In this document: piece by piece, positions 1 to 64,000 of the stretch | Numbering within the stretch: position 1 is the first letter of the stretch | How the letters are laid out: the number at the start of each line of letters is the position of its first letter | Source: Candidatus Saccharimonadota bacterium | GTDB lineage: Bacteria > Patescibacteriota > Saccharimonadia > Saccharimonadales > Saccharimonadaceae | Assembly: GCA_017431725.1 (NCBI GenBank) | Contig: JAFRKN010000003.1 | Location: 25,912 to 89,911, forward strand | Reading direction: 5' to 3' | DNA length: 64,000 nucleotides | Notes under the pieces: model-generated | The model's input: the letters and a program-made list of their open reading frames with translations, nothing else | Database searches by the model: none | What the model was told of the DNA's origin: nothing | Position numbers and translations under genes: made by a program

Positions 1-710
1 AACAATTCATCAATTTTTTCATCTTGGGCTAGCCCCATAGCCGAAATTACTAAGTCTTTGGTGATTTCCGAATTGGACAATGTAGAAATTTGGTCTAAAA
101 GCGACAAAGAATCTCTAAATGAGCCCCCTCCCCTTTTTGCAATAATTTTTAAAGCTTCATCACTGATCTTGATTTTTTCCTTTTCGGCAATTTTTTTCAA
201 AAAATCAAACATAATTTTTGGATTTGCCAACTTAAAAGTATAAATTTGCGCTCTTGAAGTAATTGTCACTGGAACTTTATAGGCGTCAGTCGTTGCCATA
301 ATAAAAATGATATGTTTTGGTGGCTCTTCGAGAATTTTGAGAAGCGCATTAAAAGCTTCTTTAGTTAACATATGAACTTCATCAATAATATATATTTTAT
401 ATTTACCACTAGTTGGTGCGATTAAAGCTTTTTCGCGTAATTCCCTAATATTATCAATTCCACGGTTGCTTGCCCCATCGATTTCTATAATATCAACATA
501 ATTATCCTCAACCGCATATTCAAATCCGTTCACTTCATGTGCCAAAATTCTTGCTACGCTAGTTTTTCCGCATCCTCTTGGCCCTACAAAAAGATAGGCA
601 TGACTAATCTTCCCCTGCTCTAAAGAATTTGACAGCAACGTTGTTACTTGCTCCTGCCCTACCACCTCGCTTAATTTAAGCGGCCGATATTTTCTATATA
701 AACTCTTCAT
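1..710 (-). CDS. dnaX: DNA polymerase III subunit gamma/tau (3' end runs off the window; not in ORF track)
   Basis: Manual translation from ATG at 710: MKSLYRKYRP...HAYLFVGPRGCGKTS (Walker A)...EIDGASNRGID...IIDEVHML. Confidence 0.96.
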   Translation of the reverse strand, partial: MKSLYRKYRPLKLSEVVGQEQVTTLLSNSLEQGKISHAYLFVGPRGCGKTSVARILAHEVNGFEYAVEDNYVDIIEIDGASNRGIDNIRELREKALIAPTSGKYKIYIIDEVHMLTKEAFNALLKILEEPPKHIIFIMATTDAYKVPVTITSRAQIYTFKLANPKIMFDFLKKIAEKEKIKISDEALKIIAKRGGGSFRDSLSLLDQISTLSNSEITKDLVISAMGLAQDEKIDEL

Positions 711-789
711 GTATTATATATATTATATCACGCTGTATATTGATAGAGCGAGTGCAAAAAACCGCCGAGATGGCGGATTTTAACATAAA

Positions 790-1308
790 TTATAAAGCGG
801 CTTCTACGGCTGCCCATGTAGCCTCATCATTTTTCGCTGGTATCGTAGCAGAAACCTGCGCCCCTTCCTTTAATCTAAAATAAGTCACTGAAGCATAAAG
901 AATCTGATATTCTTTGCCGGCTACTTCTACATAATATTTATCGTCATGGTGAGTCAAGGTCCCGATTACAGTTTTACGCTCAACCGGCCCAATTTGTTTG
1001 TACAAAAATTTCCCGTCATCAGTAATTGTTAGCTTCATAATGTCACCCTCAACCAACTTGGACTTAGAAGCATAGTTGGCGGGCACTGGATAATTTTTGC
1101 CATCCGGACCAATCATAATTTGCCCATCAAAAATTCCTTCTATGACCTTTCCTTCTGGACCAGAGACTACCGTGTCTCTAGGAGCAGCTATAGTCTCCCC
1201 ATCACCAATAATAGAAATTAATAATTCTTTTGCAGCCGACAAATTCGTCTCTGCCTCACTCAACAGACTCCTCAGCCTCTTTATTTGTTTTTCTGGTATT
1301 TCAGACAT
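790..1308 (-). CDS. Conserved hypothetical protein (CPR-type family)
   Basis: Open frame in ORF track (790..1386). ATG at 1308 follows a GAGGTG SD. A terminator-like hairpin (AAAAACCGCC/GGCGGATTT) lies at ~766-781. Confidence 0.7.
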   Translation of the reverse strand: MSEIPEKQIKRLRSLLSEAETNLSAAKELLISIIGDGETIAAPRDTVVSGPEGKVIEGIFDGQIMIGPDGKNYPVPANYASKSKLVEGDIMKLTITDDGKFLYKQIGPVERKTVIGTLTHHDDKYYVEVAGKEYQILYASVTYFRLKEGAQVSATIPAKNDEATWAAVEAAL

Positions 1309-1434
1309 CACCTCGCATTCCTGCCTAAATATAGTATTAATATTATAATATATCTGTAAGCTCACAAAGTCAAGCTTTTTTAACAAAAGTTTTCCACCAA
1401 AATCACATCGGTCCCATTAAAAATGTTGTAAAAA

Positions 1435-2493
1435 TTACATTTTTTCAGATTTCCAAAGTCCAGTATGTCTTTTTCCGTCAAAAATCATGGTTGGAATACC
1501 TTTGACTTTCAATATATTTTCGACAATATTGCGATTTTCTGACATTTTTGTAGCAATTTCTGGATATTCCGTGATTTGACGAATTTCCGCAATAGCTCCT
1601 TCATCTAGACCAGCCTCATTTAACCACTGTTCAATCTTATTTATCGCTTGTTCTGCGGTATAATCTTCGTTAAATTTGTTTTGATAGGATATTCCCTCAC
1701 TATTTTTGTCCATAAATATGTGATCTATAATTTCGAGCGATAAACCTGAGCGTATTTGCTCAGCCGCAAACATATATTTTACTATAATCTCTGAATTTTT
1801 AAATTTATAAGCTCCGTCAGCATCTTGAATAGCAAATGGCACCAAACGAACATTATAAGAATCAAAGAAACCAGCTTCTTTTTGGTTTCGATATGAAATC
1901 ATACAGACTGAACAGCCTGGATCAAAAATATCCACTGCAATTGACAGATCTGGTTGTTCTGTTGTGTTGATGGCAATATAATTAAAGTCATAATCCCTGG
2001 CATCATAAGTTTTAAATTTATCGGGGATAGCTTCAAAAATTTCTCCCCATTCCGTAAACCATCTACCAGTAGCTTCAAATATATTAGAAGGTTCGCTTTC
2101 ATCAATTGAACAGATTTCTGCTCCCATTGAGCAAGCCGAAGGTTTTGTCACATTGCAACTTCCGAGCGCCCAAAGTGCCAACAATGATTTTATTGCTGTT
2201 AGAATTGCCCAAACTGCCACTATTACTATGACGACAGATAAAATTTCAATAGTCACAGAAAGTGGCTTGGTCCACTTAGGGTGTTTAATAATTACTCGAC
2301 TCAGTAAAGTGTTTTTTACATCGTCTTTAAATCCAGTTTCACATTTTTGTAAACGCACCTTCTTCCATAAACACCCCCAAGCCTTCTTAAACATTTTAAG
2401 ATAAGCCTTACCTACTTTTGGCTTAAAAATTGAAATTATTGCGACGAATATTCCGATAATCGCCAAAATAATAAACGCAGCTATACACACCAT
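1435..2493 (-). CDS. Membrane-anchored thioredoxin/DsbA-fold protein with Cys-rich N-terminal region
   Basis: Two hydrophobic segments, FDPGCSVC (CxxC) and C-terminal VKGIPTMIFDG (cis-Pro loop of DsbA fold). Confidence 0.7.
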   Translation of the reverse strand: MVCIAAFIILAIIGIFVAIISIFKPKVGKAYLKMFKKAWGCLWKKVRLQKCETGFKDDVKNTLLSRVIIKHPKWTKPLSVTIEILSVVIVIVAVWAILTAIKSLLALWALGSCNVTKPSACSMGAEICSIDESEPSNIFEATGRWFTEWGEIFEAIPDKFKTYDARDYDFNYIAINTTEQPDLSIAVDIFDPGCSVCMISYRNQKEAGFFDSYNVRLVPFAIQDADGAYKFKNSEIIVKYMFAAEQIRSGLSLEIIDHIFMDKNSEGISYQNKFNEDYTAEQAINKIEQWLNEAGLDEGAIAEIRQITEYPEIATKMSENRNIVENILKVKGIPTMIFDGKRHTGLWKSEKM

Positions 2494-2511
2494 AATATAT
2501 TTATATTAGCA

Positions 2512-3675
2512 CTAGTAAATTATTTTTTCCATGATTTTTTTGACTTTTTCAATGTCTTCTGGGCGATTATGTAACCCCAAAGAAAATCGTATCAAAGGGG
2601 GATATTTTGAGACATGATCGAGATAATAATGCGCACAAAAATAACCAGTTCTCGCCATAATGTTTTCTCTACTCAGTGCATTGCCGAGCAGATGTGAATC
2701 AACCCCGTCAACATAAAAGGATATCGTTGGATTTACCTCACGATTAACTAAACAAACTTTTTCGGATGCAGACAAAAAAGTATATAATTCTTCAGCATTA
2801 TTTTTTAAATTATTCCAAGCAACTTTCGGCAATTTTTCCAACCAATCCAATGCAGCTCCTAATCCCACAATTTCTCCCCAAGCTTGTAAGCCAGATTCAA
2901 ATCTTGTATAGCGATGCTCTTTATTCTCGGCTGACAATAAATATGAAGTTTCTTTAACATCGTCAACCATACCACCACCAATAAATCCTTCTTCTAGTTT
3001 TGTCATTAAATCGTCGCGCCACACGATTACGCCAAGTGATGGAGCATATAATTTATGCGCCGAAAAACAAATTGCATCAACTTCTATTCCGCGCAGAATA
3101 TCCACAGAATGAGCCATTGCTTGCGCTGCATCAATAATAATAATTCCGCCCTCTTTGTGCACTTTTTTCACAATATCTTTAATGTTCAACAATTTTCGTC
3201 CATCAAAATTCGAGGCACAGTTAATCACTACGATAGCGTCGGAAAAATCATAGGCGCTTGAATTTATCGAACCATCTATATCTCTTTTCATTACTTCGCG
3301 CGGTAGTCCCGTTTTTTTTGAAAATGCCATCGTTGCTAAAAATGGTGAATTATGCTCAATTTCACTCGTCATCACTTTTTTAAATTGATTGGCTTTTATC
3401 TGTGACAGAATCAAATTAATCCCGTAAGTTGTATTTAAAGTAAATGAGACCGTATATTTTCGTCCTGATAACTTTAAAAACTTCAAAACTTTTTCCCGTG
3501 TTGCTTCAACTTTTTCATCCGTCACTATTCCCCATTTATATTTCACTCGCTCTCCACAAGAATTATACTCAGTGTAATAAGCATTAATTGCTTCAATTAC
3601 TGGACGCGGGCGCAAACTCTGGCACGCGCTATCTAGATAAACTTGCCCCTCGCTTAAATAATCAAAATCGTTCAT
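2512..3675 (-). CDS. Class V PLP aminotransferase, SufS-type cysteine desulfurase-like
   Basis: YLDSA, IDAAQ, FSAHK (PLP lysine), RTGYFCAH (resembles group II RxGHHCA). Confidence 0.85.
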   Translation of the reverse strand: MNDFDYLSEGQVYLDSACQSLRPRPVIEAINAYYTEYNSCGERVKYKWGIVTDEKVEATREKVLKFLKLSGRKYTVSFTLNTTYGINLILSQIKANQFKKVMTSEIEHNSPFLATMAFSKKTGLPREVMKRDIDGSINSSAYDFSDAIVVINCASNFDGRKLLNIKDIVKKVHKEGGIIIIDAAQAMAHSVDILRGIEVDAICFSAHKLYAPSLGVIVWRDDLMTKLEEGFIGGGMVDDVKETSYLLSAENKEHRYTRFESGLQAWGEIVGLGAALDWLEKLPKVAWNNLKNNAEELYTFLSASEKVCLVNREVNPTISFYVDGVDSHLLGNALSRENIMARTGYFCAHYYLDHVSKYPPLIRFSLGLHNRPEDIEKVKKIMEKIIY

Positions 3676-3692
3676 ATAATTAATTATACATC

Positions 3693-3812
3693 AAAAAAAC
3701 TGGAAATAATACTTTAAGGGGCTTCCGGAGGTTACGACCGAGGATGAGGGCGTGAGCCCCGTGACGACGGGCGCGAACGACCCGTCCCCGAAAAGTATTA
3801 TTCCAGTTTTTT
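3693..3812. repeat. ~120-bp palindromic element, intergenic copy
   Basis: Arms AAAAAAACTGGAAATAATACTTT and AAAAGTATTATTCCAGTTTTTT are near-perfect inverted repeats. The GC-rich core GAGCCCCGTGACGACGGGCGCGA (3754-3776) matches 63235-63257 at 22/23 nt. Confidence 0.9.
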
Positions 3813-3844
3813 AAAAATAGAACAATTAGCTAACTTTTAAATTT

Positions 3845-4228
3845 TTAGGCAAGCTCGACAGTTGCACCAGCTTCTTCAAGTGCTTTCTTCATTGCTTCAG
3901 CATCAGCCTTAGCGACTTTTTCTTTAACGGTGGCAGGAGCTCCGTCTACAATAGCCTTAGCTTCGCCAAGACCAAGCCCGGTAGCTTCCTTCACGGCCTT
4001 AATTACTGCGATTTTTTGCGCACCAGCGTCTTTCAAAACGACGTCATATTCGCTTTTACCTTCATCAGCAGCTTCACCAGCTTCTGCCGCTGGTCCAGCT
4101 GCAACCGCTACAGCAGCAGCGGCTGGCTCAATACCGTATTCGTCCTTGAGGACATTTTTTAATTCGTTGACTTCGAGAACAGTTAATTTAACTAGTTCTT
4201 CGGCTAATTTTTTAATATCTGTAGCCAT
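3845..4228 (-). CDS. rplL: 50S ribosomal protein L7/L12
   Basis: LTVLEVNEL, Ala-rich hinge, KIAVIKAVK...GLGEAK. Confidence 0.98.
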
Positions 4229-4256
4229 AATCTATCCTTTCAATTATTAGATGTTA

Positions 4257-4778
4257 CTAATTTGCATGTGCTTCAAGTCCAGAAATAATTCCTGGAAGTC
4301 CACCAGTCAGCCCAGAAATAGAATCTGTGACTGGTGAAAGAAGTTGCGCCACCACTTGCGCAATAAGCTCGTTTTTACTCGGCATCGCCGCAAGACTTTT
4401 CACTTCCTCTTCCGAAAGTGCTTTACCAAGATCCGAAAACCCGCCAACTAGACTGAGTGCATTGTGTTTTTTTGCAAAATCCGCTAAAACCTTAGCTGGT
4501 GCAACTTCATCTTCATTAGAAACCGCATAAAGCAGTTGCCCAGTTAGACCAGTAGTATCCGTATCTTTGTAAACCGCAATTTGACCCATTGCGACTCGGA
4601 CTAAACGATTTTTTACAACTTTGATTTTTACACCCATTTCTCGTGCCAGTTTTCGTAATTCTTGGAGCTCTGCCACGGTTAAACCCTGGTACTTAGCATA
4701 AACCGTAGTTTTTGCATTAGAAAGAAGCTCTGTCAAATCAGCAACCAATTCATTCTTTTTATCCTTTGAAATTGGCAT
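4257..4778 (-). CDS. rplJ: 50S ribosomal protein L10
   Basis: YQGLTVAELQELRK, KVVKNRL; directly upstream of rplL. Confidence 0.96.
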   Translation of the reverse strand: MPISKDKKNELVADLTELLSNAKTTVYAKYQGLTVAELQELRKLAREMGVKIKVVKNRLVRVAMGQIAVYKDTDTTGLTGQLLYAVSNEDEVAPAKVLADFAKKHNALSLVGGFSDLGKALSEEEVKSLAAMPSKNELIAQVVAQLLSPVTDSISGLTGGLPGIISGLEAHAN

Positions 4779-4856
4779 TCTAAGTTCCTTTGGTTAAATT
4801 TAATACTTGGTTAGCTAATTGTTAAATAGCGTCACCAAATAAAATTATAAGAAATT

Positions 4857-4902
4857 TCCTCGGCGACATGATTAAGAGCAAAACTCCGTCGCTGTCTTTG
4901 GT
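4857..4902 (-). promoter_or_regulatory. L10 leader (autoregulatory RNA) candidate
   Basis: Minus strand CCAAAGACAGCGAC...TTAA...GTCGCCGAGG upstream of rplJ resembles the AGACAG...CGAGG L10-leader pattern. Confidence 0.75.
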
Positions 4903-4944
4903 AACTTTCTTAATTATAACACACAACTTAAATTTCGGCAATAT

Positions 4945-5529
4945 TTAATCTACATGTTTGGTTGTAGCAAACTGGAAAATTGCCCCTAGCACGGCAAAAG
5001 CCCCAATCATTGGAAAATACAAAATGTTCCAATCAAGAACTGGGAAAATATTCAAAATTGCTATAGTTAAAGCATAGCCACCGGCTAAAGCAGTAGCAAT
5101 GATAATAGCTGGTTTTATCATAGCCGTAGCCGCAGCTGCTGCAACTACGCCGATGATTGCCCCCACGGCGAGTGTTGGTATATCAGTCCCAAAATATTGC
5201 ACTGTAATTAGCATTACGAGAAAGAAACAAATTCCCGCTACGCAAATTTTTTCAATCGAGAATCCTAGCAGGGCCAAAAGCAGCCCTCCGGCAATCGGTA
5301 ACAAAATTTGATAAAGTTGTTCTCCAGCAATTTGCGGTACCGCTCCGTTAATCATTGGCATCAAAAACATCATTAAATTATAACCAATCAAAAACCAAAT
5401 AATGAAAAAAGCGATTTTTTTAATGCGATATCCAAACAGCAGCACCGCTAGCCCCAACGCCGCCATAATTAATAGTTCGTAAAGTTCCATCCCCCTAAAT
5501 TTTGCTTTGATTTGTTCTAAATATTCCAT
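4945..5529 (-). CDS. Polytopic membrane protein, DUF4203-like
   Basis: About 6-7 TM segments; LGLAVLLFGYRIKK pattern. Confidence 0.6.
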   Translation of the reverse strand: MEYLEQIKAKFRGMELYELLIMAALGLAVLLFGYRIKKIAFFIIWFLIGYNLMMFLMPMINGAVPQIAGEQLYQILLPIAGGLLLALLGFSIEKICVAGICFFLVMLITVQYFGTDIPTLAVGAIIGVVAAAAATAMIKPAIIIATALAGGYALTIAILNIFPVLDWNILYFPMIGAFAVLGAIFQFATTKHVD

Positions 5530-5584
5530 AAGCCCATTATATCACAAGCTATATTTCTTGCGAAAAGGAATAATCAACAATTTT

Positions 5585-6535
5585 TTAGTTATAAAGATTT
5601 TCGATTTGAATTGACGGCCCCATTGTAGTAGTAACAAATACCGACTTAACATAAGAACCCTTAATTGAAGCTGGTTTTTGCGCTTTTAAACTATCAAAGA
5701 AAGCGGTAGCATTTTCAAGTAATTTATCTGTTCCAAAAGATAATTTACCCACGCCAATATGGACAATTGCCTGCTTATCTACCCGATATTCAACTTTGCC
5801 TGCTTTCGATTCTTTTACGGCTTTTTCAACATCCATAGTTACTGTTCCAGCTTTTGGATTTGGCATCAAACCTTTTGGCCCGAGTAGCCTAGCGTATTTA
5901 CCTAATTTTGGCATATATTGAGGAGTAGAAATTAATACGTCGAAATTTATTACACCTTTTTCAAGCTGTTTCAAAAATTCTTCATCTTCTGCAATATCGG
6001 CGCCAGTAGCTTTTGCGGTTTTACAAACATCAATCGGTGCAAATACTGCTACACGTACGGTTTTTCCGCTACCATTAGGAAGTACAATAGTAGTGCGAAT
6101 ATTTTGGTCGGCTTGACGTGGATCAACACCAAGTCTGGCGTGTATTTCGAGCGAAGCATCAAATTTTGCTGGGTTACTCTTTATAGCTAAATCAATAGCG
6201 TCTTTCAAGCTATAAGCCTTAGTTTTATCAATTAATTTAGCAACTTCTTGGTATTTCTTGCCACGCCTTTCGATGCGTGGGCGAGTGATTGGTGTAGCGC
6301 CTTTTGGTTTTTCAGCTGCCTCCGCTGCTTTTCTCTCAACTTTGCGAGCTTGTCTTTCCTCTTCAGCTTTTACTTCTTCGATATGTTTTTTGGATTTTTT
6401 ACCAGATTTAGCGTATTTTTCTGGCTCTTCTGCCTTAGCTTCCACTACTTCGGTAGATTCTTTTACATTTTTTTCTTTAACTACCTCTTCAGTAGTCTCA
6501 GCATTTTCTAAGTTTTTGACCTCTTCTTCGGCCAT
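5585..6535 (-). CDS. rplA: 50S ribosomal protein L1 with long charged N-terminal extension
   Basis: [39 protein letters not shown]; about 85 extra N-terminal E/K-rich residues. Confidence 0.97.
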
Positions 6536-6546
6536 AATTTCCTTTC

Positions 6547-6575
6547 TGTGGTTCTATCGGGAAACCCCTCCCACA
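6547..6575 (-). promoter_or_regulatory. L1-binding autoregulatory leader candidate
   Basis: Minus strand TGTGGGAGG...GAACCACA just before the rplA SD. Upstream promoter TTGCTT-17-TATAAT. Confidence 0.7.
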
Positions 6576-6650
6576 ATTATTTACTCTATTATTATACTAA
6601 AAATTCTATAAAAAAGCAATAAGGGAGACTAAAAGTCTCCCTATTGGAGG

Positions 6651-7214
6651 TTAAGAAGTTTTATCGAGATCCATTAATAAGATCTTGACTTTTGAGAGTA
6701 CTTCGCACTGTTTTTCCAGTCGCTTCTCTCTCGCTCGGTAATTTTCTGTATAACCGTTAGTCATCGGGTATCTCCGAATACAAGATTCAATTTCTTTAAT
6801 TGAATCTTGTATCTTTGAAAAAAGAACATTCTGTTCTTTTTCAACACGGACGTCATATACAGCTTGTCTTCTTTCTGGGAGAGAAAAACCGAAAATTATT
6901 TTTTTGACTTTTGTAAGCGCAGCTTCTCTTTTGAGTTTCAGCTCCTCGAATGATATTCTATCTCCAGAATACCCTTCGATGAAATTTCTCGATTTAGACA
7001 AGGTATAGATTGTCCTGAGTTTAGAATTATAGAATCCATCGCTACAGAACTTCTCATACCCACGATGAGATTTAGGAATGCCAAGCTTTCCTGCTGCCCA
7101 CAACCAGACCTCATGCTCATTCATAATTTGGTCGTAGCTTTTCCAGAAAGCTAACAGCTCCTCTATCTCCTGCCTTCTTGAGTCTTCTAAAGGTTCAGCC
7201 TTACTTTTTGTCAT
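6651..7214 (-). CDS. Hypothetical protein inserted between rplK and rplA
   Basis: Open frame; ATG at 7214 with AGGAGGGG SD; own promoter; terminator AGGGAGAC/GTCTCCCT at 6622-6642. Confidence 0.7.
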   Translation of the reverse strand: MTKSKAEPLEDSRRQEIEELLAFWKSYDQIMNEHEVWLWAAGKLGIPKSHRGYEKFCSDGFYNSKLRTIYTLSKSRNFIEGYSGDRISFEELKLKREAALTKVKKIIFGFSLPERRQAVYDVRVEKEQNVLFSKIQDSIKEIESCIRRYPMTNGYTENYRAREKRLEKQCEVLSKVKILLMDLDKTS

Positions 7215-7245
7215 AATACCCCTCCTTTGTAAAGCATATACTACT

Positions 7246-7294
7246 ATTATATCATACATAACAAAAAAAGTCAAGCTTTTTACGCTTGACTTTT
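7246..7294 (-). promoter_or_regulatory. Sigma70 promoter overlapping the rplK terminator hairpin
   Basis: TTGACT (7274-7269), 17 bp, TGn-TATAAT (7251-7246). The -35 lies in one arm of the AAAAGTCAAGC/GCTTGACTTTT hairpin. Confidence 0.75.
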
Positions 7295-7314
7295 AAGAGG
7301 ATTCAATCTGTAGA

Positions 7315-7743
7315 CTATTCAACTACTTCAACACCCATTGAACGAGCTGTCCCCGCTACAATCTTAATTGCTCCTTCAATATTAACAGCATTTAGTTGGT
7401 CCATTTTCTTTTCAGCAATTTCTTGAAGCTGCGCCTTTGTAATCTTGCCAACTTTATCAACATTCGGCTTGCCTGAACCTTTATCAATCTTAATTGCTTC
7501 ACGAATTAAATCATCTACTGGCTGGCCCAATGATTTCCAATCAAAAGTTCGGTCCTCAAAAACTCGAATATGGACAATTACATTCTTCCCCATTAAATCT
7601 TTAGTTTTTTCATTGAATGGGTTAATGAAATCCATCATATTTAGGCCCCACTGACCGAGCGTCGAACCTACCGGAGGACCAGCTGTCGCTCGGCCTGCCG
7701 GAATTCGGAGTTTTAGATTTCCAATTACCTTTTTTTCTGCCAT
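7315..7743 (-). CDS. rplK: 50S ribosomal protein L11
   Basis: AGRATAGPPVGSTLGQ, GTARSMGVEV. Confidence 0.98.
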   Translation of the reverse strand: MAEKKVIGNLKLRIPAGRATAGPPVGSTLGQWGLNMMDFINPFNEKTKDLMGKNVIVHIRVFEDRTFDWKSLGQPVDDLIREAIKIDKGSGKPNVDKVGKITKAQLQEIAEKKMDQLNAVNIEGAIKIVAGTARSMGVEVVE

Positions 7744-7784
7744 GATATCTAAATACCTTTCTAGTGCGTAACATTATAATTATA

Positions 7785-8330
7785 TCACAATTGCTTTACT
7801 TGTAAAGCGTCGAGCTCAACTGGCGTTTCGCGTCCAAACATCGAAACCATCACCTTAAGTTTACCTTTAGCAGCATCAATTTCTGAAATTGAACCGTCGA
7901 AACCCTTAAATGGCCCATCCGTAATTGAAACAACTTCTCCGACCTCATATTTAACTGAGAATTTCGGGTCTTCAACACCCATACGCTTCTTAATTTTCGC
8001 AATTTCTTTTTCTGAAACTGGCGTTGGCTGTGTTCCGGTGCCAATAAATCCAGTCACACCAGGCGTATTGCGAATAATATACCAAGTTTCATCCGATAGT
8101 TTCATATCTACCAAGACATAACCTTGTAAAATCTTACGATCCACAATCTTTCGCTTGCCGTTTTTAATCTCGATTTGCTTTTCTTTTGGTACAATCGCCT
8201 CAAAAATTTTATCGGCCATTTCTACCGTGTTAGTTCTCTGGTTGATGCTATCTGCCACTTTATCCTCGTAACCACTGTAAGTCGAGATAGCATACCAAGC
8301 TCTTGTATCATCATATCTGTTTACTGCCAT
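7785..8330 (-). CDS. nusG: Transcription termination/antitermination factor NusG
   Basis: WYAISTYSGYEDKV, RNTPGVTGF, KOW motif ITDGPF, MFGRETPVEL. Confidence 0.98.
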   Translation of the reverse strand: MAVNRYDDTRAWYAISTYSGYEDKVADSINQRTNTVEMADKIFEAIVPKEKQIEIKNGKRKIVDRKILQGYVLVDMKLSDETWYIIRNTPGVTGFIGTGTQPTPVSEKEIAKIKKRMGVEDPKFSVKYEVGEVVSITDGPFKGFDGSISEIDAAKGKLKVMVSMFGRETPVELDALQVKQL

Positions 8331-8340
8331 TTTTATCTCC

Positions 8341-8718
8341 TTATCCTAAAATTAAATTAAATAACCATGAAAAGAACAAATCTAATAATGAAATTATCAT
8401 TACGAAGAGAGCAGTATAAACTAATACTGCAAGCACCATTTTCCAGGTAGTTTTTCGATTCGGCCAACGTACTTGGCGCAGTTCTTGCCAAGAATCTCTC
8501 AAATATCTAAAGAAAGCTACGAATGGTCGAAACAATATAAAAATCTTTTTATCAGATTTATCTTTCGCAATATCTTTTTCAGCCTTTTTCTTTTTTTGGC
8601 GACTAACTTTTTCTTCTTTTTTATCTTTTACCACAACTTTTTGTCTAGTAATCTTTGGCTCGTCTGACTTTTCCTCCTTTGGAGAATCGCTTGCCTTTAT
8701 TCTTGTTATTTTCGCCAT
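8341..8718 (-). CDS. secE: Preprotein translocase SecE
   Basis: ELRQVRWP motif plus single C-terminal TM; upstream of nusG. Confidence 0.93.
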   Translation of the reverse strand: MAKITRIKASDSPKEEKSDEPKITRQKVVVKDKKEEKVSRQKKKKAEKDIAKDKSDKKIFILFRPFVAFFRYLRDSWQELRQVRWPNRKTTWKMVLAVLVYTALFVMIISLLDLFFSWLFNLILG

Positions 8719-8780
8719 TTCGCTCCTTTTTTTAATTCTATCATTAAAAAAAGTCTGATACCAGACTTGTCAAGAGTATA

Positions 8781-10523
8781 CTACATTGGAAATAAATAGT
8801 CAAGATAATCTTTCATCATTCTAGTGCCAGAAATGATTGGGAGAAAAGCGGATAATTGACGCTTTATTATAAATTCTAAATCAAAATCATTTTCCCAAGC
8901 CAAAATTGCTTCCTCCATTCTTTGATAAAGCATGTTTAGTTCTTCCTCGTCATTTTCTCCGGAAACACTCAGATAAGAATTAATTGAAGCGTCTGCCACT
9001 CCGCCGTCGTGCGTAGAAATTAACATATTTAAATTGGCCACATCTTTCATCCAAGATGTTCCGCATGCTTCCAAACCTACAATCGGAATATTAATTGCAA
9101 CGTTAGAACCAACCGAAAGCCCAAAAGCTAATTTTTCGTCATAATCCGCGATATAATGTACGTGGGTTTTTAGATAATCATCTCTATTAACCATTTCTAG
9201 TAAGCATCTTAGCTTATTAGACATTGTTTCATCTCCCGCGTGTACTCTTCCTGCAATAATGTAATGTGCATTTCGCTTCTCTAGAATATTTCTTAATCTG
9301 TCCGGATTTCTAAATGGTAAATCTGGCCTCTTATAATCTACAAATCTACGCTTAAAATCAAAAATAAAATCATTGCCAGAAAATCTCAAAATTTTACCAT
9401 TTTGATCCGGTCTGTCCTTTAAACAAGCATTTAAAATACCTCTTCCATAGCGTTTTAATTCACGGATTTTTTCCGAACTTAATAATTCGATCCCCTCATC
9501 ATAATTTGGCGTAGGGGCGTTGAACCTGTCTAGTATATTTGCCCGATGATAAAAACTCATCGTTTCAGCTAGCACCCAGGCATCCATGTCAATCCCATTA
9601 GTGATAGCTTTAAACTTTACTTTGTTGCCAGCAATATCTTTATAATCTGCAACTCTAGTATGAAGTTTTGATACACCACTCTTTAATTCGGCGATTTCAA
9701 TTGTGACTGAAGATAATTTTAGTTTTCCATTACTAAATTTATCCTTCAACCATCTTTTTACCGCCAAAGATTTTAGATTTGGAAAAACATAATTTTCGAA
9801 TTGTCCCTCCGAAAACTCTGCTTCTGCAGCTTGTACAAGAGTATGATTAGTATAAAGAGTGTGTTTTCTGGTATAGACCACCGCTTCATAAAAATCCATG
9901 CCATTACGTACTAGTTCGTCTAATCTAGCTAGAGCCGCAAAAAAAGTTGCCACTTCGTTTAATTGCATGATTGCTGGCTTCAAACCAATCAGTTTTAGTG
10001 CCGCATAACCACCAAAGCCTAGTGCAACTTCTTGATAAAGCCGATGGTCTGAGCCACTTGTGCCAGAATAAAGTTCCCCAAAATTAGGCTCCGTAATAGC
10101 GATAATTCTCGTATTTTTGAATTTTTTTTCAATTACATCAAGTTGGCAAAGGTTATCATGACATTTTATAAAAACTTTATCAACTAGTTTAAAACCAAAA
10201 TTACGATAATTGACTGGAAAATGTTGATCGACAATTTGGCCATTTTTTAAATTTTGACGTACTTCATATGGATAAAACGGTGTAATTAAAGCAAAAGCTA
10301 CTCCCATTTTTTCAGCTACTCGTCTAGTGTCGGCCGCTAGTATACCTAGCCCTCCGCCGCCTCTAATACCATTTATTTGGTCATATAATTCGATCGTCCA
10401 ATATGTATAGGGTCTCTCGGGCGAAAGTGATTTAGTTAAACGTTCGCGCTCGACTGCTTCATAAAAAACATCGACGTCTTCAATATTTTCCAACGGATGG
10501 TAGTAATACGGCTCAACTTCCAT
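8781..10523 (-). CDS. glgP: Alpha-glucan (glycogen) phosphorylase, short GT35 form
   Basis: GGGGLGILAAD, LNEVAT, RRFVDYKR, EACGTSWMK (PLP lysine). Confidence 0.88.
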   Translation of the reverse strand: MEVEPYYYHPLENIEDVDVFYEAVERERLTKSLSPERPYTYWTIELYDQINGIRGGGGLGILAADTRRVAEKMGVAFALITPFYPYEVRQNLKNGQIVDQHFPVNYRNFGFKLVDKVFIKCHDNLCQLDVIEKKFKNTRIIAITEPNFGELYSGTSGSDHRLYQEVALGFGGYAALKLIGLKPAIMQLNEVATFFAALARLDELVRNGMDFYEAVVYTRKHTLYTNHTLVQAAEAEFSEGQFENYVFPNLKSLAVKRWLKDKFSNGKLKLSSVTIEIAELKSGVSKLHTRVADYKDIAGNKVKFKAITNGIDMDAWVLAETMSFYHRANILDRFNAPTPNYDEGIELLSSEKIRELKRYGRGILNACLKDRPDQNGKILRFSGNDFIFDFKRRFVDYKRPDLPFRNPDRLRNILEKRNAHYIIAGRVHAGDETMSNKLRCLLEMVNRDDYLKTHVHYIADYDEKLAFGLSVGSNVAINIPIVGLEACGTSWMKDVANLNMLISTHDGGVADASINSYLSVSGENDEEELNMLYQRMEEAILAWENDFDLEFIIKRQLSAFLPIISGTRMMKDYLDYLFPM

Positions 10524-10544
10524 TATGCTTATGATTATAGCACA

Positions 10545-11507
10545 TTAATACCAAAAATTTTTCGGCAATTTATCGGCAATGCGACGATGAAATTCATAAT
10601 CAAACCCTTCCAACCTCTCTGGTTGAGAGTTTTTGGCAAAATATTTATTTCTAATTTCTTTAGCAGTCATCATCTTGCCTGGTATCAGTTGATATTTTTT
10701 ATAAAAGTTTAACCCTCTTTTATAATTTTTTGGTGGGAGTATTGCCATCGGCAAAAAATCACAATTAATTTCTGGATCTGAATAAAGTTTTAATGCAAGC
10801 ATTGACATTGTGGGAATAATTTCTTCTTGCTTTTCGAAAGCCTCCTCAGTTTTAAAAACCGTCGCCTGTCTAGTTGCTGAGGGGGCCACAAAAATTACCC
10901 CACCATTTTTTATCGCATCATGTGAAAGTTTTGTATAAATATCTCTGAACTCTTTTTTCAGGCGTTTTCCTTCTTCATAAAGCAGAGAGCCTTCTTTTAG
11001 ATTCATTTTTTTCCAAGTTGATGGGGTAATCGTCGGAGTTATAATAATTCCTAGACGTTTAATGCGATCAAAATTTGGCGCTAGAGCCTCGTACCAGGGC
11101 AAATTCACTGGAAAATACATTGGTTTATCGCCCATAATATCAATTTTCATAGTTAATATTCTGGCAATCTCGCCAAGCGAGGGATGATTAAAACCAATTA
11201 CTATACCATTTTCATTATCCTTTGGCATTCCGACATAACTACCAGGCGTGATTCTTGACAAAATTTTAACTAATTTTTTTCGTGCTGCTTTGTTATGTTT
11301 TTCTGGATTATTTTTTGGCCCCGTCGTACCAAAAAAATAATTAATTGCTGTATTGCAAGCTTTGCCAACTGGCACCATTTCTTTACGCAAATTTTCTGCC
11401 CCAAGTGTAGTTAATAAAGAGTAGTTTTCGTGTTGTATTTTGTCAATTATTTCTTCCGCAGATAAGTTTTTTAATTCACTTTTTTTAAAAATTTTCTTCT
11501 TTGCCAT
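10545..11507 (-). CDS. Putative lysophospholipid/glycerol-phosphate acyltransferase-fold protein
   Basis: GFNHPSLGE (HxxxxD/E block I) and FVAPSATR (block III-like). Start reassigned to ATG 11507, 7 nt after a TATAAT. Confidence 0.55.
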   Translation of the reverse strand: MAKKKIFKKSELKNLSAEEIIDKIQHENYSLLTTLGAENLRKEMVPVGKACNTAINYFFGTTGPKNNPEKHNKAARKKLVKILSRITPGSYVGMPKDNENGIVIGFNHPSLGEIARILTMKIDIMGDKPMYFPVNLPWYEALAPNFDRIKRLGIIITPTITPSTWKKMNLKEGSLLYEEGKRLKKEFRDIYTKLSHDAIKNGGVIFVAPSATRQATVFKTEEAFEKQEEIIPTMSMLALKLYSDPEINCDFLPMAILPPKNYKRGLNFYKKYQLIPGKMMTAKEIRNKYFAKNSQPERLEGFDYEFHRRIADKLPKNFWY

Positions 11508-11558
11508 AACAATCATTATAACACGAAAAAACGCCACTCTGGCGCCTTTTAATTCGAC

Positions 11559-11700
11559 TGGCTGGGGATGAGGGATTCGATTCGAAGAACGAGTCCTGCT
11601 TTTTGTGCATGCTCGTTAGAGCATGGCTGGGGATGAGGGATTCGACCGGAGCGTCAGCGACGGACGAGTCCTGCTTTTTGATGTTTTTGTGAAACAAAAA
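11559..11700 (-). repeat. Two exact 22-nt copies of the tRNA-Gln 3' end separated by motif-bearing units
   Basis: TGGCTGGGGATGAGGGATTCGA occurs at 11559-11580, 11624-11645 and 11701-11722. Both intervening units contain ACGAGTCCTGCTTTTTG. Confidence 0.95.
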
Positions 11701-11775
11701 TGGCTGGGGATGAGGGATTCGAACCCCCGAATGTCGGGACCAGAACCCGATGCCTTACCACTTGGCGAATCCCCA
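11701..11775 (-). tRNA. tRNA-Gln(CTG)
   Basis: Cloverleaf TGGGGAT/ATCCCCA, anticodon arm TCGGG-TTCTGGT-CCCGA, GTTCGAATC T-loop, encoded CCA. Confidence 0.97.
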
Positions 11776-11800
11776 ACGCGGAAATAATTATACCACAAGT

Positions 11801-14800
11801 CTATTCACTCCGCAACGCCTCAACTGGGTCTTTCTTTGAGGCGGCTCGAGCCGGGATTAAACCACCAATTAGTGTGAGTACAATCGATAATCCAACCAAA
11901 AACAAAGCCATTTTGGGATCCAACACAGCTGAAAGTGGTATATCGCCCGTAAAATAATGTAGAATCATATTTATTGGTGGAATTAAAAGATACGATATTC
12001 CTACACCAAATATTCCAGACAAAAAGCCAATAATAGTCGTTTCTGCATTAAAAATCGACGAAATATTATGTTTGCTTGCTCCAATTGCGCGTAAAATTCC
12101 GATTTCTTTAGTCCTTTCGTATACCGAAATATAAGTAATCACGCCAATCATAATTGACGAAACAACCAAAGAAATCGAAACAAACGCTATTAATACATAC
12201 GAGACTGCATCAACAATTGTTTTTACGGAAGACATTAAAACTCCCGTCGTATCAGTATAATCAATCACTTTATCTTCTTCTCCAAGCGAACGCATCGAAT
12301 CATTATAGCCATCTAGAAAATCAATAAATTTTGTTTTTCCATCAAAACTCGAAAAATAGAATGACAATTGCGTTGGATCGTTTAAATCCTGATATCCTAA
12401 AGCCGAAAGATTAGTCGCAAGCGTCGTCTTCTTCTTATTAAACATTGCCGTTACTACCCTCGAGAGTTCCTCTTCCGAAAAATTTAAACGAAAAGCCCCG
12501 ATAATTGCGTCTTGGTCTACATGAAAAGCTGAGGCAAAACTATTTGACAAATATGAAGTTAATTCTCCCACTTTCGTCAAAATTTCCTTTTTCATGATTA
12601 TTTCAGTTAGCGGTACCGCTATTGCATCAAAAGCCGTATTAAATTTGATTGAATCAAGTAGAGTTTCTGTCACCTGATTATAAATCATTGGCACAATCGT
12701 TATATCACTAGTTTCTACATCAAAACTAGGATTCATTGTTTGCGTCATTGCATAAGCCTGGATATAAGTTTCCAAAGTTCCAGATAATAATCCCTGATAA
12801 AGCATTTGTGCTTGCTCTGTTGGCAGATAATACAACATCTCAAATTCGCTGAAATCTTGCCGATTCAAAAACTCTGTCACTATTCCAGAAATTTCAGTTT
12901 TTTTGAAAGCCCCCTTTATTATCAACTCATTTTTCAAATTTTCTATCATAGTTTTGTACTTATCAACCAACTCATCTCTAATTGGCGATATATCAGCAGT
13001 AATATCATTGGCAATTTGGTTAATATATTCAGTGGTTTTTGCGGTAATTGTATTTTGGTTTATTGTCGTCCCGAAAGCTCTTGATAACGCCGCCTCATCT
13101 ATTGATACTAAATCCGAAAAGGCAAAATTAAAATTCTTTCCTTCTTCATCAAATCTTTTGCCAGAAAAAATATCTACTTCTGTATTATCGAGTTGCTTTT
13201 GAACAATTTCAGATTGGCCTGATTTTTCGATAATATGTTGAACCAATGAAGGTAAATATGCTATTCCACTTCCCGCTGATAGCATTTCTGAATTCATTAC
13301 CGCAACCCCCACGACGTGGAGTTTTTCTGCTTCATTATAAATAGAACGCATATAATTTTCATCTTCAGACATATTTTCATATATTTCATATTTCGTGTTG
13401 TATTTATATGTTTTAGTTGCGGGAATTAACCTTAAATCTACGTCTAGAAGATCCTCGTAAGTAAGTTCCAAAGGCTCATTATCAATTGCAACCTTTTCCC
13501 CACTCATAATTTTTGAGACAATCTCATTTAATTCATTAGAATTATGAAAGCCTAAAGAATATGTCAAAAGCTCCGAAATCTCATTCTTATTACTTAACAC
13601 GACCAACATTTCATTATATTTTTCTGGGTATCGCCCCGCTAAAATTTCGGTATCATTTTTTAAATTTTCAGATTCATATTGCCGAAATACCGAAGTCATA
13701 GTTGAATAATTTCTTAGTAGTGAAGTTTCCCCAATTAACGAAGTGAACATATTGCTCGGATTCATCTTCGCAATTTTTCCAGTCACATCCTCAGTATATA
13801 TTACCGGATCCACATTATATTCATATTCCATTATTCTGATATCATCTTGAAGATTTTGCCCGTGTATCTTTAAATATTTCGTAAAACTCGGCAAATCATT
13901 ATTCGAAACAGCTCCAAGCGTAGAAGTTAATATTTGATTTTCATGCAATTTATCATCATCATTTTTGCTATTTACATTGCCAGTTAAACTCAGTAAAATA
14001 CCAGAAACATCAGCTGATTCTTTTTGTAAAGCTAATGGATATGATCCCAAAGTATCTTGTTCTATTTTGTCAATATAATTTTGGAATCCAGTCGAAACTG
14101 CACTAATTAAAGCTATACCGATAATCCCAATCGACCCCGCCAAAGCTACTAAAATTGTTCGAGTCTTTTTTGTTAGTAGATTTTTGAGAGACAACAATAA
14201 GGCTGTCATAAATGACATTTTTGTTTTTTTGCTTTTGTTTTTTGCTTCAATTAAATCTAAATCAGTTTTAATTTTCCCGTCATAAGAGTTGGAGTCCGCT
14301 GTGATTTTCCCATCCTTAAGGTTTATAATGCGCGTTGCATATTTTTCTGCCAATTCCGGATTATGTGTTACCATTATCACCAACTTATTGCTAGCAATTT
14401 GCTTCAGTAATTTCATCACTTGTGTTGAGGTTTCTGAATCTAATGCTCCTGTCGGCTCATCCGCCAATAAAATATCCGGATCGTTTATTAATGCTCGCGC
14501 AATCGCCACGCGTTGCATCTGCCCACCCGACAATTGTGATGGTAGCTTATTTATATGTTCCTCCAAACCAACTTTCTTTAATACTTTCTTAGCACGACGC
14601 ACTGACTCACGTTTAGAAATACCCGAAAGCGTTAAAGCTAACTTTACATTGTTGAGAACTGTCTGATGCGGAATTAAATTATAAGATTGAAAAACAAATC
14701 CAATTCGATGGTTACGATAGGCATCCCAGTCTTTATCGCGAAATTTTTCGGTTGATTTTTCATTAATAATCAAATTACCAGAATCATAATGATCAAGCCC

Positions 14801-14956
14801 ACCGATGATGTTAAGGAGTGTGGTTTTTCCGGAACCCGAAGGACCCAAGATTGCCGCAAATTCTGAAATTGGAAAATTAATCGACACTTTATCAAGAACG
14901 GTCCGTCGAACTCCACCAGTCACATAGACCTTTGTTACGCCCCTTAACTCCAGCAT
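11801..14956 (-). CDS. MacB/FtsX-type ABC transporter, fused ATPase and permease
   Basis: GPSGSGKTT, LSGGQMQR, LADEPTGALD, ERTKEIGILRAIGA. Confidence 0.93.
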   Translation of the reverse strand: MLELRGVTKVYVTGGVRRTVLDKVSINFPISEFAAILGPSGSGKTTLLNIIGGLDHYDSGNLIINEKSTEKFRDKDWDAYRNHRIGFVFQSYNLIPHQTVLNNVKLALTLSGISKRESVRRAKKVLKKVGLEEHINKLPSQLSGGQMQRVAIARALINDPDILLADEPTGALDSETSTQVMKLLKQIASNKLVIMVTHNPELAEKYATRIINLKDGKITADSNSYDGKIKTDLDLIEAKNKSKKTKMSFMTALLLSLKNLLTKKTRTILVALAGSIGIIGIALISAVSTGFQNYIDKIEQDTLGSYPLALQKESADVSGILLSLTGNVNSKNDDDKLHENQILTSTLGAVSNNDLPSFTKYLKIHGQNLQDDIRIMEYEYNVDPVIYTEDVTGKIAKMNPSNMFTSLIGETSLLRNYSTMTSVFRQYESENLKNDTEILAGRYPEKYNEMLVVLSNKNEISELLTYSLGFHNSNELNEIVSKIMSGEKVAIDNEPLELTYEDLLDVDLRLIPATKTYKYNTKYEIYENMSEDENYMRSIYNEAEKLHVVGVAVMNSEMLSAGSGIAYLPSLVQHIIEKSGQSEIVQKQLDNTEVDIFSGKRFDEEGKNFNFAFSDLVSIDEAALSRAFGTTINQNTITAKTTEYINQIANDITADISPIRDELVDKYKTMIENLKNELIIKGAFKKTEISGIVTEFLNRQDFSEFEMLYYLPTEQAQMLYQGLLSGTLETYIQAYAMTQTMNPSFDVETSDITIVPMIYNQVTETLLDSIKFNTAFDAIAVPLTEIIMKKEILTKVGELTSYLSNSFASAFHVDQDAIIGAFRLNFSEEELSRVVTAMFNKKKTTLATNLSALGYQDLNDPTQLSFYFSSFDGKTKFIDFLDGYNDSMRSLGEEDKVIDYTDTTGVLMSSVKTIVDAVSYVLIAFVSISLVVSSIMIGVITYISVYERTKEIGILRAIGASKHNISSIFNAETTIIGFLSGIFGVGISYLLIPPINMILHYFTGDIPLSAVLDPKMALFLVGLSIVLTLIGGLIPARAASKKDPVEALRSE

Positions 14957-15015
14957 ATATTTATATGGTAACACATTCTGAAGAGATTTACTAGATTTCA
15001 GGTTATAATATATAT

Positions 15016-15774
15016 ATGGATAATAAAGTCCTCGACCGTATTGAGAAAAAATATTTAATTACTAAGTCTCAGAAAAGAAATCTTCTGAAAATTATCAGGA
15101 GAAATATGAAAAGAGACAGTTATTTTAAGTCCGAAGTGATTAATTTATATTTTGATACTGATAATTATGATTTAATTATTCAATCGATTGACCAGCCAAT
15201 TTTTAAAGAAAAATTACGTGCTCGTTCTTATTCCGGATATGATCGAGTTTTTCTCGAAATCAAAACTAAACTACGTGGAAAAGAAATAAATCCTGGTTTT
15301 AAACGTCGGGTAATGATTAAACACCAAGATTTTGAAGAACTTATTGCCAAAAAACATACAGTTCTCACTCTAGCCGCTCGTTCAATCGAGACCAAAAATG
15401 ATCTCCAAATTGCTAAAGAGGTTGATTATCTCATTGCAAAATTTCATTTAAAACCTAAAATTTTAGTCATATATAATCGCGAGAGTTATCAAGGCGAGAA
15501 TAAGCTTCGTATTACTTTTGATGAAAATCTAAAATATCGTGATGATAATTTGAGCTTATTTAAAGGAAAAGATGATAAAATTTATTTTAAGGGCAAACAA
15601 AATATTATTATGGAGATCAAAGCACACGGAGTTTTGCCTCTATGGCTGGTAAAAATTTTATCAGAAAACAAAGTTTATCCAGAGCAATTTAGCAAAGTTG
15701 GTAGAATATTCGAACGGATAATACTCGAAAAAAACACCGCTCGAATACATCACAGAAAGGAAAAACATGTTTAA
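15016..15774 (+). CDS. VTC (polyphosphate polymerase-like, CYTH-fold) domain protein
   Basis: RIEKKY, YFDT, EKLRARSY, FLEIK, RITFD, MEIK, FSK motifs. Confidence 0.88.
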   Translation: MDNKVLDRIEKKYLITKSQKRNLLKIIRRNMKRDSYFKSEVINLYFDTDNYDLIIQSIDQPIFKEKLRARSYSGYDRVFLEIKTKLRGKEINPGFKRRVMIKHQDFEELIAKKHTVLTLAARSIETKNDLQIAKEVDYLIAKFHLKPKILVIYNRESYQGENKLRITFDENLKYRDDNLSLFKGKDDKIYFKGKQNIIMEIKAHGVLPLWLVKILSENKVYPEQFSKVGRIFERIILEKNTARIHHRKEKHV

Positions 15775-16438
15775 TACTATTTTTAATTCAACTGCAGTTG
15801 GGCTTGATATTTCGACTGCTTTAATTGCTGCCGGCGTTGCGCTAGGGCTTGGTCTTATTATTGCGATCACCCACATGACAACCTCACAAACCAGCAAAAG
15901 TTTTTTAGTCACTCTTGCAATCTTACCACTACTCGTCATGGCAGTGATGATTATGATAAATGGCAATCTTGGCACTTCAATCGCTATTTTAGGCGCTTTT
16001 TCTCTTATTCGGTTTCGTTCGATTCAGGGCAATGCAAAAGAACTCCTTAGCATCTTCTTTGCTATGATGATTGGGCTTGCCTGTGGTATGGGGCACGTTC
16101 TTTTCGGTACCGTTATCACTGCTATTGCCGTTATTGCTATTCTTATTTTTTCCTATACGAATTTTCTCGAACCCAACAAAAAGCAACGTATTTTAAAAAT
16201 TGTTATTCCCGAAGATTTAGATTACGAAACAGTTTTTGATGACATTTTTAAAAAATATACTTCTAAGGCTGAGCTCGTTCGCATGAAAACTGTCAACATG
16301 GGTAGTCTCTATAAATTAACTTACAATATTACCATGAAACATGGTGTCAAAGAGAAAGATTTTCTAGACGAAATTCGTGTCAAAAATTGTAATTTAAAAG
16401 TTCTTCTTTCGCATCCTTGTCTCGAAGAGGAAATATAA
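15767..16438 (+). CDS. DUF4956 family membrane protein
   Basis: GAFSLIRFRS, GLACGMG; overlaps the VTC gene by 8 nt. Confidence 0.88.
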   Translation: MFNTIFNSTAVGLDISTALIAAGVALGLGLIIAITHMTTSQTSKSFLVTLAILPLLVMAVMIMINGNLGTSIAILGAFSLIRFRSIQGNAKELLSIFFAMMIGLACGMGHVLFGTVITAIAVIAILIFSYTNFLEPNKKQRILKIVIPEDLDYETVFDDIFKKYTSKAELVRMKTVNMGSLYKLTYNITMKHGVKEKDFLDEIRVKNCNLKVLLSHPCLEEEI

Positions 16439-18051
16439 TGAAAAATCATCAAAATTTATCAATTGGGGTAAAAAAATCTCAAAAAAACTTTTTCTGCCAA
16501 GAAAACTTAAAGTGGTTTTTGCTAATATTTATTACTATTATTATCTTATTAATTACAATTTTTATAAATATCAATAATACCAAAGACGACGCTACTATCA
16601 TTACTGGCACTATTGAGACCGACAACGGAAATCAAAAAATTGATTGGGGTCGTTATCCAACTCATAATATTACATTATCGGAATCGCTCACTATTACTGA
16701 AGCCGGAACTTATCATTTAATTGGAGAGCTTGAAGACGGGCTCATCACGGTCAATATAGAAAATACCGTTGCCAGATTAATTCTAGATAATGTAAAAATC
16801 AAAAATTCTTCTGGTCCTGCAATTCTTTGTAGCGCTGGCGAAGATTTAGTAATTGAATTAGTTGGCGAAAATACATTAGAGGATGGCGTGTTATATGCGG
16901 CCGATTATGCCGAAGACGTTACGGGCGTTGTTTATTCCAAAGCCGATCTAAGTTTTAGCGGTAATGGCAATCTCAATATTACCGCAAATCATCAAGATGC
17001 CATAATTAGCAAAGATGACCTCAAATTTAGCAGTGGTAATTATATTATCAATGCTATTGACGATGGTATACGCGGCAAAGACTCAGTTTATATCGTTGCT
17101 GGAAATTTTGATATTAAATCTGGCGGTGACGCCATTAAATCTACTAATGAGACAGATGCCAAGAAAGGTTTTATTGTTATTGAAAACGGAAAATTCAATA
17201 TTGATAGTTCAATGAAAGGCATTGCCGCCGTTAATAGTATTTTAATTTATAATGGGGATTTCAACATTTTGTCTTCTGACGATTCAATCCATTCAAATAA
17301 TTACGTCGGTATAATTAATGGTAGTCTAAATTTAAATTCTGGTGATGATGGGATACATGCTGACCGTGAATTAATTATAGATGGGGGAAACATTGTTGTT
17401 GAAAAAGCTTACGAAGGGTTAGAATCGCAAGCTATTACTATTAATAACGGGGCTATTAGCCTTTATACTTCTGATGATGGCATTAATGCAGGCGGTGGCG
17501 CAGATTTATCTTCTAATAATAAAATGGATATATTTTCCGCAGATGAAAATTGCGTCATAAACATTAATGGTGGGAATCTTTATATTGATTCTTCTGGCGA
17601 TGGTATTGATTCTAACGGATTCTTATATTTTAATGGGGGCACTACTGTGATAGATGGCCCTACTAATAATGGCAATGGGGCGCTCGATGCCGGTCTTGGT
17701 ATCACAACGAACGGTGGTGAAGTCATTGCGGTGGGTGCTAGCGGAATGGCAGAAGATTTGGGCTCTTCTTCATCAATTTATAGTATTAGTAGCTTTTTCC
17801 AAAACACTCAAAAAGCCGGTACTAAAATAGAAATTAAAGATTCATATAATAATATTCTTATATCCCATATTTCGGCTAAGACTTTTAGTCATTTAGCGGC
17901 TGGATCTGATTCTTTTATACCTGGTATGAGCTATAAAATTTTTATTGACGACAAAGAATATACTTCATTTTCCATTAAAGATACCGTTACTATTATTGGA
18001 AATGTCCGTTCAAATCAAATGATGCCTCAAGCCCAACAAAATCATAGATAA
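16438..18051 (+). CDS. Membrane-anchored carbohydrate-binding beta-helix protein (DUF4353-like)
   Basis: N-terminal TM, TITEAGTYHL, repeated DDGIH/DDGIN/GDGIDSNG units; TAATG stop-start coupling. Confidence 0.8.
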   Translation: MKNHQNLSIGVKKSQKNFFCQENLKWFLLIFITIIILLITIFININNTKDDATIITGTIETDNGNQKIDWGRYPTHNITLSESLTITEAGTYHLIGELEDGLITVNIENTVARLILDNVKIKNSSGPAILCSAGEDLVIELVGENTLEDGVLYAADYAEDVTGVVYSKADLSFSGNGNLNITANHQDAIISKDDLKFSSGNYIINAIDDGIRGKDSVYIVAGNFDIKSGGDAIKSTNETDAKKGFIVIENGKFNIDSSMKGIAAVNSILIYNGDFNILSSDDSIHSNNYVGIINGSLNLNSGDDGIHADRELIIDGGNIVVEKAYEGLESQAITINNGAISLYTSDDGINAGGGADLSSNNKMDIFSADENCVININGGNLYIDSSGDGIDSNGFLYFNGGTTVIDGPTNNGNGALDAGLGITTNGGEVIAVGASGMAEDLGSSSSIYSISSFFQNTQKAGTKIEIKDSYNNILISHISAKTFSHLAAGSDSFIPGMSYKIFIDDKEYTSFSIKDTVTIIGNVRSNQMMPQAQQNHR

Positions 18052-18091
18052 ACTTTTTTTCTTATGCTATAATAAGCAAAAAGGAGGTTAT

Positions 18092-19444
18092 GTGCAATTA
18101 ATTGTCATTTTACTTATTACCGTGTCGGTTCTTACCCTACTATCGGGTGTTACTGTTTTTCTCGGTTCATCAAAAGGAGATCGTTTACGTTCAGCCTGGT
18201 TTTTTATTGCCACTATTTTTGCCGCAATTTGGACAGTATCTATTTCAATGTTTTTAATTGCCGAACCAAGCTGGAAAGCATCAATCGATTTGCCAGTACG
18301 TTGGACCTACCTCAGCTCAATTTTTATCGATATTGCCTTGCTCGGCTATATTAGTTGGAGAGAAAAATATGGCAAAATTGTCACACTGGCTTTTCTCATC
18401 GGTGGGATTATTTTAAGCGCCGTCTTTATTAATAATCCTGGCCTCCTTTATACTGATGTCATTTTGAGTAATACTGGTAACAGTCTCGTTACAAACATCG
18501 GCCCATTTTATTTTATTTATATAACCTTTTTCTGCCTTTTGGTCCCAGCAGTTATTCTTACATTATTAAAACAAATTATTAAGCCAGTTTCAAAGAAAAA
18601 ACGTGGTGGCGACCTTGTTCTTCTTATCGGCTTCGCTATTTCTGGTACTATGTCATTAATTTTTTGTTTAATTCTGCCGCTTTGGCGTTGGGATTTAGTT
18701 TGGTTGGGCCCCCTCGCCGTCTCTACCACCATCATTGCCTTTTATTATTCGATTTTACGCTACCGCGTGTTAAACCTTTCTTCAATTTGGCTCAAAATCT
18801 TATCCTATATTGTTATTATGGCTTCGTCGGCAGTTATTTATATGGTCATCTTTTCTATCATATTTGCCCTTCTATTTCGTGGTTCAACGCCATCAACAGA
18901 AGTCATCATCTTAAACTTTATTATGATTTTGATAGTATTGCTACTATTCCCTGCCATGAATGAATTAAATATGTTTGTAAATTCGCTCATATCTACCCAA
19001 GATGTTGATATGATCTATATTATTAAAAAATTAAATAAATTTACTCCTCGTACTAATTCCGATCTCAAAGAATTAGCCGACTTTCTTGCTGATCATATGC
19101 ATTTTGAATCGGTCAACTTCTTGATTGATAAACAAATTTATGGCTCAATCAAAAATAAGATCACTTCGGATGAAGTTGAAATTATTTCTAGGCTAGGTGA
19201 CCCCGAAAATGGCATTTGGCAAAATATTGACGAAAACGACGAAAAATGGCTAAGGCACGACTTTTCTGCTATTGCTGCGCTAAGAGATTCCAATGGTCAA
19301 ACTTTTGGGCAAATGATTATTGGCAAGCCAATTGGAAAAATTAATTTTAATCAACGCGACATTATTCAGATCGAATCCGCAATTAATATGGTTGCAACAA
19401 CTATCAGTTCTAGAAATCATCCTAAAAGAACAAAGAGGTCTTAA
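18092..19444 (+). CDS. 7TM-type sensor membrane protein with GAF-like C-terminus and no kinase domain
   Basis: About 9 TM segments ending YSILRYRV; no H-box or N/G boxes before the stop; GTG start with AGGAGG SD and own -10. Confidence 0.55.
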   Translation: MQLIVILLITVSVLTLLSGVTVFLGSSKGDRLRSAWFFIATIFAAIWTVSISMFLIAEPSWKASIDLPVRWTYLSSIFIDIALLGYISWREKYGKIVTLAFLIGGIILSAVFINNPGLLYTDVILSNTGNSLVTNIGPFYFIYITFFCLLVPAVILTLLKQIIKPVSKKKRGGDLVLLIGFAISGTMSLIFCLILPLWRWDLVWLGPLAVSTTIIAFYYSILRYRVLNLSSIWLKILSYIVIMASSAVIYMVIFSIIFALLFRGSTPSTEVIILNFIMILIVLLLFPAMNELNMFVNSLISTQDVDMIYIIKKLNKFTPRTNSDLKELADFLADHMHFESVNFLIDKQIYGSIKNKITSDEVEIISRLGDPENGIWQNIDENDEKWLRHDFSAIAALRDSNGQTFGQMIIGKPIGKINFNQRDIIQIESAINMVATTISSRNHPKRTKRS

Positions 19445-19445
19445 A

Positions 19446-20408
19446 ATGGCTTCGGCAATGCTTAAGCAGACTAGATGGACCATCCTTTTGTCTATTAATG
19501 CGGCAGCAATTTTAATCGCTGGTATTGCTATCACGAGTGCCATTTGGCTAAACGGCGGCCTAGAATTTAAAGTCGTAGGTGAAAGGTCTGATATTATCAG
19601 TTCCGACATAGATGAAATGGCATTGATAGATTCAACTTCCGATTCTAATGCTAACGCTGCTAGTTATAGTGGCGAATTAGGTGGTTACAGCTACACCGCT
19701 CAGGCCGGTTATGAATTTAGCTCTAGCGCTGTTCCAAACGGAGAGATTTGGAATGAAACCGCCATCACTATTTATGCCACACCAGATATTGATATTTGTG
19801 TTGGTAACGGTTTGAATGAACTTGGTGAAATGTATTGGCAAACATCCGACACCAACGTTATCGCCGGTTTTTATAACTCAGCCCGCACTTGGCTTGGATA
19901 CAATAACGAAACTTGTCGATATCCAGTCATCAGTGGTATAGGCACAACCATCATTACTGCTGGTACGTATGACGGCAAACGCAAAGACACTATTACAGTT
20001 ACCGTAATAGATCCTCCAGCCGAACAGTGGAAGCGTGAAGTTCTAAGTTTGGTCAACAATATTAGGGCAAATAATAATCTTGGTCAGTTGACTTGGGGTG
20101 TTGCGTGCGAAAATGCCGCTAACATTCGGGCCAACGAAATTTCTCAACAGTATAGTCATACCCGCCCCGATGGTTCCCCTTGGTCAACAGCCTGCCCTAT
20201 CCCAGAATCTGGTGGTATTAGTGGCGAAAATCTCGCTATTGGTAATGCCGCAGTTTCTCCTGTAACAGTAGTAATGCTTTGGATGGGTTCAGAATCTCAC
20301 CGCGAAAATATTTTAAATCCTGACTATACTAAACTTGCCGTAGGTTTTAATTTTGATTTAGATTCAACTTACAAAACTTATTGGTCCCAATTTTTCAGCA
20401 CTTATTGA
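19446..20408 (+). CDS. Secreted/anchored CAP (SCP) domain protein with Ig-like region
   Basis: LVNNIRA, SHTRPDGS, GENLA, WMGSESHRENIL, YWSQFF. Confidence 0.85.
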   Translation: MASAMLKQTRWTILLSINAAAILIAGIAITSAIWLNGGLEFKVVGERSDIISSDIDEMALIDSTSDSNANAASYSGELGGYSYTAQAGYEFSSSAVPNGEIWNETAITIYATPDIDICVGNGLNELGEMYWQTSDTNVIAGFYNSARTWLGYNNETCRYPVISGIGTTIITAGTYDGKRKDTITVTVIDPPAEQWKREVLSLVNNIRANNNLGQLTWGVACENAANIRANEISQQYSHTRPDGSPWSTACPIPESGGISGENLAIGNAAVSPVTVVMLWMGSESHRENILNPDYTKLAVGFNFDLDSTYKTYWSQFFSTY

Positions 20409-21295
20409 TTAAAACTATTTTCAATTTCGGTACCTAGTGCACGAATTTTTTGAAACGGTACTCGACTTGTCATCACTACAACGATAAAATGTCTATTTTC
20501 TTCGGCAAATTCAACCATAGCTGCGTCATGATAAACATTCCAATATCCATTTTCATTATAATCCCAACCAACTTTATTATATACTTTTACTTTTTCAGAA
20601 AAACCACTCGGCAAACCTTGTCTCCAGTTATATTCTGTTGTTGGTTGATTTAAGAATGAATCTTTTATCACGGCAAGATATTCCGCATCTTCAATTTCAG
20701 AATGGTCATAAAATAACTTCATTATTTTTAAAATATCGTTCGGTGTAGAAATTAGAGCTGAAATATCTGAATCTGTAATTTTAAAATTATTGCGCATAAT
20801 TTCATCAAGTTCAGTATGCCCAATCATCGCCCATAAAGTTTCTGCGCATGGTGAATAAGATTCCCTAATTGATTTATCAAGGCATTCCAAAATTGTATAA
20901 CCAGTAGATCCAGCCAAAGTATTTTTATTCCATTCTCCATTCTGTAACCTTCTATAACCTTCATAAACCACGAACAATTTATATAATGAAGCCGTGTTAT
21001 ATTTTTCAGAAATATTATAACTACCAACCAATTTGTTAAGTTCTAAATCATAAATTACTACACTTTTATCACCATTGGTCGATCCCGCCCACGTATCGAT
21101 TATTGGTTGAAAATTAATTTCCTTGATTGTTTGGCTATAACTAATTTCACCATCATCTAATATTTCATTAAATTCATTAATTACGTTTCTTGCATCCAAA
21201 TGGAATTTGATCGGAATACAAATAATTAGTGTTAGAGTGACTAGAAAAATACCCAGCAATAACAAAAAAATTATTCTTGACCACTTCTTATCCAC
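20402..21295 (-). CDS. Serine hydrolase, class A beta-lactamase/DD-peptidase fold
   Basis: ASLYK (SxxK), NKVG (KTG-like), HDAA. GTG at 21295 overlaps the upstream TAG; ORF track start is 21331. Confidence 0.8.
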   Translation of the reverse strand: MDKKWSRIIFLLLLGIFLVTLTLIICIPIKFHLDARNVINEFNEILDDGEISYSQTIKEINFQPIIDTWAGSTNGDKSVVIYDLELNKLVGSYNISEKYNTASLYKLFVVYEGYRRLQNGEWNKNTLAGSTGYTILECLDKSIRESYSPCAETLWAMIGHTELDEIMRNNFKITDSDISALISTPNDILKIMKLFYDHSEIEDAEYLAVIKDSFLNQPTTEYNWRQGLPSGFSEKVKVYNKVGWDYNENGYWNVYHDAAMVEFAEENRHFIVVVMTSRVPFQKIRALGTEIENSFNQ

Positions 21296-22749
21296 TAAGG
21301 TCTCGCCATCATCAATCTTTCCAAAAACCATTTGCTTGTTTCCTCGTCTAGGAGTCTTGTTTGTAAATTATTATCATAAACCGTTGGCGCAATTTTAGTT
21401 TGTAATAGTTTTCCATTATAGAAATAGTGAGCCAAAATCAAACTTCTTGTCGTTCCTGGCCACCAACTCTGGTCAAAAAATAAATTTCCTAATCCGTAAT
21501 AAATTGCCCCATTTTCGTATAACTCAAAAGTTTGAGGCTGATGTGCACTTGTCCCAACCACTAAATCCGCTCCCAAATCGATTAAATGACGGAAAAAACC
21601 AACCTGATCTCCGGCAGCCGAATTAGCATAATCGCAAGTTGTATTTTCGTAACTAGTATCGTAAGCACTACATTCATAATATTGGACATCGATAATTACG
21701 AAATCTCCGCGCTCCTTAGCTTTATTTATTTCATCAATGGCGTTTTCCTCGTAATATTGGTTTGCCCCCGGCGTTTTGCCGTAAGTTGCTCCACCGGTCG
21801 ATAAATTATAAGCCAAAAAAGTAATATTATTCCCTTTTTCGCTAATTTCTAAAGGCACCGCCGCCTCCTCTGCTGTTTTACCTCCTCCAACGATTTTAAT
21901 ATCGTTATCGCGATATAAATCAATTGAAGAACTTGCGGCTTCATTGCCACAATCTTGATTATGGTTGCCAGTTAGTTCTACTATATCTAATCCTATGGCT
22001 AGAAGTGTATTGATAAAACGTTTATCCGAACAAATATTATTTGCATTAGCGTAATCCGTAAAAGACGATTCATTAGAAGTATGTGTTAAATCAAAGCTTG
22101 ATAAATAATCTTTGATATTTTCTGCGAAATAGTTTGCATCTCCTACTTGGGTTAATTTTGTATTCATTCTGCGAGAAAGCGCCGTGACTCCAGTTTGCGC
22201 AAAAGTTAAAACAGTTGTTTTTCCCGGAAAAACTTTGTTTAAAGTTTCCTCTACTAAGGGAGCTATTTCTTCGGCGTATTTTTCCGAAGCAAAACTAATT
22301 ACTCTAAATTTTGCTCCACCGTCAAAATCATCCAAAAAGTATTTTTTATCGATTGTTAATAATTTTTTTTGAAAAGTTAGCTCCTCAATTGGGATCAATT
22401 CATATTCAGTCTCTTCAAATTCGGCAATATCTGTTCTAGTATCATAAAAATCTGTGACTGGCACAAAAATTTCAGCTAAAAAATCGCCCTCTTCCAAAAT
22501 TGGCCTCTCAAAACTTTCTTTTACGTCGATTGAAACATCTTTATCTAAGTCGATTTCATCGGTAAAAATTGAATTTAATAAAGTCAATTCGTCTGCATTT
22601 AGATTTTCGGAATAATATACTACGCCTGGTATCCTAAATAATCCAGTTTTGGTAAAAAATTGAATTCCAATGAAAAATATACCAAAAAACATTGCAAAGA
22701 AAAATAAACCGAAAAGAAAAGATTTTAGTCGCCTTTTTCCCCGTGCCAT
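21295..22749 (-). CDS. CapA/PGA_cap family metallophosphoesterase-fold protein
   Basis: LTGNHNQD, VVGTSAHQPQ, YYGLGNLFFDQ; N-terminal TM. Confidence 0.85.
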   Translation of the reverse strand: MARGKRRLKSFLFGLFFFAMFFGIFFIGIQFFTKTGLFRIPGVVYYSENLNADELTLLNSIFTDEIDLDKDVSIDVKESFERPILEEGDFLAEIFVPVTDFYDTRTDIAEFEETEYELIPIEELTFQKKLLTIDKKYFLDDFDGGAKFRVISFASEKYAEEIAPLVEETLNKVFPGKTTVLTFAQTGVTALSRRMNTKLTQVGDANYFAENIKDYLSSFDLTHTSNESSFTDYANANNICSDKRFINTLLAIGLDIVELTGNHNQDCGNEAASSSIDLYRDNDIKIVGGGKTAEEAAVPLEISEKGNNITFLAYNLSTGGATYGKTPGANQYYEENAIDEINKAKERGDFVIIDVQYYECSAYDTSYENTTCDYANSAAGDQVGFFRHLIDLGADLVVGTSAHQPQTFELYENGAIYYGLGNLFFDQSWWPGTTRSLILAHYFYNGKLLQTKIAPTVYDNNLQTRLLDEETSKWFLERLMMARP

Positions 22750-22790
22750 ATTATTAATTATAACACATCAAGATATGATATAATGTATTC

Positions 22791-24752
22791 ATGTTTAAGT
22801 GGGCAAGCTTTTTTTCGAAAAATGAAATAGAAAAAGACATTATTTCGCCTAACAAGCGAGTTCGGTGCCACTTCTCCTTAAGGTCAGGTCACATCTCTTA
22901 TGCCGTCTTTCGTGATGAAAAACCAATTATCAAGTCATCGAAACTAGGATTTTTAATTTATGGCGAAGAACCTCTCAAAGAAAATTTAAAACTAATTCGC
23001 GAACAAAATAAAAAAGTTGATGAGACTTTTGAAACTCTATGGGGCGAAGATCGATTTATTAATAATAAATATACGGAAGCCGCTTTTTACATCACCGAAT
23101 CCAAAGGCTCTCGCCGTATTTTCACTGTTAGATTTAGAATTTTTAATGATGGCGTTGCTTTTCGTTATGAAATACCTCCACAGCCTAAATTCCAACGAAT
23201 CACTATAAAGGATGAGCTTACAGAATTTAATTTAGATTTAAATTCTACGGCTTGGCAAATTCCCGCTTATCAACCCGATCGTTACGAATATAATTACAAA
23301 AAATGTTCCGTCTATGATTTGGAAAAATCTGTGCATACTCCACTTACCATCAAGACTCCTAATGGCTGCTACCTCAGTTTGCACGAAGCGGCACTTTATA
23401 ATTATGGTTCAATGACTATTAAATTAGCCGAAGATAAAGCATTAAAAACAGACATCACCCCATTGTCGGATGGGACCAAAGCACATCTCCTACTGCCATT
23501 TCAAACTCCTTGGCGGTTGATTATGCTAGCTGATTCGGCTATAGAATTAACAACAAATCGTATTATGCTTGCTTTAAATGAGCCACCCAGATACGATTTT
23601 TCATGGGTTAAAACTCTCAAATTTTTGGGAATTTGGTGGGCAATGTATGTCGGAGAATGGACTTGGGCGCCAGGCAGTAGACACGGTGCTACTACCGAAC
23701 ACGCCAAAGAATACATTGACGCTGCTGTTCGGCTTGGCATAGCTGGATTATTAATTGAAGGATGGAACGAAGGGTGGGGCGGAGATTGGCTAAAAAATGG
23801 CATTAATAATAATTTTACTACTCCCGCTCCAGACTTTAATCTTGAAGAAGTTGCCCGCTATGCTAACGCAAACAATATTGAATTGATAGGTCACCACGAA
23901 ACTGTCGGTTTTGTGGATAATTATGAAAAACAAATAGAATCCGCTTACAACTTATATGCTGCCAACGGTATTCATTATATTAAGAGCGGCTATGCCGGTA
24001 GTATGATGTTAATCAACGGGCGTAAAGAATATCACCATTCTCAGCTGGGGGTTAATCATTACCAAAGAACCGTTGAATTAGCTGCAAAAAAACATATTTG
24101 CCTAGATATACACGAGCCAATCAAAGGGACTGGCATAGAACGGACTTGGCCCAATCTACTGTCCCGTGAAGGAGCGCGGGGACAAGAATACGAAGGTGGC
24201 GCCCTTTCCCCCTCCCATGCCTGCTACCTTCCGTATACTCGATTACTTTCTGGGGGTATGGATTATACTAGCGGCATTTTTGATATTGACAACGCGGTAA
24301 AGCGCCTAGCTACTACTTTGGCTAGACAGCTAGCCTATTTCGTTACCATTTATTCTGGTATGCAGATGGCTGCCGACCGCCCATATTATTACGAAGAAAA
24401 ACATCGCGATGTTTTTAAATTTATTTATGATGTTCCAACTAATTTTGAAAAAACTATTCCACTAGCTGGCGAAATTGGCGAATATTATATTGTCGCCAGA
24501 AAAGACCGCGACAGTAGCGACTGGTACATTGGCGGTGTAACCGATGAAAACGCCCGTCGCGTCAATATCAATCTTGATTTTCTCGAACACGGCACTTATG
24601 TTGCAGAAATTTATATGGATACAGATGAAGCTCATTATCGTGATAATCCATTTAGTATTACTATTACGGAAAAACACATCGGGAAAAACGAAACCCTAGA
24701 CCTTTTTATGGCCCCAGGTGGCGGATTTGCTATTCGGCTTCGGCAGTTATAA
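22791..24752 (+). CDS. Glycoside hydrolase family 97 alpha-glucosidase
   Basis: FRIFNDGVAFRY, LIEGWNEGW, GHHET, IHEPIK, REGARGQE, DYTSGIF. Confidence 0.93.
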   Translation: MFKWASFFSKNEIEKDIISPNKRVRCHFSLRSGHISYAVFRDEKPIIKSSKLGFLIYGEEPLKENLKLIREQNKKVDETFETLWGEDRFINNKYTEAAFYITESKGSRRIFTVRFRIFNDGVAFRYEIPPQPKFQRITIKDELTEFNLDLNSTAWQIPAYQPDRYEYNYKKCSVYDLEKSVHTPLTIKTPNGCYLSLHEAALYNYGSMTIKLAEDKALKTDITPLSDGTKAHLLLPFQTPWRLIMLADSAIELTTNRIMLALNEPPRYDFSWVKTLKFLGIWWAMYVGEWTWAPGSRHGATTEHAKEYIDAAVRLGIAGLLIEGWNEGWGGDWLKNGINNNFTTPAPDFNLEEVARYANANNIELIGHHETVGFVDNYEKQIESAYNLYAANGIHYIKSGYAGSMMLINGRKEYHHSQLGVNHYQRTVELAAKKHICLDIHEPIKGTGIERTWPNLLSREGARGQEYEGGALSPSHACYLPYTRLLSGGMDYTSGIFDIDNAVKRLATTLARQLAYFVTIYSGMQMAADRPYYYEEKHRDVFKFIYDVPTNFEKTIPLAGEIGEYYIVARKDRDSSDWYIGGVTDENARRVNINLDFLEHGTYVAEIYMDTDEAHYRDNPFSITITEKHIGKNETLDLFMAPGGGFAIRLRQL

Positions 24753-25221
24753 TCAAACGATGTGTGGCGTCTCCACCACCCAAATCTTCTCCTGCGCAAG
24801 TCATCAAAATCAAAGTTTTCTTTTCGGCACTCTTTAAAAGTTCACCCATTTTTATTTTTGATTTTTCTATTAGTTCGATCTCTACTATTTTATAATTTAG
24901 GCCATCATAATTTATTTCTTCACTCAATTTTATTTGATCCAAATTTTTAAAAACTGTGCTAGAATGCCCCAGCAACAAAATTTTATTTTCTGAACGAGTA
25001 TAGCTTCCTACAATGTACTCAGGCGTTTTTAATTCTCGTCCTTCTAATTCTAGTGCAGTGACTGCCGAATTCAGATTTATACTAGGCACTTGTAAGCTAG
25101 CAGAGATTTCATATTTTTTCGCTCCTACTGGTTGCAGACCAAAAAAGACATATATTCCAAAAGCCACAAAATATATTACAACTAAGACTAACCTAAAATC
25201 CAGCCGCTTTTTTAGCTCCAC
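24730..25221 (-). CDS. Sortase-like protein (class F-like)
   Basis: N-terminal TM, LLGHS, LILMTC, HRLII; GTG start with AGGAGG SD. Confidence 0.75.
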   Translation of the reverse strand: MELKKRLDFRLVLVVIYFVAFGIYVFFGLQPVGAKKYEISASLQVPSINLNSAVTALELEGRELKTPEYIVGSYTRSENKILLLGHSSTVFKNLDQIKLSEEINYDGLNYKIVEIELIEKSKIKMGELLKSAEKKTLILMTCAGEDLGGGDATHRLIITAEAE

Positions 25222-25256
25222 CTCTCCTCCTTAAAATCATTATAGCATAAGGATTT

Positions 25257-25802
25257 TTAAAGTCCAGGCTTAAAATATTTTATTTTTTTCTCATGATTTT
25301 TGTAATTTTTGTCGTGGCTCCCCACTTCCGCCCAAAAAGCTTTTGAGTGATCCATATGATTTAAATGCGCAAGCTCATGTAAAATCACATAATCTCTTAA
25401 AACTTCCGGCACCTTCATTAGACCAATATTTAAAGAAATTGTACGATTAGAAGAACAACTGCCCCATCTAGTATTTGCGTGCGTCAATCTACACCTACTA
25501 TAATTATAACCATACATTTTTGCATAGTATTCCAAACGATAAGGCAAATATTCTTTTGCTTTTTTCATCAAAACTTTTTTTTGGTAATCTCTTGTGCGTT
25601 GAGTCGCAGGGTCATTGATGGGCAATTTCTCTTTTATGAGCTTCCTATTAGTATTCAAAAAACGTTTAGCCAAAAAATCGGAAGTATATTTTGGTACCGA
25701 CATTTGTAATCTTCCAGAAGTTGAAATTGAAAATTTAACACCCGCAGCTAAAGGGCTTTTTCTAACAATTACTTCTCCGAATTCTTTATCTTTTATAATC
25801 AT
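25257..25802 (-). CDS. M48/YgjP (DUF45) family zinc metallopeptidase-like protein
   Basis: TRWGSCS, YVILHELAHLNHMDHSKAFW. Confidence 0.9.
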   Translation of the reverse strand: MIIKDKEFGEVIVRKSPLAAGVKFSISTSGRLQMSVPKYTSDFLAKRFLNTNRKLIKEKLPINDPATQRTRDYQKKVLMKKAKEYLPYRLEYYAKMYGYNYSRCRLTHANTRWGSCSSNRTISLNIGLMKVPEVLRDYVILHELAHLNHMDHSKAFWAEVGSHDKNYKNHEKKIKYFKPGL

Positions 25803-26299
25803 TTATTATTACAAAGATCAGCTAAGCCAGAAATTACGTGTTTAGTTTGAGTTTCAAAAGTATGTTTTCCAGAAAGAATAATCGGTTTTTCTGTTTCAGC
25901 AGGCGCCTCAAGTTCACTCACTGCTAAATCATAAACTTCTTTTGCCCTAGAGACATTTTTATATTTTGATTTTAAGCGTGATCTTAGCGTAGTAACATCA
26001 GTCTGAATCCAGATTAAAGATGGTTCATAATTATTATTTCTTAAAATGTTGCGTATCTCTGTGCGGTCTTTTTCGGTTTTTAATCCGCCTTCAATCAAAA
26101 TTGTTTGCCCAGTTTTTAAAATTTGTTCCAGTATTACCAAAATATTTTCGCGTGAAAAACTATTTTTTTCGGCCAAATCATCGAGATCGTAATATGCTAG
26201 ACCGAATTTTTTTGCAAATTTTTTGCTAAATGTAGTTTTTCCGCTACAAGGGGCTCCAAATATGAGCAAACCGCGTGGTTTAGATTTATTACCTTCCAT
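25799..26299 (-). CDS. P-loop nucleotide-kinase-like protein (AAA_33-like)
   Basis: IFGAPCSGKTT Walker A; 166-aa kinase-size fold. Confidence 0.75.
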   Translation of the reverse strand: MEGNKSKPRGLLIFGAPCSGKTTFSKKFAKKFGLAYYDLDDLAEKNSFSRENILVILEQILKTGQTILIEGGLKTEKDRTEIRNILRNNNYEPSLIWIQTDVTTLRSRLKSKYKNVSRAKEVYDLAVSELEAPAETEKPIILSGKHTFETQTKHVISGLADLCNNK

Positions 26300-26324
26300 A
26301 ATAATTTCAATTATAGCACGATTC

Positions 26325-26400
26325 TGGCAGGGGTGGCAAGACTTGAACTCGCGACACCTGGTTTTGGAGACCAGTGCTCTACCAACTGAGCTACACCCCT
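26325..26400 (-). tRNA. tRNA-Trp(CCA)
   Basis: AGGGGTG/CACCCCT acceptor, CTGGT-CTCCAAA-ACCAG anticodon arm, encoded CCA; no 3' duplication. Confidence 0.97.
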
Positions 26401-26470
26401 TTATAAGTTACTATTTTATTTTATCATAAAAGCACTCCAAAATAAAAAAAATATGCTAAAATAATAATTA

Positions 26471-27694
26471 ATGAAAATACTTATGTTAGGTTGGGAATTA
26501 CCTCCACATAATAGTGGTGGTTTAGGAGTAGCTTGTTTAAATATGGCACGAGCTCTTTCGAAGGAAGGCGCGCAAATAGATTTTGTGCTCCCTTATAAAG
26601 CAAACCACCCTGAGGCAAAATTCATGCATATTTTACCAGCCACTGATCTTGATCCAATTTATCGTTACGGCAATGGTTCATATGAATCTTTAAGGCTCTT
26701 TGAAGAAATTATCCCAACTTTTAAAGAAAATGAAATGATTTCAATTAGGGAAATTCAAAAAAAATATTGTGATTTTGTTGAAAAATATCTCATGGAACAC
26801 AAACCAGATTTAGTTCATGCGCACGATTGGTTAACTTATGAAGCGGGTATACTTGCCAAAAAGGAATATCAAATTCCTCTTATTGCGCACGTTCATGCTA
26901 CCGAGTTTGACCGCTCTGGCATGCACACTGGCAACCCTCTCATTCACGAAATAGAATATGAAGGTTTAATGATGGCTGATAAAATTATTGCCGTCTCAGA
27001 AATTACCAAACGTCTTATTCACGAAAAATATCAAATACCTTTATCAAAAATTGATGTTATTTATAATTCTTTAGATGAAAATTATGAAAAAAACGAATAT
27101 CAATTTTATGACGCGAATTATCGTTATCTACAAAAACTCAAAGAAACCGGTCATATTATTGTTTCTACCGTCGGCAGGTTCACTATTCAGAAAGGTTTGC
27201 CTAACTTAGTCCGAGCTGCCGCATTGGCCATCTCCAAAAACCCTCAGCTTATTTTTATTTTTGCGGGAGATGGTGAAGATCGCAACGAGTTAATTGAACT
27301 GGCTGCCGATTTAGGAATTTCTAAAAATGTAATTTTTACCGGCTTTATACGGGGAAAAAGATTACGCGATATTTATTCAATTACCGATATTTTTGTAATG
27401 AGTTCCATTTCCGAACCTTTCGGTCTTACTGCTCTCGAGGCTGCTCACCATGGAGATGTATTAATCTTGACTAAACAATCCGGGGTGTCCGAAATTATTT
27501 GGTCAGCTATGAAGTATGATTTTTGGGATCAAAAGAAACTTGCCGATGAAATTTTAGCTATCTCAAAAAACCCCGCCCTAATGGAAAGTTTGAAAGAAAA
27601 TGTCAAAACCGAATATCGTAAAATTTCGTGGGACCAAGTTGCAAAAAAGTGCTTGAAGATTTATAATAAATTAACAAAACATAAGAGGAATTAG
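26471..27694 (+). CDS. GT4 family glycosyltransferase (glycogen-synthase-like)
   Basis: MLGWELPPHNSGGLG, HAHDW, HVHATEFDR, SEPFGLTALEA. Confidence 0.9.
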   Translation: MKILMLGWELPPHNSGGLGVACLNMARALSKEGAQIDFVLPYKANHPEAKFMHILPATDLDPIYRYGNGSYESLRLFEEIIPTFKENEMISIREIQKKYCDFVEKYLMEHKPDLVHAHDWLTYEAGILAKKEYQIPLIAHVHATEFDRSGMHTGNPLIHEIEYEGLMMADKIIAVSEITKRLIHEKYQIPLSKIDVIYNSLDENYEKNEYQFYDANYRYLQKLKETGHIIVSTVGRFTIQKGLPNLVRAAALAISKNPQLIFIFAGDGEDRNELIELAADLGISKNVIFTGFIRGKRLRDIYSITDIFVMSSISEPFGLTALEAAHHGDVLILTKQSGVSEIIWSAMKYDFWDQKKLADEILAISKNPALMESLKENVKTEYRKISWDQVAKKCLKIYNKLTKHKRN

Positions 27695-28903
27695 ATGCGA
27701 TCAATCTGTTTATATCTTCACATGCATCAGCCTACTCGCTACCGAGAGTATTCGATTTTTGATGTCTCAAATGATTCCAATTATTTTAATGCCGACTATT
27801 ATAGTCGCCAATCCAATGAACGTATTTTTAAAAAAGTTACCGAAAAAAGCTATCAACCGATGCTCGGTCTCATTGAAAAAAATCTTCACCAATATCCCAA
27901 TTTTAAAATATCCTTATCAATTACTGGCACTTGGCTTGAACAAGCCGAAAAATGGGCTCCAGAGCTTCTCGAAACCATTCGTAGAATGGTTAAAACTGGT
28001 CAAGTCGAAATCATCGGCGAAACCTATTACCACTCTCTCTCATATTATTATGATTTAGACGAATTCAATCATCAAGTAGAAGCTCATGCAGCAAAAATCA
28101 AGGAACTTTTTGATTTCGTTCCAAAAGTTTTTCGCAATACCGAGCTAGCTTATAATGATAATTTAGCTAAATGGGCTGAAGAAAGGGGGTACCAGGGTAT
28201 TTTAGCTGAAGGTTGGGACAAAATACTCGGTTGGCGCAGTCCAAATTATATTTATCGTCCCACTGGGTGCAAAAATATCAAATTACTTCTCAAAAATTAC
28301 CGGCTTTCAGATGATATTGCTTTTCGTTTTTCTGATCGCAGTTGGAATGAATGGCCACTTACCGTTTCAAAATATCAAAGTTGGTTAGATATGGAATGTT
28401 TGCGTGGCAATTTAATTAATCTTTTCATGGATTTCGAGACTTTTGGCGAACACCAATGGGTCGACACTGGAATTTTTGATTTTTTCGACCAGCTAATTTC
28501 TTCTTGGCTCAAAGTTTATGACAATAATTTTCTTACTGTTTCTGAAGCCTGCAATTTAATGGAGCCAGTAGACGAGATTTCTATGCCAGAAACCGTTACT
28601 TGGGCAGATACCGAACGTGATTTATCAGCTTGGCTGTCTAATTCCATGCAAAAATCCGCCATGCGGACCCTCTATGATTTACGTGAAAGAATTTTAAAGA
28701 CTAATGATTCTAAACTAATTTCTGATTGGCGTTTTATGACTACTTCCGACCACCCATATTCAATGTGCACAAAATATTGGAATGATGGCGACGTTCATGC
28801 TTATTTTTCAGCCTACGCTTCACCTTATGAAAGTTTTATGTATTTTATGAATGTCGTTCGCGATATAGAATATCGTCTCAGCCTTTTTGAACAACAAAAA
28901 TAG
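27695..28903 (+). CDS. Glycoside hydrolase family 57 (alpha-amylase-like)
   Basis: HMHQP, ETYYHSL, FRNTEL, DFETFGEH, TTSDH. Confidence 0.92.
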   Translation: MRSICLYLHMHQPTRYREYSIFDVSNDSNYFNADYYSRQSNERIFKKVTEKSYQPMLGLIEKNLHQYPNFKISLSITGTWLEQAEKWAPELLETIRRMVKTGQVEIIGETYYHSLSYYYDLDEFNHQVEAHAAKIKELFDFVPKVFRNTELAYNDNLAKWAEERGYQGILAEGWDKILGWRSPNYIYRPTGCKNIKLLLKNYRLSDDIAFRFSDRSWNEWPLTVSKYQSWLDMECLRGNLINLFMDFETFGEHQWVDTGIFDFFDQLISSWLKVYDNNFLTVSEACNLMEPVDEISMPETVTWADTERDLSAWLSNSMQKSAMRTLYDLRERILKTNDSKLISDWRFMTTSDHPYSMCTKYWNDGDVHAYFSAYASPYESFMYFMNVVRDIEYRLSLFEQQK

Positions 28904-28934
28904 AGTTTTACCAAAAATAAAACTCTATTTTTTA

Positions 28935-29144
28935 TTAACGTTTCTTTTCTTTTACTTCGTTTCGTCCCAAATTCTTTTTCGTTTCAACAAAAAGTACGTG
29001 TTTTCTTAGGACTGGATCATATTTTTTTAACGAAAGTTTATCCGGAGTGTTCATCGTGTTTTTCTTGGTATAATAAGCACGTACTCCAGATTCTTCTGAA
29101 ACCAAACCAACTAACTTTCTTTTAGTATTATTCTTCTTTGCCAT
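28935..29144 (-). CDS. rpmG: 50S ribosomal protein L33
   Basis: [31 protein letters not shown]; start reassigned to ATG 29144. Confidence 0.93.
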
Positions 29145-29239
29145 AATTAAAAAGATTATATCATATAACTCTTCAAAAAACAATATTGAAGTATAAAAAA
29201 ATGGCAAGCTCTCTCGTCTTGCCATTTTTTGATTGGTAT

Positions 29240-29422
29240 TTAAGGTAATTTACCACTGCCCTTGCAATAAGGACATTTTATACGATAAACATCGTAACCA
29301 GTTCCATTGCAGTGATAGCATTTTTTAGCTCGATAGCCTAAGCCGCACTCAGCCCTATGACGATCACGTTCTTGTTCAGTCAGAAACGGCCGACCACAAC
29401 GATCGCAAGTATAAACTACCAA
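29240..29422 (-). CDS. 60-aa double zinc-finger microprotein
   Basis: CDRC-x12-H-x3-C plus two CxxCxGxG repeats; TTG start after GGGGGTG SD; own terminator at ~29197-29231. Confidence 0.7.
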
Positions 29423-29484
29423 TCAAAACACCCCCTTCTTAATAAAGTTCATTAAAATCAGAATTTTAATCGTTTGATATTTTA

Positions 29485-32400
29485 CTAAAATGTTTTATTT
29501 TTTGCAAGCAAGAGCTCAATAAACTTCTTGATATCTTTTACTCCAAATTTTTCATTTGGTGCGATGAACATATCTGGATCATCTATAAAATTCAAAGAAT
29601 AAACATTTTGATAAACCGCTCGCATTAATTGCTTTAGTTTAGTTTCTTCTTCTTCGGTAAATTCATAAATTTTATCATGCACCTCGCCGTCATAATCCGG
29701 GGTTACGAACAAAATGTGTGCCTTCTCAACCTTATATTTTTTATACTGCGTCGAATGATTTAGCAACAACTTATAAAAGCCTAGTTGCAACATATATTTA
29801 TATAGTGAAGCGTGAGATTCCCATTTTTCCTTATGGTAGCCCGCCGTTTTAAAATCATATATTTCAATAGTTTTTCTCTTTTCATCAATTATTATATGGT
29901 CAATTTTTCCGGTAACTGGTACGCCGTCTATTACAATCTTTTCGGCGCCAAAATCAACTTCAGCTTTGCCTTGTCTTAAAATATCTTTAAATTTTTTCAG
30001 GGAAGCTATTAAACTATTCGGCCCCTTTTCCCTAATGGCCTGTTTTATTTCTACAGATAAATCTTCCTTATCTAATTTAGAATTAAATAATTTTAGAGCT
30101 TCTTCATCCGAAATATTTTTCTTAGTCACTGTCTCAAACACTTCATGCACTAAATCTCCAAATGCCAAAGATTCAGTCTTTGGTTCGCGTGGAGCTTGGA
30201 GCACATACGATTTAAAGAAAGCTTGCGGCCCCGCGTAAACAATGTCAACAAAAGAACTTAGTGCCGTAGCTGACATCCGCCACTTCTCCACTCTATTTTT
30301 ATAGATTTCTCTTAAATCCGGTGTATAACCGGTAAAAACGGACAGCCAATTTTTTAAATTTTGCTGTCTTTTTTCTAAAGTAGCTGTATCATAAAGACAA
30401 TTAACTTTTTTAGTAGGCAAAAATGGCGAGATTACTTCATCATTTTCAACGTATTCATTAAAATATTCTAGTCTTTCAGGAGATTTATCATTAAAATCAC
30501 GTAAAGAATTAGTAATATAAAGAGCTTTTTTCGCTCGCGTCAATGCGACATAAAGAACTCTTAATTTTTCTCCGTCCGTTATTCCTGTATGTCTAATTTG
30601 AATCAAATTTTTTGGCAAACTCAAAAGATTGTTATTGCCTTTTCCTTTCCCCCAAGCCATATGGTCCGCCGAAATAATAAAGACATAAGAAAATTCTAGC
30701 CCCTTTGCTTTATGCGCAGAAAGCACCGAAACCGCATCTTCTGATTCTCGATACGGCGAAGAAATATTCAGTGGCATTTCTGCAGCCAAATAATCATCTA
30801 ACATTTCAATTAAATCTGCTAAGCGTAGAGGTTTTTCACAAAAATGTTTTGTAATTTTACCACGCAAAGCCGCCAAACTCTCATAAAAGGTAAATATTTC
30901 ATATTCATCGTGGTTTTCTGTGACATAATATTCTAAAAGGGGAGATCTGTAGCCATTTAGCTCACTTGTCCCAATAATATAATCTAGCATCGTATCTAGC
31001 GGTTCTAGGAAAGATTTTGCGGCTAAATCTGCCAAAAATTTTATTACTTCAACTATTTTGGGGTTTTCCGCTTCCGACAAAACTTCAAGCGCCGTCCTAT
31101 GCTCTGATTTTGCTCGCCCCACTAAATTTAAAATTTCCAACGTTGATAATTTAAAGAAAGGATAAGACAAAATTTCTAAAATCTGAACGCTAGGTTTCTT
31201 TTCGTTAGCTATTTCATCAACAAATCTTGCAATTGTAAGAATCTCATGAATTTTTTCATCATCAAACAAGTTATCTTTTTTTTCGTAGGCTATCCTAATT
31301 TTTTGGTGCGCTTTCAAAAAAGGTAGCAGCGGCTCAAAATATTTAGTTTTATAAGAAATCACTGCTATCTCACTTTGTTTTACTCCATTAGTGATTAATT
31401 TTACAATTTCATCTGCAACAAAACCATATTCCGCATCCGAAGAAATAAACTCATAACGATTGACTTGGGAAACTTTTGGATTTTTATTGTGCGCTATTAG
31501 TTCCTTATCTGCAAATCTATCTGGTGCCTGTTTGATAATTTCATGCGAGAAATCAAGAATTTCTTGCGTGCTACGATAATTTTCAACTAATGGTATGACA
31601 TTGGCAGAATAATGTTTTTGAAAATCCGTTAGATTAGAAGCTAAGGCTCCCTGAAATTCATAAATTGCCTGGTCATCATCGCCAACTGCCATAACCATTG
31701 GATTTTCGTAGTTGGTCAATTCCTTCACAATGGCAAATTGCGAGGGGTTTGTATCCTGAAATTCGTCTAGCATAATAAATTGGTAGCGTTCCTGCAAAGT
31801 CATTCTAAACCCATCGTCATCTTTCAAAATCTTCACCGCCTCTTCAATCATGTCATTAAAATCATATAACCCATTTTCTTTTAAATATTGGTCATAGTTT
31901 GACATTATCCCAGCTAAACTCAAAAGTTTTTTATTTGCTACTCGATCCTTCAACCGATAATTATTGGCCTTATCTTTTTCAAAATATTTATCTTTCCAGT
32001 CACTCAAAGGCTTAATTTTTTCAGTTTCAGAAGCCAAAAGAATTGCTTCCTTTAAATCCCTCGCTAGGCCCGCAATCGAACGCTCGATTGTTCCTAAAAT
32101 TGGCTTTAAATTGCCATATTCTTTTAGCGTTTCGTAAATTGGCATATAAGCATTATCATATGACTCACGAAATTTATACGGTACAACATTTTTTAAGAGT
32201 GGCGAGATAGCTTCTGATAAAACCTTTGAATCTTCAATATTTTTTTCTGCAATTTTGAATAAATCTTTAGCCGAAAGATTAGCTGCCTTTGCTTCACTAA
32301 TCACCCCCATAATATCTTTTACGCTATCACCTTTTAAAATGTCTGTAGCGGGAAGATTATCTTGAAGCTTTTTGATAATTTTATATTGAATTACTTCATT

Positions 32401-32727
32401 TATTGGCTGATCGAGCTTTCGGTCATAATCTTCAGAGTAATTTTTATATTGCGCTAAAATTTCCGAGCCAAACGCATGGTATGTTCCGATATTAACCTTT
32501 AAAGCATCATTACCAATAATCGACTTAAGCCGTTCGCGCATATTTTTGGCACCAGTTTCTGTAAAAGTTAAGCACAAAATATTTTCTGGGTTTGTATCCA
32601 AATTTTCTAAAATGTAAGCAACTTTATGGCTTAAAAGCTGCGTCTTACCAGTACCTGGCCCTGCCAAAACCAAAAGAGGCCCCCCGAGATATTCTACTGC
32701 CTCTTTCTGTTTTTGGTTCAGGCCCAT
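29485..32727 (-). CDS. UvrD/PcrA-family helicase with C-terminal PD-(D/E)xK nuclease
   Basis: AGPGTGKT, LDEFQD, VGDDDQAIY, ENYRS, YVALTRA; C-terminal GKIDH...YDFKT. Confidence 0.92.
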   Translation of the reverse strand: MGLNQKQKEAVEYLGGPLLVLAGPGTGKTQLLSHKVAYILENLDTNPENILCLTFTETGAKNMRERLKSIIGNDALKVNIGTYHAFGSEILAQYKNYSEDYDRKLDQPINEVIQYKIIKKLQDNLPATDILKGDSVKDIMGVISEAKAANLSAKDLFKIAEKNIEDSKVLSEAISPLLKNVVPYKFRESYDNAYMPIYETLKEYGNLKPILGTIERSIAGLARDLKEAILLASETEKIKPLSDWKDKYFEKDKANNYRLKDRVANKKLLSLAGIMSNYDQYLKENGLYDFNDMIEEAVKILKDDDGFRMTLQERYQFIMLDEFQDTNPSQFAIVKELTNYENPMVMAVGDDDQAIYEFQGALASNLTDFQKHYSANVIPLVENYRSTQEILDFSHEIIKQAPDRFADKELIAHNKNPKVSQVNRYEFISSDAEYGFVADEIVKLITNGVKQSEIAVISYKTKYFEPLLPFLKAHQKIRIAYEKKDNLFDDEKIHEILTIARFVDEIANEKKPSVQILEILSYPFFKLSTLEILNLVGRAKSEHRTALEVLSEAENPKIVEVIKFLADLAAKSFLEPLDTMLDYIIGTSELNGYRSPLLEYYVTENHDEYEIFTFYESLAALRGKITKHFCEKPLRLADLIEMLDDYLAAEMPLNISSPYRESEDAVSVLSAHKAKGLEFSYVFIISADHMAWGKGKGNNNLLSLPKNLIQIRHTGITDGEKLRVLYVALTRAKKALYITNSLRDFNDKSPERLEYFNEYVENDEVISPFLPTKKVNCLYDTATLEKRQQNLKNWLSVFTGYTPDLREIYKNRVEKWRMSATALSSFVDIVYAGPQAFFKSYVLQAPREPKTESLAFGDLVHEVFETVTKKNISDEEALKLFNSKLDKEDLSVEIKQAIREKGPNSLIASLKKFKDILRQGKAEVDFGAEKIVIDGVPVTGKIDHIIIDEKRKTIEIYDFKTAGYHKEKWESHASLYKYMLQLGFYKLLLNHSTQYKKYKVEKAHILFVTPDYDGEVHDKIYEFTEEEETKLKQLMRAVYQNVYSLNFIDDPDMFIAPNEKFGVKDIKKFIELLLAKNKTF

Positions 32728-33497
32728 TTATCACTTCTCTCAATCAAATTTAATAAAAGTGACACGTTTTCAGGTATAACAATCTCTCCACGCTTAATTT
32801 TTTTTAGAGCTGATATCCCTTCTACGGTTTTTTCTGGTTGATAATCAGGATTATCTTTTAATTTATCGCCAAATTCAAAATTACGCGACGGATAGGCGCA
32901 AGTAATTTTTAAATCTCCCTTACCACAAACTAAATCTACTGTTTCTGGCTTCGCCCCATTAGCTTTTAAAATTAATTTCATCTCATTTTCGACATCACTC
33001 AAAAATTTTCGGTGCTCTTTTGTCCCCGTTTTTAGCCCCAACAAACCAGCCAATATTGCGTAAACATTTTTTAAAGCTCCGCACATCAAAACACCTTTTT
33101 CATCATCTGTCGTATCAAAAGTCAAATAATCAGTCCCAAACATCTTGAGAATTCTTTCGTCAGTCGCGGTTAATTTGGTCTTTTTATGCGCTTTTATATC
33201 GACTGCAAAACCCGGCCCAGACAGAATCATATAATCTTTAAAATCTTTAAAAGTATCAACAGACAAAATACCTTTTGTCGCAATAATTAGAGGCTTCTTT
33301 TTTGGCAAATGTGGTAAAAGATATGGTACAGATTTTGAAGGCACCGCCAAAAGAATCATTTGCGCAGTCGCCAAAACTTCTTGCAAAGGTTCATTCATGA
33401 TTTTTGAGTCATAATAATCCACGTCATACCCATTATCGGTTAAAATACTTCCTAGTGCTGTCCCAAATGCCCCCGCTCCTAAAATCGCTATTTTCAT
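32718..33497 (-). CDS. gpsA: NAD(P)H-dependent glycerol-3-phosphate dehydrogenase
   Basis: GAGAFGTAL, ATKG, LSGP, GALKNVYAI, GDLKITC, SRNFEFG, TVEG. Confidence 0.88.
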   Translation of the reverse strand: MKIAILGAGAFGTALGSILTDNGYDVDYYDSKIMNEPLQEVLATAQMILLAVPSKSVPYLLPHLPKKKPLIIATKGILSVDTFKDFKDYMILSGPGFAVDIKAHKKTKLTATDERILKMFGTDYLTFDTTDDEKGVLMCGALKNVYAILAGLLGLKTGTKEHRKFLSDVENEMKLILKANGAKPETVDLVCGKGDLKITCAYPSRNFEFGDKLKDNPDYQPEKTVEGISALKKIKRGEIVIPENVSLLLNLIERSDKWA

Positions 33498-33532
33498 TTT
33501 TGTTATCCGATTAAATAAAAAAATAATATTGA

Positions 33533-33676
33533 AAGTAGGACTCGCTCGAAATAGTAGCGACAACCGATGCCCTGCTTTTTAATACACTTTCGCAAGAAAG
33601 TGGTGCTGGAAGTAGGACTCGATTCGAATGAAGTGAGAACCGATGTCCTGCTTTTTAATGCACTTTCGCAAGAAAG
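33533..33676 (-). repeat. Exact 22-nt and partial 12-nt copies of the tRNA-Tyr 3' end separated by near-duplicate motif units
   Basis: TGGTGCTGGAAGTAGGACTCGA at 33601-33622 equals 33677-33698; AAGTAGGACTCG at 33533-33544. Both units contain AACCGATG(T/C)CCTGCTTTTTAAT(G/A)CACTTTCGCAAGAAAG. Confidence 0.95.
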
Positions 33677-33761
33677 TGGTGCTGGAAGTAGGACTCGAAC
33701 CTACGAAGCCCGAAGGCGAGAGATTTACAGTCTCTTGTCATTGCCACTAGACGATTCCAGC
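33677..33761 (-). tRNA. tRNA-Tyr(GTA)
   Basis: GCTGGAA/TTCCAGC acceptor, AGAGA-CTGTAAA-TCTCT anticodon arm, long variable arm, encoded CCA. Confidence 0.97.
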
Positions 33762-33827
33762 TCACTCATAATTATATGGGATTTCCACAAAAAAATCAAC
33801 TTTATTAAGCATCTTCTGATTTTTAAA

Positions 33828-34631
33828 CTAAATCCGTTTTCGGCCGACATGTTGTTTTATAATACGAGGCAAGGGCTTTTTTTCGACGGATTTATTTATT
33901 TTTGTAGGAGTTTGCTTTTTTGGCTCCACATCAGTTTTTGATTTATTTTTTTTGGATACATTCAAAATTGACTTTCTAGCATTAGACAGAGTCTTTTTTC
34001 TTTTTAGTTCATTGTCTCGCACAATTTGTTCTTCGATTCGTGCTGCCGTTGCCGTCACAGCTTCCTCGTCTCCGCTTTCTTCATAAATCGATAAAATCAG
34101 CCTTAGTGTTGCAATTTTTGGATCAAGCTCATAGGCGTTTTCCAAAGCTTTGATTGCTTTCTTGGTGTGACCCAACTTTTCTTCTGCTTTAGAAAGCGCA
34201 ATATAGCGAGAAGGAACATCACCTTCTAGCTCAATTGCCTGTTCAAACGCCATTGCAGCTTTTTCATAAGCTCCAGTCTCTAAATATATCAAACCGGCGT
34301 TATGAATTGAAGCCGAATTACTGTCAAGAGATTGAGCAATTTCAAAACATTCCACCGCTTCGTCGTATTTTTTGCCTTTGGCATACAAAATACCCAATCT
34401 ATTATAAGCTGCGGCATTTTTTTCATCAAATTTTAAAATCGTCAGCAAGGCCTTTTCTGCCTTAAAAGGTTTTCTTTCTTTCATTGAAGTTTGTGCAATC
34501 TGCCAAAGTTTTTTCATTTGGGCAGTGTATTTAGGAGATTTAATTTCCCTCTCTTTTTCTTTTTTGGATTCTAACGGGAAAAAGAAAGAAAGATAAATGA
34601 CAAAAAACAAAATAGCTAAAACAGCAATCAT
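33828..34631 (-). CDS. Membrane-anchored TPR-repeat protein
   Basis: N-terminal TM; AAAYNRLGILY, HNAGLIYLETGAYEKA TPR patterns. Confidence 0.85.
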   Translation of the reverse strand: MIAVLAILFFVIYLSFFFPLESKKEKEREIKSPKYTAQMKKLWQIAQTSMKERKPFKAEKALLTILKFDEKNAAAYNRLGILYAKGKKYDEAVECFEIAQSLDSNSASIHNAGLIYLETGAYEKAAMAFEQAIELEGDVPSRYIALSKAEEKLGHTKKAIKALENAYELDPKIATLRLILSIYEESGDEEAVTATAARIEEQIVRDNELKRKKTLSNARKSILNVSKKNKSKTDVEPKKQTPTKINKSVEKKPLPRIIKQHVGRKRI

Positions 34632-34669
34632 ATTTAAATATTATAATAATGCGGTAGATAAATCAACCT

Positions 34670-35332
34670 TCAAATTAAATCTGCCACTAGATGAAGCTTA
34701 ATATGCCCATTATTTTCAATATTCTCATATAATTTTAGAAATTTAGGTATTTTTTTCAAAAAAACAGGTTTATTAGTAATAAAATACGATTTATAAAGCA
34801 TTTCAATCGCCGCTCCTACAACAGCAAGAGCGTAAGCCCGCACCCCGTCTTTCTTTTTTACTATTTGCTCAGCTACGTCTATCAGATCAGCTGGCTTTGC
34901 TATCATGATTTTTTTTGCTAAAGTTTTAATATTTTCATCCGCTCCAATCTCTTTGTCTATGTCAGACTTTTCTTTCATAAAATACATTGCCGTTCGGCTC
35001 AAAATTGTCGGCAATAATTTTGACGGAGCGTCCGTAATCAAAATATAATGAATTTTTTCTTTTGGTTCTTCTAAACTCTTTAAAAGCGCATTTGCTGCAA
35101 TTTCGTTTAAAAGATCCGCTGGACGTATAATCACGAAACTATCTTCTAATTGGCGCATGCTAATTTTACTCATTAAATCTCGTATTTGCTCAATCGTGAT
35201 AGAGGTCTTCGTTTCTGGGCTTATCACCAGAGCTTTTTTCATATTAAAAACTACTTCTTTTGGCATCACAAAAACTGCTGAATCAGTTTTTAGAGCAATC
35301 TTGGCTATTTCATCAATATTATTAAAAAACAC
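34670..35332 (-). CDS. DNA polymerase III delta-prime-like (HolB-like) protein
   Basis: ITIEQIRDL, AANALLKSLEEP, LLPTILSR; GTG start inferred at 35332. Confidence 0.7.
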   Translation of the reverse strand: MFFNNIDEIAKIALKTDSAVFVMPKEVVFNMKKALVISPETKTSITIEQIRDLMSKISMRQLEDSFVIIRPADLLNEIAANALLKSLEEPKEKIHYILITDAPSKLLPTILSRTAMYFMKEKSDIDKEIGADENIKTLAKKIMIAKPADLIDVAEQIVKKKDGVRAYALAVVGAAIEMLYKSYFITNKPVFLKKIPKFLKLYENIENNGHIKLHLVADLI

Positions 35333-36203
35333 TCTCAAACTCCTTTGGCAAAGTAGCCTCAAAAGTTGCCTTTTTCCCTCCTGGCAAAATAATTTCTAAT
35401 TTTTTAGCATGCAAATAAAGTCGAGGAGCGGCTTTCTTTTCCCCATAAACCGTATCACCCAAAATCGGATAACCTAAATATTTCATATGCACACGCAATT
35501 GATGAGTTCTACCTGTCGTTGGGCTTAGCTCCACCAAAGTATATTTATTATTTGATTTAATAACTTTATAAAAAGTTTCCGATTCTTTGCCATTTGGATC
35601 CACCCTAAATGTGGTCGGTCTCTTTAAATCTCTGGCAAGTGGCAAATCAATTCTGGCCTCATTTAGCTTTGGTCGCCCTTCAATGATAGCATAATAAACT
35701 TTATGTGCACTTCGATTCTGAAATTGCTTCTTTAAAAACATTTGCGCTTCTGAATTTTTTGCAAGTATGATTACGCCAGAAGTGTCTCTATCCAGTCTAT
35801 GGACCAACAGGCCATACTTTTCCAAAGTATTTTCCGGACAATACTGTCCCCTCGCCATCGACAAAAGCCCCGCCGGTTTGTTTAGAACAATCACATTTTC
35901 GTCCTCATAAATAGTCTCAGGAGTCAAATCTGCATTTTTCATAATCTTAGGTATTTTTAAATCTATTTTTACCCCACGCGTAAATTTCCGATTAGGCTTA
36001 TCTACTAATTTTCCATCTACCATCACAAAACCATATTCTATAAATTTTTGCAAAGTCGAACGATTATAACTTTTAAAAATTTCTGCCATCAAAATATCAA
36101 GTCGCACTTTTTCTTTAATTTCTTCCGTTTTATCTATTATAATATCGCCATTTATTACACGCGACATCTCTGGCTTACTAAATTTTTTCCCCGTCCTAAT
36201 CAT
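35322..36203 (-). CDS. RluA/RluD-family pseudouridine synthase
   Basis: S4-like N-terminus, LNKPAGL, HRLDRDTSG, TGRTHQLRVH, GDTVYG. Confidence 0.95.
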   Translation of the reverse strand: MIRTGKKFSKPEMSRVINGDIIIDKTEEIKEKVRLDILMAEIFKSYNRSTLQKFIEYGFVMVDGKLVDKPNRKFTRGVKIDLKIPKIMKNADLTPETIYEDENVIVLNKPAGLLSMARGQYCPENTLEKYGLLVHRLDRDTSGVIILAKNSEAQMFLKKQFQNRSAHKVYYAIIEGRPKLNEARIDLPLARDLKRPTTFRVDPNGKESETFYKVIKSNNKYTLVELSPTTGRTHQLRVHMKYLGYPILGDTVYGEKKAAPRLYLHAKKLEIILPGGKKATFEATLPKEFESVF

Positions 36204-36247
36204 ATCCCTTCATTATATCACACTTATGTTAATTTGTCAAATTATCT

Positions 36248-37258
36248 CTAGCGAAGCCCGAAAGCTTTTTGTACTTCTAATAATTTTTCGTTTGCTACAG
36301 TATTTGCATACACCTCCCCCATTTTTAATAAATGCAAGACTTCCTCATCTAAAATATTTGATGACTTTTCTTGAAAATCCGTCAGCATTTCTAAGACACT
36401 TTTTGCGACCTTTTCTTTTAATTTGCCATAACTGGTTTCGCCTGCCCATGCGGATACTACATCCTGCAGTGGGATGTCGTTTACTAATGCTTCAATCTGT
36501 AGTAAATTTGAAATACCTGGCTGATTAAACATATCAAACTTTACTTTACCCAGTGAATCAGTCGTTGCCGACATAATTTTTTTAGCTGCCCTTTCTGGCT
36601 CGTCACTAAGCATAATCTTAGAATTTTCTGCTTTTGTCGATTTGGACATTTTCTTTTCGGGGTTCAATAAATCACGAATTCTAATTCCATCCGTAACTCC
36701 CATAAATTTTACCTGGTCTGCTGTTTTAGCTGGAATGGTGAATATTTCACCAAAACGATTATTAAACCGCATCGCTAAATTACGCGTTAATTCTATATGT
36801 TGGAACTGATCCTCCCCCAAAGGAATATAAGTAGCATCATATAATAAAATATCCGCTGCCATTAAAATTGGATAATCAAAAATCCCGACATTTGAAGATT
36901 CCTGCCCCTTAGATTTTTCTTTATATTGGATCATCCGCGAAGTTTCGCCCATCGTTGCAATGCAATTTAAAATCCAACAAAGTTCCGAATGAGCCGGCAC
37001 ATAAGATTGACGATAAATATGAACATTGTCGTTTATTTTTAATCCTGCCGCCAAATAATATTTTATTGTTTTAATGGTATTTTCTTGTAAATTTCCGTCT
37101 ATTTCCGAAATAATTGAATGAAGATCTGGCACAAAAATATTTACTTGATATTCCGAAGAATGTTTATTTGCCAACCTTACCATAGGGAGAAGCGCCCCCA
37201 AATAATTACCCAATGTTAATTCTGAATTTGCCCTAATCCCAGTTAAAATCGTTTTCAT
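36248..37258 (-). CDS. trpS: Tryptophanyl-tRNA synthetase
   Basis: TLGNYLGA (HIGH-like), YPILMAADIL, GEDQFQH, KMSKS. Confidence 0.97.
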   Translation of the reverse strand: MKTILTGIRANSELTLGNYLGALLPMVRLANKHSSEYQVNIFVPDLHSIISEIDGNLQENTIKTIKYYLAAGLKINDNVHIYRQSYVPAHSELCWILNCIATMGETSRMIQYKEKSKGQESSNVGIFDYPILMAADILLYDATYIPLGEDQFQHIELTRNLAMRFNNRFGEIFTIPAKTADQVKFMGVTDGIRIRDLLNPEKKMSKSTKAENSKIMLSDEPERAAKKIMSATTDSLGKVKFDMFNQPGISNLLQIEALVNDIPLQDVVSAWAGETSYGKLKEKVAKSVLEMLTDFQEKSSNILDEEVLHLLKMGEVYANTVANEKLLEVQKAFGLR

Positions 37259-37298
37259 ACTTTTATTCTAGCACACATTATGCTAAAATAAAATTATC

Positions 37299-37375
37299 GG
37301 GGCGTTAGCTCAGCTGATTAGAGCGCTACTATGGCATAGTAGAGGTCATGAGTTTGAATCTCATACGCTCCACCA
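37299..37375 (+). tRNA. tRNA-Ala(GGC)
   Basis: GGGGCGT/ACGCTCC acceptor with G3:U70, CTACT-ATGGCAT-AGTAG anticodon arm, encoded CCA. The D-loop has GA instead of GG and the T-loop has TTTGA instead of TTCGA, consistent with a compensatory A19-U56 pair. Confidence 0.93.
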
Positions 37376-37441
37376 AAAATGAAAAGCCAAGAATTTATTC
37401 TTGGGTTTTTATTTTTTAGGAGTGGCCTGAGATTACTTCGT

Positions 37442-37460
37442 AATCTCATACGCTCCACCA
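37442..37460 (+). repeat. 19-nt duplicate of the tRNA-Ala(GGC) 3' end
   Basis: AATCTCATACGCTCCACCA at 37357-37375 and 37442-37460. Confidence 0.92.
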
Positions 37461-37533
37461 AAGTAGGAGCCGAACAAAAAGAGAGTTGCACTCTCTTTTT
37501 TGAGGCGACGCCCTTTGGTCTTTAAGACCATTT

Positions 37534-38154
37534 TTATATTGCATCTGCAAACAACACTAATCGATGCGAAGCATCGCCATTTCCATAAGAAATTCCGTAA
37601 CAGGTCATCAAAGCAATATTATATTGCGCCCCATCAAAATTCGCATTTGCAACCGATTTCATATAGCTTCCTTCTCCATTCATTTGTAAACGACCATTTG
37701 TCGTATTTTTTTCAAAAATCACTACTCTTTTTACCTGATAATTCGTTGAAAGACCATCAAGTGTAAGTGTAAAACTACTCCCCACCCCCAAATTTACTAA
37801 ACCACCAAAGACCACACTCGTATTATGCCCATACAAAAATCTATCACCGTATTTGTTTACATGATTACCAGAATCGACCGCTGTATTCGCCACATTAACA
37901 ACCGCCAAATTTCTTCCAGCAATCGCAATAGAATTTGCCGGCGCCACTGATACAACGGGCACAACCTGAGTATTAGCAGTAGTAACCGTCTGAACTCCAT
38001 TAGTTTTAGCAACTGGCCTTTCAATTTCAACAGTATTGACAGCATGAAATTCTGGTTGCCTTATTATAAATGAATCGTCTGCTGTCAAAAAATTAGGTGT
38101 GTTTATAACCCCAATTAAACTTAAAAACAGTAACAAAAAAAGGCGTTTCGCCAT
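37534..38154 (-). CDS. Sortase-like secreted protein
   Basis: Signal/TM, LYGHN, ALMTC, HRLVL; promoter TTGACA-17-TATAAT upstream. Confidence 0.65.
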   Translation of the reverse strand: MAKRLFLLLFLSLIGVINTPNFLTADDSFIIRQPEFHAVNTVEIERPVAKTNGVQTVTTANTQVVPVVSVAPANSIAIAGRNLAVVNVANTAVDSGNHVNKYGDRFLYGHNTSVVFGGLVNLGVGSSFTLTLDGLSTNYQVKRVVIFEKNTTNGRLQMNGEGSYMKSVANANFDGAQYNIALMTCYGISYGNGDASHRLVLFADAI

Positions 38155-38270
38155 CTTAATCTCCCATTTATGACCAAATTATACCCTAATTATAGCACAC
38201 TTTGCTAAAATTGTCAAGATATAGTAGACTAGTTAAAGAGGGTGGCGAACTTTGAAAGGAGGTGTTTTTA

Positions 38271-39107
38271 TTGTATGAAGTCGAAGAATTGAAGAGAGAA
38301 TATGAACGTATAATTGAACAGGAGAGGATATTATTTGGCCTTTCTGAATCATATATCCCTCTTAGTAGTGAGGAAGCCTATAATACCACGTATCAAATCC
38401 TTGAAATTGCATCGTCTGCACTAGTTTCACGCGGGTATAATCGTATTTATAATATCACAGAAGAAAATGTTACTTACGAATCTGTTTCCGCTCACACTAA
38501 TCTTGGCATCGCTTTAATCGATCGATTTTGGATGTTTATCTATGGTCCAGACGTTTTTAAGACTGTAGATGGGTATTCTTATCGAGAAGTAATGGAGGCA
38601 TTCCGCCGTCATGACTTACCAGAAAATATCATTGGCGACATTCCAGATAATGGTAGCCGTGATGATTCTAGAAAGGCTATCGCAGAACAAGATTACTGGC
38701 AGAGTTTTAGCGAATGTTCTCCAAAACGTGAAGACAAATCAGAGAAAAAAATTGCTGAACTTCTTGAGGATATGGAAAAACGTAAAACCAGAACCGGAAA
38801 TATGTTATATGCAGCCGACAAAATTTCTGCAATCATCATTACGCTTTGTTACGATTATCACGGTATTTCTCCGCAAAAATCAAAGCATGGACCTGAGAAT
38901 TCGACTAGAGATTTAAAGGCAATGACACTTTGCGATTTTTGTGAACAAGATATGTGTAAAGCAAGCGAAATGTGGACTATCGACTATTTAAAACTACGCA
39001 AAATTGTGAAATTCGACCAATACGGCTATTTTACATCAATAATGGTTATGTTGACTTTAATAGTCAATCAAAAATGGTATAACTGGCGAGAAAAAGACTA
39101 CCAATAA
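38271..39107 (+). CDS. HD-domain phosphohydrolase (YfbR/5'-deoxynucleotidase-like)
   Basis: ESVSAH, RHDLPE..IGDIP, AADK. TTG start inferred after AGGAGG; the ORF-track GTG at 38262 lies inside the SD. Confidence 0.65.
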   Translation: MYEVEELKREYERIIEQERILFGLSESYIPLSSEEAYNTTYQILEIASSALVSRGYNRIYNITEENVTYESVSAHTNLGIALIDRFWMFIYGPDVFKTVDGYSYREVMEAFRRHDLPENIIGDIPDNGSRDDSRKAIAEQDYWQSFSECSPKREDKSEKKIAELLEDMEKRKTRTGNMLYAADKISAIIITLCYDYHGISPQKSKHGPENSTRDLKAMTLCDFCEQDMCKASEMWTIDYLKLRKIVKFDQYGYFTSIMVMLTLIVNQKWYNWREKDYQ

Positions 39108-39189
39108 CACCCCCTCAAGCCCTGAGTTAATCTCGGGGCTTTTTCCTTACAGCATCACAAACCATGCTATAATATGAAAAAGGAGGAAA

Positions 39190-40155
39190 ATGAGCCAGTT
39201 TGACGAACAGTATATTAATTTATGCCGACGTATCCTAGCACATGGTGAAAAAATTACAAACTACAAAAAAGAAGATCAGCGTAAAAAATCTGTAGCCTCA
39301 GCTATTCCTGATCATGCAGCCCAAGCTTCTTCTGGCGCCAAAACTATTCGTTTACCACACCAAATTCTTCAATTCAACTTAGAAGAAGAATTTCCTATCT
39401 TAGTCTCAAAAAAAGTTGGGTTTAAAACTGCCGTTCTCGAAATTCTTTGGATTTATCAAGCCGCCTCAAACGACGTTCGCTGGCTCAAAGAACGTAACGT
39501 TAAAATTTGGGATGAGTGGGAAATTTCTGAGTCTGGCGAGTACCAGGGACGTAATCTCAACCAAATTTTTGCAGAAAAACATCCTTCCGAACCTAAAGAA
39601 AATTTTGCTCACACTATTGGCACTGCCTATGGTTGGATTGTCAAAAAATACAATCTAATCGAAAACTTAATTGAAACTCTAAAAACCAATCCAGGCAACC
39701 GTCGTATGGTGCTTTCTCTCTGGCAAAACGAATGGCTTGAAACTGCCGCACTACCTTCTTGCGTCTGGAACACAGAATGGAATTTAATTGATGGCCACCT
39801 CAATCTTTTAGTCAATTCTCGCTCATCTGATGTCCCTCTAGGCCTCCCTTTTAATATAGTTCAGTACGCGGTTCTCTGTCATCTAATCGCTCAAACTATC
39901 AATGCTAAACCCGGTCAAATGACTTTTGTGACGAACGACGCCCATATTTATGAGAATCAAATCGACGGCATTAAAGAGCAAATCTCTCGCTATGAAAAAG
40001 CAGTCAAATCAGGCACTTTACCAAAAACTCCAAAGCTCTGGCTTAATCCCGATATTCAAGATTTCTATGCTTTTGACAACTCTCGCGAATTAAAAGATAT
40101 TAAATTAGAAAATTATGAAAATCTCGGTGTTATTAAAATGCCCGTAACAGAATAG
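39190..40155 (+). CDS. thyA: Thymidylate synthase
   Basis: EILWI, IWDEW, RRMVLSLW, ALPSC, RSSDVPLGLPFN, DAHIYENQ. Confidence 0.97.
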   Translation: MSQFDEQYINLCRRILAHGEKITNYKKEDQRKKSVASAIPDHAAQASSGAKTIRLPHQILQFNLEEEFPILVSKKVGFKTAVLEILWIYQAASNDVRWLKERNVKIWDEWEISESGEYQGRNLNQIFAEKHPSEPKENFAHTIGTAYGWIVKKYNLIENLIETLKTNPGNRRMVLSLWQNEWLETAALPSCVWNTEWNLIDGHLNLLVNSRSSDVPLGLPFNIVQYAVLCHLIAQTINAKPGQMTFVTNDAHIYENQIDGIKEQISRYEKAVKSGTLPKTPKLWLNPDIQDFYAFDNSRELKDIKLENYENLGVIKMPVTE

Positions 40156-40162
40156 GAGGAAT

Positions 40163-42013
40163 ATGTTTAGCATCATTGCCGCAATAGGTAAAAATAACGA
40201 ACTAGGCAAAAACAACGGTCTAATTTTTCATATAAAAGAAGATATGAATTTTTTTCGCGAAACTACGACCGGCCACCAAGTCGTCATGGGTTATAATACC
40301 TGGAAATCTCTCCCTAGTAAACTAAAAAACCGTCACAATATCGTTATCTCGGAAAAAAAATTTACTGGCCCTGACGAAGTTATAACAGATTTAAATGCTT
40401 TCATTGCCAAAAATCAAACCTCTAAAGAAGAGATTTTTGTTATCGGTGGTGGAATGATTTATCGCGAATTTCTCCCCTATACTAAAAATCTTTATCTAAC
40501 CGAAGTTGATGCTACAGACTCTTCCGCTACAGTTTTTTTTCCAGATTTTGACCATTCTGACTATCAAAAAGAAATTATCAAAAAAGGCTCTGAGAATAAT
40601 CTAAGCTACACTTTTGTTAAATATATAAAAAAGGAGAAAAAAATGAAAGATCCAGTATTTGACCTAATTGACGAAGAAAAAAAGCGTCAAAACGAAGGTT
40701 TTGAGCTTATTCCCAGTGAAAATTATGTTTCTAAAAACGTTTTAGATGCTATGGGCTCAATTTTAACCAACAAATATTCCGAAGGTTATCCCAATTTTGA
40801 AGGAATTAAAGATTGGCCAGAAGAAAAAATCGCTACAACAATTTTACCTAATTATCGCTATTATGGTGGTCAAAAAAATATTGATCGTATCGAAAGGCTA
40901 GCCATTAGTCGCGCCTGCAAACTATTTGATGCCGATCACGCCAACGTTCAGCCTCATTCCGGCGCCAACGCTAATGAAGCAGTCTACTATGCCTGGCTAG
41001 AACCTGGCGACAAAATCCTTGCTATGAGCCTTCCAGCTGGTGGTCATTTAACCCACGGCGCCCCTGTTACACGTTCTGCCAAAATTTATCAATTTTTAGG
41101 TTATGGCGTAACCGAAGATGGCGACATAGACTACGACGAAATGGAAAAACTCGCTCTTTCAGAAGATATTAAATTAATCTTAGTCGGCTATTCGGCCTTC
41201 CCTAAAATTCCCGATTTCAAGCGCGTAGCCACTCTCCGTCAAAAAGCCGAAGCAAAATGGGGACACGAGATTTTATTGATGGCCGATATGGCCCATGTTT
41301 CTGGCCTTATCGCTGGCCAAACCCACCCCAATCCTCTGGATTATGGTTTTAATGTCATGACTACCACCACTCACAAAACCTTACGTGGTCCACGTGGCGG
41401 CATTATCTTAAGCAAGGGCATTGTTAATTCTCCTCTCAAAAAACCAGAGAGAAAATTAGCAAATATACCAACTCTGATTGATCGCGCCGTCTTTCCTGGC
41501 ACTCAAGGTGGTCCATTAGAACACATCATCGCCGCCAAAGCTGTCGCTTTTGGCGAAGCCCTAAAACCAAAGTTTAAAACTTATGCCAAAAATGTCATTA
41601 AAAATGCTAAGGTACTAGCTCAAGAATTAATCAAATTAAATTTCGTTCTACAAGGAGATGGTACTGAAAATCATTTAATTTTAATTAATATTAAAGAAAG
41701 TTTTAACATTGATGGAAAATTTTATGAAAAAGCTCTCGATCAAGTTGGCCTCACTTTGAATGCCAATTCTCTCCCTAGCGATAAAAGTGGCGCTTTTCGC
41801 CCCAGTGGTGTCAGACTTGGCACTCCCGCCATCACTACTCGCGGGCTTGGCGAGCAAGATATGGAAACCTTAGCTCTCTGGATGAAAAAAATTGCCAATA
41901 TTTGCAAAGAAGCAAAAACTGAAGAAAATCTTCCTGAATTTTCTGCCGAGCTCGAAACTATTAAAGCCGAAGTCAGAGCATTAGCGTTAAAATTTCCTGT
42001 TCCAAACAGATAA
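40163..42013 (+). CDS. folA-glyA: Dihydrofolate reductase and serine hydroxymethyltransferase in one uninterrupted ORF (internal SD and ATG at 40643)
   Basis: Residues 1-160 DHFR (IAAIGKNNELG, VVMGYNTW, FVIGGG); residue 161 onward SHMT (LIPSEN, NKYSEGYP, RYYGG, QPHSGA, TTTHKTLRGPRGG). Confidence 0.92.
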   Translation: MFSIIAAIGKNNELGKNNGLIFHIKEDMNFFRETTTGHQVVMGYNTWKSLPSKLKNRHNIVISEKKFTGPDEVITDLNAFIAKNQTSKEEIFVIGGGMIYREFLPYTKNLYLTEVDATDSSATVFFPDFDHSDYQKEIIKKGSENNLSYTFVKYIKKEKKMKDPVFDLIDEEKKRQNEGFELIPSENYVSKNVLDAMGSILTNKYSEGYPNFEGIKDWPEEKIATTILPNYRYYGGQKNIDRIERLAISRACKLFDADHANVQPHSGANANEAVYYAWLEPGDKILAMSLPAGGHLTHGAPVTRSAKIYQFLGYGVTEDGDIDYDEMEKLALSEDIKLILVGYSAFPKIPDFKRVATLRQKAEAKWGHEILLMADMAHVSGLIAGQTHPNPLDYGFNVMTTTTHKTLRGPRGGIILSKGIVNSPLKKPERKLANIPTLIDRAVFPGTQGGPLEHIIAAKAVAFGEALKPKFKTYAKNVIKNAKVLAQELIKLNFVLQGDGTENHLILINIKESFNIDGKFYEKALDQVGLTLNANSLPSDKSGAFRPSGVRLGTPAITTRGLGEQDMETLALWMKKIANICKEAKTEENLPEFSAELETIKAEVRALALKFPVPNR

Positions 42014-42034
42014 AATATGGTATAATAAAAAGGT

Positions 42035-42110
42035 GGGGTGCTAGCTCATCTGGTAGAGCGCGACATTCGCATTGTCGAGGTGAGGAGTTCGAGTCTCCTG
42101 CACTCCACCA
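42035..42110 (+). tRNA. tRNA-Ala(CGC)
   Basis: GGGGTGC/GCACTCC acceptor, CGACA-TTCGCAT-TGTCG anticodon arm, GTTCGAGTC, encoded CCA. Confidence 0.96.
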
Positions 42111-42116
42111 ACATAG

Positions 42117-42150
42117 GAAGCGAGAACGAAAGTCTTGCTTTTTTGATGCA
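42117..42150. repeat. Copy of the tRNA-associated motif unit, inverted relative to the tRNA
   Basis: GAAGCGAGAACGAAAGTCTTGCTTTTTTGATGCA aligns with GAAGTGAGAACCGATGTCCTGCTTTTTAATGCA at 33630-33662. Confidence 0.75.
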
Positions 42151-42239
42151 TCATTTCTTGACATTTTAGCATAAGTGTGATATAATAAGGTCATATGGCT
42201 TAGACCATAGTAATAATTTACATAAAGGAGGGGTCACGG

Positions 42240-42998
42240 GTGCAAGAACTCCGTCCCAGAAAAGTCAGATGTGCCTTATTTGTTGTTGTCTTTTTAGTAA
42301 TAGGAATTCTCATTGGCATTAGATCGCCTCATCAAGAAACTCCTATTCAAACCGCTGAAACCAAAGTCGAGTTAAAAGCTATTCCGTTAGAGGAAAAAGC
42401 TATTTTGACTAAAATCAAACGGGATGGAGCTACCGAAAATATTGAAAAAGGGTTAAAACCCGTAGAAGCTACTGTCACCACCGCCGTTGTCGAAGAACCA
42501 GTCTCTTATCAAGATTGGGACTACCAAACTGTAGCTGCAGTTTATAACTGGGCCACCAGTTCTAATGATGGCACCATCTCTGATTACGAAAAGCAAATGA
42601 TGGCCCAGCTTCTCTATGGGGAAGCCAACTCAGTCGCATCCGAAGCTGAAAGAGCTATGGTCGTCTGGACCATTCTGAATCGTTATGATTCAGGTGCGTT
42701 CGGAGACAGTGTTTCTGAAATCGTTTCTGCCCCCATGCAGTTCACAGGTTACGATTCTAGTAACCCCGTAACTGACGCTAATCTTTCCCTTGTCGAAGAT
42801 GTTCTCGACAGATGGGAACGGGAGAATGCCGGCGAAGAAAACGTCGGCCGCACCCTTCCAGAAGAATATTGTTACTTTGTAGCAGATTCCGACCCGTCCG
42901 CAGGCGAGTGGCATAATGCCTTCTACGCCTACGAATACGGTAACCAAGGAGAAAAAGTTTGGTATGATTATGAAAATCCAGACGAAAATCCCTATTGA
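42240..42998 (+). CDS. SleB/Hydrolase_2-like cell wall hydrolase, membrane-anchored
   Basis: MAQLLYGEA, VWTILNR, EIVSAPMQF; GTG start, AGGAGGGG SD, promoter TTGACA-17-TATAAT at 42158-42186. Confidence 0.75.
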   Translation: MQELRPRKVRCALFVVVFLVIGILIGIRSPHQETPIQTAETKVELKAIPLEEKAILTKIKRDGATENIEKGLKPVEATVTTAVVEEPVSYQDWDYQTVAAVYNWATSSNDGTISDYEKQMMAQLLYGEANSVASEAERAMVVWTILNRYDSGAFGDSVSEIVSAPMQFTGYDSSNPVTDANLSLVEDVLDRWERENAGEENVGRTLPEEYCYFVADSDPSAGEWHNAFYAYEYGNQGEKVWYDYENPDENPY

Positions 42999-43045
42999 TA
43001 CCAAAAACCACCCCAAAGGGTGGTTTTTTCCAGGTTATCAACCTT

Positions 43046-43447
43046 TTAACGCTTAGAGAACTGCTCTTTCTTACGCGCCGAACGCAAACCATATTTTTTG
43101 CGCTCTTTCTCACGTGGATCGCGCTTCATCATTCCCGCCTTTTTTAGAACCGGGCGAAGATCCGGCGCCTCCGCCGTCAAAGCTTTAGAAATTGCTAACT
43201 TAGTCGCATCAACCTGCCCAGCTAAACCTCCACCCTTCACGACAATCGTAATGTCGTATTCTTTTTGCTTCTCAGCCAAAGCTAACGGGTCAGTAATTTC
43301 AGCTAAATAGGTCTTATTTCCTGATAAATATTCTAAAGCCGGTTTGCCATTGATAGTAATTTCGCCCTTACCTTTATAGAGACGCGCTGTTGCGGTCGCA
43401 GACTTCCGTCTCCCTAAACCGTAAGTATATTTCTTCGTCGCTACCAT
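43046..43447 (-). CDS. rpsI: 30S ribosomal protein S9
   Basis: GRRKSATA, GGGLAGQ, RDPREKERKKYG...QFSKR. Confidence 0.98.
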   Translation of the reverse strand: MVATKKYTYGLGRRKSATATARLYKGKGEITINGKPALEYLSGNKTYLAEITDPLALAEKQKEYDITIVVKGGGLAGQVDATKLAISKALTAEAPDLRPVLKKAGMMKRDPREKERKKYGLRSARKKEQFSKR

Positions 43448-43872
43448 TATTTAATCTCCTTTGGATTTTGAGCCGCGTGTGCATGTTCTGCCCCACTAAA
43501 TACGCGTAGCCTCTTTAATCTATCTGCAGCCAACTTATTTTTTGGCAACATCCCCTTCACTGCTTCATTTATCGCTCGCGCCGGATCTTTTTCAATCACT
43601 TCTTCAAGTTTTAATTCCTTTATTCCACCTGGATAACCACTATGTCGGTAATATTTTTTCTGCGTCATCTTTTCGCCTGTTACAACCAAATCTTTTGCAT
43701 TAATTACTATTACATAGTCCCCATTATCAATATGCGGTGTATAGGTAATCTTAGACTTCCCCATCAATTTATCAGCAATTATCACTGCCAATTTTCCTAA
43801 TGGCATCGTCGAAGCATCAATTAACCACCATTCGCGCTTAATTTCGGATCCTTTTTGACTAAAAGTTTTCAT
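43447..43872 (-). CDS. rplM: 50S ribosomal protein L13
   Basis: WWLIDA, YTPHIDNGD, RHSGYPGG, GMLPKN. Confidence 0.98.
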   Translation of the reverse strand: MKTFSQKGSEIKREWWLIDASTMPLGKLAVIIADKLMGKSKITYTPHIDNGDYVIVINAKDLVVTGEKMTQKKYYRHSGYPGGIKELKLEEVIEKDPARAINEAVKGMLPKNKLAADRLKRLRVFSGAEHAHAAQNPKEIK

Positions 43873-44288
43873 TATTTAGCCTCCTTTTTAGTGGTCTCTT
43901 TCTTCGCTGGTTCTTTTTTCTCTTCAAATGAAATATCATCGACAAAACTAATTGTCCCCATTTCTGAATTGTCCCCTCTTCTATATCCAGCATGCTCAAT
44001 CTTTAGATAACCAGAATTCCGCTTTATTTGTGGAGCAATTACGTCCATCAATAAAGCAGCGACTTCCATATCATTCAAGCGTGCAATAATCAACCGTCGA
44101 TTAGCAAGTCCACCTTTTTTCGCAAGAGTAATCAACTTTTCAGTCATGCGACGAATTTCTTTTGCCCGTGCCAAAGTAGTTGTAATAGATTGATATTGTA
44201 TTAGAGAGCACATCAGCCCACGCACTAGCGCCCTCCTTTGGTCAGTTTTACGGCCGAATTTTCGGCCTCTTTTTCCATGTGCGTGCAT
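43872..44288 (-). CDS. rplQ: 50S ribosomal protein L17
   Basis: RKFGRKTDQRRAL, ITTTLARAKE. Confidence 0.97.
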   Translation of the reverse strand: MHAHGKRGRKFGRKTDQRRALVRGLMCSLIQYQSITTTLARAKEIRRMTEKLITLAKKGGLANRRLIIARLNDMEVAALLMDVIAPQIKRNSGYLKIEHAGYRRGDNSEMGTISFVDDISFEEKKEPAKKETTKKEAK

Positions 44289-44289
44289 A

Positions 44290-45240
44290 TTAAATATTTA
44301 ACTCCATTAACTTTTCTTTAACCTCGTCTAATGCCTTAGTACCAAATCCTTTCAAATCTTTTAGATCCGTTTCCGAAAGCATCACGAGATCACGAATTGT
44401 CTTTATATCATTATTCAGTAATGCATTAGCAGTCCGGGCTGAAAGGTCAAGCTCCTCAATTGGTAGCATCAACCCAGAATCATCTTCCTCAGACCTTACT
44501 CCAGGAGCAGGCGTTGATTCAATTTTTGTCCCCCCAGCTAGAGCAGTATATTGATTTACCAAAATTGCTGCTGCTTCTTCAAAAGCTTCTCGAGGAGTCA
44601 TAGTCCCATCCGTATCAATAGTGAGCGTAAGCTGTTGTAAATTTGTATCCCGTCCTACACGGGTATTTTCCACTTTATAACGTACTCTTAAAACTGGCGT
44701 AAAAACTGCATCAACCGCAATCATATCACTATGTACTCTAGTTTCGCTTGATTGTTCGATCGTTAGATACCCTCTGCCAGTCTCAACAATAAAATGCATC
44801 TTTAATACTGTCTTTGGATTATCAATATGACAAATCACCTGATTTGGATTTGCAATTTCCACTTCAGCCGGCAACTTAATATCTCCAGCTACAACTCGTT
44901 TATCACCATCTTTTTCAGATTGTTTATCGCCCTTCATTTCTAGGCTTAATTCCACTGGTGCATCTGTATGACATTTAAATCGAATATTCTTAAGATTTAA
45001 CATAATGTCCACTACATCTTCCCTAATACCAGGGATAGAAGTGTATTCATGAGTTGAGCCTTCAATCGAAAACGCCGTAATCGCCGCTCCTTTTACGCTC
45101 GACAAAAGAACACGTCTCAGAGAATTACCTAATGTATTGCCATACCCATAATAAAGCGGCTTAATGACAAATTCAGCACTATTTCGGCCAAGATCCTTTA
45201 CTTCAGCCAATGTTGCTTCGTGAATATTTTTTGTAGTCAT
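44290..45240 (-). CDS. rpoA: RNA polymerase alpha subunit
   Basis: GYGNTLGNSLRRVLLSS, IEELDLSARTANAL, KGFGTKAL. Confidence 0.98.
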   Translation of the reverse strand: MTTKNIHEATLAEVKDLGRNSAEFVIKPLYYGYGNTLGNSLRRVLLSSVKGAAITAFSIEGSTHEYTSIPGIREDVVDIMLNLKNIRFKCHTDAPVELSLEMKGDKQSEKDGDKRVVAGDIKLPAEVEIANPNQVICHIDNPKTVLKMHFIVETGRGYLTIEQSSETRVHSDMIAVDAVFTPVLRVRYKVENTRVGRDTNLQQLTLTIDTDGTMTPREAFEEAAAILVNQYTALAGGTKIESTPAPGVRSEEDDSGLMLPIEELDLSARTANALLNNDIKTIRDLVMLSETDLKDLKGFGTKALDEVKEKLMELNI

Positions 45241-45254
45241 TTACTTATATCTCC

Positions 45255-45872
45255 TTAGCGTGAGTAATACTCAACAATTAATTGTTCATTAATACCAGCA
45301 TCTGCCTCCTCGCGTTTTGGAAGAGCGGTAATTTCAATTTTCATTTTTTTCGCATCGGCCTTTAACCACGAAAGCGGAGTTGCACTGGATGCCCCCACAA
45401 TATTCGGGAGATTCTTGAAATATTCAGTTTTACTAGATTTCGGACGCACTTCTAAAATATCGCCTGGTTTTAAGCGTATTGAAGGAATATCAATCCTTCG
45501 ACCATTCAAAACAAAATGTCCATGCGAGACTAATTGGCGAGCTTGTCGCCTCGTCAAAGCAAATCCTGCTCGATAAACTACGTTGTCGGTTCTTCGTTCC
45601 AAAAATTCCAACAATTTTTCACCCGTCAAACCTTCAGCTTTTTGTGCCTCTTTCATTAATTTTGCAAATTGTTTTTCTAGAAGCCCATACATTCTACGTA
45701 CTTTTTGTTTTTCGCGCAACTGTGTAAGATATAGGCTACCACCTCTCACCCTCATATCGCCATGCTCACCCGGAATACCAGATTTTTTGGCCATAATTTT
45801 ATGAGCCTTCGGCGCTAAAGCAAAACCTTCACGACGACTCTGTTTTACAACTGGAGAATAATCCCGTGCCAT
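45255..45872 (-). CDS. rpsD: 30S ribosomal protein S4
   Basis: QLREKQKVRRMYG, LERRTDNVVYR, ARQLVSHGH, IVEYYSR. Confidence 0.98.
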   Translation of the reverse strand: MARDYSPVVKQSRREGFALAPKAHKIMAKKSGIPGEHGDMRVRGGSLYLTQLREKQKVRRMYGLLEKQFAKLMKEAQKAEGLTGEKLLEFLERRTDNVVYRAGFALTRRQARQLVSHGHFVLNGRRIDIPSIRLKPGDILEVRPKSSKTEYFKNLPNIVGASSATPLSWLKADAKKMKIEITALPKREEADAGINEQLIVEYYSR

Positions 45873-46309
45873 TATGGTTTCCTTTCTCCCTTCGGTCGCA
45901 CACCACCATGTGCAATCGGGGTTATATCAGTAATACTATCAATTTTTATTCCTACCGCAGACACAGCCCTAATTGCCGCATCTCGGCCTAGACCAATACC
46001 CGAAACGTAAACATCAACCGAATTTAACGCGTGATTCTTTTTAGCTAATTCCAAAGCCTTTTCTGCTGCCACCCCCGCCGCAAAAGCCGTTCCTTTTTTC
46101 GATCCACGAAAACCATTAGCACCAGCCGAGGAAGTAGTTAAAACCCCGCCATTTTTATCAGTCACGCTAATTATTGTGTTATTGAAAGTAGCTTGAATAT
46201 GTACAGCTCCAGCATTAACAATCCGTTTGCCCTTTTTCCCAGCTTTCGACTTCGAAGCTTTTACTTCCCCCACTTCAGTATTAGTAATTTTATTTTCTTC
46301 TTCTACCAT
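45872..46309 (-). CDS. rpsK: 30S ribosomal protein S11
   Basis: HIQATFNNT, GFRGSKKGT, DITPIAHGG. Confidence 0.98.
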   Translation of the reverse strand: MVEEENKITNTEVGEVKASKSKAGKKGKRIVNAGAVHIQATFNNTIISVTDKNGGVLTTSSAGANGFRGSKKGTAFAAGVAAEKALELAKKNHALNSVDVYVSGIGLGRDAAIRAVSAVGIKIDSITDITPIAHGGVRPKGERKP

Positions 46310-46319
46310 CTTCTACTCC

Positions 46320-46706
46320 TTAAGTCTTACTCGCTGCCTTAGGTTGTGTTCCGCCAACTGCAATTGCTTTACCCTTACGAGTACGTGCATTCGTTCGAGT
46401 TCGCTGGCCATTGACTGGTAATTTAGCTTTATGGCGAATACCTTTGTAGGAATTAATATCCTTTAAACGTTTAATATTATTACTCACGAGACGCTTAAGA
46501 TCGCCCTCAACGTGATATTTCGTAGAAATAATATCGTTGATTTTTTGTTCTTCAGCCTCGGTGAGATCTTTCACCCGAGTGGTAGGCTCGATTTTAGCCT
46601 CCGCAAGGATTTTTTTGCTTGTTGTTTGGCCAATTCCATACACATAAGTAAGCGCAATCCACACTTGCTTTTCAGACGGAATTACAACACTAGCTATTCT
46701 AGCCAT
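46320..46706 (-). CDS. rpsM: 30S ribosomal protein S13
   Basis: [26 protein letters not shown]. Confidence 0.98.
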
Positions 46707-46708
46707 AT

Positions 46709-46825
46709 TTAACCCTGCCTTTGCTTATTCTTAGGTTTTTTCTTATTGATGACTCTTAGCACTCCCTTCCGGCGCACTATAATATCATCAGGTGAGATTT
46801 TTTTAACACTTGCACGTACTTTCAT
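46709..46825 (-). CDS. rpmJ: 50S ribosomal protein L36, zinc-free type (not in ORF track)
   Basis: Manual translation [38 protein letters not shown] between infA and rpsM. Confidence 0.95.
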
Positions 46826-46972
46826 AGTGTCAAAATATCCTTTCCCATTATATTTTTAAGTTTTTAAATCTTAATATTAAGTTACGTAATCTCAATATTA
46901 AGATTTTATGATTTTCACCCCTGTTAATTTTTCAGGCCAAAAATCATCATCTCAAACTTAAAAATGTTAATA

Positions 46973-47197
46973 TTAATCTTTGAGTCGAAAACTGATTCTA
47001 CCCTTTGTAAGATCGTAAGGGGTTAACTCAACCTCGACTCTGTCACCCGGGACCAAACGAATGTAGTTTTTCCGCATGCGTCCACTCATATGGGCAACAA
47101 TAACATGACCATTCTCGAGTTCTACTCGAAATTGAGTATTAGGCAGCGCCTCAATAACACTACCAGTGAGTTTAATCACTTCCTTTTGACTAGCCAT
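46973..47197 (-). CDS. infA: Translation initiation factor IF-1
   Basis: [29 protein letters not shown]. Confidence 0.98.
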
Positions 47198-47288
47198 AAA
47201 TTACCTAACCAGTTTATCATAGAATTAAAAGTTTGTAAAGAGCAAATAATCAATATTTTAGCTTGAATAAACCCAAAAATATCAATTT

Positions 47289-47975
47289 TTACTCTTCTAC
47301 TAAAATTGCTCTTGTGAATTGTCTAGAAAGATACGTTTTCTGTTGTTGTGACCACTCGCCCGTGCAAGAAATCAATGTCAAAGACTCTTTACCTTTTTCT
47401 GGCGATTTCACCGCCACCGACATATAATTATCTGCTTCGCTTAAAGGTATTTCTTTATTTTCCACGACTTGATATTTTAAAATCAAACCGTCTCCTCTTT
47501 CAACTATAATCAAATCTCCATTAACAAGTGTAGGGAGCTGCTTAAAAACTCCGTGCTTCGTCGGTCCACCATTATGGCCATCAATAACCATCGTCCCTCC
47601 TTGACCAGGTTTGCCAGAAGCTTCATACCATCCCACATCAAAAATATTACTCGGTGTAGCTAATTCACCTTTTGAATTAACGCCCATCGGCAAAATTCTG
47701 GCTTTATTTACCCCTAATTTACTAATTGAAAGATATCTCGGCCTATCGACAGCTACCACATATTCTTTTACTTCTTGGTCGGTCGGTTCTATTTCAATCA
47801 ATTCTTCTTCCTCTTCCAAAATTTGAGCAGTCTCTCTTTCGCTACCTTCCTTTTCGTTATAATAATTATTTTCAAAAACTATCACCCTAATTAAAAAGAT
47901 CAGAAACAAAATTCCTAAAAGCGACCAAATAGCCCACTTTAGAATCTTTCGCCACCCTTTAATTTTTAAGCTCAT
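47289..47975 (-). CDS. Class F sortase
   Basis: TM anchor, DVGWY, IDGHN, LTLISCTGEW. Confidence 0.85.
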   Translation of the reverse strand: MSLKIKGWRKILKWAIWSLLGILFLIFLIRVIVFENNYYNEKEGSERETAQILEEEEELIEIEPTDQEVKEYVVAVDRPRYLSISKLGVNKARILPMGVNSKGELATPSNIFDVGWYEASGKPGQGGTMVIDGHNGGPTKHGVFKQLPTLVNGDLIIVERGDGLILKYQVVENKEIPLSEADNYMSVAVKSPEKGKESLTLISCTGEWSQQQKTYLSRQFTRAILVEE

Positions 47976-49392
47976 TGCCAAAATCATCATAAGTTATCAT
48001 CAACGCCCTAGAATCCACCGACCTTAGATTCTCTAGCGCCACCGTCACCACAATGAGAAGTCCAGTTCCAGAAATCGAGAGACCAATCGGCGCGCCAGTC
48101 ACTAATATAAATATATAATCTGTAATGAAAGGAAGCATCGCCACCAAACCTAAAGCTAGCGCTCCAAATAAATCCAATCTGTTTACCACTTTCCCAAGAT
48201 ACTTAGCTGTTGCAATACCAGGCCTCACTCCCTCTATAAAACCGCCCTGTTTTTGCAAATTGTCTGCAATTTCTTTCGTATTGAAAATAATCGACGTATA
48301 GAAATAAGTAAACGCAAAAACTAAGATAAAATATAAAGCCGGATAAACAAACCATTGTCCAGTGATACCATCTGGATAAATAGCTGAAAAATTACTGGCC
48401 GACGGAGCCGAAAAAACCGTCACTAACGATTCGCCCAGCTCATTACCAGGATTCACTGTTGAAATCACTTGCCCAATTAATGCCGGAAGCGACAAAAAAG
48501 CTGTTGCAAAAATTACTGGGATTACTCCAGCTGCAATCATTTTAATTGGTAAAATCGATTTAATTCCGCCATAAGATGAATTACCATGTACTCTTTTTGC
48601 ATAATTAATTGTAATAATTCTTTGCGCCTCATTCATTTTGACCAAGAAATATACTACCCCTAGCATAGCCACCGTAAAACCTAATACTATCCAAAAAATG
48701 GTTGGATTGACTGGAATATCTAACCAACCAAACAAACTCAAACTTCCTCCGCTTGTATCAAATAAGGCCGAACCTAACGATGCCATAGTAGTAGGTAGTT
48801 GTGAAATAATCGAAGCGAAAATTAATGTCGAGATACCATTGCCAATACCCTGCTCTGTTATTAATTCACCCATCCACATCAAAACAATCGAACCAGCAGT
48901 CATAGCTGTAACCGAAAGCGCCCAATCACCTGCCGTTGGCACAAAATCAGTTGCAATGTTTGCCGCCACAGTTGACTTATAAAGTATAAATATATATGCA
49001 ATTGATTGCACCACCGCCAAAGGCACCGTTAACATCCTAGTCCATTGATTTATTTTCCGTCGACCACTTTCGCCATCATTGGACAATTCTTCGAGCGATG
49101 GAATAGCCTTAGTTAAAAGCTGGACAACAATCGAACCAGTAATATATGGCGAAAGTCCCACCAAAATAATACTAAACGAAGCTAATCCCCCACCCGAAAT
49201 TAAATTCAAAAAACTCGAAAAATCAGATTTTTCTAATAGGTTTGAAACAGCCTCCCTAAAAGTCGCTGCATCCCCCATTGGCACCGGAATTTGTGCAAGC
49301 AAACGATATGCCAAAATAATACCAAAAATAGTCAGTACTTTCTTCAGCATATCTTTATTTTTTAGGGATTTGAAAATCGTCTTAAAATGCAT
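47959..49392 (-). CDS. secY: Preprotein translocase SecY
   Basis: GLSPYITGSIVVQLL, GIGNGIS, LQKQGGFIEGVRPG, ISGTGLLIVV. Confidence 0.98.
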   Translation of the reverse strand: MHFKTIFKSLKNKDMLKKVLTIFGIILAYRLLAQIPVPMGDAATFREAVSNLLEKSDFSSFLNLISGGGLASFSIILVGLSPYITGSIVVQLLTKAIPSLEELSNDGESGRRKINQWTRMLTVPLAVVQSIAYIFILYKSTVAANIATDFVPTAGDWALSVTAMTAGSIVLMWMGELITEQGIGNGISTLIFASIISQLPTTMASLGSALFDTSGGSLSLFGWLDIPVNPTIFWIVLGFTVAMLGVVYFLVKMNEAQRIITINYAKRVHGNSSYGGIKSILPIKMIAAGVIPVIFATAFLSLPALIGQVISTVNPGNELGESLVTVFSAPSASNFSAIYPDGITGQWFVYPALYFILVFAFTYFYTSIIFNTKEIADNLQKQGGFIEGVRPGIATAKYLGKVVNRLDLFGALALGLVAMLPFITDYIFILVTGAPIGLSISGTGLLIVVTVALENLRSVDSRALMITYDDFGNELKN

Positions 49393-49484
49393 AATACCTC
49401 TTAATGACTATATATAATAATATCACACAGCCTAACAAAAAACAACTAGAATAGCTTCAGAAGAAGCTATTCTAAATATTTTAA

Positions 49485-52400
49485 TTACAGATTTTCTAAA
49501 TCTTCCTCTGTTGGAATTTTAGAATCCGGAGTTTCAAAATTTGCAATTGGCGCTATTCCAGTCCCCACTGGTATCTTTCGTCCAATAATCACATTTTCTT
49601 TCAATCCTTTCAATCTATCCACTCGCCCATTTATCGCTGCGTTAATCAAAACTCGCGTTGTATCTTGGAACGAAGCTGCCGACAAGAAAGAATCCGAGAA
49701 AATAGATACTTTTGTAATACCTAACAAAAGATTAGTATAGGTAGCTGGTTTTTTACCGAGTTCTTCTAGCTCTTTATTTTGTAGCGTCACCGAAGCTCTG
49801 GATGTAATATCACCAGAAACAAACTCCGAATCACCTGGTTCTTTAATTTGCACTCTAGAGAACATTTGCCTTACCAAAATTTCCAAATGCTTTGGTGAAA
49901 TCTCATGCCCTTGTGCAGCATACACATTCAACACATCATTCATGATATAACGTTCAGTTGCCTCAATTCCTTTAAATTTCAACAAATCTTGCAAATTTAA
50001 GGAGCCTGTCGTTAATCGATCACCAGCCTTTATTGAATCATTTGGTTTTACTACCATTTCAGCATCACCAGGAATTTCTATTCTAATTGGAGAAATTGCT
50101 GAAGCTACAAGAATAATTGCATCTTTTACTAATTCAACCACGCCGTCATGAGCAGCCTTAACTGCAGCTTTTTCGCCACTCTTTTTTATTAACACCGCTC
50201 CAGCCTTCACACTATCACCATCTTTTACTGCTGGCTTACGATTATCCAGCTCAATCCTTTCAATCGTCCCAGACTGAGGAGTAATTTGCACTACATAATG
50301 GCCATTATCTTCCCATAAATCAACCACACCATCAATTGGCGAAACATAAGCTTGACCTTTCGGTGTTCTTGCTTCCAAAAGCTCTTCTACACGCGGCAAA
50401 CCTCGAGCAATCGCACCCGAACCTGCTACACCAGAACCGTGTTTCGTATCAAGTGTCAACTGTGTACCTGGCTCGCCAAGCGACTGTGCTGCAATCACCC
50501 CAACCGGCTCATTTGCTGCTACCAGCTCCCTCGTTGACATGTCTACCCCATAAGCTTTACGCGGAATTCCATCTACAGCTGTAGTAGAAAGAATGGACTG
50601 GATTTTTACTGCTTCAATTTTTTCATCAGCTTCAATCTGCGCAGCCATTTCTCTAGTGATAAGCTCGTCTGCCTCAAGATATCCTGGCACAGCCTCAGCC
50701 GTCCAACGTCCAGCAATTCTTGCGCTAAAACCAATTCCAGAAAGTTCCGTTTCGTTACGATAAACCGTAAAACCTGGATCTTCCGCTTCTTCATCAGTCG
50801 TAAATACGTCCTGCGAAACGTCCACTAAACGACGTGTAAGATAACCGGAATCCGCTGTTCGAAGCGCTGTCGAAACCTGCCCCTGTCGTGCACCTCGAGT
50901 CGCAATAAACGATTCCAAAGTATTTAAACCTTTCTTATAAGAAGATTTTACTGGCAACTCAATCTCGTTATTGTTGATATCAACCATGATGCCAATCTCT
51001 GCTGAAGCAAGTTTAATATTAGAAATATTACCACGTGCACCAGAGTTCACCATTACTGCGATATCAGTATCCATCTCTGATAATTTACTCTGCAGAAAAT
51101 CAGAAATCTTTTTATCAATATCTCGCCAGTTTGCAATAGTTAGTTTATAACGTTCTTCTTCAGTCACTAAACCATCATTAAACTGTTTCTGAATAAGTGC
51201 AGTTTTGGCATCGCCCTCTGCAATAAAATCATCAATCTCATCATAAGTCGGATAATCATCTTTTGCGGTTGAAATTGAAGCAATCGTTTCATATTCAAAA
51301 GCTAAATCTTTCAAAGCATCAGCAGTTTTTACCATCACTTCTGAACCATAAAGATCAAAGATGTCTGCCATCACTTTCGATAAATGTTTCTTAGTTTGCA
51401 CAGAATTATCATACGGATAATCAGCTGGCAAAATCTCGTTAAAAATCACTCGGCCTAAAGTAGTATTTCTAATTTCTTTCTTAGCAAAAACTCTAATCGG
51501 TGTCTGAAGTGCAATTATTCCTTGGTCATAAGCCATCTCTGCTTCATAAACCGAAGAAAAGGCTTTTGGCTCACCTTGGTCCGTACCTGGCTTATCATAA
51601 GTCAAATAATAAGTTCCTAACACTACATCCTGATAAATAGCGAGGACCGGTGAACCATCTGCCGGCTTTAAAAGATTTTTACTGGCAGACATTAATTCTT
51701 TCGCTTCTGCTTGGGCTGCTTCAGAAAGCGGTAGATGCACTGCCATCTGATCACCATCATAATCAGCATTAAAACCAGAAGCTACTAACGGATGAAGTTT
51801 AATAGCTTTACCCTCGATTAATCTTGGTTGAAAAGCCTGAACCGATAAACGATGAAGCGACGGAGCCCGGTTTAGTAAAACATATTTACCTTTAATTACT
51901 TCATCAAGTGCATCCCAAACTACAGTTTCTTTAGATTCTATCAATCTCGAAGCCGCTCTAATATTATTAGCATGTTCATTACCAATCAACCATGAAATTA
52001 CAAAAGGCTTAAAAAGTTCTAACGCCATTTGTTTTGGCAAACCACATTCATTTAACTTAAGTTCCGGACCCACCACAATTACTGAACGCCCAGAATAGTC
52101 AACTCGTTTACCCAGCAAATTTTGACGGAATCGGCCTTGTTTCCCCTTTAACAAATCAGATAATGATTTTAATTTACGTCGCCCATTAGTCGAATTTGCC
52201 CCTCTAGAACCGTGCGCTGCCGAATTATCAATTAAAGCGTCTACCGCTTCTTGCAACATCCGCATTTCATTACGACAAATCACTTCCGGAGCATTGAGAT
52301 CAATTAATTTCTTCAAACGATTATTTCGATTAATTACTCGACGGTAAAGATCGTTTAAATCAGAAGTGGCGAATCTACCACCAGGCAATGCAATCATCGG

Positions 52401-53318
52401 TCGAAGATCTGGAGGAATTACCGGAATAACTGTTAAAATTAAATCCACTGGCCGAATTCCTGCTGCCTGCATCCCCTCCAAAGTTTTTAATCTTTTCTGT
52501 ATTTTCTTTTCTTTTTGACCTTTAGCTTCCGCTTCTTCCTCACGAAGTTTTTTCACTAATTGTTCTAAGTCAACTTCGTCCAACATCTTTTTAATTGCCG
52601 TCGCCCCCATTTCAACCGTAATTAAATCCTCATATTCTTCTGGCAAATTACGATAATCGACTTCCGTGATTACTCCGCCTTTTTTAAAAGATTCTAAAAT
52701 CGCTTTACGCGAAAGATAGCTAGCGTCTAGCTCCTCTAATTCCTTAGTCTGAGCCTCCGCCAAGGCTTTAACGTCTGCATTTTCATCTTTAGCTTCTTTT
52801 TCATAACGAATTTTGATAGCTTCTCTAGCCGCAACAGTTTGGCTTTCGAGGTTTTCAAGCGTCTTTGCAATTTCCTCATCTTTTGCATCAGTAATTAAAT
52901 AAGTGGCAAAATAAACTACTTTTTCAATATTTTTAACTGTAATATCCAAGAGCAAACTAAGAGCTGAAGGAATCCCTCTCATGAACCAAATATGCGCAAC
53001 CGGAGCCGCCAAAGCAATATGACCCATCCTTTCACGCCGCGTAATCGACTTAGTGACTAAATTTCCTTCTTTATCAACTGCCGCTTCCCTAGAACGCACG
53101 CCTTTAAGTTTAGAATCGTGCGGATTAATATCCTTGGTCGGCCCAAAAATTCTCTCGCAAAACAAACCATCTCGTTCCGGCTTTTGGGTTCGATAGTTAA
53201 TCGTTTCTGGCTTTGTTACTTCACCATAACTCCAATTCAAAATATCATCACGGCTTGCCACCGTTAATCTTATTGAATCAAAGTCCGAAGCACTAATGAA
53301 ATTATCCATCCACGCCAT
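49485..53318 (-). CDS. rpoC: RNA polymerase beta-prime subunit
   Basis: WSYGEVTKPETINYRT, GLFCERIFGP, NADYDGDQMAVH; start reassigned to ATG 53318 after a GAGGAG SD. Confidence 0.98.
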   Translation of the reverse strand: MAWMDNFISASDFDSIRLTVASRDDILNWSYGEVTKPETINYRTQKPERDGLFCERIFGPTKDINPHDSKLKGVRSREAAVDKEGNLVTKSITRRERMGHIALAAPVAHIWFMRGIPSALSLLLDITVKNIEKVVYFATYLITDAKDEEIAKTLENLESQTVAAREAIKIRYEKEAKDENADVKALAEAQTKELEELDASYLSRKAILESFKKGGVITEVDYRNLPEEYEDLITVEMGATAIKKMLDEVDLEQLVKKLREEEAEAKGQKEKKIQKRLKTLEGMQAAGIRPVDLILTVIPVIPPDLRPMIALPGGRFATSDLNDLYRRVINRNNRLKKLIDLNAPEVICRNEMRMLQEAVDALIDNSAAHGSRGANSTNGRRKLKSLSDLLKGKQGRFRQNLLGKRVDYSGRSVIVVGPELKLNECGLPKQMALELFKPFVISWLIGNEHANNIRAASRLIESKETVVWDALDEVIKGKYVLLNRAPSLHRLSVQAFQPRLIEGKAIKLHPLVASGFNADYDGDQMAVHLPLSEAAQAEAKELMSASKNLLKPADGSPVLAIYQDVVLGTYYLTYDKPGTDQGEPKAFSSVYEAEMAYDQGIIALQTPIRVFAKKEIRNTTLGRVIFNEILPADYPYDNSVQTKKHLSKVMADIFDLYGSEVMVKTADALKDLAFEYETIASISTAKDDYPTYDEIDDFIAEGDAKTALIQKQFNDGLVTEEERYKLTIANWRDIDKKISDFLQSKLSEMDTDIAVMVNSGARGNISNIKLASAEIGIMVDINNNEIELPVKSSYKKGLNTLESFIATRGARQGQVSTALRTADSGYLTRRLVDVSQDVFTTDEEAEDPGFTVYRNETELSGIGFSARIAGRWTAEAVPGYLEADELITREMAAQIEADEKIEAVKIQSILSTTAVDGIPRKAYGVDMSTRELVAANEPVGVIAAQSLGEPGTQLTLDTKHGSGVAGSGAIARGLPRVEELLEARTPKGQAYVSPIDGVVDLWEDNGHYVVQITPQSGTIERIELDNRKPAVKDGDSVKAGAVLIKKSGEKAAVKAAHDGVVELVKDAIILVASAISPIRIEIPGDAEMVVKPNDSIKAGDRLTTGSLNLQDLLKFKGIEATERYIMNDVLNVYAAQGHEISPKHLEILVRQMFSRVQIKEPGDSEFVSGDITSRASVTLQNKELEELGKKPATYTNLLLGITKVSIFSDSFLSAASFQDTTRVLINAAINGRVDRLKGLKENVIIGRKIPVGTGIAPIANFETPDSKIPTEEDLENL

Positions 53319-53319
53319 C

Positions 53320-56300
53320 TTAGAACTCCTCTCCGAGGTCGACCGTTCCATCATCGTCGCCCTCCGTTATTTCGATTCCTTCTTCAGCCATCATTGCTGC
53401 CGCCTCTTCCTCATCAAGGTCAACAATTTCTGGCTCGGTTTCCTTCTTATGTTGATCATAAATTGACTGATCGTCTTTCGACATCTCGATTTCTTTTGAA
53501 GTCTTTTCAATCACATCTCCCGCATCAGCAGATTCGCCATGATCCAACAGATCGACTTTCAAACCTAAGCCCTGAAGCTCTTTCACTAAAACATTAAAAC
53601 CTTCTGGAAGTTTCGGACCTTCAATTGGCTCATGTTTGATAATCGCTTCATAAGCTTTAGCTCGCCCATAAACATCATCAGATTTAATTGTTAACATTTC
53701 TTGCAATGTCGTAGCCGCACCATAAGCTTCGAGCGCCCAAACCTCCATTTCTCCAAATCTCTGACCACCATTCTGTGCTTTACCACCAAGTGGCTGTTGC
53801 GTCACCATTGTGTATGGTCCAGTCGAACGTGCATGGATCTTATCTTCAACCATATGATGAAGTTTCAAAATATGCATCACGCCAACCGAAGTTCTTTCAT
53901 TAAACGGCTCGCCAGTTAAACCATCGTATAACTGCACTCTACCATCTTCCGCATAACCAGCTTTTTTTAATTCGCTCGAAATAATTTCATCTGGCACCCC
54001 ATTAAACGAAGGTGTAGCCACTCTATAACCTAACGCCTTTGCTGCCATGCCAAGATGAGTTTCAAATAACTGTCCTAAATTCATACGGCTCGGCACACCC
54101 ATTGGTGAGAGTACTACATCAATCGGCGTCCCATCTGCCATAAATGGCATATCTTCCACTGGTAATACTCTCGAAACTACACCTTTATTACCATGCCTAC
54201 CAGCTAGCTTATCGCCAACGCCAATTTTTCTCATTTCTGCTACAAAAATTTTAATTTGCATCAACACACCAGCCTTTAATTCGTGCCCTTGTTCTCTTGT
54301 ATAAACTCGTACATCAACCACCTTACCAGTCGAAGAGCCATTCATCCTCACCGAAGTATCACGCACGTCTTTAGCCTTTTCGCCAAAGATTGCACGGAGT
54401 AATCTTTCTTCCGAAGATAATTCTTGCTCACCTTTTGGTGTAATTTTTCCCACTAAGATATCACCATTTTTAACTTCTGAACCTATCGTGACAATCCCAT
54501 CCTCACCTAAATGCCTCAATGAATGCTCCGAAACATTTGGAATATCTCGCGTTACTTGTTCGGGTCCAAGTTTAGTCTCCCGTACCTCAACATCAAAATC
54601 TTTAATATTTATAGATGTCAAAGTATCGTCTTCAACTAAACGATTCGAAATTACAATCGCATCATCCATATTATAACCACGCCAAGGCATAAATGCCACC
54701 AAAAGATCTTTACCTAATGCCAACTCACCATCGCAAATCGATGCTCCCTCAATTAAGGTGTCGCCTTTTTTAACTTTTTGACCCCTAGTCACTACGCATC
54801 TCTGATTGTAACAACGGTCATCATTAGTCTTTTCAAAATGTTGTAATTTGTATTCGATATCTCCACCCTTATCATAAGTCACTACTACCGATTCACCATC
54901 AGCTTTTTTCACTACGCCAGACCCCGTAGCCATAACTAATTGTGAAGTGTTTTTTGCAACTTCACGCTCAATGCCAGTTCCTACTATCGGATTATCATTC
55001 CTAAGTAGTGGTACGGCTTGCTTTTGCATAGCACAGGCCATGAGCGAGCGGTCAACCCGGTTCTTTTCCACGAATGGAATTAAACTTGCCGAAACCCCCA
55101 AAATCTCTTTATGTGCTGCATCAATATGTGTTACGTTCTTCGACTCAACCTGTGCCGGCGTTCCATGTACTCTTGCCGAAACCCAACTTTCTACAAATTT
55201 ACCATTTTTGTCTAGTTTTACGGATGCATCCGCAATTACCATATCATTTTCGGTATCCGCATCCATATAAACCACTTCGTCGGTCACTTTGCCATTTTTT
55301 ACTACACGATAAGGGGCCTCAATAAAACCATATTGATTAATTCTTGCATAAGTTGCAAAATTAAGAACCAATCCCACGTTTCCACCCTCTGGTGTTTCCA
55401 CCGTGCAAATTCTGCCATAATGCGTTGGATGAGCATCACGTACATCAAAACCGGCCCGCTCTCTAGTTAGACCACCTGGCCCCATCGAGCTCAAACGCCG
55501 TTTGTGTGCCAACTCAGAAAACGGATTTACTTCATCCATCAACTGAGAAAGCTGAGAGGTAGCAAAAAATTCTTTTACGGCTGCCACTACTGGCCGAGAA
55601 TTCAAAAGTTGTGAAGGGGTTACATCCTCAAGACTTGCCATTGACATTCTATCTAAAATATTACGCTGTAAACGAAGCATTCCTAAACGAAATTGACGTT
55701 GCACCAATTCACCAACCAATTTAACTCGCCGATTTGACAAAGAATCAATATCGTCCGCTGGCTCTTGAGTATTATTTAAGCGGATGATTTCGGAAATAAT
55801 TGCCACTATGTCATCAATTTGCAAAGTACGATGAGCCGGATCATTCGGCGTATCAAAATGTAATCTTCGATTTATTTTAAAACGTCCTACATTTGAATAA
55901 TCATAACGCTTTGGATCGAAAAAAGTCCTTTCAATCATTGATTTAGCATTCTCGACAGTTGCCAAGTCACCAGGTCGAAGCCGTCTATAAACTTCAAGCA
56001 ATGCTTCACCCTGAGAAGAAGTCGTATCTTTTTCTAAGGTGATATCAATGTAATTTTTTTCACCAGTATCAACTTTACTAAATTGATCTTTTATTTCGGA
56101 TTTTGAAAGACCTAAAGCTTTGAGAAAAGTCGTTACCGGAATTTTCCTCCGACGATCAATCTTGACATAAATAGCTCCATTGGCCGCCGTTTCAAATTCC
56201 AACCATGCTCCACGACCAGGAATAATCTTCGCGCCATAATAACGTTTCATCCCAATTGTCTCGGCATTAAAGAAAACTCCAGCCGAACGAATTAATTGTG

Positions 56301-56697
56301 AAACAATCACACGTTCAGTACCGTTAATAATGAAAGTTGCCCGTTCGGTCATCCATGGATAATCACCAAAATAAATATCCTGTTCTTTTTTCTCACCTGT
56401 AGCTTTATTTTCAAGCTCGACCAAAACATGAAGCGGTGCTTCATAAGTCACCAAATTATATTTAGCCTGTTTTTCAGACTCCTTTGGCTCCTTAAAATAA
56501 TAATCTTTAAATCGGAGCGAAAGCTTTTGACCAGTATAATCGTCAATTGGATTAAGTTCAGCAAAAACCTCTCGCAGTCCATTTTTGACAAAGTCTTCCC
56601 ACGAATCTTTTTGGTGCACAGTAAGATCCGGTATCGGAAGAGCTTGGTCACCTTCGGTGAAAAATACGCGTTCACCAGACTTCGGTTTTGTAACCAT
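53320..56697 (-). CDS. rpoB: RNA polymerase beta subunit
   Basis: ETPEGGNVGL, GDKLAGRHGNKG, GGQRFGEMEVWALE; acidic C-terminal tail. Confidence 0.98.
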   Translation of the reverse strand: MVTKPKSGERVFFTEGDQALPIPDLTVHQKDSWEDFVKNGLREVFAELNPIDDYTGQKLSLRFKDYYFKEPKESEKQAKYNLVTYEAPLHVLVELENKATGEKKEQDIYFGDYPWMTERATFIINGTERVIVSQLIRSAGVFFNAETIGMKRYYGAKIIPGRGAWLEFETAANGAIYVKIDRRRKIPVTTFLKALGLSKSEIKDQFSKVDTGEKNYIDITLEKDTTSSQGEALLEVYRRLRPGDLATVENAKSMIERTFFDPKRYDYSNVGRFKINRRLHFDTPNDPAHRTLQIDDIVAIISEIIRLNNTQEPADDIDSLSNRRVKLVGELVQRQFRLGMLRLQRNILDRMSMASLEDVTPSQLLNSRPVVAAVKEFFATSQLSQLMDEVNPFSELAHKRRLSSMGPGGLTRERAGFDVRDAHPTHYGRICTVETPEGGNVGLVLNFATYARINQYGFIEAPYRVVKNGKVTDEVVYMDADTENDMVIADASVKLDKNGKFVESWVSARVHGTPAQVESKNVTHIDAAHKEILGVSASLIPFVEKNRVDRSLMACAMQKQAVPLLRNDNPIVGTGIEREVAKNTSQLVMATGSGVVKKADGESVVVTYDKGGDIEYKLQHFEKTNDDRCYNQRCVVTRGQKVKKGDTLIEGASICDGELALGKDLLVAFMPWRGYNMDDAIVISNRLVEDDTLTSINIKDFDVEVRETKLGPEQVTRDIPNVSEHSLRHLGEDGIVTIGSEVKNGDILVGKITPKGEQELSSEERLLRAIFGEKAKDVRDTSVRMNGSSTGKVVDVRVYTREQGHELKAGVLMQIKIFVAEMRKIGVGDKLAGRHGNKGVVSRVLPVEDMPFMADGTPIDVVLSPMGVPSRMNLGQLFETHLGMAAKALGYRVATPSFNGVPDEIISSELKKAGYAEDGRVQLYDGLTGEPFNERTSVGVMHILKLHHMVEDKIHARSTGPYTMVTQQPLGGKAQNGGQRFGEMEVWALEAYGAATTLQEMLTIKSDDVYGRAKAYEAIIKHEPIEGPKLPEGFNVLVKELQGLGLKVDLLDHGESADAGDVIEKTSKEIEMSKDDQSIYDQHKKETEPEIVDLDEEEAAAMMAEEGIEITEGDDDGTVDLGEEF

Positions 56698-56851
56698 TCT
56701 ACCTCTTTTTATTAGTGTTATTAGTATCTCAGCGCTGAAGATTACTGCCCCATTTTCCCCCAGAAAGTCGCCAGCTTCCCTAAGTATTAAAAATAAGGCA
56801 CACTACTTCTTATATTCGAGTTTAACATATATGATAAATAAAATCAATACC

Positions 56852-56948
56852 AAAAAATCACCTCAACGGTGGGTGATTTTTTAGACATAGATAAGCTCTC
56901 AACGCATCTCTAAATTTTTACAAGCCGACTCGCAGTTAGTTAGCTTAT
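56852..56948 (-). ncRNA. Candidate small RNA between khpA and rpoB
   Basis: TTGACT-16-TATAAT (56981-56954), about 65 nt without a credible ORF, then terminator AAAAATCACC/GGTGATTTTT. rpoB has a separate promoter candidate (TTGATT-17-TAAACT). Confidence 0.45.
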
Positions 56949-56987
56949 GTTTAATTATACATAACTTTTTTCTTTAGTCAAGCATTT

Positions 56988-57416
56988 TTATATATCAAGA
57001 TCATCCAAATCTGCCAACTCTGCTCTAGTTTTTTCTGCCAATTCCGAAGATTGTTCTTCTTCGTTATCTTCTTCAATATTATCTTCCACTTCTTCTTCTG
57101 CGTCTATATCGCTATCCTTTTCTTCAACTTTCTTTTCGCGTATTTCTTTTTTCGCTCCACTCTCTTCTTCATCCGTATTTACAATTTTTAAATTATAACG
57201 CGCATCCTGCTTGGTCCCCAAAGCTCTCAATAATACTCTTATCGCTTGCGCTGTTACCCCGCGTTTGCCAATCACTCTTCCAACATCTTCCGGATCTACA
57301 GTGAGCGATAACAAAACGCCTTTTTCATCAATTTTTCGTTCAACTGCTACCTTTTCAGGATTATTGACTAAAGTTTTTACGATATATTCTACAAATTGCT
57401 GGTCAATAGTAGCCAT
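56988..57416 (-). CDS. khpA: KH-domain RNA-binding protein KhpA with acidic tail
   Basis: DVGRVIGKRGVTA (GxxG), downstream of rpsP. Confidence 0.9.
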   Translation of the reverse strand: MATIDQQFVEYIVKTLVNNPEKVAVERKIDEKGVLLSLTVDPEDVGRVIGKRGVTAQAIRVLLRALGTKQDARYNLKIVNTDEEESGAKKEIREKKVEEKDSDIDAEEEVEDNIEEDNEEEQSSELAEKTRAELADLDDLDI

Positions 57417-57485
57417 TTTTTCTCCTTAAAGTTAATTATGTTTTCATTATAGCACAAAAATAGCCCCACGATGGGACTATTTTTC

Positions 57486-57863
57486 TTAAGCTTCTGTTGA
57501 AGCTTCAGTAGAAGCCTCTTCGGCAGGAGCCCCCTCTGCTGGAACTTCTTTCGGCTGATTCTTGCGAAGTTTATCAGCATGTTTTGCTGTAGCTTTTTTA
57601 GCCGTAGATTCTTTGTACCATTTCGGCAATTTCACACCATTTTTCTTCAAAATAAACGCTACTCTGCTCGAAGGTTGAGCACCATTTTTTAAATATTTTT
57701 CCACCGCTTCTTTATTTAAAGTCAAAGCTTTAGTCGCGGGGTTATAGTTGCCGACCTCAGCCACCACACGTCCCGAAAGCGGATGACGCTGTGATTCTTG
57801 GACGACTATCCGGTACATTGGATAATGTGACCGGCCATTACGTTGCATGCGAATCGCTAGCAT
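57486..57863 (-). CDS. rpsP: 30S ribosomal protein S16
   Basis: MLAIRMQRNGR, YRIVV, GAQPS. Confidence 0.96.
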   Translation of the reverse strand: MLAIRMQRNGRSHYPMYRIVVQESQRHPLSGRVVAEVGNYNPATKALTLNKEAVEKYLKNGAQPSSRVAFILKKNGVKLPKWYKESTAKKATAKHADKLRKNQPKEVPAEGAPAEEASTEASTEA

Positions 57864-57957
57864 TTTTTCTCCTTAAAATTATTAATCCTTATCATTATAT
57901 CATAAATTTTAAAAATGAAAAGGGAACCATTTCTGGTCCCCATTTCCCCTTCTTAGA

Positions 57958-58470
57958 TTACTTTTTTCTCGCCTTCCTCGGCGGAAGATCTACTAAAGCC
58001 ACTGCTGGATATTTGACCGGATTTTCCTTATATCTTCGACAACGAGATCGATAACTTGCGATATCGTCACCGTTCCAAAGATGCGACCGCATCCACTTCA
58101 TGGATGCTGGTTTAATGCCACAAGCAAAGCAAAACATTTCATAAACACCATAATCGCGAGTAAACTGAAGTTCCAACTCCCTCACTCTACTTTCAAGCCG
58201 CCACAAACTTCCACCGAACTTTTGCTCAACGACATTCCAAACTTTAAATCTAGTCTGCTCATCCCGAGCGTTATCCAGCAAATCTTGACGACCAACATAT
58301 GGCCCCCAAGAAGTCAGCATTTGGTCACATACAGACCAATATACTGACGTTTTTTCTGTCGACATTGCCACCTCAACCTTAGATTTAGGCTTGGGCTTCT
58401 TAGACTCTTCCGAAAAAGACCAGAAACTAAGCTGACCGTCAACTTCAAGGTCTTTACTATTTTTAGGCAC
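57958..58470 (-). CDS. Hypothetical protein
   Basis: 170-aa ORF, GTG start, own promoter TTGACT-17-TATAAT (58549-58521). Confidence 0.6.
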   Translation of the reverse strand: MPKNSKDLEVDGQLSFWSFSEESKKPKPKSKVEVAMSTEKTSVYWSVCDQMLTSWGPYVGRQDLLDNARDEQTRFKVWNVVEQKFGGSLWRLESRVRELELQFTRDYGVYEMFCFACGIKPASMKWMRSHLWNGDDIASYRSRCRRYKENPVKYPAVALVDLPPRKARKK

Positions 58471-58582
58471 TCAGCCCACCCCCCTTTTTTTTAGTAATCT
58501 GATTTTAAGGTACTACCTTAATTATATCACACTTTATCAAAAAAGTCAAGCTTAAACCCTTATCTTAAGCCTGATTGTCTGC

Positions 58583-59287
58583 TTATTTCTTAATTTTATG
58601 TTCTTTGCGGTATTTCTTAATTCCTTCTCTAGCCGCCTCTGTTTGAGCCTCTTGTTTTGAGTGCCCCATTCCAGTTCCTTTTAAAGAAGTTCCTACATAA
58701 ATCCCCACCGTAAATTTTTTATCATGATCTGGACCTTCTTCCTTTAAGGTTCGGTACACCGGCGTTACTCCATCAATCTTCTGTGCCAACTCTTGTACAT
58801 AAGATTTCGGGTCTCGCCAACTCCCTTCTTCCAAAATCGTATCTATTTTCACCAAAATATTCTTTTCGATAAATTTTTTTGCTATATCATATCCCTGATC
58901 TAAATAAATTGCCCCAATAATTGCTTCAAAACAATCCGCTAAAATCACATCGTGCGCTCTTTCCGACCCTTGTTGTTCACCTTTAGACAACCGCACCAAT
59001 GGCTCATACCCCAGCTCTCTTCCTGCCTCTCCAATCGACTCAGTCCTCACTAGTGCCGCCCGAAGTGCTGTCATAATTCCCTCAGGTTCATCGTAATTTC
59101 GATACAAAAAATCCGAAGAAACTAACTCTAAAACCGCATCACCTAAAAATTCCAATCTTTCATTGTGCTCATGCGCCGCCTTATGTTCATTTACATAACT
59201 CCGATGTGTTAATGCTGTTATTAAAAGATTGATATCATGAAACTTTAGACCTAGTTTCTCTTCTGCAAATTTTTTGTACTCTTCCAT
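58583..59287 (-). CDS. rnc: Ribonuclease III
   Basis: NERLEFLGDAVL, DCFEAIIGA, dsRBD with G.SKQEAQ. Confidence 0.98.
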   Translation of the reverse strand: MEEYKKFAEEKLGLKFHDINLLITALTHRSYVNEHKAAHEHNERLEFLGDAVLELVSSDFLYRNYDEPEGIMTALRAALVRTESIGEAGRELGYEPLVRLSKGEQQGSERAHDVILADCFEAIIGAIYLDQGYDIAKKFIEKNILVKIDTILEEGSWRDPKSYVQELAQKIDGVTPVYRTLKEEGPDHDKKFTVGIYVGTSLKGTGMGHSKQEAQTEAAREGIKKYRKEHKIKK

Positions 59288-59289
59288 TT

Positions 59290-59868
59290 TTAATAATCTC
59301 CAGCGCGAATTTTTTTCTTCGCAATTAACATTAATTTTTCAATATCTTCATATTCAATTGCCTCTAGAGCCTCTGAAAATGAGAACCATTTTATTCCCTT
59401 CATCCACTTCTCGGCCATCGGCATCTCATGGTCATCTAAAGCTTGCACCAAGTAAATTTGTGTCGTCATTAGCACAAGTTTTTCCAATCTACGATATTTA
59501 AAATGAATTTTACCCAGCCATGTCAAAACTGAAACATTTTTCAATCCCGTCTCTTCTTCAATTTCACGCCGCGCCGTCATCTTGGCAGTTTCGCCCGGCT
59601 CTATATGCCCTTTAGGAATAGTCCACCTCTCTTTTGAATCTTGGATTAACAAAACTTCGATATCTTTCTTGTCTTTTGTAAATCTAAAAACAATCCCGCC
59701 AGAAGTCGGTTCTCGCACAATCTCCTGAATTGCCGCTTTTTTGCGGAACACAGCAGATTTTATCTTATCGAGGGTCGATTCTTTTTCTCTATCCGTCGGC
59801 AGGGCTTCCGGAATCTTTAGCGATCTCCTCGCCGTCGGTTCGATCGACGGACTTAACCTTTGACTCAT
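59290..59868 (-). CDS. NUDIX hydrolase
   Basis: Nudix box [24 protein letters not shown]; start inferred at ATG 59868. Confidence 0.9.
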
Positions 59869-60313
59869 GATTTTTCTTCTCAACAATTCCGAGCTTTTTA
59901 TAAGCAGTCCCGAGCACCCCATTAATAAATTTGGAAGAATTTTCGGATCCAAATGCTTTAGCTAGCTCCACAGCTTCATTAATTGCCACTTTCGGCGGGA
60001 TTGAATCCCCACACTCTGAAAGTTCGTATAGTCCCATCCTCAGAACATTACGATCTATTGCCGCAATTGACTCAATTGGCCATTCTGGAGCCATCGGTTG
60101 AAGAGCTTTGTCCAAAACTTCAAAATTTTCGACTACTTTTTTTGCCAAATTATAAACAAATTCCGTGTCTCCAAGCGCCTTTTCGTATGGTTCAATATTT
60201 CTAGCAATAATCATGTTCAGATCGACTTCTGGGTCATTTGCAAGCGTCCGCAGTTCATACTCATACAAACTTTGTAAAACGATTACTCTACCTAAATGTC
60301 GATTACTAGCCAT
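59789..60313 (-). CDS. nusB: Transcription antitermination factor NusB
   Basis: [38 protein letters not shown]. Confidence 0.96.
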
Positions 60314-60330
60314 ATTTCTTAATCTTCTCT

Positions 60331-60498
60331 TTAATTAACTTTTTTATTGGTTTTAATTTTTAGATTTGGTGTCTTCTTCTTCGTCTCAAACGCTTTAACG
60401 GGAGAAATCTTATTTACTCTCCGCGCCAGTTCCAAACGAAGATGACTCCTGCGAAGCCCAGTCTTACGTGGGCTACTCTGTTTCTTAGGTTCAGGCAT
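60331..60498 (-). CDS. rpmF: 50S ribosomal protein L32 (not in ORF track)
   Basis: Manual translation [20 protein letters not shown]...; SD AAGGAG; promoter TTGAAT-17-TAGAAT. Confidence 0.85.
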
Positions 60499-60564
60499 CT
60501 TGCTCCTTAAATTTAATAGATAATTTTACTAATTCTACCACTTTTCTTTCAAACATTCAAGAGG

Positions 60565-60593
60565 TTGACTATTCTTAAAAAGTATGGTATAAT
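60565..60593 (+). promoter_or_regulatory. Consensus sigma70 promoter pointing antisense into grx/trmH
   Basis: TTGACT (60565-60570), 17 bp, TGn-TATAAT (60588-60593). Confidence 0.6.
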
Positions 60594-60600
60594 AAAACTA

Positions 60601-60810
60601 TCAAGCCATATCTTGCTTTTTTAAAGCTTTCTTAATCGCCGGGCGATCAAAACCTACAATTCTTTCTCCGTCAATTTCCGTTACCGGCACAATCTTTATG
60701 TCGTTTTCTTTCGTCGCATCCATTTCTATATATTCCACCCCCATATCATCCAGCCAATCCATCAAAGCATGACAATAAATACAAGTTGGTGTAGTATAAA
60801 TCTTTATCAT
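60601..60810 (-). CDS. Glutaredoxin/NrdH-like redoxin
   Basis: YTTPTCIYC (CxxC), VPV, IVGFD. Confidence 0.88.
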   Translation of the reverse strand: MIKIYTTPTCIYCHALMDWLDDMGVEYIEMDATKENDIKIVPVTEIDGERIVGFDRPAIKKALKKQDMA

Positions 60811-61313
60811 AAATTCATTATACCATATATTGCAATTCCTGCCGCCACCGAAACGTTAAAAGACTCTTTTTTGCCCCTCATTGGAATTTCTACAAACAGG
60901 TCAATTATATCATATAATGAATAATCAATCCCATTCACTTCTTCTCCTAAGATTAAAACCATTTTATCTGTTAATTTAGTTTTTAGCAAAGGGTCATTTA
61001 ATGAAAAAATCCGTTCATCATTGATATTATTTTCTAACCCTATGATTTGCCAACCCTGTTTTTTAAAATCATCAAGCTCTGAAAAAATATCATCACATGA
61101 ATAAATATCTAATAATTTTTCCGTCCCCAAAGCTGTCTTATGAATTTCTTTATTTAATTTTTCTCTTAAATGTGGCAATAAGCTCGCATCATTTACTTTT
61201 GGTGTATAGCCAGACAAAAGCACTTTAAAAACCCCTAATCCTTCTGCTGTCCTCAAAATTGCCCCCACATTATAAATCGAACGAATATTATGCAAAACTA
61301 AAATTATTTTCAT
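60807..61313 (-). CDS. TrmH/SpoU-family RNA methyltransferase
   Basis: LHNIRSIYNVGAILRTA, LGEEVNG, IPMRGKKESFNVSVA; start reassigned to 61313. Confidence 0.92.
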   Translation of the reverse strand: MKIILVLHNIRSIYNVGAILRTAEGLGVFKVLLSGYTPKVNDASLLPHLREKLNKEIHKTALGTEKLLDIYSCDDIFSELDDFKKQGWQIIGLENNINDERIFSLNDPLLKTKLTDKMVLILGEEVNGIDYSLYDIIDLFVEIPMRGKKESFNVSVAAGIAIYGIMNL

Positions 61314-61350
61314 CCCTATATTATACAATAAATATGATATAATTAAACCT

Positions 61351-63732
61351 ATGAATAGATACGAACCTCTCAAAATTGAACAAAAATGGCAAAAAATCTG
61401 GGAAACTGAAAAACCTTTTAAAGCTAATGAAGTTCCAAACCAACCTAAAATGTTTCTGGCCGAAATGTTCCCCTATCCTTCCGGAGCTGGCCTCCATGTT
61501 GGGCATGTCCGTAATTTCACTATTGTTGACGTTTTAACCCGTTTTTATGAACAGCAAAGATTAAACGTTTTAAGACCGTTTGGCTATGATACCTTTGGTT
61601 TGCCAGCCGAAAACTATGCCATCAAAACTGGTATTTCCCCTCAATCCGCCACCAAAACTAACATCGATAATTTTCGTAAACAGGCCAAAAAGCTCGGCTT
61701 TGCCATTGACTGGGATCGCGAAATCAACACTTCTGACCCCGAATATTACAAATGGACTCAGTGGTGTTTTCTACAGTTATATAAAAAAGGGCTCGCCTAT
61801 CAGAAAGAATCTTATCAATGGTGGTGTCCCGAAGATCAAACCGTTCTCGCTAACGAACAAGTCGAAAACGGCAAATGTTGGCGTTGTGGTCACGAAGTCG
61901 AAAAGAAAAAAATGAAACAATGGTTCTTTAAAATTACCGCTTACGCCGATGAACTCCTCGACGAAATTGACAATCTCGAATGGCCCGAAAAAATTAAAAC
62001 CATGCAAAAGAACTGGATCGGTCGCTCTGTTGGCGCCGAAATCGATTTTAAGGTAACCGAAAGTTCTCTTAAAATTAAAGTTTTTACGACTCGCCCCGAT
62101 ACCATCTTCGGCGCTACCTTCCTAGTCGTCGCTCCTGAATATCCTTATCTCGATGTCTTAACAACCGACGATACCCGCGAAACGGTTCTTAATTATAAAG
62201 CCGAAGCCTTGAAAAAATCCGAAATTGAACGTCAGGAAAATAAAGAAAAAACTGGCGTTTTTACCGGAAGCTATGCTATTAACCCCGCAACTAAAGAAAA
62301 AATTCCCATTTATGTTGCTGATTATGTTTTGGCTGGTTATGGCACGGGAGCCATTATGGCTGTTCCTGCTTACGACGAACGTGATCGCGAATTCGCCAAA
62401 AAATTTGATTTACCAATTGTCGAAGCTAAGCTGTGCGATCGCGATCTATTCGGTACTCCCAAAACTATTTATCGTATGCGTGATTGGCTCATTTCACGCC
62501 AGCGTTACTGGGGTTGTCCAATTCCAATCGCCTATGATAAAGAAGGCAATCCTCATCCTATTCCTGAAGATCAACTTCCAGTTATTATCCCAGAGGTCGA
62601 AGATTATCAACCCGATCACTCTGGGCATTCCGCCCTCGCCAAAGCCAAAGATTGGCTTAAGGTCAAAATAGAAGTCAAAGATTCAAAAACTGGCAAAACT
62701 CACCTGGAAGAAATGACCAGAGAGACTGATACATTGGATGGTTATGCTTGTTCATCTTGGTATCTTTGGCGTTATGCCTCACCCCATGATGAAACAGCCG
62801 CTTGGGATCAAAAAGCCATTAAATATTGGGAGCCGATCGACTATTATGTTGGTGCCGATCACGCTGTTGCCCATTTGCTTTATATTCGCTTTTGGTGCAA
62901 ATTTTTTGCCGATGAAGATTATTTGCCTTTCCGTGAACCGATAAAACGCCTTCTTTATAATGGCTATATCAACGCTCCCGATGGCAAAAAGATGTCTAAA
63001 TCTAAAGGTAATGTTATCGACCCACTCGATGTTATTAACGATGGCTATGGTGCCGACACCTTAAGAACTTACGAAATGTTTATTGGGCCATACGACATGG
63101 ATGCCGCTTGGGATCCACGTTCTGTCGGCGGCGTTTACCGCTTCCTTAATCGTTGCTGGACTTTATGCTTCGACAGCGAATTTGCGAAAACCTCTTCTGA
63201 GGGGCATCCACAGTTGCTACGAGGACGAAACGAGGAGCCCCGTGAAGACGGGCGCGACGAGCATCCCGAAGAAGACGGTTTTGCAAATTCGCTTTTTTCT
63301 AGACATAAAACCATCAAAAAAGTCACCGAAGATCTCCACCGCTACAATTTCAATACCGCCGTCGCCGCTTTAATGGAATATGTCAATGAACTTTATAAAA
63401 TCGGCGCATCTGAAGAAGATTTGATTACCTTAGCAAAATTATTAAAACCTTTTGCCCCTCATCTCGCCTCCGAAATGCTAGAAAAATTAAACTCTGACGA
63501 CGAATGGCCAAAATGGGACGAAAAATATCTCATTGCTGATATCGTTGAAATCGTTATCCAAATTAATGGTAAACTTCGCGCCAAACTAACCGTCAACGCC
63601 AGCGACCTAGAAGATGAAGAAAAAATTACCAAACTTGCCTTAAAAGACGAAAAAATTAAAAAATACACCGAAAATGACATCAAAAAAACTATTTTCATCA
63701 AAAAAGCTAAATTATTAAATATTGTAATTTAA
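61351..63732 (+). CDS. leuS: Leucyl-tRNA synthetase carrying an in-frame palindromic insertion
   Basis: MFPYPSGAGLHVGH, TTRPDT, DWLISRQRYWG, KMSKSKGN; extra GC-rich segment at about residues 609-648. Confidence 0.98.
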   Translation: MNRYEPLKIEQKWQKIWETEKPFKANEVPNQPKMFLAEMFPYPSGAGLHVGHVRNFTIVDVLTRFYEQQRLNVLRPFGYDTFGLPAENYAIKTGISPQSATKTNIDNFRKQAKKLGFAIDWDREINTSDPEYYKWTQWCFLQLYKKGLAYQKESYQWWCPEDQTVLANEQVENGKCWRCGHEVEKKKMKQWFFKITAYADELLDEIDNLEWPEKIKTMQKNWIGRSVGAEIDFKVTESSLKIKVFTTRPDTIFGATFLVVAPEYPYLDVLTTDDTRETVLNYKAEALKKSEIERQENKEKTGVFTGSYAINPATKEKIPIYVADYVLAGYGTGAIMAVPAYDERDREFAKKFDLPIVEAKLCDRDLFGTPKTIYRMRDWLISRQRYWGCPIPIAYDKEGNPHPIPEDQLPVIIPEVEDYQPDHSGHSALAKAKDWLKVKIEVKDSKTGKTHLEEMTRETDTLDGYACSSWYLWRYASPHDETAAWDQKAIKYWEPIDYYVGADHAVAHLLYIRFWCKFFADEDYLPFREPIKRLLYNGYINAPDGKKMSKSKGNVIDPLDVINDGYGADTLRTYEMFIGPYDMDAAWDPRSVGGVYRFLNRCWTLCFDSEFAKTSSEGHPQLLRGRNEEPREDGRDEHPEEDGFANSLFSRHKTIKKVTEDLHRYNFNTAVAALMEYVNELYKIGASEEDLITLAKLLKPFAPHLASEMLEKLNSDDEWPKWDEKYLIADIVEIVIQINGKLRAKLTVNASDLEDEEKITKLALKDEKIKKYTENDIKKTIFIKKAKLLNIVI
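63175..63293. repeat. ~119-bp palindromic element in frame in leuS
   Basis: Arms AGCGAATTTGCGAAAACCTCTTC and GAAGACGGTTTTGCAAATTCGCT; core GAGCCCCGTGAAGACGGGCGCGA shared with 3754-3776. Confidence 0.9.
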
Positions 63733-64000
63733 ATCACTTTTATCATTTATCACTTTATGATAAATATTAATAAATTTGTCTAAAGTCTTTTCAAAATCAT
63801 GTTCCGAAGCAATTTCTACTGATTTTTCCGAAAATTCTCGTCTCTTTTTCTCATCTAACAAAATTTTTTCCATCGCTTCGGCAATCCCTTTCGCATCACC
63901 AGGCTCACACAAATACCCATTTTTACTATTCAAACAAACTTCCGCCACCGCCCCTTTATTAACCGCTATTAAAGGAAGTCCACTCGCTGCCGCTTCAATC
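63715..64000 (-). CDS. GT4 glycosyltransferase, C-terminal fragment (gene starts beyond the window)
   Basis: IEAAASGLPLIAVNKGAVAEVCLNSKNGYL. Confidence 0.85.
   Translation of the reverse strand, partial: IEAAASGLPLIAVNKGAVAEVCLNSKNGYLCEPGDAKGIAEAMEKILLDEKKRREFSEKSVEIASEHDFEKTLDKFINIYHKVINDKSDLNYNI

What the first reader, a model, noticed from the sequence alone, without database searches (positions are those of the whole stretch)
3693..3812. Intergenic ~120-bp palindrome whose core is shared with an insertion inside leuS
A GC-rich interior (3718-3792) is enclosed by ~22-nt AT-rich inverted arms. The interior aligns along its length with 63201-63270 (GGGGC(T/A)TCC...CGAGGA(T/C)GA...GAGCCCCGTGA(C/A)GACGGGCGCGA...CCCGAA). 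Geometry is almost identical: core starts 61 vs 60 nt from the left end, ends 36 nt from the right end in both, total 120 vs 119 bp. The arms are unrelated between the two copies. It is far longer and more structured than the terminator needed after rplL.
Basis: seen in the sequence. Interest (0 to 1): 0.7.

Follow-up and report, generated by a model that had tools for sequence, protein, structure and literature searches.

The report
Hairpin-tip repeat family in tiny Saccharibacteria
The 120-base palindrome behind rplL is one of 27 copies of an undescribed GC-rich hairpin repeat that sits mostly in frame inside essential genes of a tiny gut bacterium, much like the palindromic elements of Rickettsia but with stems private to each site and an orientation that follows DNA strand asymmetry.

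Summary
Window 3694-3812 is a 21-bp AT-rich stem enclosing a 72-nt GC-rich core. The leuS insert (63175-63293) has a related core and an unrelated 24-nt stem.

They belong to a family of 27 copies in this 752-kb Candidatus Nanosyncoccus (Saccharibacteria) genome. 23 lie in frame inside genes, mostly tRNA synthetases and tRNA-modifying enzymes. The core motif occurs in 197 of 251 genus genomes at 0-50 copies and only at background level elsewhere in the phylum.

Most relatives have a plain terminator behind rplL. G000, G057 and G017 share homologous stems there but carry different or inverted cores.

In six orthologous leuS copies 16 of 21 stem pairs changed on both sides while staying paired. 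There are no target-site duplications, no shared terminal repeats, no Y1 or TnpB gene and no Rfam match.

In G000 all 27 copies put their more stable strand on the strand with negative GC skew, whatever the host gene's direction. This points to a DNA-level, replication-linked hairpin rather than an RNA.

Best reading: a selfish repeat like the Rickettsia palindromic elements, a new variant. Spread by template switching is inferred, not shown. This scan had already noted the leuS copy (e1-5280324).

The parts
3694..3715 (+). Left arm of the rplL-downstream copy: 22 nt, AT-rich, with one bulged A and a leading A-run.
   Evidence: It is homologous to the arms at the same site in G057 and G017.
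3716..3791 (+). Core unit, subtype A: junction AA, then a 72-nt GC-rich core (3718-3789), then junction GA. The core is a closing stem GGGG/CCCC plus two hairpins.
   Evidence: The same subtype occurs in the MnmA and UvrD genes and at C3:77744.
3754..3776 (+). Most conserved part of the family, hairpin 2: GAGCCCCGT-GACG-ACGGGCGCGA.
   Evidence: The outer pairs of this hairpin show changes on both sides in the 19-copy alignment.
3792..3812 (+). Right arm of the rplL-downstream copy: 21 nt, ending in a T-run.
3845..4228 (-). rplL (ribosomal protein L7/L12). The element occupies the place of this gene's terminator.
   Evidence: ORF list and Pfam labels on the identical locus. Relatives have a plain bidirectional terminator here.
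63175..63198 (+). Left arm of the leuS copy, 24 nt. It encodes SEFAKTSS.
63199..63269 (+). Core unit, subtype B, inside leuS: GA, then a 67-nt core (63201-63267), then GA. It is read in frame.
63270..63293 (+). Right arm of the leuS copy, 24 nt. It encodes EDGFANSL.
61276..63729 (+). leuS open frame (818 codons from stop to stop) that hosts the second copy. The insert lies in the variable linker between RFLNRCW.. and RHKTIKKVT.

Best explanation
The rplL palindrome and the leuS insert are two members of a genus-wide family of selfish 'hairpin-tip' repeats.

Each copy has two layers. The first is a conserved, GC-rich unit of about 70-75 nt (GA-core-GA) that folds on one strand into a closing stem plus two hairpins rich in tandem G.A pairs. 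The second is a long stem of 15-30 bp whose sequence is private to the locus.

The stems are inherited at a site. They change quickly but always on both sides, so pairing is kept. The core unit can be inverted or swapped for another subtype between the same stems.

Copies survive only where they do no harm. That means in frame in surface linkers of large enzymes, where they are translated as roughly 30-40 extra residues, or at terminator positions. The rplL copy sits at such a position and probably also serves as the terminator hairpin.

The phenomenon works on DNA and is tied to replication. The strand that folds better lies on the strand with negative GC skew, which I infer to be the leading-strand template. 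The weaker complement then lies on the lagging-strand template, which is exposed as single strand.

Steps that are inferred, not shown:
- Spread, core exchange and stem upkeep occur by template switching (copy choice) at hairpins, or by recombination between the arms, rather than by an element-specific transposase.
- The orientation bias comes from preferential loss of copies whose stable hairpin is on the lagging-strand template, or from strand-specific insertion.
For: Shown by tool results:

- Copy census: 27 copies, each with its own near-perfect stem. 23 of 27 lie inside long open frames. The hosts are Dus, MiaA, QueA, TGT, MnmA, a TrmA-like methyltransferase, an RluA-type pseudouridine synthase, GatB, the Arg, Asp, Leu, Ile and Val tRNA synthetases, Obg and a few others.
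- Reading frames: sense copies use two reading phases and antisense copies three, so no peptide is conserved.
- Empty sites: relative G004 has about 2-4 copies and most G000 sites are empty there.
- Hotspot: the leuS linker is filled in 29 of 80 loci, in both orientations and with several subtypes. A close trio (84-88% identical flanks) shows one empty site, one sense copy and one antisense copy.
- Distribution: the motif is in 197 of 251 genus genomes at 0-50 copies, and only at background level in the 398 sampled genomes of the phylum outside the genus.
- rplL site: most relatives have a plain terminator. G000, G057 and G017 share homologous arms but carry subtype A forward, subtype A inverted (junction reads TC..TC) and subtype E.
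- TGT site: G000 and G057 share outer arms but differ in core.
- Stem covariation: in six orthologous leuS copies 96.8% of cells are paired and 16 of 21 pairs changed on both sides. There are 25 two-sided changes against 3 one-sided. No shuffle out of 500 reached this, and slid controls gave 41-53% pairing.
- Core conservation: cores are 81-99% identical while arms are 50-75% identical.
- Orientation: 27 of 27 copies in G000 have the folding strand on the negative-skew strand, regardless of gene strand. G200 gives 34 of 34, G188 21 of 28 and other species 16 of 20.
- Strand identity: 63% of conserved coding length lies on the positive-skew strand. The ribosomal-protein genes in the window do too.
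- Arm mismatches: 21 G.T against 2 A.C on the element strand.
- Folding as DNA: the element strand is more stable than its complement in 10 of 10 copies.
- Negative results: no direct target duplication (observed 2.5 nt, null 2.7 nt). No Y1/RAYT or TnpB gene in five genomes. No Rfam match.
Against: - No exact pair of filled and empty alleles from one species was found. The insertion junctions, and whether one arm is copied from the target, remain unresolved.
- My test that deletes one arm and rescores against G004 failed its own control.
- The orientation rule has exceptions: 7 of 28 in G188 and 4 of 20 across species.
- Cores that are 97-99% identical sit in species whose flanking genes are about 75% identical. 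This implies constraint on the core or transfer between species. Neither is explained by a purely passive repeat.
- The strong excess of tRNA and translation enzymes among host genes and the excess of sense copies could hint at a function.
Translation of the inserts is inferred from the intact frames only.
- A reverse transcriptase gene exists in G000, and DDE transposases were not searched for.
Confidence: 0.7

Rival explanations
1. A classical non-autonomous transposon (a MITE, or a partner of a single-strand-DNA transposase). An enzyme not yet recognised moves it by recognising the folded core.
For: - Copy number ranges from 0 to 50 among species.
- Insertion hotspots recur.
- Four copies carry identical 19-bp arms at four loci.
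- Strand bias relative to replication is typical of IS200/IS605-type elements (the comparison itself is from my own knowledge).
- Core subtypes are conserved across species.
Against: - No target-site duplication.
- Arms are unrelated between loci even where cores are 100% identical.
- No Y1/RAYT or TnpB gene in five genomes, including those with the most copies.
- The folding strand lies on the inferred leading-strand template. That is the opposite of what IS608-type insertion would give if the folding strand is the active one (inference).
Confidence: 0.15
2. A functional structured RNA, either a cis-regulatory or terminator element or a small RNA. On this reading the core binds a common factor and the stems insulate it, coordinating genes of the translation apparatus.
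For: - The core is conserved and shows compensatory pairs.
- UACG-type loops and tandem G.A motifs are seen in the sequence.
- G.T is tolerated but A.C is not.
- The finding's copy sits exactly where relatives have a terminator and carries A and T runs.
- Host genes are mostly tRNA and translation enzymes, and sense copies are in excess at 16 to 7.
Against: - Orientation follows GC skew, not the host gene's strand.
- The G.T excess also holds in the arms of antisense copies, where the mRNA would carry the complement.
- Stem changes are almost all two-sided, with very few G-U intermediates.
- Presence at a given site is highly variable among species.
- The core is inverted at the rplL site in G057.
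- No Rfam family matches.
Confidence: 0.12
3. An intervening sequence, intron-like or intein-like, that is removed from the mRNA or the protein so that the host enzymes stay native.
For: The element sits in essential, conserved genes, and a long stem would bring the two junctions together.
Against: - Every genic copy keeps the host frame open. The one sense phase that the loop's TGA or TAA would close is never used, as expected if the inserts are translated.
- Several frames and both orientations occur.
- No intron family matched in Rfam.
- No intein-like coding capacity is possible in 30-40 residues.
Confidence: 0.03

Closest known systems
Rickettsia palindromic elements (RPE-1 to RPE-10; Ogata et al., as summarised in PMC10969869)
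   Same: Both are short (about 100-150 bp) palindromic repeats in a reduced genome. Both insert many times in frame into unrelated conserved genes and are presumably translated. Neither has a known transposase (for RPEs; here).
   Different: - RPE copies share sequence along their whole length, and each family encodes one conserved peptide. Here only the central roughly 70 nt is shared.
- Here the stems are private to each locus and co-vary.
- Here several reading phases and both orientations are used.
- Here orientation follows GC skew.
- The host is a different phylum (Saccharibacteria). Sequence relatedness to RPEs was not tested.
Mobile GC clusters and double-hairpin elements of fungal mitochondrial genomes, and the related 'byp' elements (from my own knowledge)
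   Same: GC-rich elements that form hairpins, scattered in an AT-rich small genome. They are found in intergenic regions and inside coding or rRNA genes, without an element-encoded enzyme.
   Different: They occur in organelles. Some are bypassed by the ribosome rather than translated. They are not reported to have locus-specific co-varying stems or a replication-strand orientation rule. None of this was tested here.
REP/BIME elements with RAYT transposases, and IS200/IS605 single-strand-DNA elements
   Same: Hairpin-based repeats, structure rather than sequence at the ends, and strand-specific behaviour linked to replication.
   Different: - No Y1/RAYT or TnpB gene was found.
- REPs are extragenic and 20-40 bp long. 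Here 23 of 27 copies are intragenic and about 120 bp long.
- The ends are not conserved here.
Palindrome instability and quasi-palindrome correction by template switching at replication forks (Ripley's model; Trinh and Sinden 1991; work of the Lovett laboratory; from my own knowledge)
   Same: It predicts three things seen here. Imperfect inverted repeats are made perfect by changes templated from the other arm, which matches the two-sided changes. The outcome depends on which strand carries the more stable hairpin relative to the lagging-strand template. No dedicated enzyme is needed.
   Different: It is a mutational mechanism known from laboratory reporters, not a described family of natural elements. 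Its role here is inferred.
Terminator-like MITEs such as SPRITE of pneumococcus and Correia elements of Neisseria (PMC10969869 for the former; the latter from my own knowledge)
   Same: Repeats that sit at gene ends and can act as terminator hairpins, as the rplL copy probably does.
   Different: Those have conserved terminal inverted repeats and target duplications. Both were tested here and not found.

Membership tests
Rickettsia palindromic elements (RPE) | Short palindromic repeat inserted in frame in many unrelated protein genes | tested here: met
   23 of 27 copies lie inside intact long open frames of 21 genes. The same holds in G188.
Rickettsia palindromic elements (RPE) | Each family encodes one conserved peptide because it is read in one frame | tested here: not met
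   Sense copies use two phases and antisense copies three, so the peptides differ.
Rickettsia palindromic elements (RPE) | Sequence homology to the RPE-1 to RPE-10 consensus sequences | not tested
   No RPE sequences were compared. The motif is confined to one Saccharibacteria genus in the samples searched.
MITE (miniature inverted-repeat transposable element) | Terminal inverted repeats conserved among copies | tested here: not met
   Arms are unrelated between loci even where cores are identical. One subgroup of four copies does share 19-bp arms.
MITE (miniature inverted-repeat transposable element) | Direct target-site duplications | tested here: not met
   The longest flanking direct repeat averages 2.5 nt, against 2.7 nt in 3000 random controls.
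MITE (miniature inverted-repeat transposable element) | A related autonomous insertion sequence or transposase in the genome | tested here: inconclusive
   Y1 and TnpB genes are absent. DDE transposases were not searched for. A reverse transcriptase is present but also occurs in a genome with no copies.
REP/BIME with RAYT (REPtron) | A RAYT (Y1 HUH transposase) gene in the genome | tested here: not met
   PF01797 was absent from G000, G200, G188, G002 and G007. The same search hit 6 of 14 control genomes.
REP/BIME with RAYT (REPtron) | Extragenic location | tested here: not met
   23 of 27 copies are intragenic in G000. In G200, however, 27 of 30 sampled copies are intergenic.
Intrinsic (rho-independent) terminator | Hairpin followed by a T-run directly after a gene, at the place where orthologous loci have their terminator | tested here: met
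   The arms carry A6 and T6-7 runs. G004 and 23 other relatives have a plain A-run, stem, T-run hairpin at the same spot before the sequence ACAATTAGCTAAC. Terminator activity itself was not tested.
Any described RNA family (Rfam 15) | Match to a covariance model | tested here: not met
   There was no credible hit at E <= 10 around the finding. There was no hit at E <= 0.1 in 12 loci covering all subtypes.

The most novel reading that the evidence does not exclude
A transposase-free way of moving DNA: a folded core cassette that hops, flips and is exchanged between the tips of long, locus-specific stems by replication-coupled template switching. The same process keeps the stems perfectly paired. 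It favours genes of the tRNA and translation apparatus for a mechanistic or functional reason not yet understood.
Probability: 0.3. Interest if true: 0.85.

Novelty: new variant of a known kind. Interest (0 to 1): 0.62.

Why it matters
Saccharibacteria and other ultra-small bacteria are thought to have streamlined genomes with few mobile elements. Yet here up to 50 copies of one repeat sit inside or beside essential genes and lengthen tRNA synthetases and tRNA-modifying enzymes by 30-40 residues each.

- **Annotation and assembly.** The family explains the roughly 30-residue length steps seen in these proteins across the genus. It is also a source of broken or chimeric contigs.
- **Mechanism.** It offers an unusually clean natural system. 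There are many independent filled, empty, flipped and swapped sites, so one can ask how hairpin repeats spread and are maintained without a transposase, and how replication asymmetry shapes them.
- **Protein evolution.** It is a second, independent case, after Rickettsia, of selfish DNA being translated inside housekeeping proteins of a reduced genome.

Tried and rejected
- **Rfam searches** around the finding and over 12 other copies found nothing.
- **Candidate mobilising enzymes.** Y1/RAYT and TnpB genes are absent. A reverse transcriptase is present but does not track copy number, and is probably part of a diversity-generating retroelement.
- **Direct target duplications** were not found.
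- **Exact empty alleles within the species.**
  - The ArgRS homologue search found only the identical protein, with the next hit at 77% identity.
  - Contigs encoding the identical L7/L12 protein all carry the same element, or break or turn chimeric inside the core.
- **Which arm is native.** I compared net insert size with G004 and rescored proteins after deleting one arm, both arms or neither.
  - The first version was biased by its window size.
  - In the second version, the control copy whose arms are known to travel with the core also preferred 'keep one arm'. I therefore do not rely on this test.
- **Hints that remain.** The Dus, TGT and MnmA alignments suggest that one outer arm matches native codons. 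The outermost 6 bp at C3:77744 match the native terminator stem of G004. These stay as hints only.
- **RNAalifold on the alignment of mixed subtypes** recovered only hairpin 2.
- **Literature.** Two searches on the element found no description of it in Saccharibacteria or the Candidate Phyla Radiation. A third search, on Rickettsia palindromic elements, was for comparison only.

Full report
**1. The observation**

The finding is accurate. Window 3694-3812 reads as a 22-nt arm, AA, a 72-nt GC-rich core, GA and a 21-nt arm. The arms form 21 base pairs with one bulged A. The fold is far better than shuffled sequence, with z = -6.7 as RNA and -7.1 as DNA.

The second site, 63175-63293, lies inside the leuS frame. 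It is also 119 nt long and has its own 24-nt arms, unrelated to those at rplL.

**2. A repeat family**

The window lies in an assembly of 752 kb in 18 contigs with about 39% G+C. Relatives fetched by LeuRS are named Candidatus Saccharibacteria or Candidatus Nanosyncoccus, from rumen and gut samples. Genome G004 is N. alces, identified by its contig length of 176,314 bases.

A profile search finds 27 copies. At least five core subtypes exist. They share hairpin 2 (CCCGT-RANG-ACGGG) and the closing stem, but differ in hairpin 1.

Every copy is flanked by a 15-30 bp near-perfect stem of its own, joined to the core by GA..GA. Hairpin 2 shows compensatory changes. No Rfam family matches any subtype.

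**3. Where the copies sit**

23 of 27 copies lie inside long intact open frames, 16 in sense and 7 in antisense orientation. The host genes are:
- tRNA modification: Dus, MiaA, QueA, TGT, MnmA, a TrmA-like methyltransferase, an RluA-type pseudouridine synthase, and a class-V aminotransferase.
- tRNA charging: GatB and the Arg (two copies), Asp, Leu, Ile and Val tRNA synthetases.
- Others: Obg (two copies), UvrD, a P-type ATPase, an M1 peptidase, RecX and one unknown protein.

Sense copies use two reading phases. The third is closed by the TGA or TAA in the loop. Antisense copies use three phases, so no peptide is conserved. The inserts look like tolerated passengers, not protein modules.

In G188 the genic hosts are again mostly tRNA synthetases, GatA and GatB, tRNA modifiers and ribosome-associated GTPases. 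Many of these sites are shared with G000, so they are not independent events. In G200 (50 copies), 27 of 30 sampled copies are intergenic. The three genic ones are in BipA, PheRS-beta and LepA.

By my rough estimate tRNA-handling genes make up under a tenth of the coding length. The excess therefore looks real. It was not tested with a full annotation.

**4. Presence and absence**

- G004 has about 2-4 copies and most G000 sites are empty there.
- The motif occurs in 197 of 251 genus genomes at 0-50 copies. The reversed-pattern control is near zero.
- In a 400-genome sample of the phylum, the 398 genomes outside the genus have only background counts, including nine from other genera of the same family.
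- The leuS linker is filled in 29 of 80 loci, in both orientations and with several subtypes. In one close trio (84-88% identical flanks) one species is empty, one has a sense subtype-B copy and one an antisense subtype-A copy.
- A second leuS hotspot and the TGT site behave in the same way.
- ArgRS lengths across the genus step by about 30 residues.

**5. The rplL site**

Of 29 other genus members, 24 have a plain bidirectional terminator at this position, for example AAAAATCACCCC-ATGG-GGGGTGATTTTT in G004.

G000, G057 and G017 share homologous long AT-rich arms with compensated differences. Between these arms lie subtype A forward, subtype A inverted (its junction reads TC..TC) and subtype E, respectively. 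G060 and G037 carry a different short core with the same GA..GA junction.

At C3:77744 the outermost 6 bp of the stem match the native terminator stem of G004. At the TGT site G000 and G057 share outer arms but differ in inner arm and core.

So the stems belong to the locus, and the unit GA-core-GA can flip or be replaced.

**6. The arms co-vary**

Six orthologous subtype-B copies in leuS align without gaps. In their arms 96.8% of cells are paired and 16 of 21 pairs have changed on both sides. There are 25 two-sided changes against 3 one-sided ones. No shuffle out of 500 reaches this, and slid controls give 41-53% pairing.

Cores are 81-99% identical, and 66 of 67 in two pairs of species. Arms are only 50-75% identical. 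Flanking genes are about 75-79% identical.

Four copies at four sites in three genes share identical 19-bp arms, so arms can travel with the core. Each of the four has 4-5 further complementary bases of its own. The Dus copy has a core identical to those four but unrelated arms.

**7. A DNA-level, replication-linked feature**

In G000 all 27 copies have the folding strand on the strand with negative local GC skew, whether the host gene is on that strand or not. By my calculation the two-sided binomial probability is about 1.5e-8, if the copies are treated as independent.

G200 gives 34 of 34 and G188 21 of 28. Six of the seven G188 exceptions are sense copies in genes on the positive-skew strand. 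Loci from other species give 16 of 20.

63% of conserved coding length lies on the positive-skew strand. The ribosomal-protein genes in the window do too. I therefore take positive skew as the leading strand, which is an inference.

Arm mismatches are 21 G.T against 2 A.C on the element strand. The element strand folds better than its complement as DNA in 10 of 10 copies, by 0.8-4.9 kcal/mol.

These results argue against an mRNA-level role. They fit the known greater instability of hairpins on the lagging-strand template (Trinh and Sinden 1991, recalled from memory).

**8. Mechanism**

There are no direct target duplications, no conserved terminal repeats, and no Y1/RAYT or TnpB genes. A reverse transcriptase is present, but it also occurs in a genome with no copies.

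I therefore favour copy-choice template switching, or recombination at hairpins, for three processes:
- upkeep of the stems, which explains why changes are two-sided;
- inversion and replacement of the core;
- seeding of new sites at terminators or short inverted repeats. The empty leuS allele L111 has a native 6-bp inverted repeat at the spot.

This is inference. An unrecognised enzyme remains possible. The high conservation of cores across species needs either constraint or transfer between species.

**9. Limits**

No filled and empty pair from one species was found. My scoring test for native arms failed its control.

**10. Relation to earlier work**

Two searches on the element found no description of it in Saccharibacteria. 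The closest known kind is the Rickettsia palindromic elements.

This scan had already noted the leuS copy and called it RPE-like (e1-5280324). I agree with that. I add the locus-specific co-varying stems, the flipping and replacement of the core, the orientation rule, and the terminator context of the copy given to me.

Noticed in passing
window 11551-11775 and 33531-33761: Behind tRNA-Gln and tRNA-Tyr sit short hairpin units that end in copies of the tRNA's 3' end. Earlier scan notes describe these, and I read the sequence again here. A link to the palindrome family is suggested only by the excess of tRNA-enzyme host genes and by a shared GAGC..GCGA frame.
   Followed up: partly
L175 and L189 (rplL-downstream loci of G060 and G037), about 60-160 nt upstream of the rplL stop: A different, shorter core (GGGAGT..GGCC-loop-GGCC..GCTCCC) sits at the same terminator position. 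It has the same GA..GA junction and long private arms, so it looks like a second family built on the same plan.
   Followed up: no
G004 Obg ortholog (C6, about 119-120.5 kb), and LeuRS of L033 and L110: Another in-frame insert family that encodes ..EDRKLGRAPLSVSE.. recurs in Obg and LeuRS of relatives, at the same sites where G000 has the present element.
   Followed up: no
G000:C8:4108-18272, upstream of the window: A reverse transcriptase gene (C8:7363-7974) lies next to very large genome-specific open frames, one of 2263 residues. It looks like a diversity-generating retroelement.
   Followed up: no
L230-L232 (Logan contigs carrying the identical rplL): Short-read contigs end inside the core, or join the rplL copy to the flank of the MnmA copy. 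The repeat breaks assemblies and makes them chimeric.
   Followed up: partly
G000 contig C3 (95.8 kb): 79% of conserved coding length lies on the strand with negative GC skew, unlike the other contigs. C3 also holds 9 of the 27 copies; 7 are sense copies in genes and 2 are intergenic.
   Followed up: no
left arms of most copies, e.g. window 3706; C18:9588; C3:59761; C9:43455: Nearly every copy has one bulged base, usually A, in the left arm 8-13 nt from the core junction. Subtype B and the four-copy group also have a bulged C 7 nt into the right arm. This regularity across unrelated arm sequences is unexplained.
   Followed up: partly
LeuRS loci L029-L033, L036, between ..EIDF.. and ..VFTTRPD: A second insertion hotspot in leuS carries elements in six genus members. 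It is empty in G000.
   Followed up: partly
G200 (L233-L262): In this 1.1-Mb relative with 50 copies, 27 of 30 sampled copies are intergenic. That is the opposite of G000, so the balance between genic and intergenic copies differs strongly between species.
   Followed up: partly

What the first reader, a model, noticed from the sequence alone, without database searches (positions are those of the whole stretch)
11551..11775. tRNA-Gln followed by a mini-array of its own 3' end
In transcript sense the layout is tRNA-CCA, 55-nt unit, exact 22-nt copy (TCGAATCCCTCATCCCCAGCCA), 43-nt unit, exact 22-nt copy, GTCGAATT, terminator. Each unit starts with a small hairpin right after CCA (TTTTTG-TTTCA-CAAAAA; TGCTC-TAAC-GAGCA), then carries CAAAAAGCAGGACTCGT, then a variable tail. 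The copies begin exactly at position 55 of the T-loop. The spacers are far too short to encode an integrase and resemble each other, unlike CRISPR spacers.
Basis: seen in the sequence. Interest (0 to 1): 0.85.

Follow-up and report, generated by a model that had tools for sequence, protein, structure and literature searches.

The report
tRNA-linked mini-repeats behind tRNA-Gln
Behind the glutamine tRNA gene of this tiny Saccharibacteria genome sit two short two-hairpin units, each ending in an exact copy of the tRNA's last 22 bases; they belong to a large uncatalogued family built like the long-known but unexplained 'tRNA-linked repeats' of E. coli.

Summary
It is not a one-off. I found 58 distinct arrays of the same unit behind at least nine tRNA species in Ca. 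Nanosyncoccus/Saccharibacteria MAGs and metagenome contigs, with 1-3 copies each and at least 4-6 where contigs break. The unit is: hairpin H, TGCAT, an A-run, then hairpin P2, whose 3' strand is the start of the tail copy. Both hairpins are supported by compensatory changes (13 of 18 pairs). A congener has the empty site, with the same terminator directly after CCA. Tail copies track their own tRNA (48:1). There were no hits on viral contigs and there is no adjacent integrase. By definition this is a 'tRNA-linked repeat' (TLR) array, as known in E. coli since 1978 (rtT/RttR). It is miniature, in another phylum, and matches neither Rfam RtT nor the rtT sequence. Function is unknown, as for most TLRs. 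The most likely reading is a co-transcribed tRNA trailer module, processed at each tail copy and expanded or lost by recombination between tails. This scan has flagged the same design before on other Saccharibacteria DNA.

The parts
11787..11795 (-). Extended -10 promoter-like element TGgTATAAT, 11 nt upstream of the tRNA 5' end
   Evidence: Read directly from the sequence. It is conserved in the congener locus L051. The consensus scan did not call it because there is no -35 element.
11701..11775 (-). tRNA-Gln(CTG) with encoded CCA; U1-A72, G73
   Evidence: ARAGORN; Rfam RF00005, 59.8 bits.
11684..11700 (-). Hairpin H of unit 1 (TTTTTG-TTTCA-CAAAAA), directly after CCA
   Evidence: The same H type (tttttgttgcacaaaaa) follows Gln, Val-TAC and Lys-CTT tRNAs in other MAGs.
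11646..11683 (-). Rest of unit 1: CATC linker, A5 run, P2 5' strand GCAGGACTCG (11665-11674), long loop tccgtcgctgacgctccgg
   Evidence: Homologous to the unit behind tRNA-Gln in L129.
11624..11645 (-). Tail copy 1: exact 22 nt, tRNA positions 55-76. Its first ~10 nt form the 3' strand of P2.
11610..11623 (-). Hairpin H of unit 2 (TGCTC-TAAC-GAGCA)
   Evidence: The H stems covary across 26 units.
11581..11609 (-). Rest of unit 2: TGCAC, A5 run, P2 5' strand GCAGGACTCG (11590-11599), short loop ttcttcgaa
   Evidence: The identical short loop occurs at Asn, Val-CAC and Lys units elsewhere.
11559..11580 (-). Tail copy 2: exact 22 nt
11526..11558 (-). Ancestral 3' flank: GTCGAATTAAAAG linker plus intrinsic terminator CGCCA-GAG-TGGCG-TTTTTT
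   Evidence: The same terminator follows CCA directly in congener G134 (locus L051), which is the empty site.

Best explanation
This is a miniature tRNA-linked-repeat (TLR) array. It belongs to a family specific to Saccharibacteria (Ca. Nanosyncoccus and kin). Each unit is 41-58 nt and two-hairpin, and is capped by a 21-22-nt copy of the resident tRNA's T-loop-to-CCA segment.

Shown: each unit lies between two tail repeats. Its second hairpin (P2) is closed by pairing an upstream strand with the first ~10 nt of the tail copy, which leaves the acceptor 3' strand plus CCA single-stranded. In this locus the two units sit between the tRNA's own promoter and the only terminator.

Inferred at the DNA level: units are gained, duplicated and cleanly lost by recombination between the tail repeats (unequal crossing-over or gene conversion). 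This keeps the copies identical to the resident tRNA.

Inferred at the RNA level: the array is made as a tRNA 3' trailer. Each T-arm-like P2 plus NCCA end is handled by the tRNA 3'-end maturation machinery, as proposed for E. coli TLRs, and this would release 65- and 77-nt CCA-ended RNAs. P2 would also keep the tail copy from competing with the true 3' strand while the tRNA folds.

The cellular role of the released RNA, if any, is unknown, as it is for most E. coli TLRs.
For: Anatomy.

Family: six units in G000, all behind tRNAs; 42 cognate arrays in GTDB genomes; 15 more in metagenomes; 58 distinct arrays in all, of which 49 have one copy, 7 have two and 2 have three.

Structure: RNAalifold gives two hairpins, with 13 of 18 pairs kept through changes on both sides. 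92.5% of cells are paired against 75.8% in shuffles. The covariation score is 0.476 against 0.183, reached by 0 of 500 shuffles, and slid controls are at most 0.17.

Empty site: L051.

Concerted evolution: at the 11 positions the search pattern left free, 56 of 60 copies are identical to the resident tRNA. Copies are closer to their own tRNA than to other species' variants in 48 cases against 1.

TLR definition and the processing idea: PMC8144298. I verified in K-12 that six exact 19-nt tail copies end the rtT units and that the annotated rttR 3' end coincides with the CCA of a tail copy. The Rfam RtT consensus closes with the same kind of helix, an upstream strand paired to the start of the tail copy.

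No terminator lies inside the array in the sense direction.
Against: Pairing is almost purely Watson-Crick (about 2% G-U), and after shuffle control neither strand is favoured (z -2.5 against -2.7; 22 G-T against 33 A-C oppositions). A DNA-level hairpin therefore fits the data as well as an RNA.

In L221 a unit that contains a complete terminator is repeated at least three times. Array growth therefore does not need co-transcription, and distal units there may not be transcribed with the tRNA.

How the conserved module reached nine different tRNAs is unexplained. Identical loop variants occur at different tRNAs.

One unit sits behind a non-cognate tRNA (L084), and some units have no tRNA nearby (L109, L114).
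Confidence: 0.5

Rival explanations
1. The two-hairpin module is a DNA recombination site. On this reading, the units are 'empty cassettes' stacked at the tRNA T-loop by a recombinase acting in trans, either site-specific as in tandem accretion at tRNA genes or on folded single strands as with integron attC. The tail repeats would be the att core and the RNA would be irrelevant.
For: The direct repeats start in the T-loop (position 55 or 56 in 34 of 36 units) and end at CCA, like att sites of the T-loop class. Presence or absence at the same tRNA varies among congeners, and there is a clean empty site. Arrays of at least 4-6 units exist. In three of the four arrays where a copy has decayed, the decayed copy is the distal one. 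Covariation is Watson-Crick only with no strand bias, and P2 has a conserved bulge and mismatch. Units behind full terminators are still duplicated. G000 carries a second, divergent Xer/integron-integrase-like tyrosine recombinase. Earlier notes of this scan describe gene-cassette arrays bounded by tRNA tail copies in other Saccharibacteria (unverified here, apart from the L110 island with an 8-nt tail remnant).
Against: No recombinase is adjacent to any array examined. The pattern does not occur on 2.9 million viral contigs. A 65-77-bp double-stranded circle is physically implausible as an intermediate. An element moving between tRNAs by T-loop crossover would have to carry the recipient's own tail. 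No gene-bearing cassette bounded by this module was seen; the L110 island is bounded by a different, 8-nt repeat.
Confidence: 0.22
2. The units are neutral by-products of replication template switching at the palindromic T-loop (TTCGAA/TCGA). The result would be a direct-inverted-direct triplication of the tRNA 3' region, later amplified by unequal crossing-over, with no function.
For: Each unit is an inverted partial tail copy (GCAGGACTCG approximates the reverse complement of the T-arm 3' half), a loop, and a direct tail copy. Lys unit 1 in G000 has a perfect 9-nt inverted copy, GAACCCTCG/CGAGGGTTC, at an alternative TCGAG site. H often reuses the first 5-6 nt of the native flank together with its inverted copy (L066, L074, L169). 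The junctions fall at the short palindromes TGCA and TTCGAA. E. coli rtT has the same inverted-plus-direct tail arrangement.
Against: TGCAT, the A-run and the loop sequences are conserved across nine tRNAs and dozens of species. This argues for common descent plus maintenance, not repeated de novo accidents. Compensatory changes in the inner P2 stem and in H involve bases that are not derived from the tRNA, which implies selection on pairing.
Confidence: 0.12
3. The units are antisense-oriented intrinsic terminators that shield the tRNA gene from convergent transcription.
For: On the opposite strand every unit reads hairpin P2 followed directly by C-TTTTT. The terminator of tRNA-Ala(CGC) in this window (42111-42150) is homologous to the unit in inverted orientation.
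Against: The gene downstream of this array is co-directional. Across 53 arrays, 30 are followed by a co-directional ORF or tRNA and only 23 by a convergent ORF. This reading does not explain why the full acceptor strand plus CCA is copied, nor why units stack.
Confidence: 0.06
4. The units are deletion remnants of full-size integrative elements (attL/attR scars), or an assembly artefact.
For: tRNA 3' ends are classic integration sites, and tRNA-Asn in L110 does carry a 3.4-kb island with a PemK-like toxin.
Against: The same 41-58-nt module with the same internal junctions recurs in 58 arrays, which random deletions would not produce. The module has covarying structure. There is no integrase fragment, and there are no viral hits. 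Independent MAGs and metagenome contigs from different studies show the same anatomy. In G000 the two spacers differ, so the assembly path is unique.
Confidence: 0.04

Closest known systems
E. coli tRNA-linked repeats (TLRs), including the 178-bp rtT/RttR repeats of tyrT-tyrV (Egan & Landy 1978; Rudd 1999; as summarised in PMC8144298)
   Same: The units lie directly behind a tRNA gene in the same operon, one to five per locus. Each ends in an exact copy of the upstream gene's 3' end through CCA. An upstream strand pairs with the start of the tail copy to close the unit. Function is unknown. I verified this in K-12 and in the literature.
   Different: The copy is 22 nt starting at T55/C56, against 18-19 nt starting at A58. 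The units are 65-77 nt against about 100-180 nt. The phylum is different. There is no match to Rfam RF00391 at E<=1 and no nhmmer similarity. The units have their own conserved H-TGCAT-A-run-P2 module. E. coli processing involves RNase E, which has not been shown for Saccharibacteria.
Tandem integrative elements at tRNA genes separated by partial tRNAs (tycheposons, 10.1101/2020.12.28.424599; accretion arrays)
   Same: There are direct repeats of the tRNA 3' part. The tRNA is kept intact. Elements stack at one tRNA, and presence or absence varies among relatives.
   Different: Those elements are kilobases long and encode (or derive from elements that encode) integrases and cargo. Here the 'element' is 43-55 nt, non-coding, structurally conserved and without any nearby recombinase.
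Integron attC arrays / CALINs
   Same: These are tandem arrays of imperfect hairpins of about 60 nt with bulged bases, and the pairing covaries.
   Different: The units have no R''/R' (GTTRRRY) core sites. There is no IntI: the G000 recombinases score 72-127 bits against a cut-off of 265. There are no cassettes between the sites. The repeats are copies of a tRNA end.
Functional tRNA trailers such as 3'ETS-leuZ (cited in PMC8144298)
   Same: A non-coding RNA segment is co-transcribed downstream of a tRNA and released by tRNA processing.
   Different: 3'ETS-leuZ is a single unstructured spacer acting as an sRNA sponge through Hfq. It carries no tail copy and does not form arrays.

Membership tests
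tRNA-linked repeats (TLR; operational class, PMC8144298) | Located immediately downstream of a tRNA or rRNA gene within its operon | tested here: met
   The units start at the base after CCA and lie before the only terminator.
tRNA-linked repeats (TLR; operational class, PMC8144298) | The 3' end of each repeat is identical (18-19 bp in E. coli) to the 3' end of the upstream gene | tested here: met
   Two exact 22-nt copies ending in CCA. 56 of 60 family members are exact at the positions the search left free.
tRNA-linked repeats (TLR; operational class, PMC8144298) | One to five repeats per locus | tested here: met
   Two repeats here. The family shows 1-3 per array, and at least 4-6 where contigs break.
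tRNA-linked repeats (TLR; operational class, PMC8144298) | Transcribed with the upstream gene and processed to a discrete RNA (shown for rtT and RrA/B/F) | not testable with these tools
Rfam RtT (RF00391), homologous family | Covariance-model score at or above the gathering threshold (45 bits) | tested here: not met
   No hit at E<=1 in the window or in 11 Saccharibacteria loci, while the E. coli control scores 133-137 bits. The nhmmer best E is about 0.5-0.8.
Rfam RtT (RF00391), homologous family | Closing helix between an upstream strand and the start of the tail copy, with the 3' NCCA end unpaired | tested here: met
   RtT consensus structure compared with P2.
Integrative-element att scars at tRNA genes | Integrase gene or fragment, or cargo, between or next to the repeats | tested here: not met
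   The spacers are 43 and 55 nt. The neighbours are an ABC permease and an unrelated gene. The genome's only tyrosine recombinases lie elsewhere.
Integrative-element att scars at tRNA genes | Direct repeat that is the tRNA 3' segment, starting in the T-loop or anticodon loop | tested here: met
   The copies start at position 55 or 56.
Integrative-element att scars at tRNA genes | The matching attP occurs on a phage or plasmid | tested here: not met
   0 hits in viral contigs. Plasmids were not searched.
CRISPR array | Identical repeats separated by unrelated spacers; cas genes or a leader | tested here: not met
   The spacers are homologous to each other (family D4, 91% identity). The repeat is a tRNA end.
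Integron attC / CALIN | R''/R' core sites and an IntI-type integrase | tested here: not met
   The unit boundaries are ...CCA, with no GTTRRRY. The integron-integrase models score far below their cut-offs.

The most novel reading that the evidence does not exclude
The H-TGCAT-A-run-P2 module is the folded recombination site of a recombinase-in-trans system that inserts and stacks cassettes at the T-loop of tRNA genes in Saccharibacteria. Target choice would be helped by base pairing between the P2 5' strand and the tRNA's T-loop/T-stem. On this reading the present array is two empty cassettes of an integron-like gene-capture system in organisms thought to have almost no mobile DNA.
Probability: 0.18. 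Interest if true: 0.8.

Novelty: new variant of a known kind. Interest (0 to 1): 0.55.

Why it matters
TLRs have been known in E. coli since 1978, and for most of them no function is known. Here the same design appears in an unrelated phylum with tiny genomes. It is reduced to a minimal form of about 45-55 nt plus the tail, occurs behind roughly 15-20% of tRNA genes, and has dozens of diverged copies that give clear covariation. This makes the open question of what tRNA-tail repeats are for, and how they arise, accessible by comparative and experimental work. It also matters for annotation, because partial-tRNA calls and 'att scars' in CPR genomes may be these units. Finally, it bears on how a streamlined genome tolerates exact 22-nt repeats of essential single-copy tRNA genes.

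Tried and rejected
1. CRISPR-like array: rejected, because the spacers are homologous to each other and the repeat is a tRNA end.

2. Phage attP: the full pattern has 0 hits on viral contigs.

3. Unit as the boundary of the 3.4-kb island in L110: rejected. That island ends in its own 8-nt tail remnant plus terminator, ahead of the pre-existing units.

4. Homology to E. coli rtT: Rfam and nhmmer are both negative. The shared 'GGATGAGAA...GGTTCGA' string in the long spacer behind tRNA-Gln(TTG) is not significant.

5. Strand assignment from folding energy: the raw energies favoured the antisense strand (39 of 46 units), but the effect vanished after a dinucleotide-shuffle control.

6. The idea that loop variants cluster by T-loop type: not supported.

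7. Antisense-terminator role: downstream orientation is not enriched for convergent genes.

8. My first fuzzy motif search was far too loose and uninformative.

Because of this I could not do the recombinase family searches in relatives, the phyletic correlation, the read-level copy number, the RNA evidence, or an Rfam scan of the C3 and C7 loci.

Full report
**Observation.** The region reads, in transcript sense (minus strand): an extended -10 element (TGgTATAAT, 11787-11795); tRNA-Gln(CTG) at 11775-11701 with encoded CCA; a 55-nt unit; an exact 22-nt copy of tRNA positions 55-76 (11645-11624); a 43-nt unit; a second exact copy (11580-11559); GTCGAATTAAAAG; and the terminator CGCCA-GAG-TGGCG-TTTTTT. 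The 22-mer occurs three times in the window and in the whole 752-kb genome, where none is expected by chance. The shared 17-mer CAAAAAGCAGGACTCGT occurs only in these two units.

**It is a family, not a curiosity.** I laid out the whole genome (49 tRNAs, 39% GC). Tail copies follow tRNA-Gln(CTG), Tyr, Lys(TTT) and Asn with the same kind of unit. They also follow Gln(TTG), Arg(TCG) and Ala(GGC) with longer or minihelix-like units whose 19-nt copies start at A58. All six motif-bearing units in the genome lie directly behind a tRNA, in its orientation, and are followed by that tRNA's own tail.

In 60 relatives the motif is at background level except for true units behind Tyr, Gln, Lys(CTT) and Val(CAC) in congeners. 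A pattern that left the 11 tail positions 63-73 free recovered 92 places in the GTDB species genomes. About half are in Ca. Saccharibacteria or Ca. Nanosyncoccus MAGs, mostly from ruminant guts, and the rest are chance hits in coding DNA of other phyla. Forty-two of these are arrays with the cognate tRNA upstream. An independent metagenome scan added 15 more.

In all there are 58 distinct arrays behind at least nine tRNA species: 49 with one copy, 7 with two and 2 with three. Arrays of at least 4-6 alternating units occur where contigs break (L070+L125 and L171). Among 'bystander' tRNAs in the fetched loci, 6 of 34 also carry some tail-copy unit. This is similar to G000, where 7-8 of 49 do.

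**Anatomy.** A unit is: CCA | hairpin H (5-6 bp, 3-5-nt loop) | TGCAT-like linker | A4-6 | G | P2 5' strand (N2 N3 GGRC, optional bulged A/G, TCG, then 3 more bp) | loop (3-4 nt up to about 13 nt, sometimes with its own small hairpin) | 3 bp | tail copy. The first ~10 nt of the tail copy (C56...N65) are the P2 3' strand. The acceptor 3' strand plus CCA stays unpaired.

On an alignment of 26 long-loop units, RNAalifold predicts exactly these two hairpins, with 13 of 18 pairs kept through double changes. With the explicit structure, 92.5% of cells pair against 75.8% in shuffles. The covariation score is 0.476 against 0.183 (0 of 500 shuffles reach it), slid controls are at most 0.17, and P2 is 98.4% paired. 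Covariation includes inner P2 pairs and H pairs that are not derived from the tRNA, so copying from the tRNA cannot explain it. G-U pairs are rare. After a shuffle control the two strands are equally structured, and wobble counts give no polarity. The data therefore cannot say whether the selected hairpin is RNA (and which strand) or single-stranded DNA.

**Gain, loss and homogenisation.** Of 30 congener tRNA-Gln(CTG) loci, 28 have no tail copy. One (G134, L051) has the same terminator directly after CCA that follows the array in G000, which is an empty site. Other species have different unit variants at the same tRNA. At the 11 positions the search left free, 56 of 60 copies are identical to the resident tRNA. 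Where a tRNA type has sequence variants between species, copies are closer to their own tRNA in 48 cases against 1. So the copies are either young or kept identical by recombination or gene conversion with the tRNA. Decayed copies are mostly distal (G000 Tyr unit 2, and the second copies in L110 and L122), though L072 is a counter-example. In L221 a unit that includes a complete terminator is repeated at least three times, so array growth is a DNA-level duplication that does not depend on co-transcription.

**What it is not.** It is not a phage attP, since the pattern has no hit on 2.9 million viral contigs. It is not the end of the 3.4-kb PemK-bearing island in L110, which is bounded by its own 8-nt tail remnant. 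It is not next to any recombinase. G000 has one Xer-type tyrosine recombinase and one divergent one, both elsewhere, and no serine-recombinase signature. It is not a preferentially convergent-facing terminator: 23 arrays are followed by a convergent feature and 30 by a co-directional one. No Rfam family other than tRNA matches.

**Comparison with the known.** Earlier notes of this scan on other Saccharibacteria DNA pointed to E. coli rtT and the 'tRNA-linked repeats', and I tested this myself. In K-12 the tyrT-tyrV locus has six exact 19-nt copies of the tRNA-Tyr end (from A58) closing 159-178-nt units. The annotated rttR RNA ends exactly at the CCA of a copy. Rfam's RtT model finds the E. coli units at 133-137 bits but finds nothing in the window or the Saccharibacteria loci at E<=1. 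An rtT nhmmer profile finds nothing significant. The RtT consensus structure nevertheless closes with a helix between an upstream strand and the start of the tail copy, which is the P2 principle.

PMC8144298 defines TLRs as 22 sequences at ten E. coli loci, one to five per locus. Each has a 3' end identical over 18-19 bp to the 3' end of the upstream tRNA or rRNA gene. The paper states that TLRs have no known function, that the rtT starvation claim was retracted, and that RrA/B/F are processed and bind Hfq/CsrA. It proposes that the repeated end is a processing signal. The present array meets every operational TLR criterion but is not a detectable homologue. I therefore file it as a new, miniature variant of a known kind.

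**Mechanism.**
- Shown: the anatomy, the conserved hairpins, the empty site, polymorphism between species, and identity of the copies to the resident tRNA.
- Inferred, moderately: arrays expand, contract and stay homogeneous by recombination between tail repeats.
- Inferred, weakly: in this locus the array is a tRNA 3' trailer in which each P2 plus NCCA end is treated like a tRNA 3' end, giving 77- and 65-nt CCA-ended RNAs, while P2 also sequesters the tail copy.
- Unresolved: how the module first arises at a tRNA and spreads among tRNAs. The candidates are a trans-acting recombinase using the folded module as its site, or template switching at the palindromic T-loop. The latter would explain the direct-inverted-direct arrangement, and the fact that H often consists of the first bases of the native flank plus their inverted copy.

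**Limits.** There is therefore no read-level confirmation of copy number, no RNA evidence, no recombinase phyletic test and no Rfam scan of the contig C3 and C7 loci.

Noticed in passing
window 33531-33761 (-): tRNA-Tyr is followed by two units of the same family (H = CTTTC-TTGC-GAAAG). The first tail copy is exact over 22 nt. The second is decayed (CGAGTCCTACTTtCAatAttA).
   Followed up: partly
window 37373-37460 (+): Behind tRNA-Ala(GGC), after a terminator, lies a minihelix-like unit: GGAGTG-gcc-TGAGATTA-cttcg-TAATCTCA-TA-CGCTCC-ACCA. It re-forms both an acceptor-like and a T-like stem and ends in a 19-nt tail copy from A58. Position 3:70 is A-U rather than the AlaRS identity pair G-U. Similar minihelices follow Ala(GGC) and Thr(TGT) in other MAGs.
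   Followed up: partly
window 42111-42150 (+): The intrinsic terminator of tRNA-Ala(CGC), GGAAGCGAGAACGAAAGTCTTGCTTTTTTGATGCA, is homologous to the class-A unit read on the opposite strand (TGCATC-AAAAAAG-CAAGAC-TTTCG-TTCTCGCTTCC). So the module also occurs inverted, without tail duplication, and there it serves as the terminator.
   Followed up: partly
L110:452-3835 (Saccharibacteria MAG JAFWLE01): A 3.4-kb island lies between tRNA-Asn and an 8-nt tail remnant (GGGAGCCA) plus terminator. It encodes a PemK/MazF-like toxin (PF02452, 1.9e-9), a 548-aa protein with an HELGH motif, and a 122-aa ORF overlapping the tRNA that had no Pfam hit. This looks like a different, short-repeat-bounded insertion system at the same tRNA.
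   Followed up: partly
L084, L109, L196; L114: Units carrying a tail ...GATCCACCA sit behind a non-cognate tRNA-Ile(TAT) or have no tRNA nearby. A Tyr-tailed unit lies next to HisRS with no tRNA within 8 kb, at a contig end. No tRNA with that tail was present in any fetched locus.
   Followed up: partly
G000 contig C3:32227-32408 (outside the window): tRNA-Gln(TTG) is followed by a 163-nt structured spacer and a 19-nt tail copy. The spacer contains GGATGAGAACCGTAGGTTCGACC, which is also present in L083. This resembles a tRNA variable-region/T-arm segment and, loosely, the GGATGAGAAGCTTCGACCAAGGTTCGA of E. coli rtT, but the resemblance is not significant by nhmmer.
   Followed up: partly
G000 contig C8:21613-22573 (+), about 3.3 kb before the window start: A second, divergent tyrosine recombinase of 287 aa: 116 bits to XerC and 72 bits to the integron-integrase subfamily, all below their cut-offs. 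It is present in a genome that also has a normal Xer-type enzyme.
   Followed up: partly
window 12088-12187 (-): A 24-nt inverted repeat (83% complementary, 36 nt apart) lies inside the ABC-permease gene. It gives weak below-threshold Rfam microRNA-model hits (28.8 bits) and is probably chance.
   Followed up: no
window 11505-11520 (-): The gene downstream of the array has a TATAAT hexamer only 7 nt before its ATG, which suggests a leaderless or near-leaderless mRNA.
   Followed up: no

Follow-up and report, generated by a model that had tools for sequence, protein, structure and literature searches.

The question raised by this locus is how one and the same short piece of DNA can come to lie behind different tRNA genes and end, at each of them, in a copy of the 3′ end of that particular tRNA. 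Its host, a member of the Saccharibacteria, is a tiny bacterium from the gut. In the window, which is the whole analysed stretch of 64,000 nucleotides, ARAGORN finds the five tRNAs where the initial annotation had placed them, and the motif AAAAAGCAGGRC is present in four exact copies and one with one mismatch (five matches were obtained in 0 of 100 shuffles), every copy lying within 60 nt of some tRNA 3′ end. The motif had been described in four units at tRNA-Gln and tRNA-Tyr and, as an inverted variant, at tRNA-Ala(CGC); the sequence indeed reads so, and the phenomenon is larger than first seen. The genome holds in total 10 units and one fragment, spread over 7 tRNAs, with further units beyond the window at Lys-TTT, Ser-CGA, Asn-GTT and Val-GAC. 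The exact 12-mer AAAAAGCAGGAC is confined to units within the whole 752-kb genome.

The units are about 77 nt long (range 65–82 nt), with a cargo of about 55 nt, and start at the CCA end of the tRNA. They consist, in this order, of a mini-hairpin of 6–7 bp (H1), an A5-GC tract, a long hairpin (H2) and the tRNA's own nucleotides 59–76. The 5′ arm of H2 is an inverted copy of tRNA nucleotides 56–63, its 3′ arm is the start of the tail copy, and its tip is a conserved "plug" of about 19 nt; the direct tail copy covers tRNA nucleotides 56–76, and units end with the last 18–22 bases of the neighbour. H2 is paired to 93% with compensatory changes in 9 of 13 pairs, as compared to 21–42% pairing in slid controls, and the H1 stems contain 855 Watson-Crick pairs, 3 G-T and 8 A-C. 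In H2, G-T and A-C pairs are present in roughly equal numbers, its inner stems having 23 G-T versus 5 A-C on the sense strand. The loops have the form T..C in most plugs and in H1, there in 93 of 120 cases, which corresponds to G..A on the other strand, and on this strand, complementary to the tRNA, the H1 loops read GNA or GNNA (with a C-G closing pair in 62 of the 120 hairpins), the plug tip has the sequence GCGAAGC, GCGTCAGC or GCGCCAGC with tandem G-A on its flanks, and the more stable fold is found in 111 of 133 units. The plug tip on that strand thus has the motif of the ultra-stable DNA mini-hairpin GCGNAGC / GCGNNAGC. Such mini-hairpins melt at 70–76 °C and pause polymerases, and those known from nature mark the places where primase or N4 polymerase starts on single-stranded phage or plasmid DNA (PMC13037366). 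Unpaired positions are kept as well, the A5 in about 100% of the units and a TC/TC internal loop in about 90%, together with a bulged A, and cargo conservation is 0.71 versus 0.57–0.63 in flanking intergenic DNA (baseline 0.55–0.58). The units are non-coding DNA modules with no gene of their own.

The first array lies behind tRNA-Gln(CTG) (11701–11775, minus strand; ARAGORN, Rfam tRNA), which has the T-loop TTCGA and an encoded CCA. Its unit 1 (11624–11700, minus strand; covariance model E=1.4e-12) is made up of the H1 TTTTTG-TTTCA-CAAAAA, A5-GC, a long-plug H2 and the exact 22-nt tail TCGAATCCCTCATCCCCAGCCA, and unit 2 (11559–11623, minus strand; E=6.5e-9) of the H1 TGCTC-TAAC-GAGCA, A5-GC, the short inner variant TTCTTCGAAT and again the exact 22-nt tail. 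As the two belong to different subfamilies, the Gln array is more than one unit duplicated in tandem. It is closed by what reads as an intrinsic terminator on the minus strand (GGCGCCAGAGTGGCG and a T-run, 11527–11558), a palindrome that the terminator scan called on the plus strand only. The tRNA-Tyr(GTA) (33677–33761, minus strand; ARAGORN, Rfam), the commonest occupied host in the genus, is followed by unit 1 (33601–33676, minus strand; E=2.6e-16) with the H1 CTTTC-TTGC-GAAAG, AAAAAGCAGGAC, H2 and an exact tail, and by the distal unit 2 (33524–33600, minus strand; E=4.4e-13), which has the same H1, the guide GGGC and a tail that is decayed beyond GTCCTACTT. The junctions read TTCGAATCGA in Gln unit 2 and Tyr unit 1, TTCGAGCGA in Tyr unit 2 and CCGGTCGA in Gln unit 1. 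The arrays are no assembly faults: the Tyr array is base-identical in two independent ENA metagenome assemblies, one of which also read across the Gln array, and its distal part is overlapped by one Logan contig.

The tail duplication ascribed to tRNA-Ala(GGC) (37299–37375, plus strand; ARAGORN; T-loop TTTGA) exists as a 19-nt copy at 37442–37460, which begins in the 3′ arm of the hairpin TGAGATTA-CTTCG-TAATCTCA of a simple, motif-less module (37428–37460, plus strand). Neither the covariance model nor nhmmer matched this module, and it is outside the family, though the principle of an inverted and a direct tail copy is common to both. Nothing lies behind tRNA-Trp(CCA) (26325–26400, minus strand; ARAGORN), just as had been stated, and with its T-loop TTCAA this empty tRNA is in line with the TTCGA rule described below. 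Behind tRNA-Ala(CGC) (42035–42110, plus strand; ARAGORN), a partial unit is found in the opposite orientation (42118–42150, minus strand; nhmmer E=0.042, model positions 18–53), with linker, A6, GCAAGAC and the beginning of the inner part but no tail, and about 27 of 33 bases are like those of a Tyr unit when compared by eye. This inverted variant is probably a weak yet real partial copy. On the plus strand it is predicted to form a hairpin followed by T6 (RNAfold −11.9 kcal/mol), likely the terminator of tRNA-Ala(CGC).

The covariance model R1, run on 151 congeneric genomes, gave 239 matches in 68 of these genomes, the other 83 having no unit. From 150 of the 239 matches, 152 nhmmer hits could be mapped, all on one common 78-position model with covarying structure. 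In 102 of the 125 mapped arrays, a tRNA on the same strand lies just upstream, and most of these arrays abut it within a few nt of the CCA; at least 18 tRNA kinds are represented, and some arrays sit between tRNA-Tyr and tRNA-Thr. Arrays of 1, 2, 3 and 4 units number 102, 20, 2 and 1, respectively. Species differ in which tRNAs are occupied and in how many copies are present, and many copies are decayed. In a wide scan of 185,579 species, with one genome per species, true units were confined to records named Saccharibacteria or Nanosyncoccus, or without a name, and searches of viral, phage and plasmid collections gave no similar sequence. The family is one of Saccharibacteria-specific tRNA-linked repeats (TLRs).

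The T-loop TTCGA is found in the hosts of 94 of 96 arrays, as compared to 23 of the 48 tRNAs of this genome, and at locus L089 a tRNA with TTCAA is followed by a unit with TTG...CAA. Over the last 18 nt, a perfect match to the neighbouring tRNA is seen in 53 of 77 single units and, where there are several units, in 17 of 19 first ones. The identity reaches 21–22 nt, back to C56 or T55 of the T-loop, and the junction is indeed at the T-loop, as had been proposed. The guide is complementary in 5 of 5 positions to nucleotides 59–63 of the own tRNA in 82 of 121 units (2.7% with other tRNAs) and is incompletely matched in about one third of the units. The inverted arm tracks the neighbouring tRNA, and the same cargo occurs at many tRNAs, always with the local tail, which extends the earlier description of a conserved cargo with a tail that differs by tRNA to at least 18 tRNA kinds.

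That the units were inserted, and are not part of the original flank, is supported by eight empty Tyr-Thr junctions in metagenomes, where the spacers measure 2–20 nt and H1 is absent. Copying between loci is supported by identical inner variants at different tRNAs and in different genomes (e.g. GATCTCGCTGACGCTCGATG at Ser-CGA and Val-CAC) and by single arrays that mix units of different subfamilies. The tails of the last units are decayed in 9 of 19 arrays, the proximal units being intact. At least 4 nt are common to the post-tail flank and the H1 5′ arm in 29 of 71 arrays (about 9 expected), which fits a junction formed at microhomology, and long microhomologies of 10–13 nt are present in some arrays. 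On its right-hand side, the repeat ends at a variable distance past the CCA, between 0 nt and 10 nt or more. No insertion was caught in the act; same-species strains have identical arrays.

The initial annotation had regarded all this as a candidate new system, but the design is already covered by the definition of the TLRs of Escherichia coli. These include the 178-bp tyrT/tyrV repeats and the RtT RNA (rttR, RF00391), described by Egan & Landy 1978 and Rudd 1999 as cited in PMC8144298. Each unit follows a tRNA or rRNA gene on the same strand, its last 18–19 bases being those of the 3′ end of that gene, and there are 1–5 units per locus at several loci (PMC8144298). The Saccharibacteria units share the placement directly behind a same-strand gene at several loci per genome (7 in this genome), with 1–4 units per locus and a terminal identity of 18–22 nt to the upstream gene. 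As the place behind the tRNA and the end in a tail copy define the E. coli TLRs, the units are not a new kind of system. The likeness extends further, as in the K-12 tyrT locus the inverted copy GGGGAAGGAT closes each unit by pairing with the start of the direct 19-nt tail, with ...CACCACCA left single-stranded, and this closure is the H2 design of the Saccharibacteria units. Both also have the 15–16-nt core TCGAGCG-N1-3-AGCGAGA, including identical variants, which was not found in about 800 kb of unrelated control DNA; this core is on the strand opposite to the tail in the Saccharibacteria and on the same strand as the tail in E. coli. In contrast, the lengths differ (65–82 nt versus about 100–180 nt), the overall sequences are unalike, H1 and the A5-GC tract are missing in the E. 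coli TLRs, and an ORF such as tpr is present only there, whereas the units of this different phylum occupy 18+ tRNA kinds under a strict TTCGA rule. RF00391 gave no cmscan match at the gathering score in the window or at E≤10 at four array loci on both strands, and the positive control detected four RtT copies in E. coli at 133–138 bits.

Partially repeated tRNA 3′ ends, newcomers that displace older elements outward, and decayed remnants are also known from tycheposon, CIME and ICE accretion (bioRxiv 10.1101/2020.12.28.424599), but such islands comprise kilobases, depend on integrases and have one att specificity each, whereas here a cargo of about 55 nt is found at many tRNAs with no integrase nearby. 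Of the marks of att scars of tyrosine integrases, neither an integrase gene nor a kilobase cargo lies between the repeated tRNA ends, while the repeat does run from the crossover region of a tRNA loop (T55 or C56) to the 3′ end. The attC sites of integrons resemble H2 in being imperfect hairpins of conserved structure and variable sequence with extrahelical bases, and integron cassettes are likewise stacked with the newest beside the entry site; they differ by an IntI-type integrase and ORF cargo, both absent here, where the repeat is the neighbouring gene's own end.

As to the origin of the units, they may well be a non-coding DNA repeat that is copied from tRNA end to tRNA end, with the T-loop TCGA and the CCA as its sites, an explanation to which we give nearly an even chance. 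In a copy-and-paste event, the cargo of a donor tRNA would be transferred to the 3′ end of a recipient tRNA through two junctions, which would be the two sequences common to all hosts. Copying would depart from the recipient at the CCA, often aided by a few extra matching flank bases, proceed through H1, A5 and H2 of the donor as far as (T)CGA, and return into the recipient at the T-loop TCGA, and because of this re-entry the local tail would be replicated a second time. The simplest agent would be template switching of replication at polymerase-stalling hairpins, and equally possible is a putative trans-acting enzyme that works at the same two sites. After insertion, quasi-palindrome correction, or else selection for a proper hairpin, would fit the inverted arm to the new tail, and local gene conversion would keep the tail copies identical to the tRNA. 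Arrays could grow and shrink by unequal recombination, with older units shifting distally and decaying. Against this explanation it can be said that a double switch between distant loci should be rare, but at least 18 tRNA kinds have been reached, several of them repeatedly, and the conserved unpaired positions and the cargo conservation point to protein recognition or function, neither of which is needed for pure template switching. The length of some microhomologies and the guides without a full match, about one third, also count against it.

A trans-acting enzyme had been postulated also in the initial annotation, but the search for one, by a crude motif scan of this single genome, was without success. 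It gave only two Xer-like tyrosine recombinases, the second and divergent one 4.3 kb upstream of the window. They match XerD and XerC best, and against the integron-integrase subfamily, whose cut-off is 265 bits, they reach 126 and 72 bits. The same crude scan gave no signatures of reverse transcriptases, HUH proteins, serine recombinases or TnpB; by regular expressions, HUH...Y motifs were not seen in plausible ORFs, a C-terminal CxxC...CxxC was seen in no ORF, and of four YxDD matches none lay in a reverse transcriptase context. With no reverse transcriptase signature in the motif scan, the RNA-templated version of the proposal has nothing in its favour here. Recombinase homologues are not encoded beside the array in any fetched array locus, and the genome contains neither long-range tail repeats nor island-sized elements.

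These results bear directly on the quite improbable idea that the units are miniature att-type cassettes, moved in trans by a tyrosine recombinase (one of the two Xer-like enzymes, or one from a phage or plasmid), with a T-loop crossover and with H2 folding into a single-stranded site like integron attC or CTX-phage attP. Williams reportedly described in 2002 a class of tRNA-targeting integrases with the crossover in the T-loop, and the tail copies begin at T55 or C56 in just that region. New units join next to the tRNA, as when islands and tycheposons accrete in tandem (bioRxiv 10.1101/2020.12.28.424599), H2 has attC-like extrahelical conserved bases and an unpaired centre, bare partial tails before orphan arrays resemble the attR ends of larger insertions, and the position of the divergent second recombinase, 4.3 kb upstream of the window, also counts in favour. 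However, a T-loop crossover with a pre-formed circle would hand the donor's tail to the recipient tRNA, which cannot explain a cargo at a new tRNA kind with the local tail, and a site-specific enzyme should give a fixed boundary instead of the variable one past the CCA. Both recombinases are below the curated integron-integrase cut-off, and island-sized elements, long-range tail repeats and matches in viral contigs, phages and plasmids are all absent. The same absences, together with the lack of recombinases beside arrays, make conventional prophage scars unlikely, and it is scarcely credible that the units are independent scars of different prophages or islands with the motif as a generic terminator part. 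At Ala(GGC), Arg(TCG) and Gln(TTG), the motif-less order tRNA, terminator, hairpin, tail, terminator does look like old attL/attR remnants, and the motif half GCAAGAC with a T-run may work as a terminator at Ala(CGC). But the single model with its covariation, the restriction of the exact 12-mer to units in this genome and the uniform 65–82 nt spacing speak against it; independent deletions are unable to give all this, and the covariance model and mapping results contradict this explanation.

It is possible, if rather doubtful, that the units are functional RNAs, either as a trailer co-transcribed with the tRNA, in which the tail copy is a tRNA-like 3′ processing signal and H2 masks it from competing with the acceptor/T arm, or as an opposite-strand RNA with a tRNA-3′-complementary 5′ stretch, H2 and a U5 run, i.e. 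an antisense terminator or small anti-tRNA RNA. As units are found within tRNA operons, with tRNA-Tyr on one side and tRNA-Thr on the other, their sense strand is almost certainly transcribed. In E. coli, the RtT/TLR RNAs are freed from tRNA or rRNA transcripts, and the 3′ repeat has been proposed as an RNase E signal (PMC8144298). The other strand reads stem-GC-U5, which is the layout of intrinsic terminators (A5, conserved GC, stem), the inverted partial copy forms its hairpin with T6 behind tRNA-Ala(CGC), unpaired nucleotides are strongly kept, and G-T exceeds A-C in the inner H2 stems of the sense strand. On the other hand, 83 of the 151 congeners have no unit, and the variable hosts and copy numbers and the many decayed copies likewise speak against such a function. 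Wobble pairs are almost absent from the stems, which is unusual for RNA under selection, no antisense promoter was found when looked for, no Rfam family matched even at E≤10, and a terminator has no need for the tail copy.

It is conceivable, though unlikely, that the TLR-type repeats of Proteobacteria, Patescibacteria and other phyla result from one conserved process, in which a tiny hairpin plug with a GCGNAGC-type DNA mini-hairpin at its core would enter the palindromic T-loop TCGA in either orientation, and a shared host factor or a putative enzyme would write the inverted and the direct tail copy on its two sides. If true, this would be a general and so far unrecognised kind of tRNA-gene-targeted DNA copying. 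The Saccharibacteria units are a compact relative of the TLRs, with much cleaner rules for tracing how such repeats arise.

According to ARAGORN, the window carries five tRNA genes (Gln-CTG, Trp, Tyr, Ala-GGC and Ala-CGC), and the motif AAAAAGCAGGRC occurs in it five times, with one mismatched copy, a number that was reached in 0 of 100 shuffles. Read on the tRNA strand, tRNA-Gln is followed by two repeat units and then a terminator, and tRNA-Tyr by two units, with tail decay in the second; downstream of tRNA-Trp no repeat was found. At tRNA-Ala(GGC), a terminator is followed by a distinct hairpin whose 3' arm is the start of a 19-nt tail copy, and behind tRNA-Ala(CGC) there is a hairpin with T6 that resembles a reversed part of a unit. 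The initial annotation had described tail-copying motif units at Gln and Tyr, a 3' duplication at Ala-GGC but none at Trp, and an inverted motif variant behind Ala-CGC; all of this is borne out and much enlarged by 125 mapped arrays. The Tyr array is base-identical in two ENA assemblies made independently from the same strain, and its distal part is overlapped by one Logan contig; one of the two assemblies was also read through the Gln array. The arrays are therefore real. Exact-protein look-ups returned identical arrays only and thus no strain-level polymorphism.

When 15 units were folded and aligned, a common plan emerged: a mini-hairpin of 6-7 bp (H1) that begins at the CA of CCA, a short linker, AAAAA, GC, a long second hairpin (H2), and nt 59-76 of the unit's own tRNA. 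The 5' arm of H2 is made up of a guide and TCG and reads as tRNA nt 56-63 in reverse complement; the H2 tip is a conserved plug of ~19 nt (consensus GATCTCGCTTCGCTCGATG, shorter variant TTCTTCGAAT), and the 3' arm of H2 consists of CGA and the initial bases of the tail copy. In the alignment, H2 is paired in 93% of its cells, with two-sided changes at 9 of 13 pairs; pairing falls to 21-42% in a control in which the partners are slid by 1-3 columns. Near-invariant over 151 units are the A5 run, the TCG and CGA triplets, TCGCT and a TC/TC internal loop.

The genome containing the window (G000; 752 kb, 18 contigs, 49 tRNAs, CCA encoded in all) has more such units outside it: one full and one partial unit at Lys-TTT, two with decayed tails at Ser-CGA, one or more at Asn-GTT, and one with a tail cut to 9 nt between tRNA-Val(GAC) and tRNA-Lys(TTT) (contig C12:81946-81999), which lies inside a Phe-Val-Lys tRNA operon and must be co-transcribed with the tRNAs. 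Hairpin-and-tail modules that lack the motif are found in this genome at Gln-TTG (C3:32227-32420) and Arg-TCG (C7:8690-8764) as well as at Ala-GGC (window 37428-37460), and seem to form another, simpler class of this phenomenon; their layout is a terminator, a simple hairpin (inverted and direct nt 58/59-65), the remaining tail and a second terminator. A covariance model of the 15 units gave 239 matches, at most 10 in any one genome, which fall in 68 of 151 congeneric genomes. From 120 of these places, which were fetched, the 125 arrays were mapped by nhmmer and ARAGORN; 102 of them have a same-strand tRNA just upstream, most directly abutting it, and 18 host isoacceptors are represented. Outside the genus, a first simple pattern search gave chance matches only. 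A pattern scan over one genome per species from 185,579 species returned 119 stretches from many phyla, most of them chance matches; nhmmer confirmed 18, largely of ruminant-gut origin, and among the titles listed the named ones are Candidatus Saccharibacteria or Candidatus Nanosyncoccus.

The family obeys simple rules. The tail is local: its last 18 nt agree fully with the adjacent tRNA in 53 of the 77 single units and, within arrays, in 17 of the 19 first units, and where a tRNA differs between species (e.g. Tyr, CTACTTCC vs CTACCTCC), the copy matches its own tRNA. The guide is local as well: in 82 of 121 units it complements its own tRNA at all five of nt 59-63, compared with 2.7% full complementarity to tRNAs that differ at these positions; guide/tRNA pairs include GGAC/GTCC, GGGC/GCCC, GGAT/ATCC, GAGAT/ATCTC and GAGAA/TTCTC, and about one third of units, among them both Gln units of the window, have imperfect guides. 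Hosts have a TTCGA T-loop in 94 of 96 arrays, as against 23 of 48 tRNAs of G000, and at one TTCAA host the unit carries TTG...CAA in place of TCG...CGA. Arrays are polar, with intact proximal tails and distal tails that are decayed in 9 of 19 arrays. The cargo is mobile among tRNAs: identical inner variants are found at different tRNAs in different genomes, and units of differing subfamilies can stand in one array (e.g. Gln units 1 and 2). The right edge is ragged: in 29 of 71 arrays, against an expectation of about 9, the first 4-10 or more bases of H1 recur after the last tail. A native post-tRNA hairpin as the source of H1 was rejected, since eight metagenomic tRNA-Tyr/tRNA-Thr junctions without units (spacers 2-20 nt) contain no H1-like hairpin and most unoccupied tRNAs of G000 have A-tract terminators.

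The same design is known from the tRNA-linked repeats (TLRs) of E. coli, which have been in the literature for more than 45 years with their origin and function unexplained. There are 22 of them at ten loci in tRNA or rRNA operons, with one to five at each locus, and the final 18-19 bp of every TLR are the same as the 3' end of the gene directly in front of it (PMC8144298). In the K-12 tyrT-tyrV region, the 19-nt tail AATCCTTCCCCCACCACCA is present four more times beyond the two genes. Each unit of RtT, the RNA from these repeats, is closed by GGGGAAGGAT, which is nt 59-68 in inverted orientation and pairs with the tail start, and CACCACCA stays single-stranded; this is the closing design of H2 in the Saccharibacteria units. 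The RtT model has no match to the Saccharibacteria units, and as wholes the two kinds of sequence are unrelated, but both contain a core of 15-16 nt, TCGAGCG-N1-3-AGCGAGA, with identical TC and CC variants; the commonest Saccharibacteria variant is the same as the RtT consensus of Rfam. The core lies on the tRNA strand in E. coli and on the opposite one in the Saccharibacteria units (e.g. C12:81712). It occurs once in G000, in a unit, 25 times in array loci, five times in 945 kb of other fetched loci, always in Saccharibacteria units, and three times in a 3-kb E. coli region (locus L315), always within RtT units, and it is absent from ~800 kb of unrelated loci. Such sharing is unlikely to be due to chance, even if the core reads in part as a tandem AGCGA. 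The Saccharibacteria family is thus a compact variant of the TLR kind in a second phylum. Of the initial interpretation, in which a new system with a trans-acting enzyme joins a shared cargo to local tRNA tails, the local tail and the shared cargo stand, the system is not new in view of the E. coli repeats, and motif scans for the enzyme gave only two Xer-like recombinases.

These two are the only tyrosine recombinases found by a crude motif scan of all ORFs of G000. One, on C3, is XerD/XerC-like (261 bits, below the curated cut-off); the other is a divergent protein of 287 aa (C8:21713-22573, 4.3 kb upstream of the window start; best match XerC, 116 bits, far under the cut-off), and the two are 33% identical over an aligned stretch of 165 aa. 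Crude scans of the ORFs found no reverse transcriptase (RT), HUH, serine-recombinase or TnpB-type signatures, no fetched array locus contains a recombinase, and G000 has no long-range tail repeats marking islands. The units have no match in Rfam, and none beyond chance in IMG/VR. An origin from phage or plasmid attP was rejected, as seven viral-contig pattern matches were all chance and blast against phage and plasmid collections was empty. Also rejected were a TnpB/IscB-style guide RNA in which the tail would be the guide (a matching zinc ribbon was found in no ORF) and reverse transcription halting at m1A58 with an 18-nt tail as its product (the scan found no RT motif, and the identity mostly extends to C56 or T55). 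TaqI-type cutting at the T-loop TCGA, giving head-to-head junctions, does not fit the only mild under-representation of TCGA (obs/exp 0.84), the avoided palindromes being GATC, GGCC and GTAC, nor the TTCAA host with TTG...CAA.

A pre-formed element that is cut and pasted at the T-loop would give the recipient tRNA the tail of the donor, and cut-and-paste is thus unable to carry cargo to a new kind of tRNA with the tail kept local. A mini-cassette driven by a recombinase is for us rather improbable. The gene on C8 is the sole candidate orphan recombinase in the motif scan of G000. Target duplication at a staggered cut was rejected because the left end of an element with pre-formed ends would have to complement every local flank. 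We incline, with a little less than even confidence, to a copy-and-paste process on DNA, with two joints at the only sequences that all hosts have in common. As we infer from the units, the copy would exit the recipient at CCA, aided by a few matching flank bases, which would explain the ragged right edge; the donor H1-A5-H2 would then be copied up to (T)CGA, and re-entry at the T-loop TCGA of the recipient would replicate nt 56-76 twice. Template switching at polymerase-stalling hairpins would suffice for this without a dedicated enzyme. Three things speak against the enzyme-free version: unpaired bases are very strongly conserved, the family has reached many kinds of tRNA, and the cargo has a conservation of 0.71, compared with ~0.6 in neighbouring intergenic DNA. 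An unknown enzyme using the same two sites would give the same product. The guide may later be matched to the new tail by quasi-palindrome correction, which would also account for wobble-free stems, or by selection for the hairpin; tails may be homogenised with the tRNA 75 nt away, and arrays could grow through unequal recombination; one relative, for example, has four identical units at Arg-TCG. That the units are independent scars is hardly credible. An independent three-copy forward-inverted-forward duplication at each tRNA was rejected because the A5-GC middle does not vary from tRNA to tRNA and fits an inverted tail in length at Tyr only.

A functional RNA from either strand is for us a less likely alternative to such DNA copying. 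The H1 stems contain 855 Watson-Crick, three G-T and eight A-C pairs, and in H2 overall G-T is about as frequent as A-C. On the tRNA strand, 93 of 120 H1 hairpins and most plugs have T..C loops, which on the complementary strand are G..A loops of the GNA/GNNA class, and the plug tip reads there GCGAAGC, GCGTCAGC or GCGCCAGC with tandem G-A flanks. These are the mini-hairpin DNA motifs GCGNAGC / GCGNNAGC, which have a Tm of 70-76 C, are nuclease-resistant and polymerase-pausing, and occur at single-strand initiation sites (PMC13037366). The core shared with E. coli includes this motif as well. The complementary strand has the more stable fold in 111 of 133 units and carries a terminator-like GC-TTTTT after H2. 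In our reading, the structure matters in single-stranded DNA or in an antisense RNA and not in the tRNA transcript; the wobble bias of the inner H2 stems towards the sense strand (23 vs 5) is at odds with this reading.

There are exceptions to the local tail. Rare units bear the tail of another tRNA (L103, L169), and about one in ten arrays are orphans with a partial tail upstream and no tRNA even at E<=1; the foreign-tail and upstream-tRNA-less cases comprise the loci L103, L169 and L155 and L127, L135, L064, L084 and L093. In one example, a Tyr tail stands behind tRNA-Thr(TGT), followed by tRNA-Thr(GGT), the usual neighbour of the Tyr locus. Both kinds of exception suggest rearrangements via dispersed units, or the insertion of larger DNA at tail copies. 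At locus L180 of one relative, a segment of ~1.2 kb with one ORF (about 240-1500 of the Tyr-Thr interval) lies between the decayed Tyr unit 2 and tRNA-Thr(GGT), where other species have a spacer of 0-21 nt.

The window also contains two GC-rich palindromic elements of ~120 bp (3693-3812 and 63175-63293) with the interior GGGGC...CCCGTGA.GACGGGCGCGA... and perfect inverted arms of ~21-23 nt that are unique per site; the second is in frame within a large ORF, which the initial annotation named as leucyl-tRNA synthetase. Kinship with the tRNA units was rejected for want of sequence similarity; what both kinds of element have in common is a conserved core whose inverted arms are specific to the site. 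A ribosomal protein L10 leader (RF00557) lies at 4831-4919 on the minus strand (Rfam 53.6 bits, above the gathering score).

With hundreds of copies in about 70 species, the family is short, regular and abundant, and explicit rules can therefore be obtained from it: TTCGA hosts, a copy from T-loop to CCA, an inverted arm that tracks the tRNA, tRNA-proximal addition, and mini-hairpins with G..A loops on one strand. For annotation, the units are a source of 3' fragments that resemble tRNAs, of contig breaks caused by the repeats and of rearrangements among the tRNA loci of reduced genomes. Together with the core shared with the E. coli repeats, the rules make an old curiosity testable, the candidates being template switching during replication at tRNA genes, a hidden recombinase, and a small RNA.
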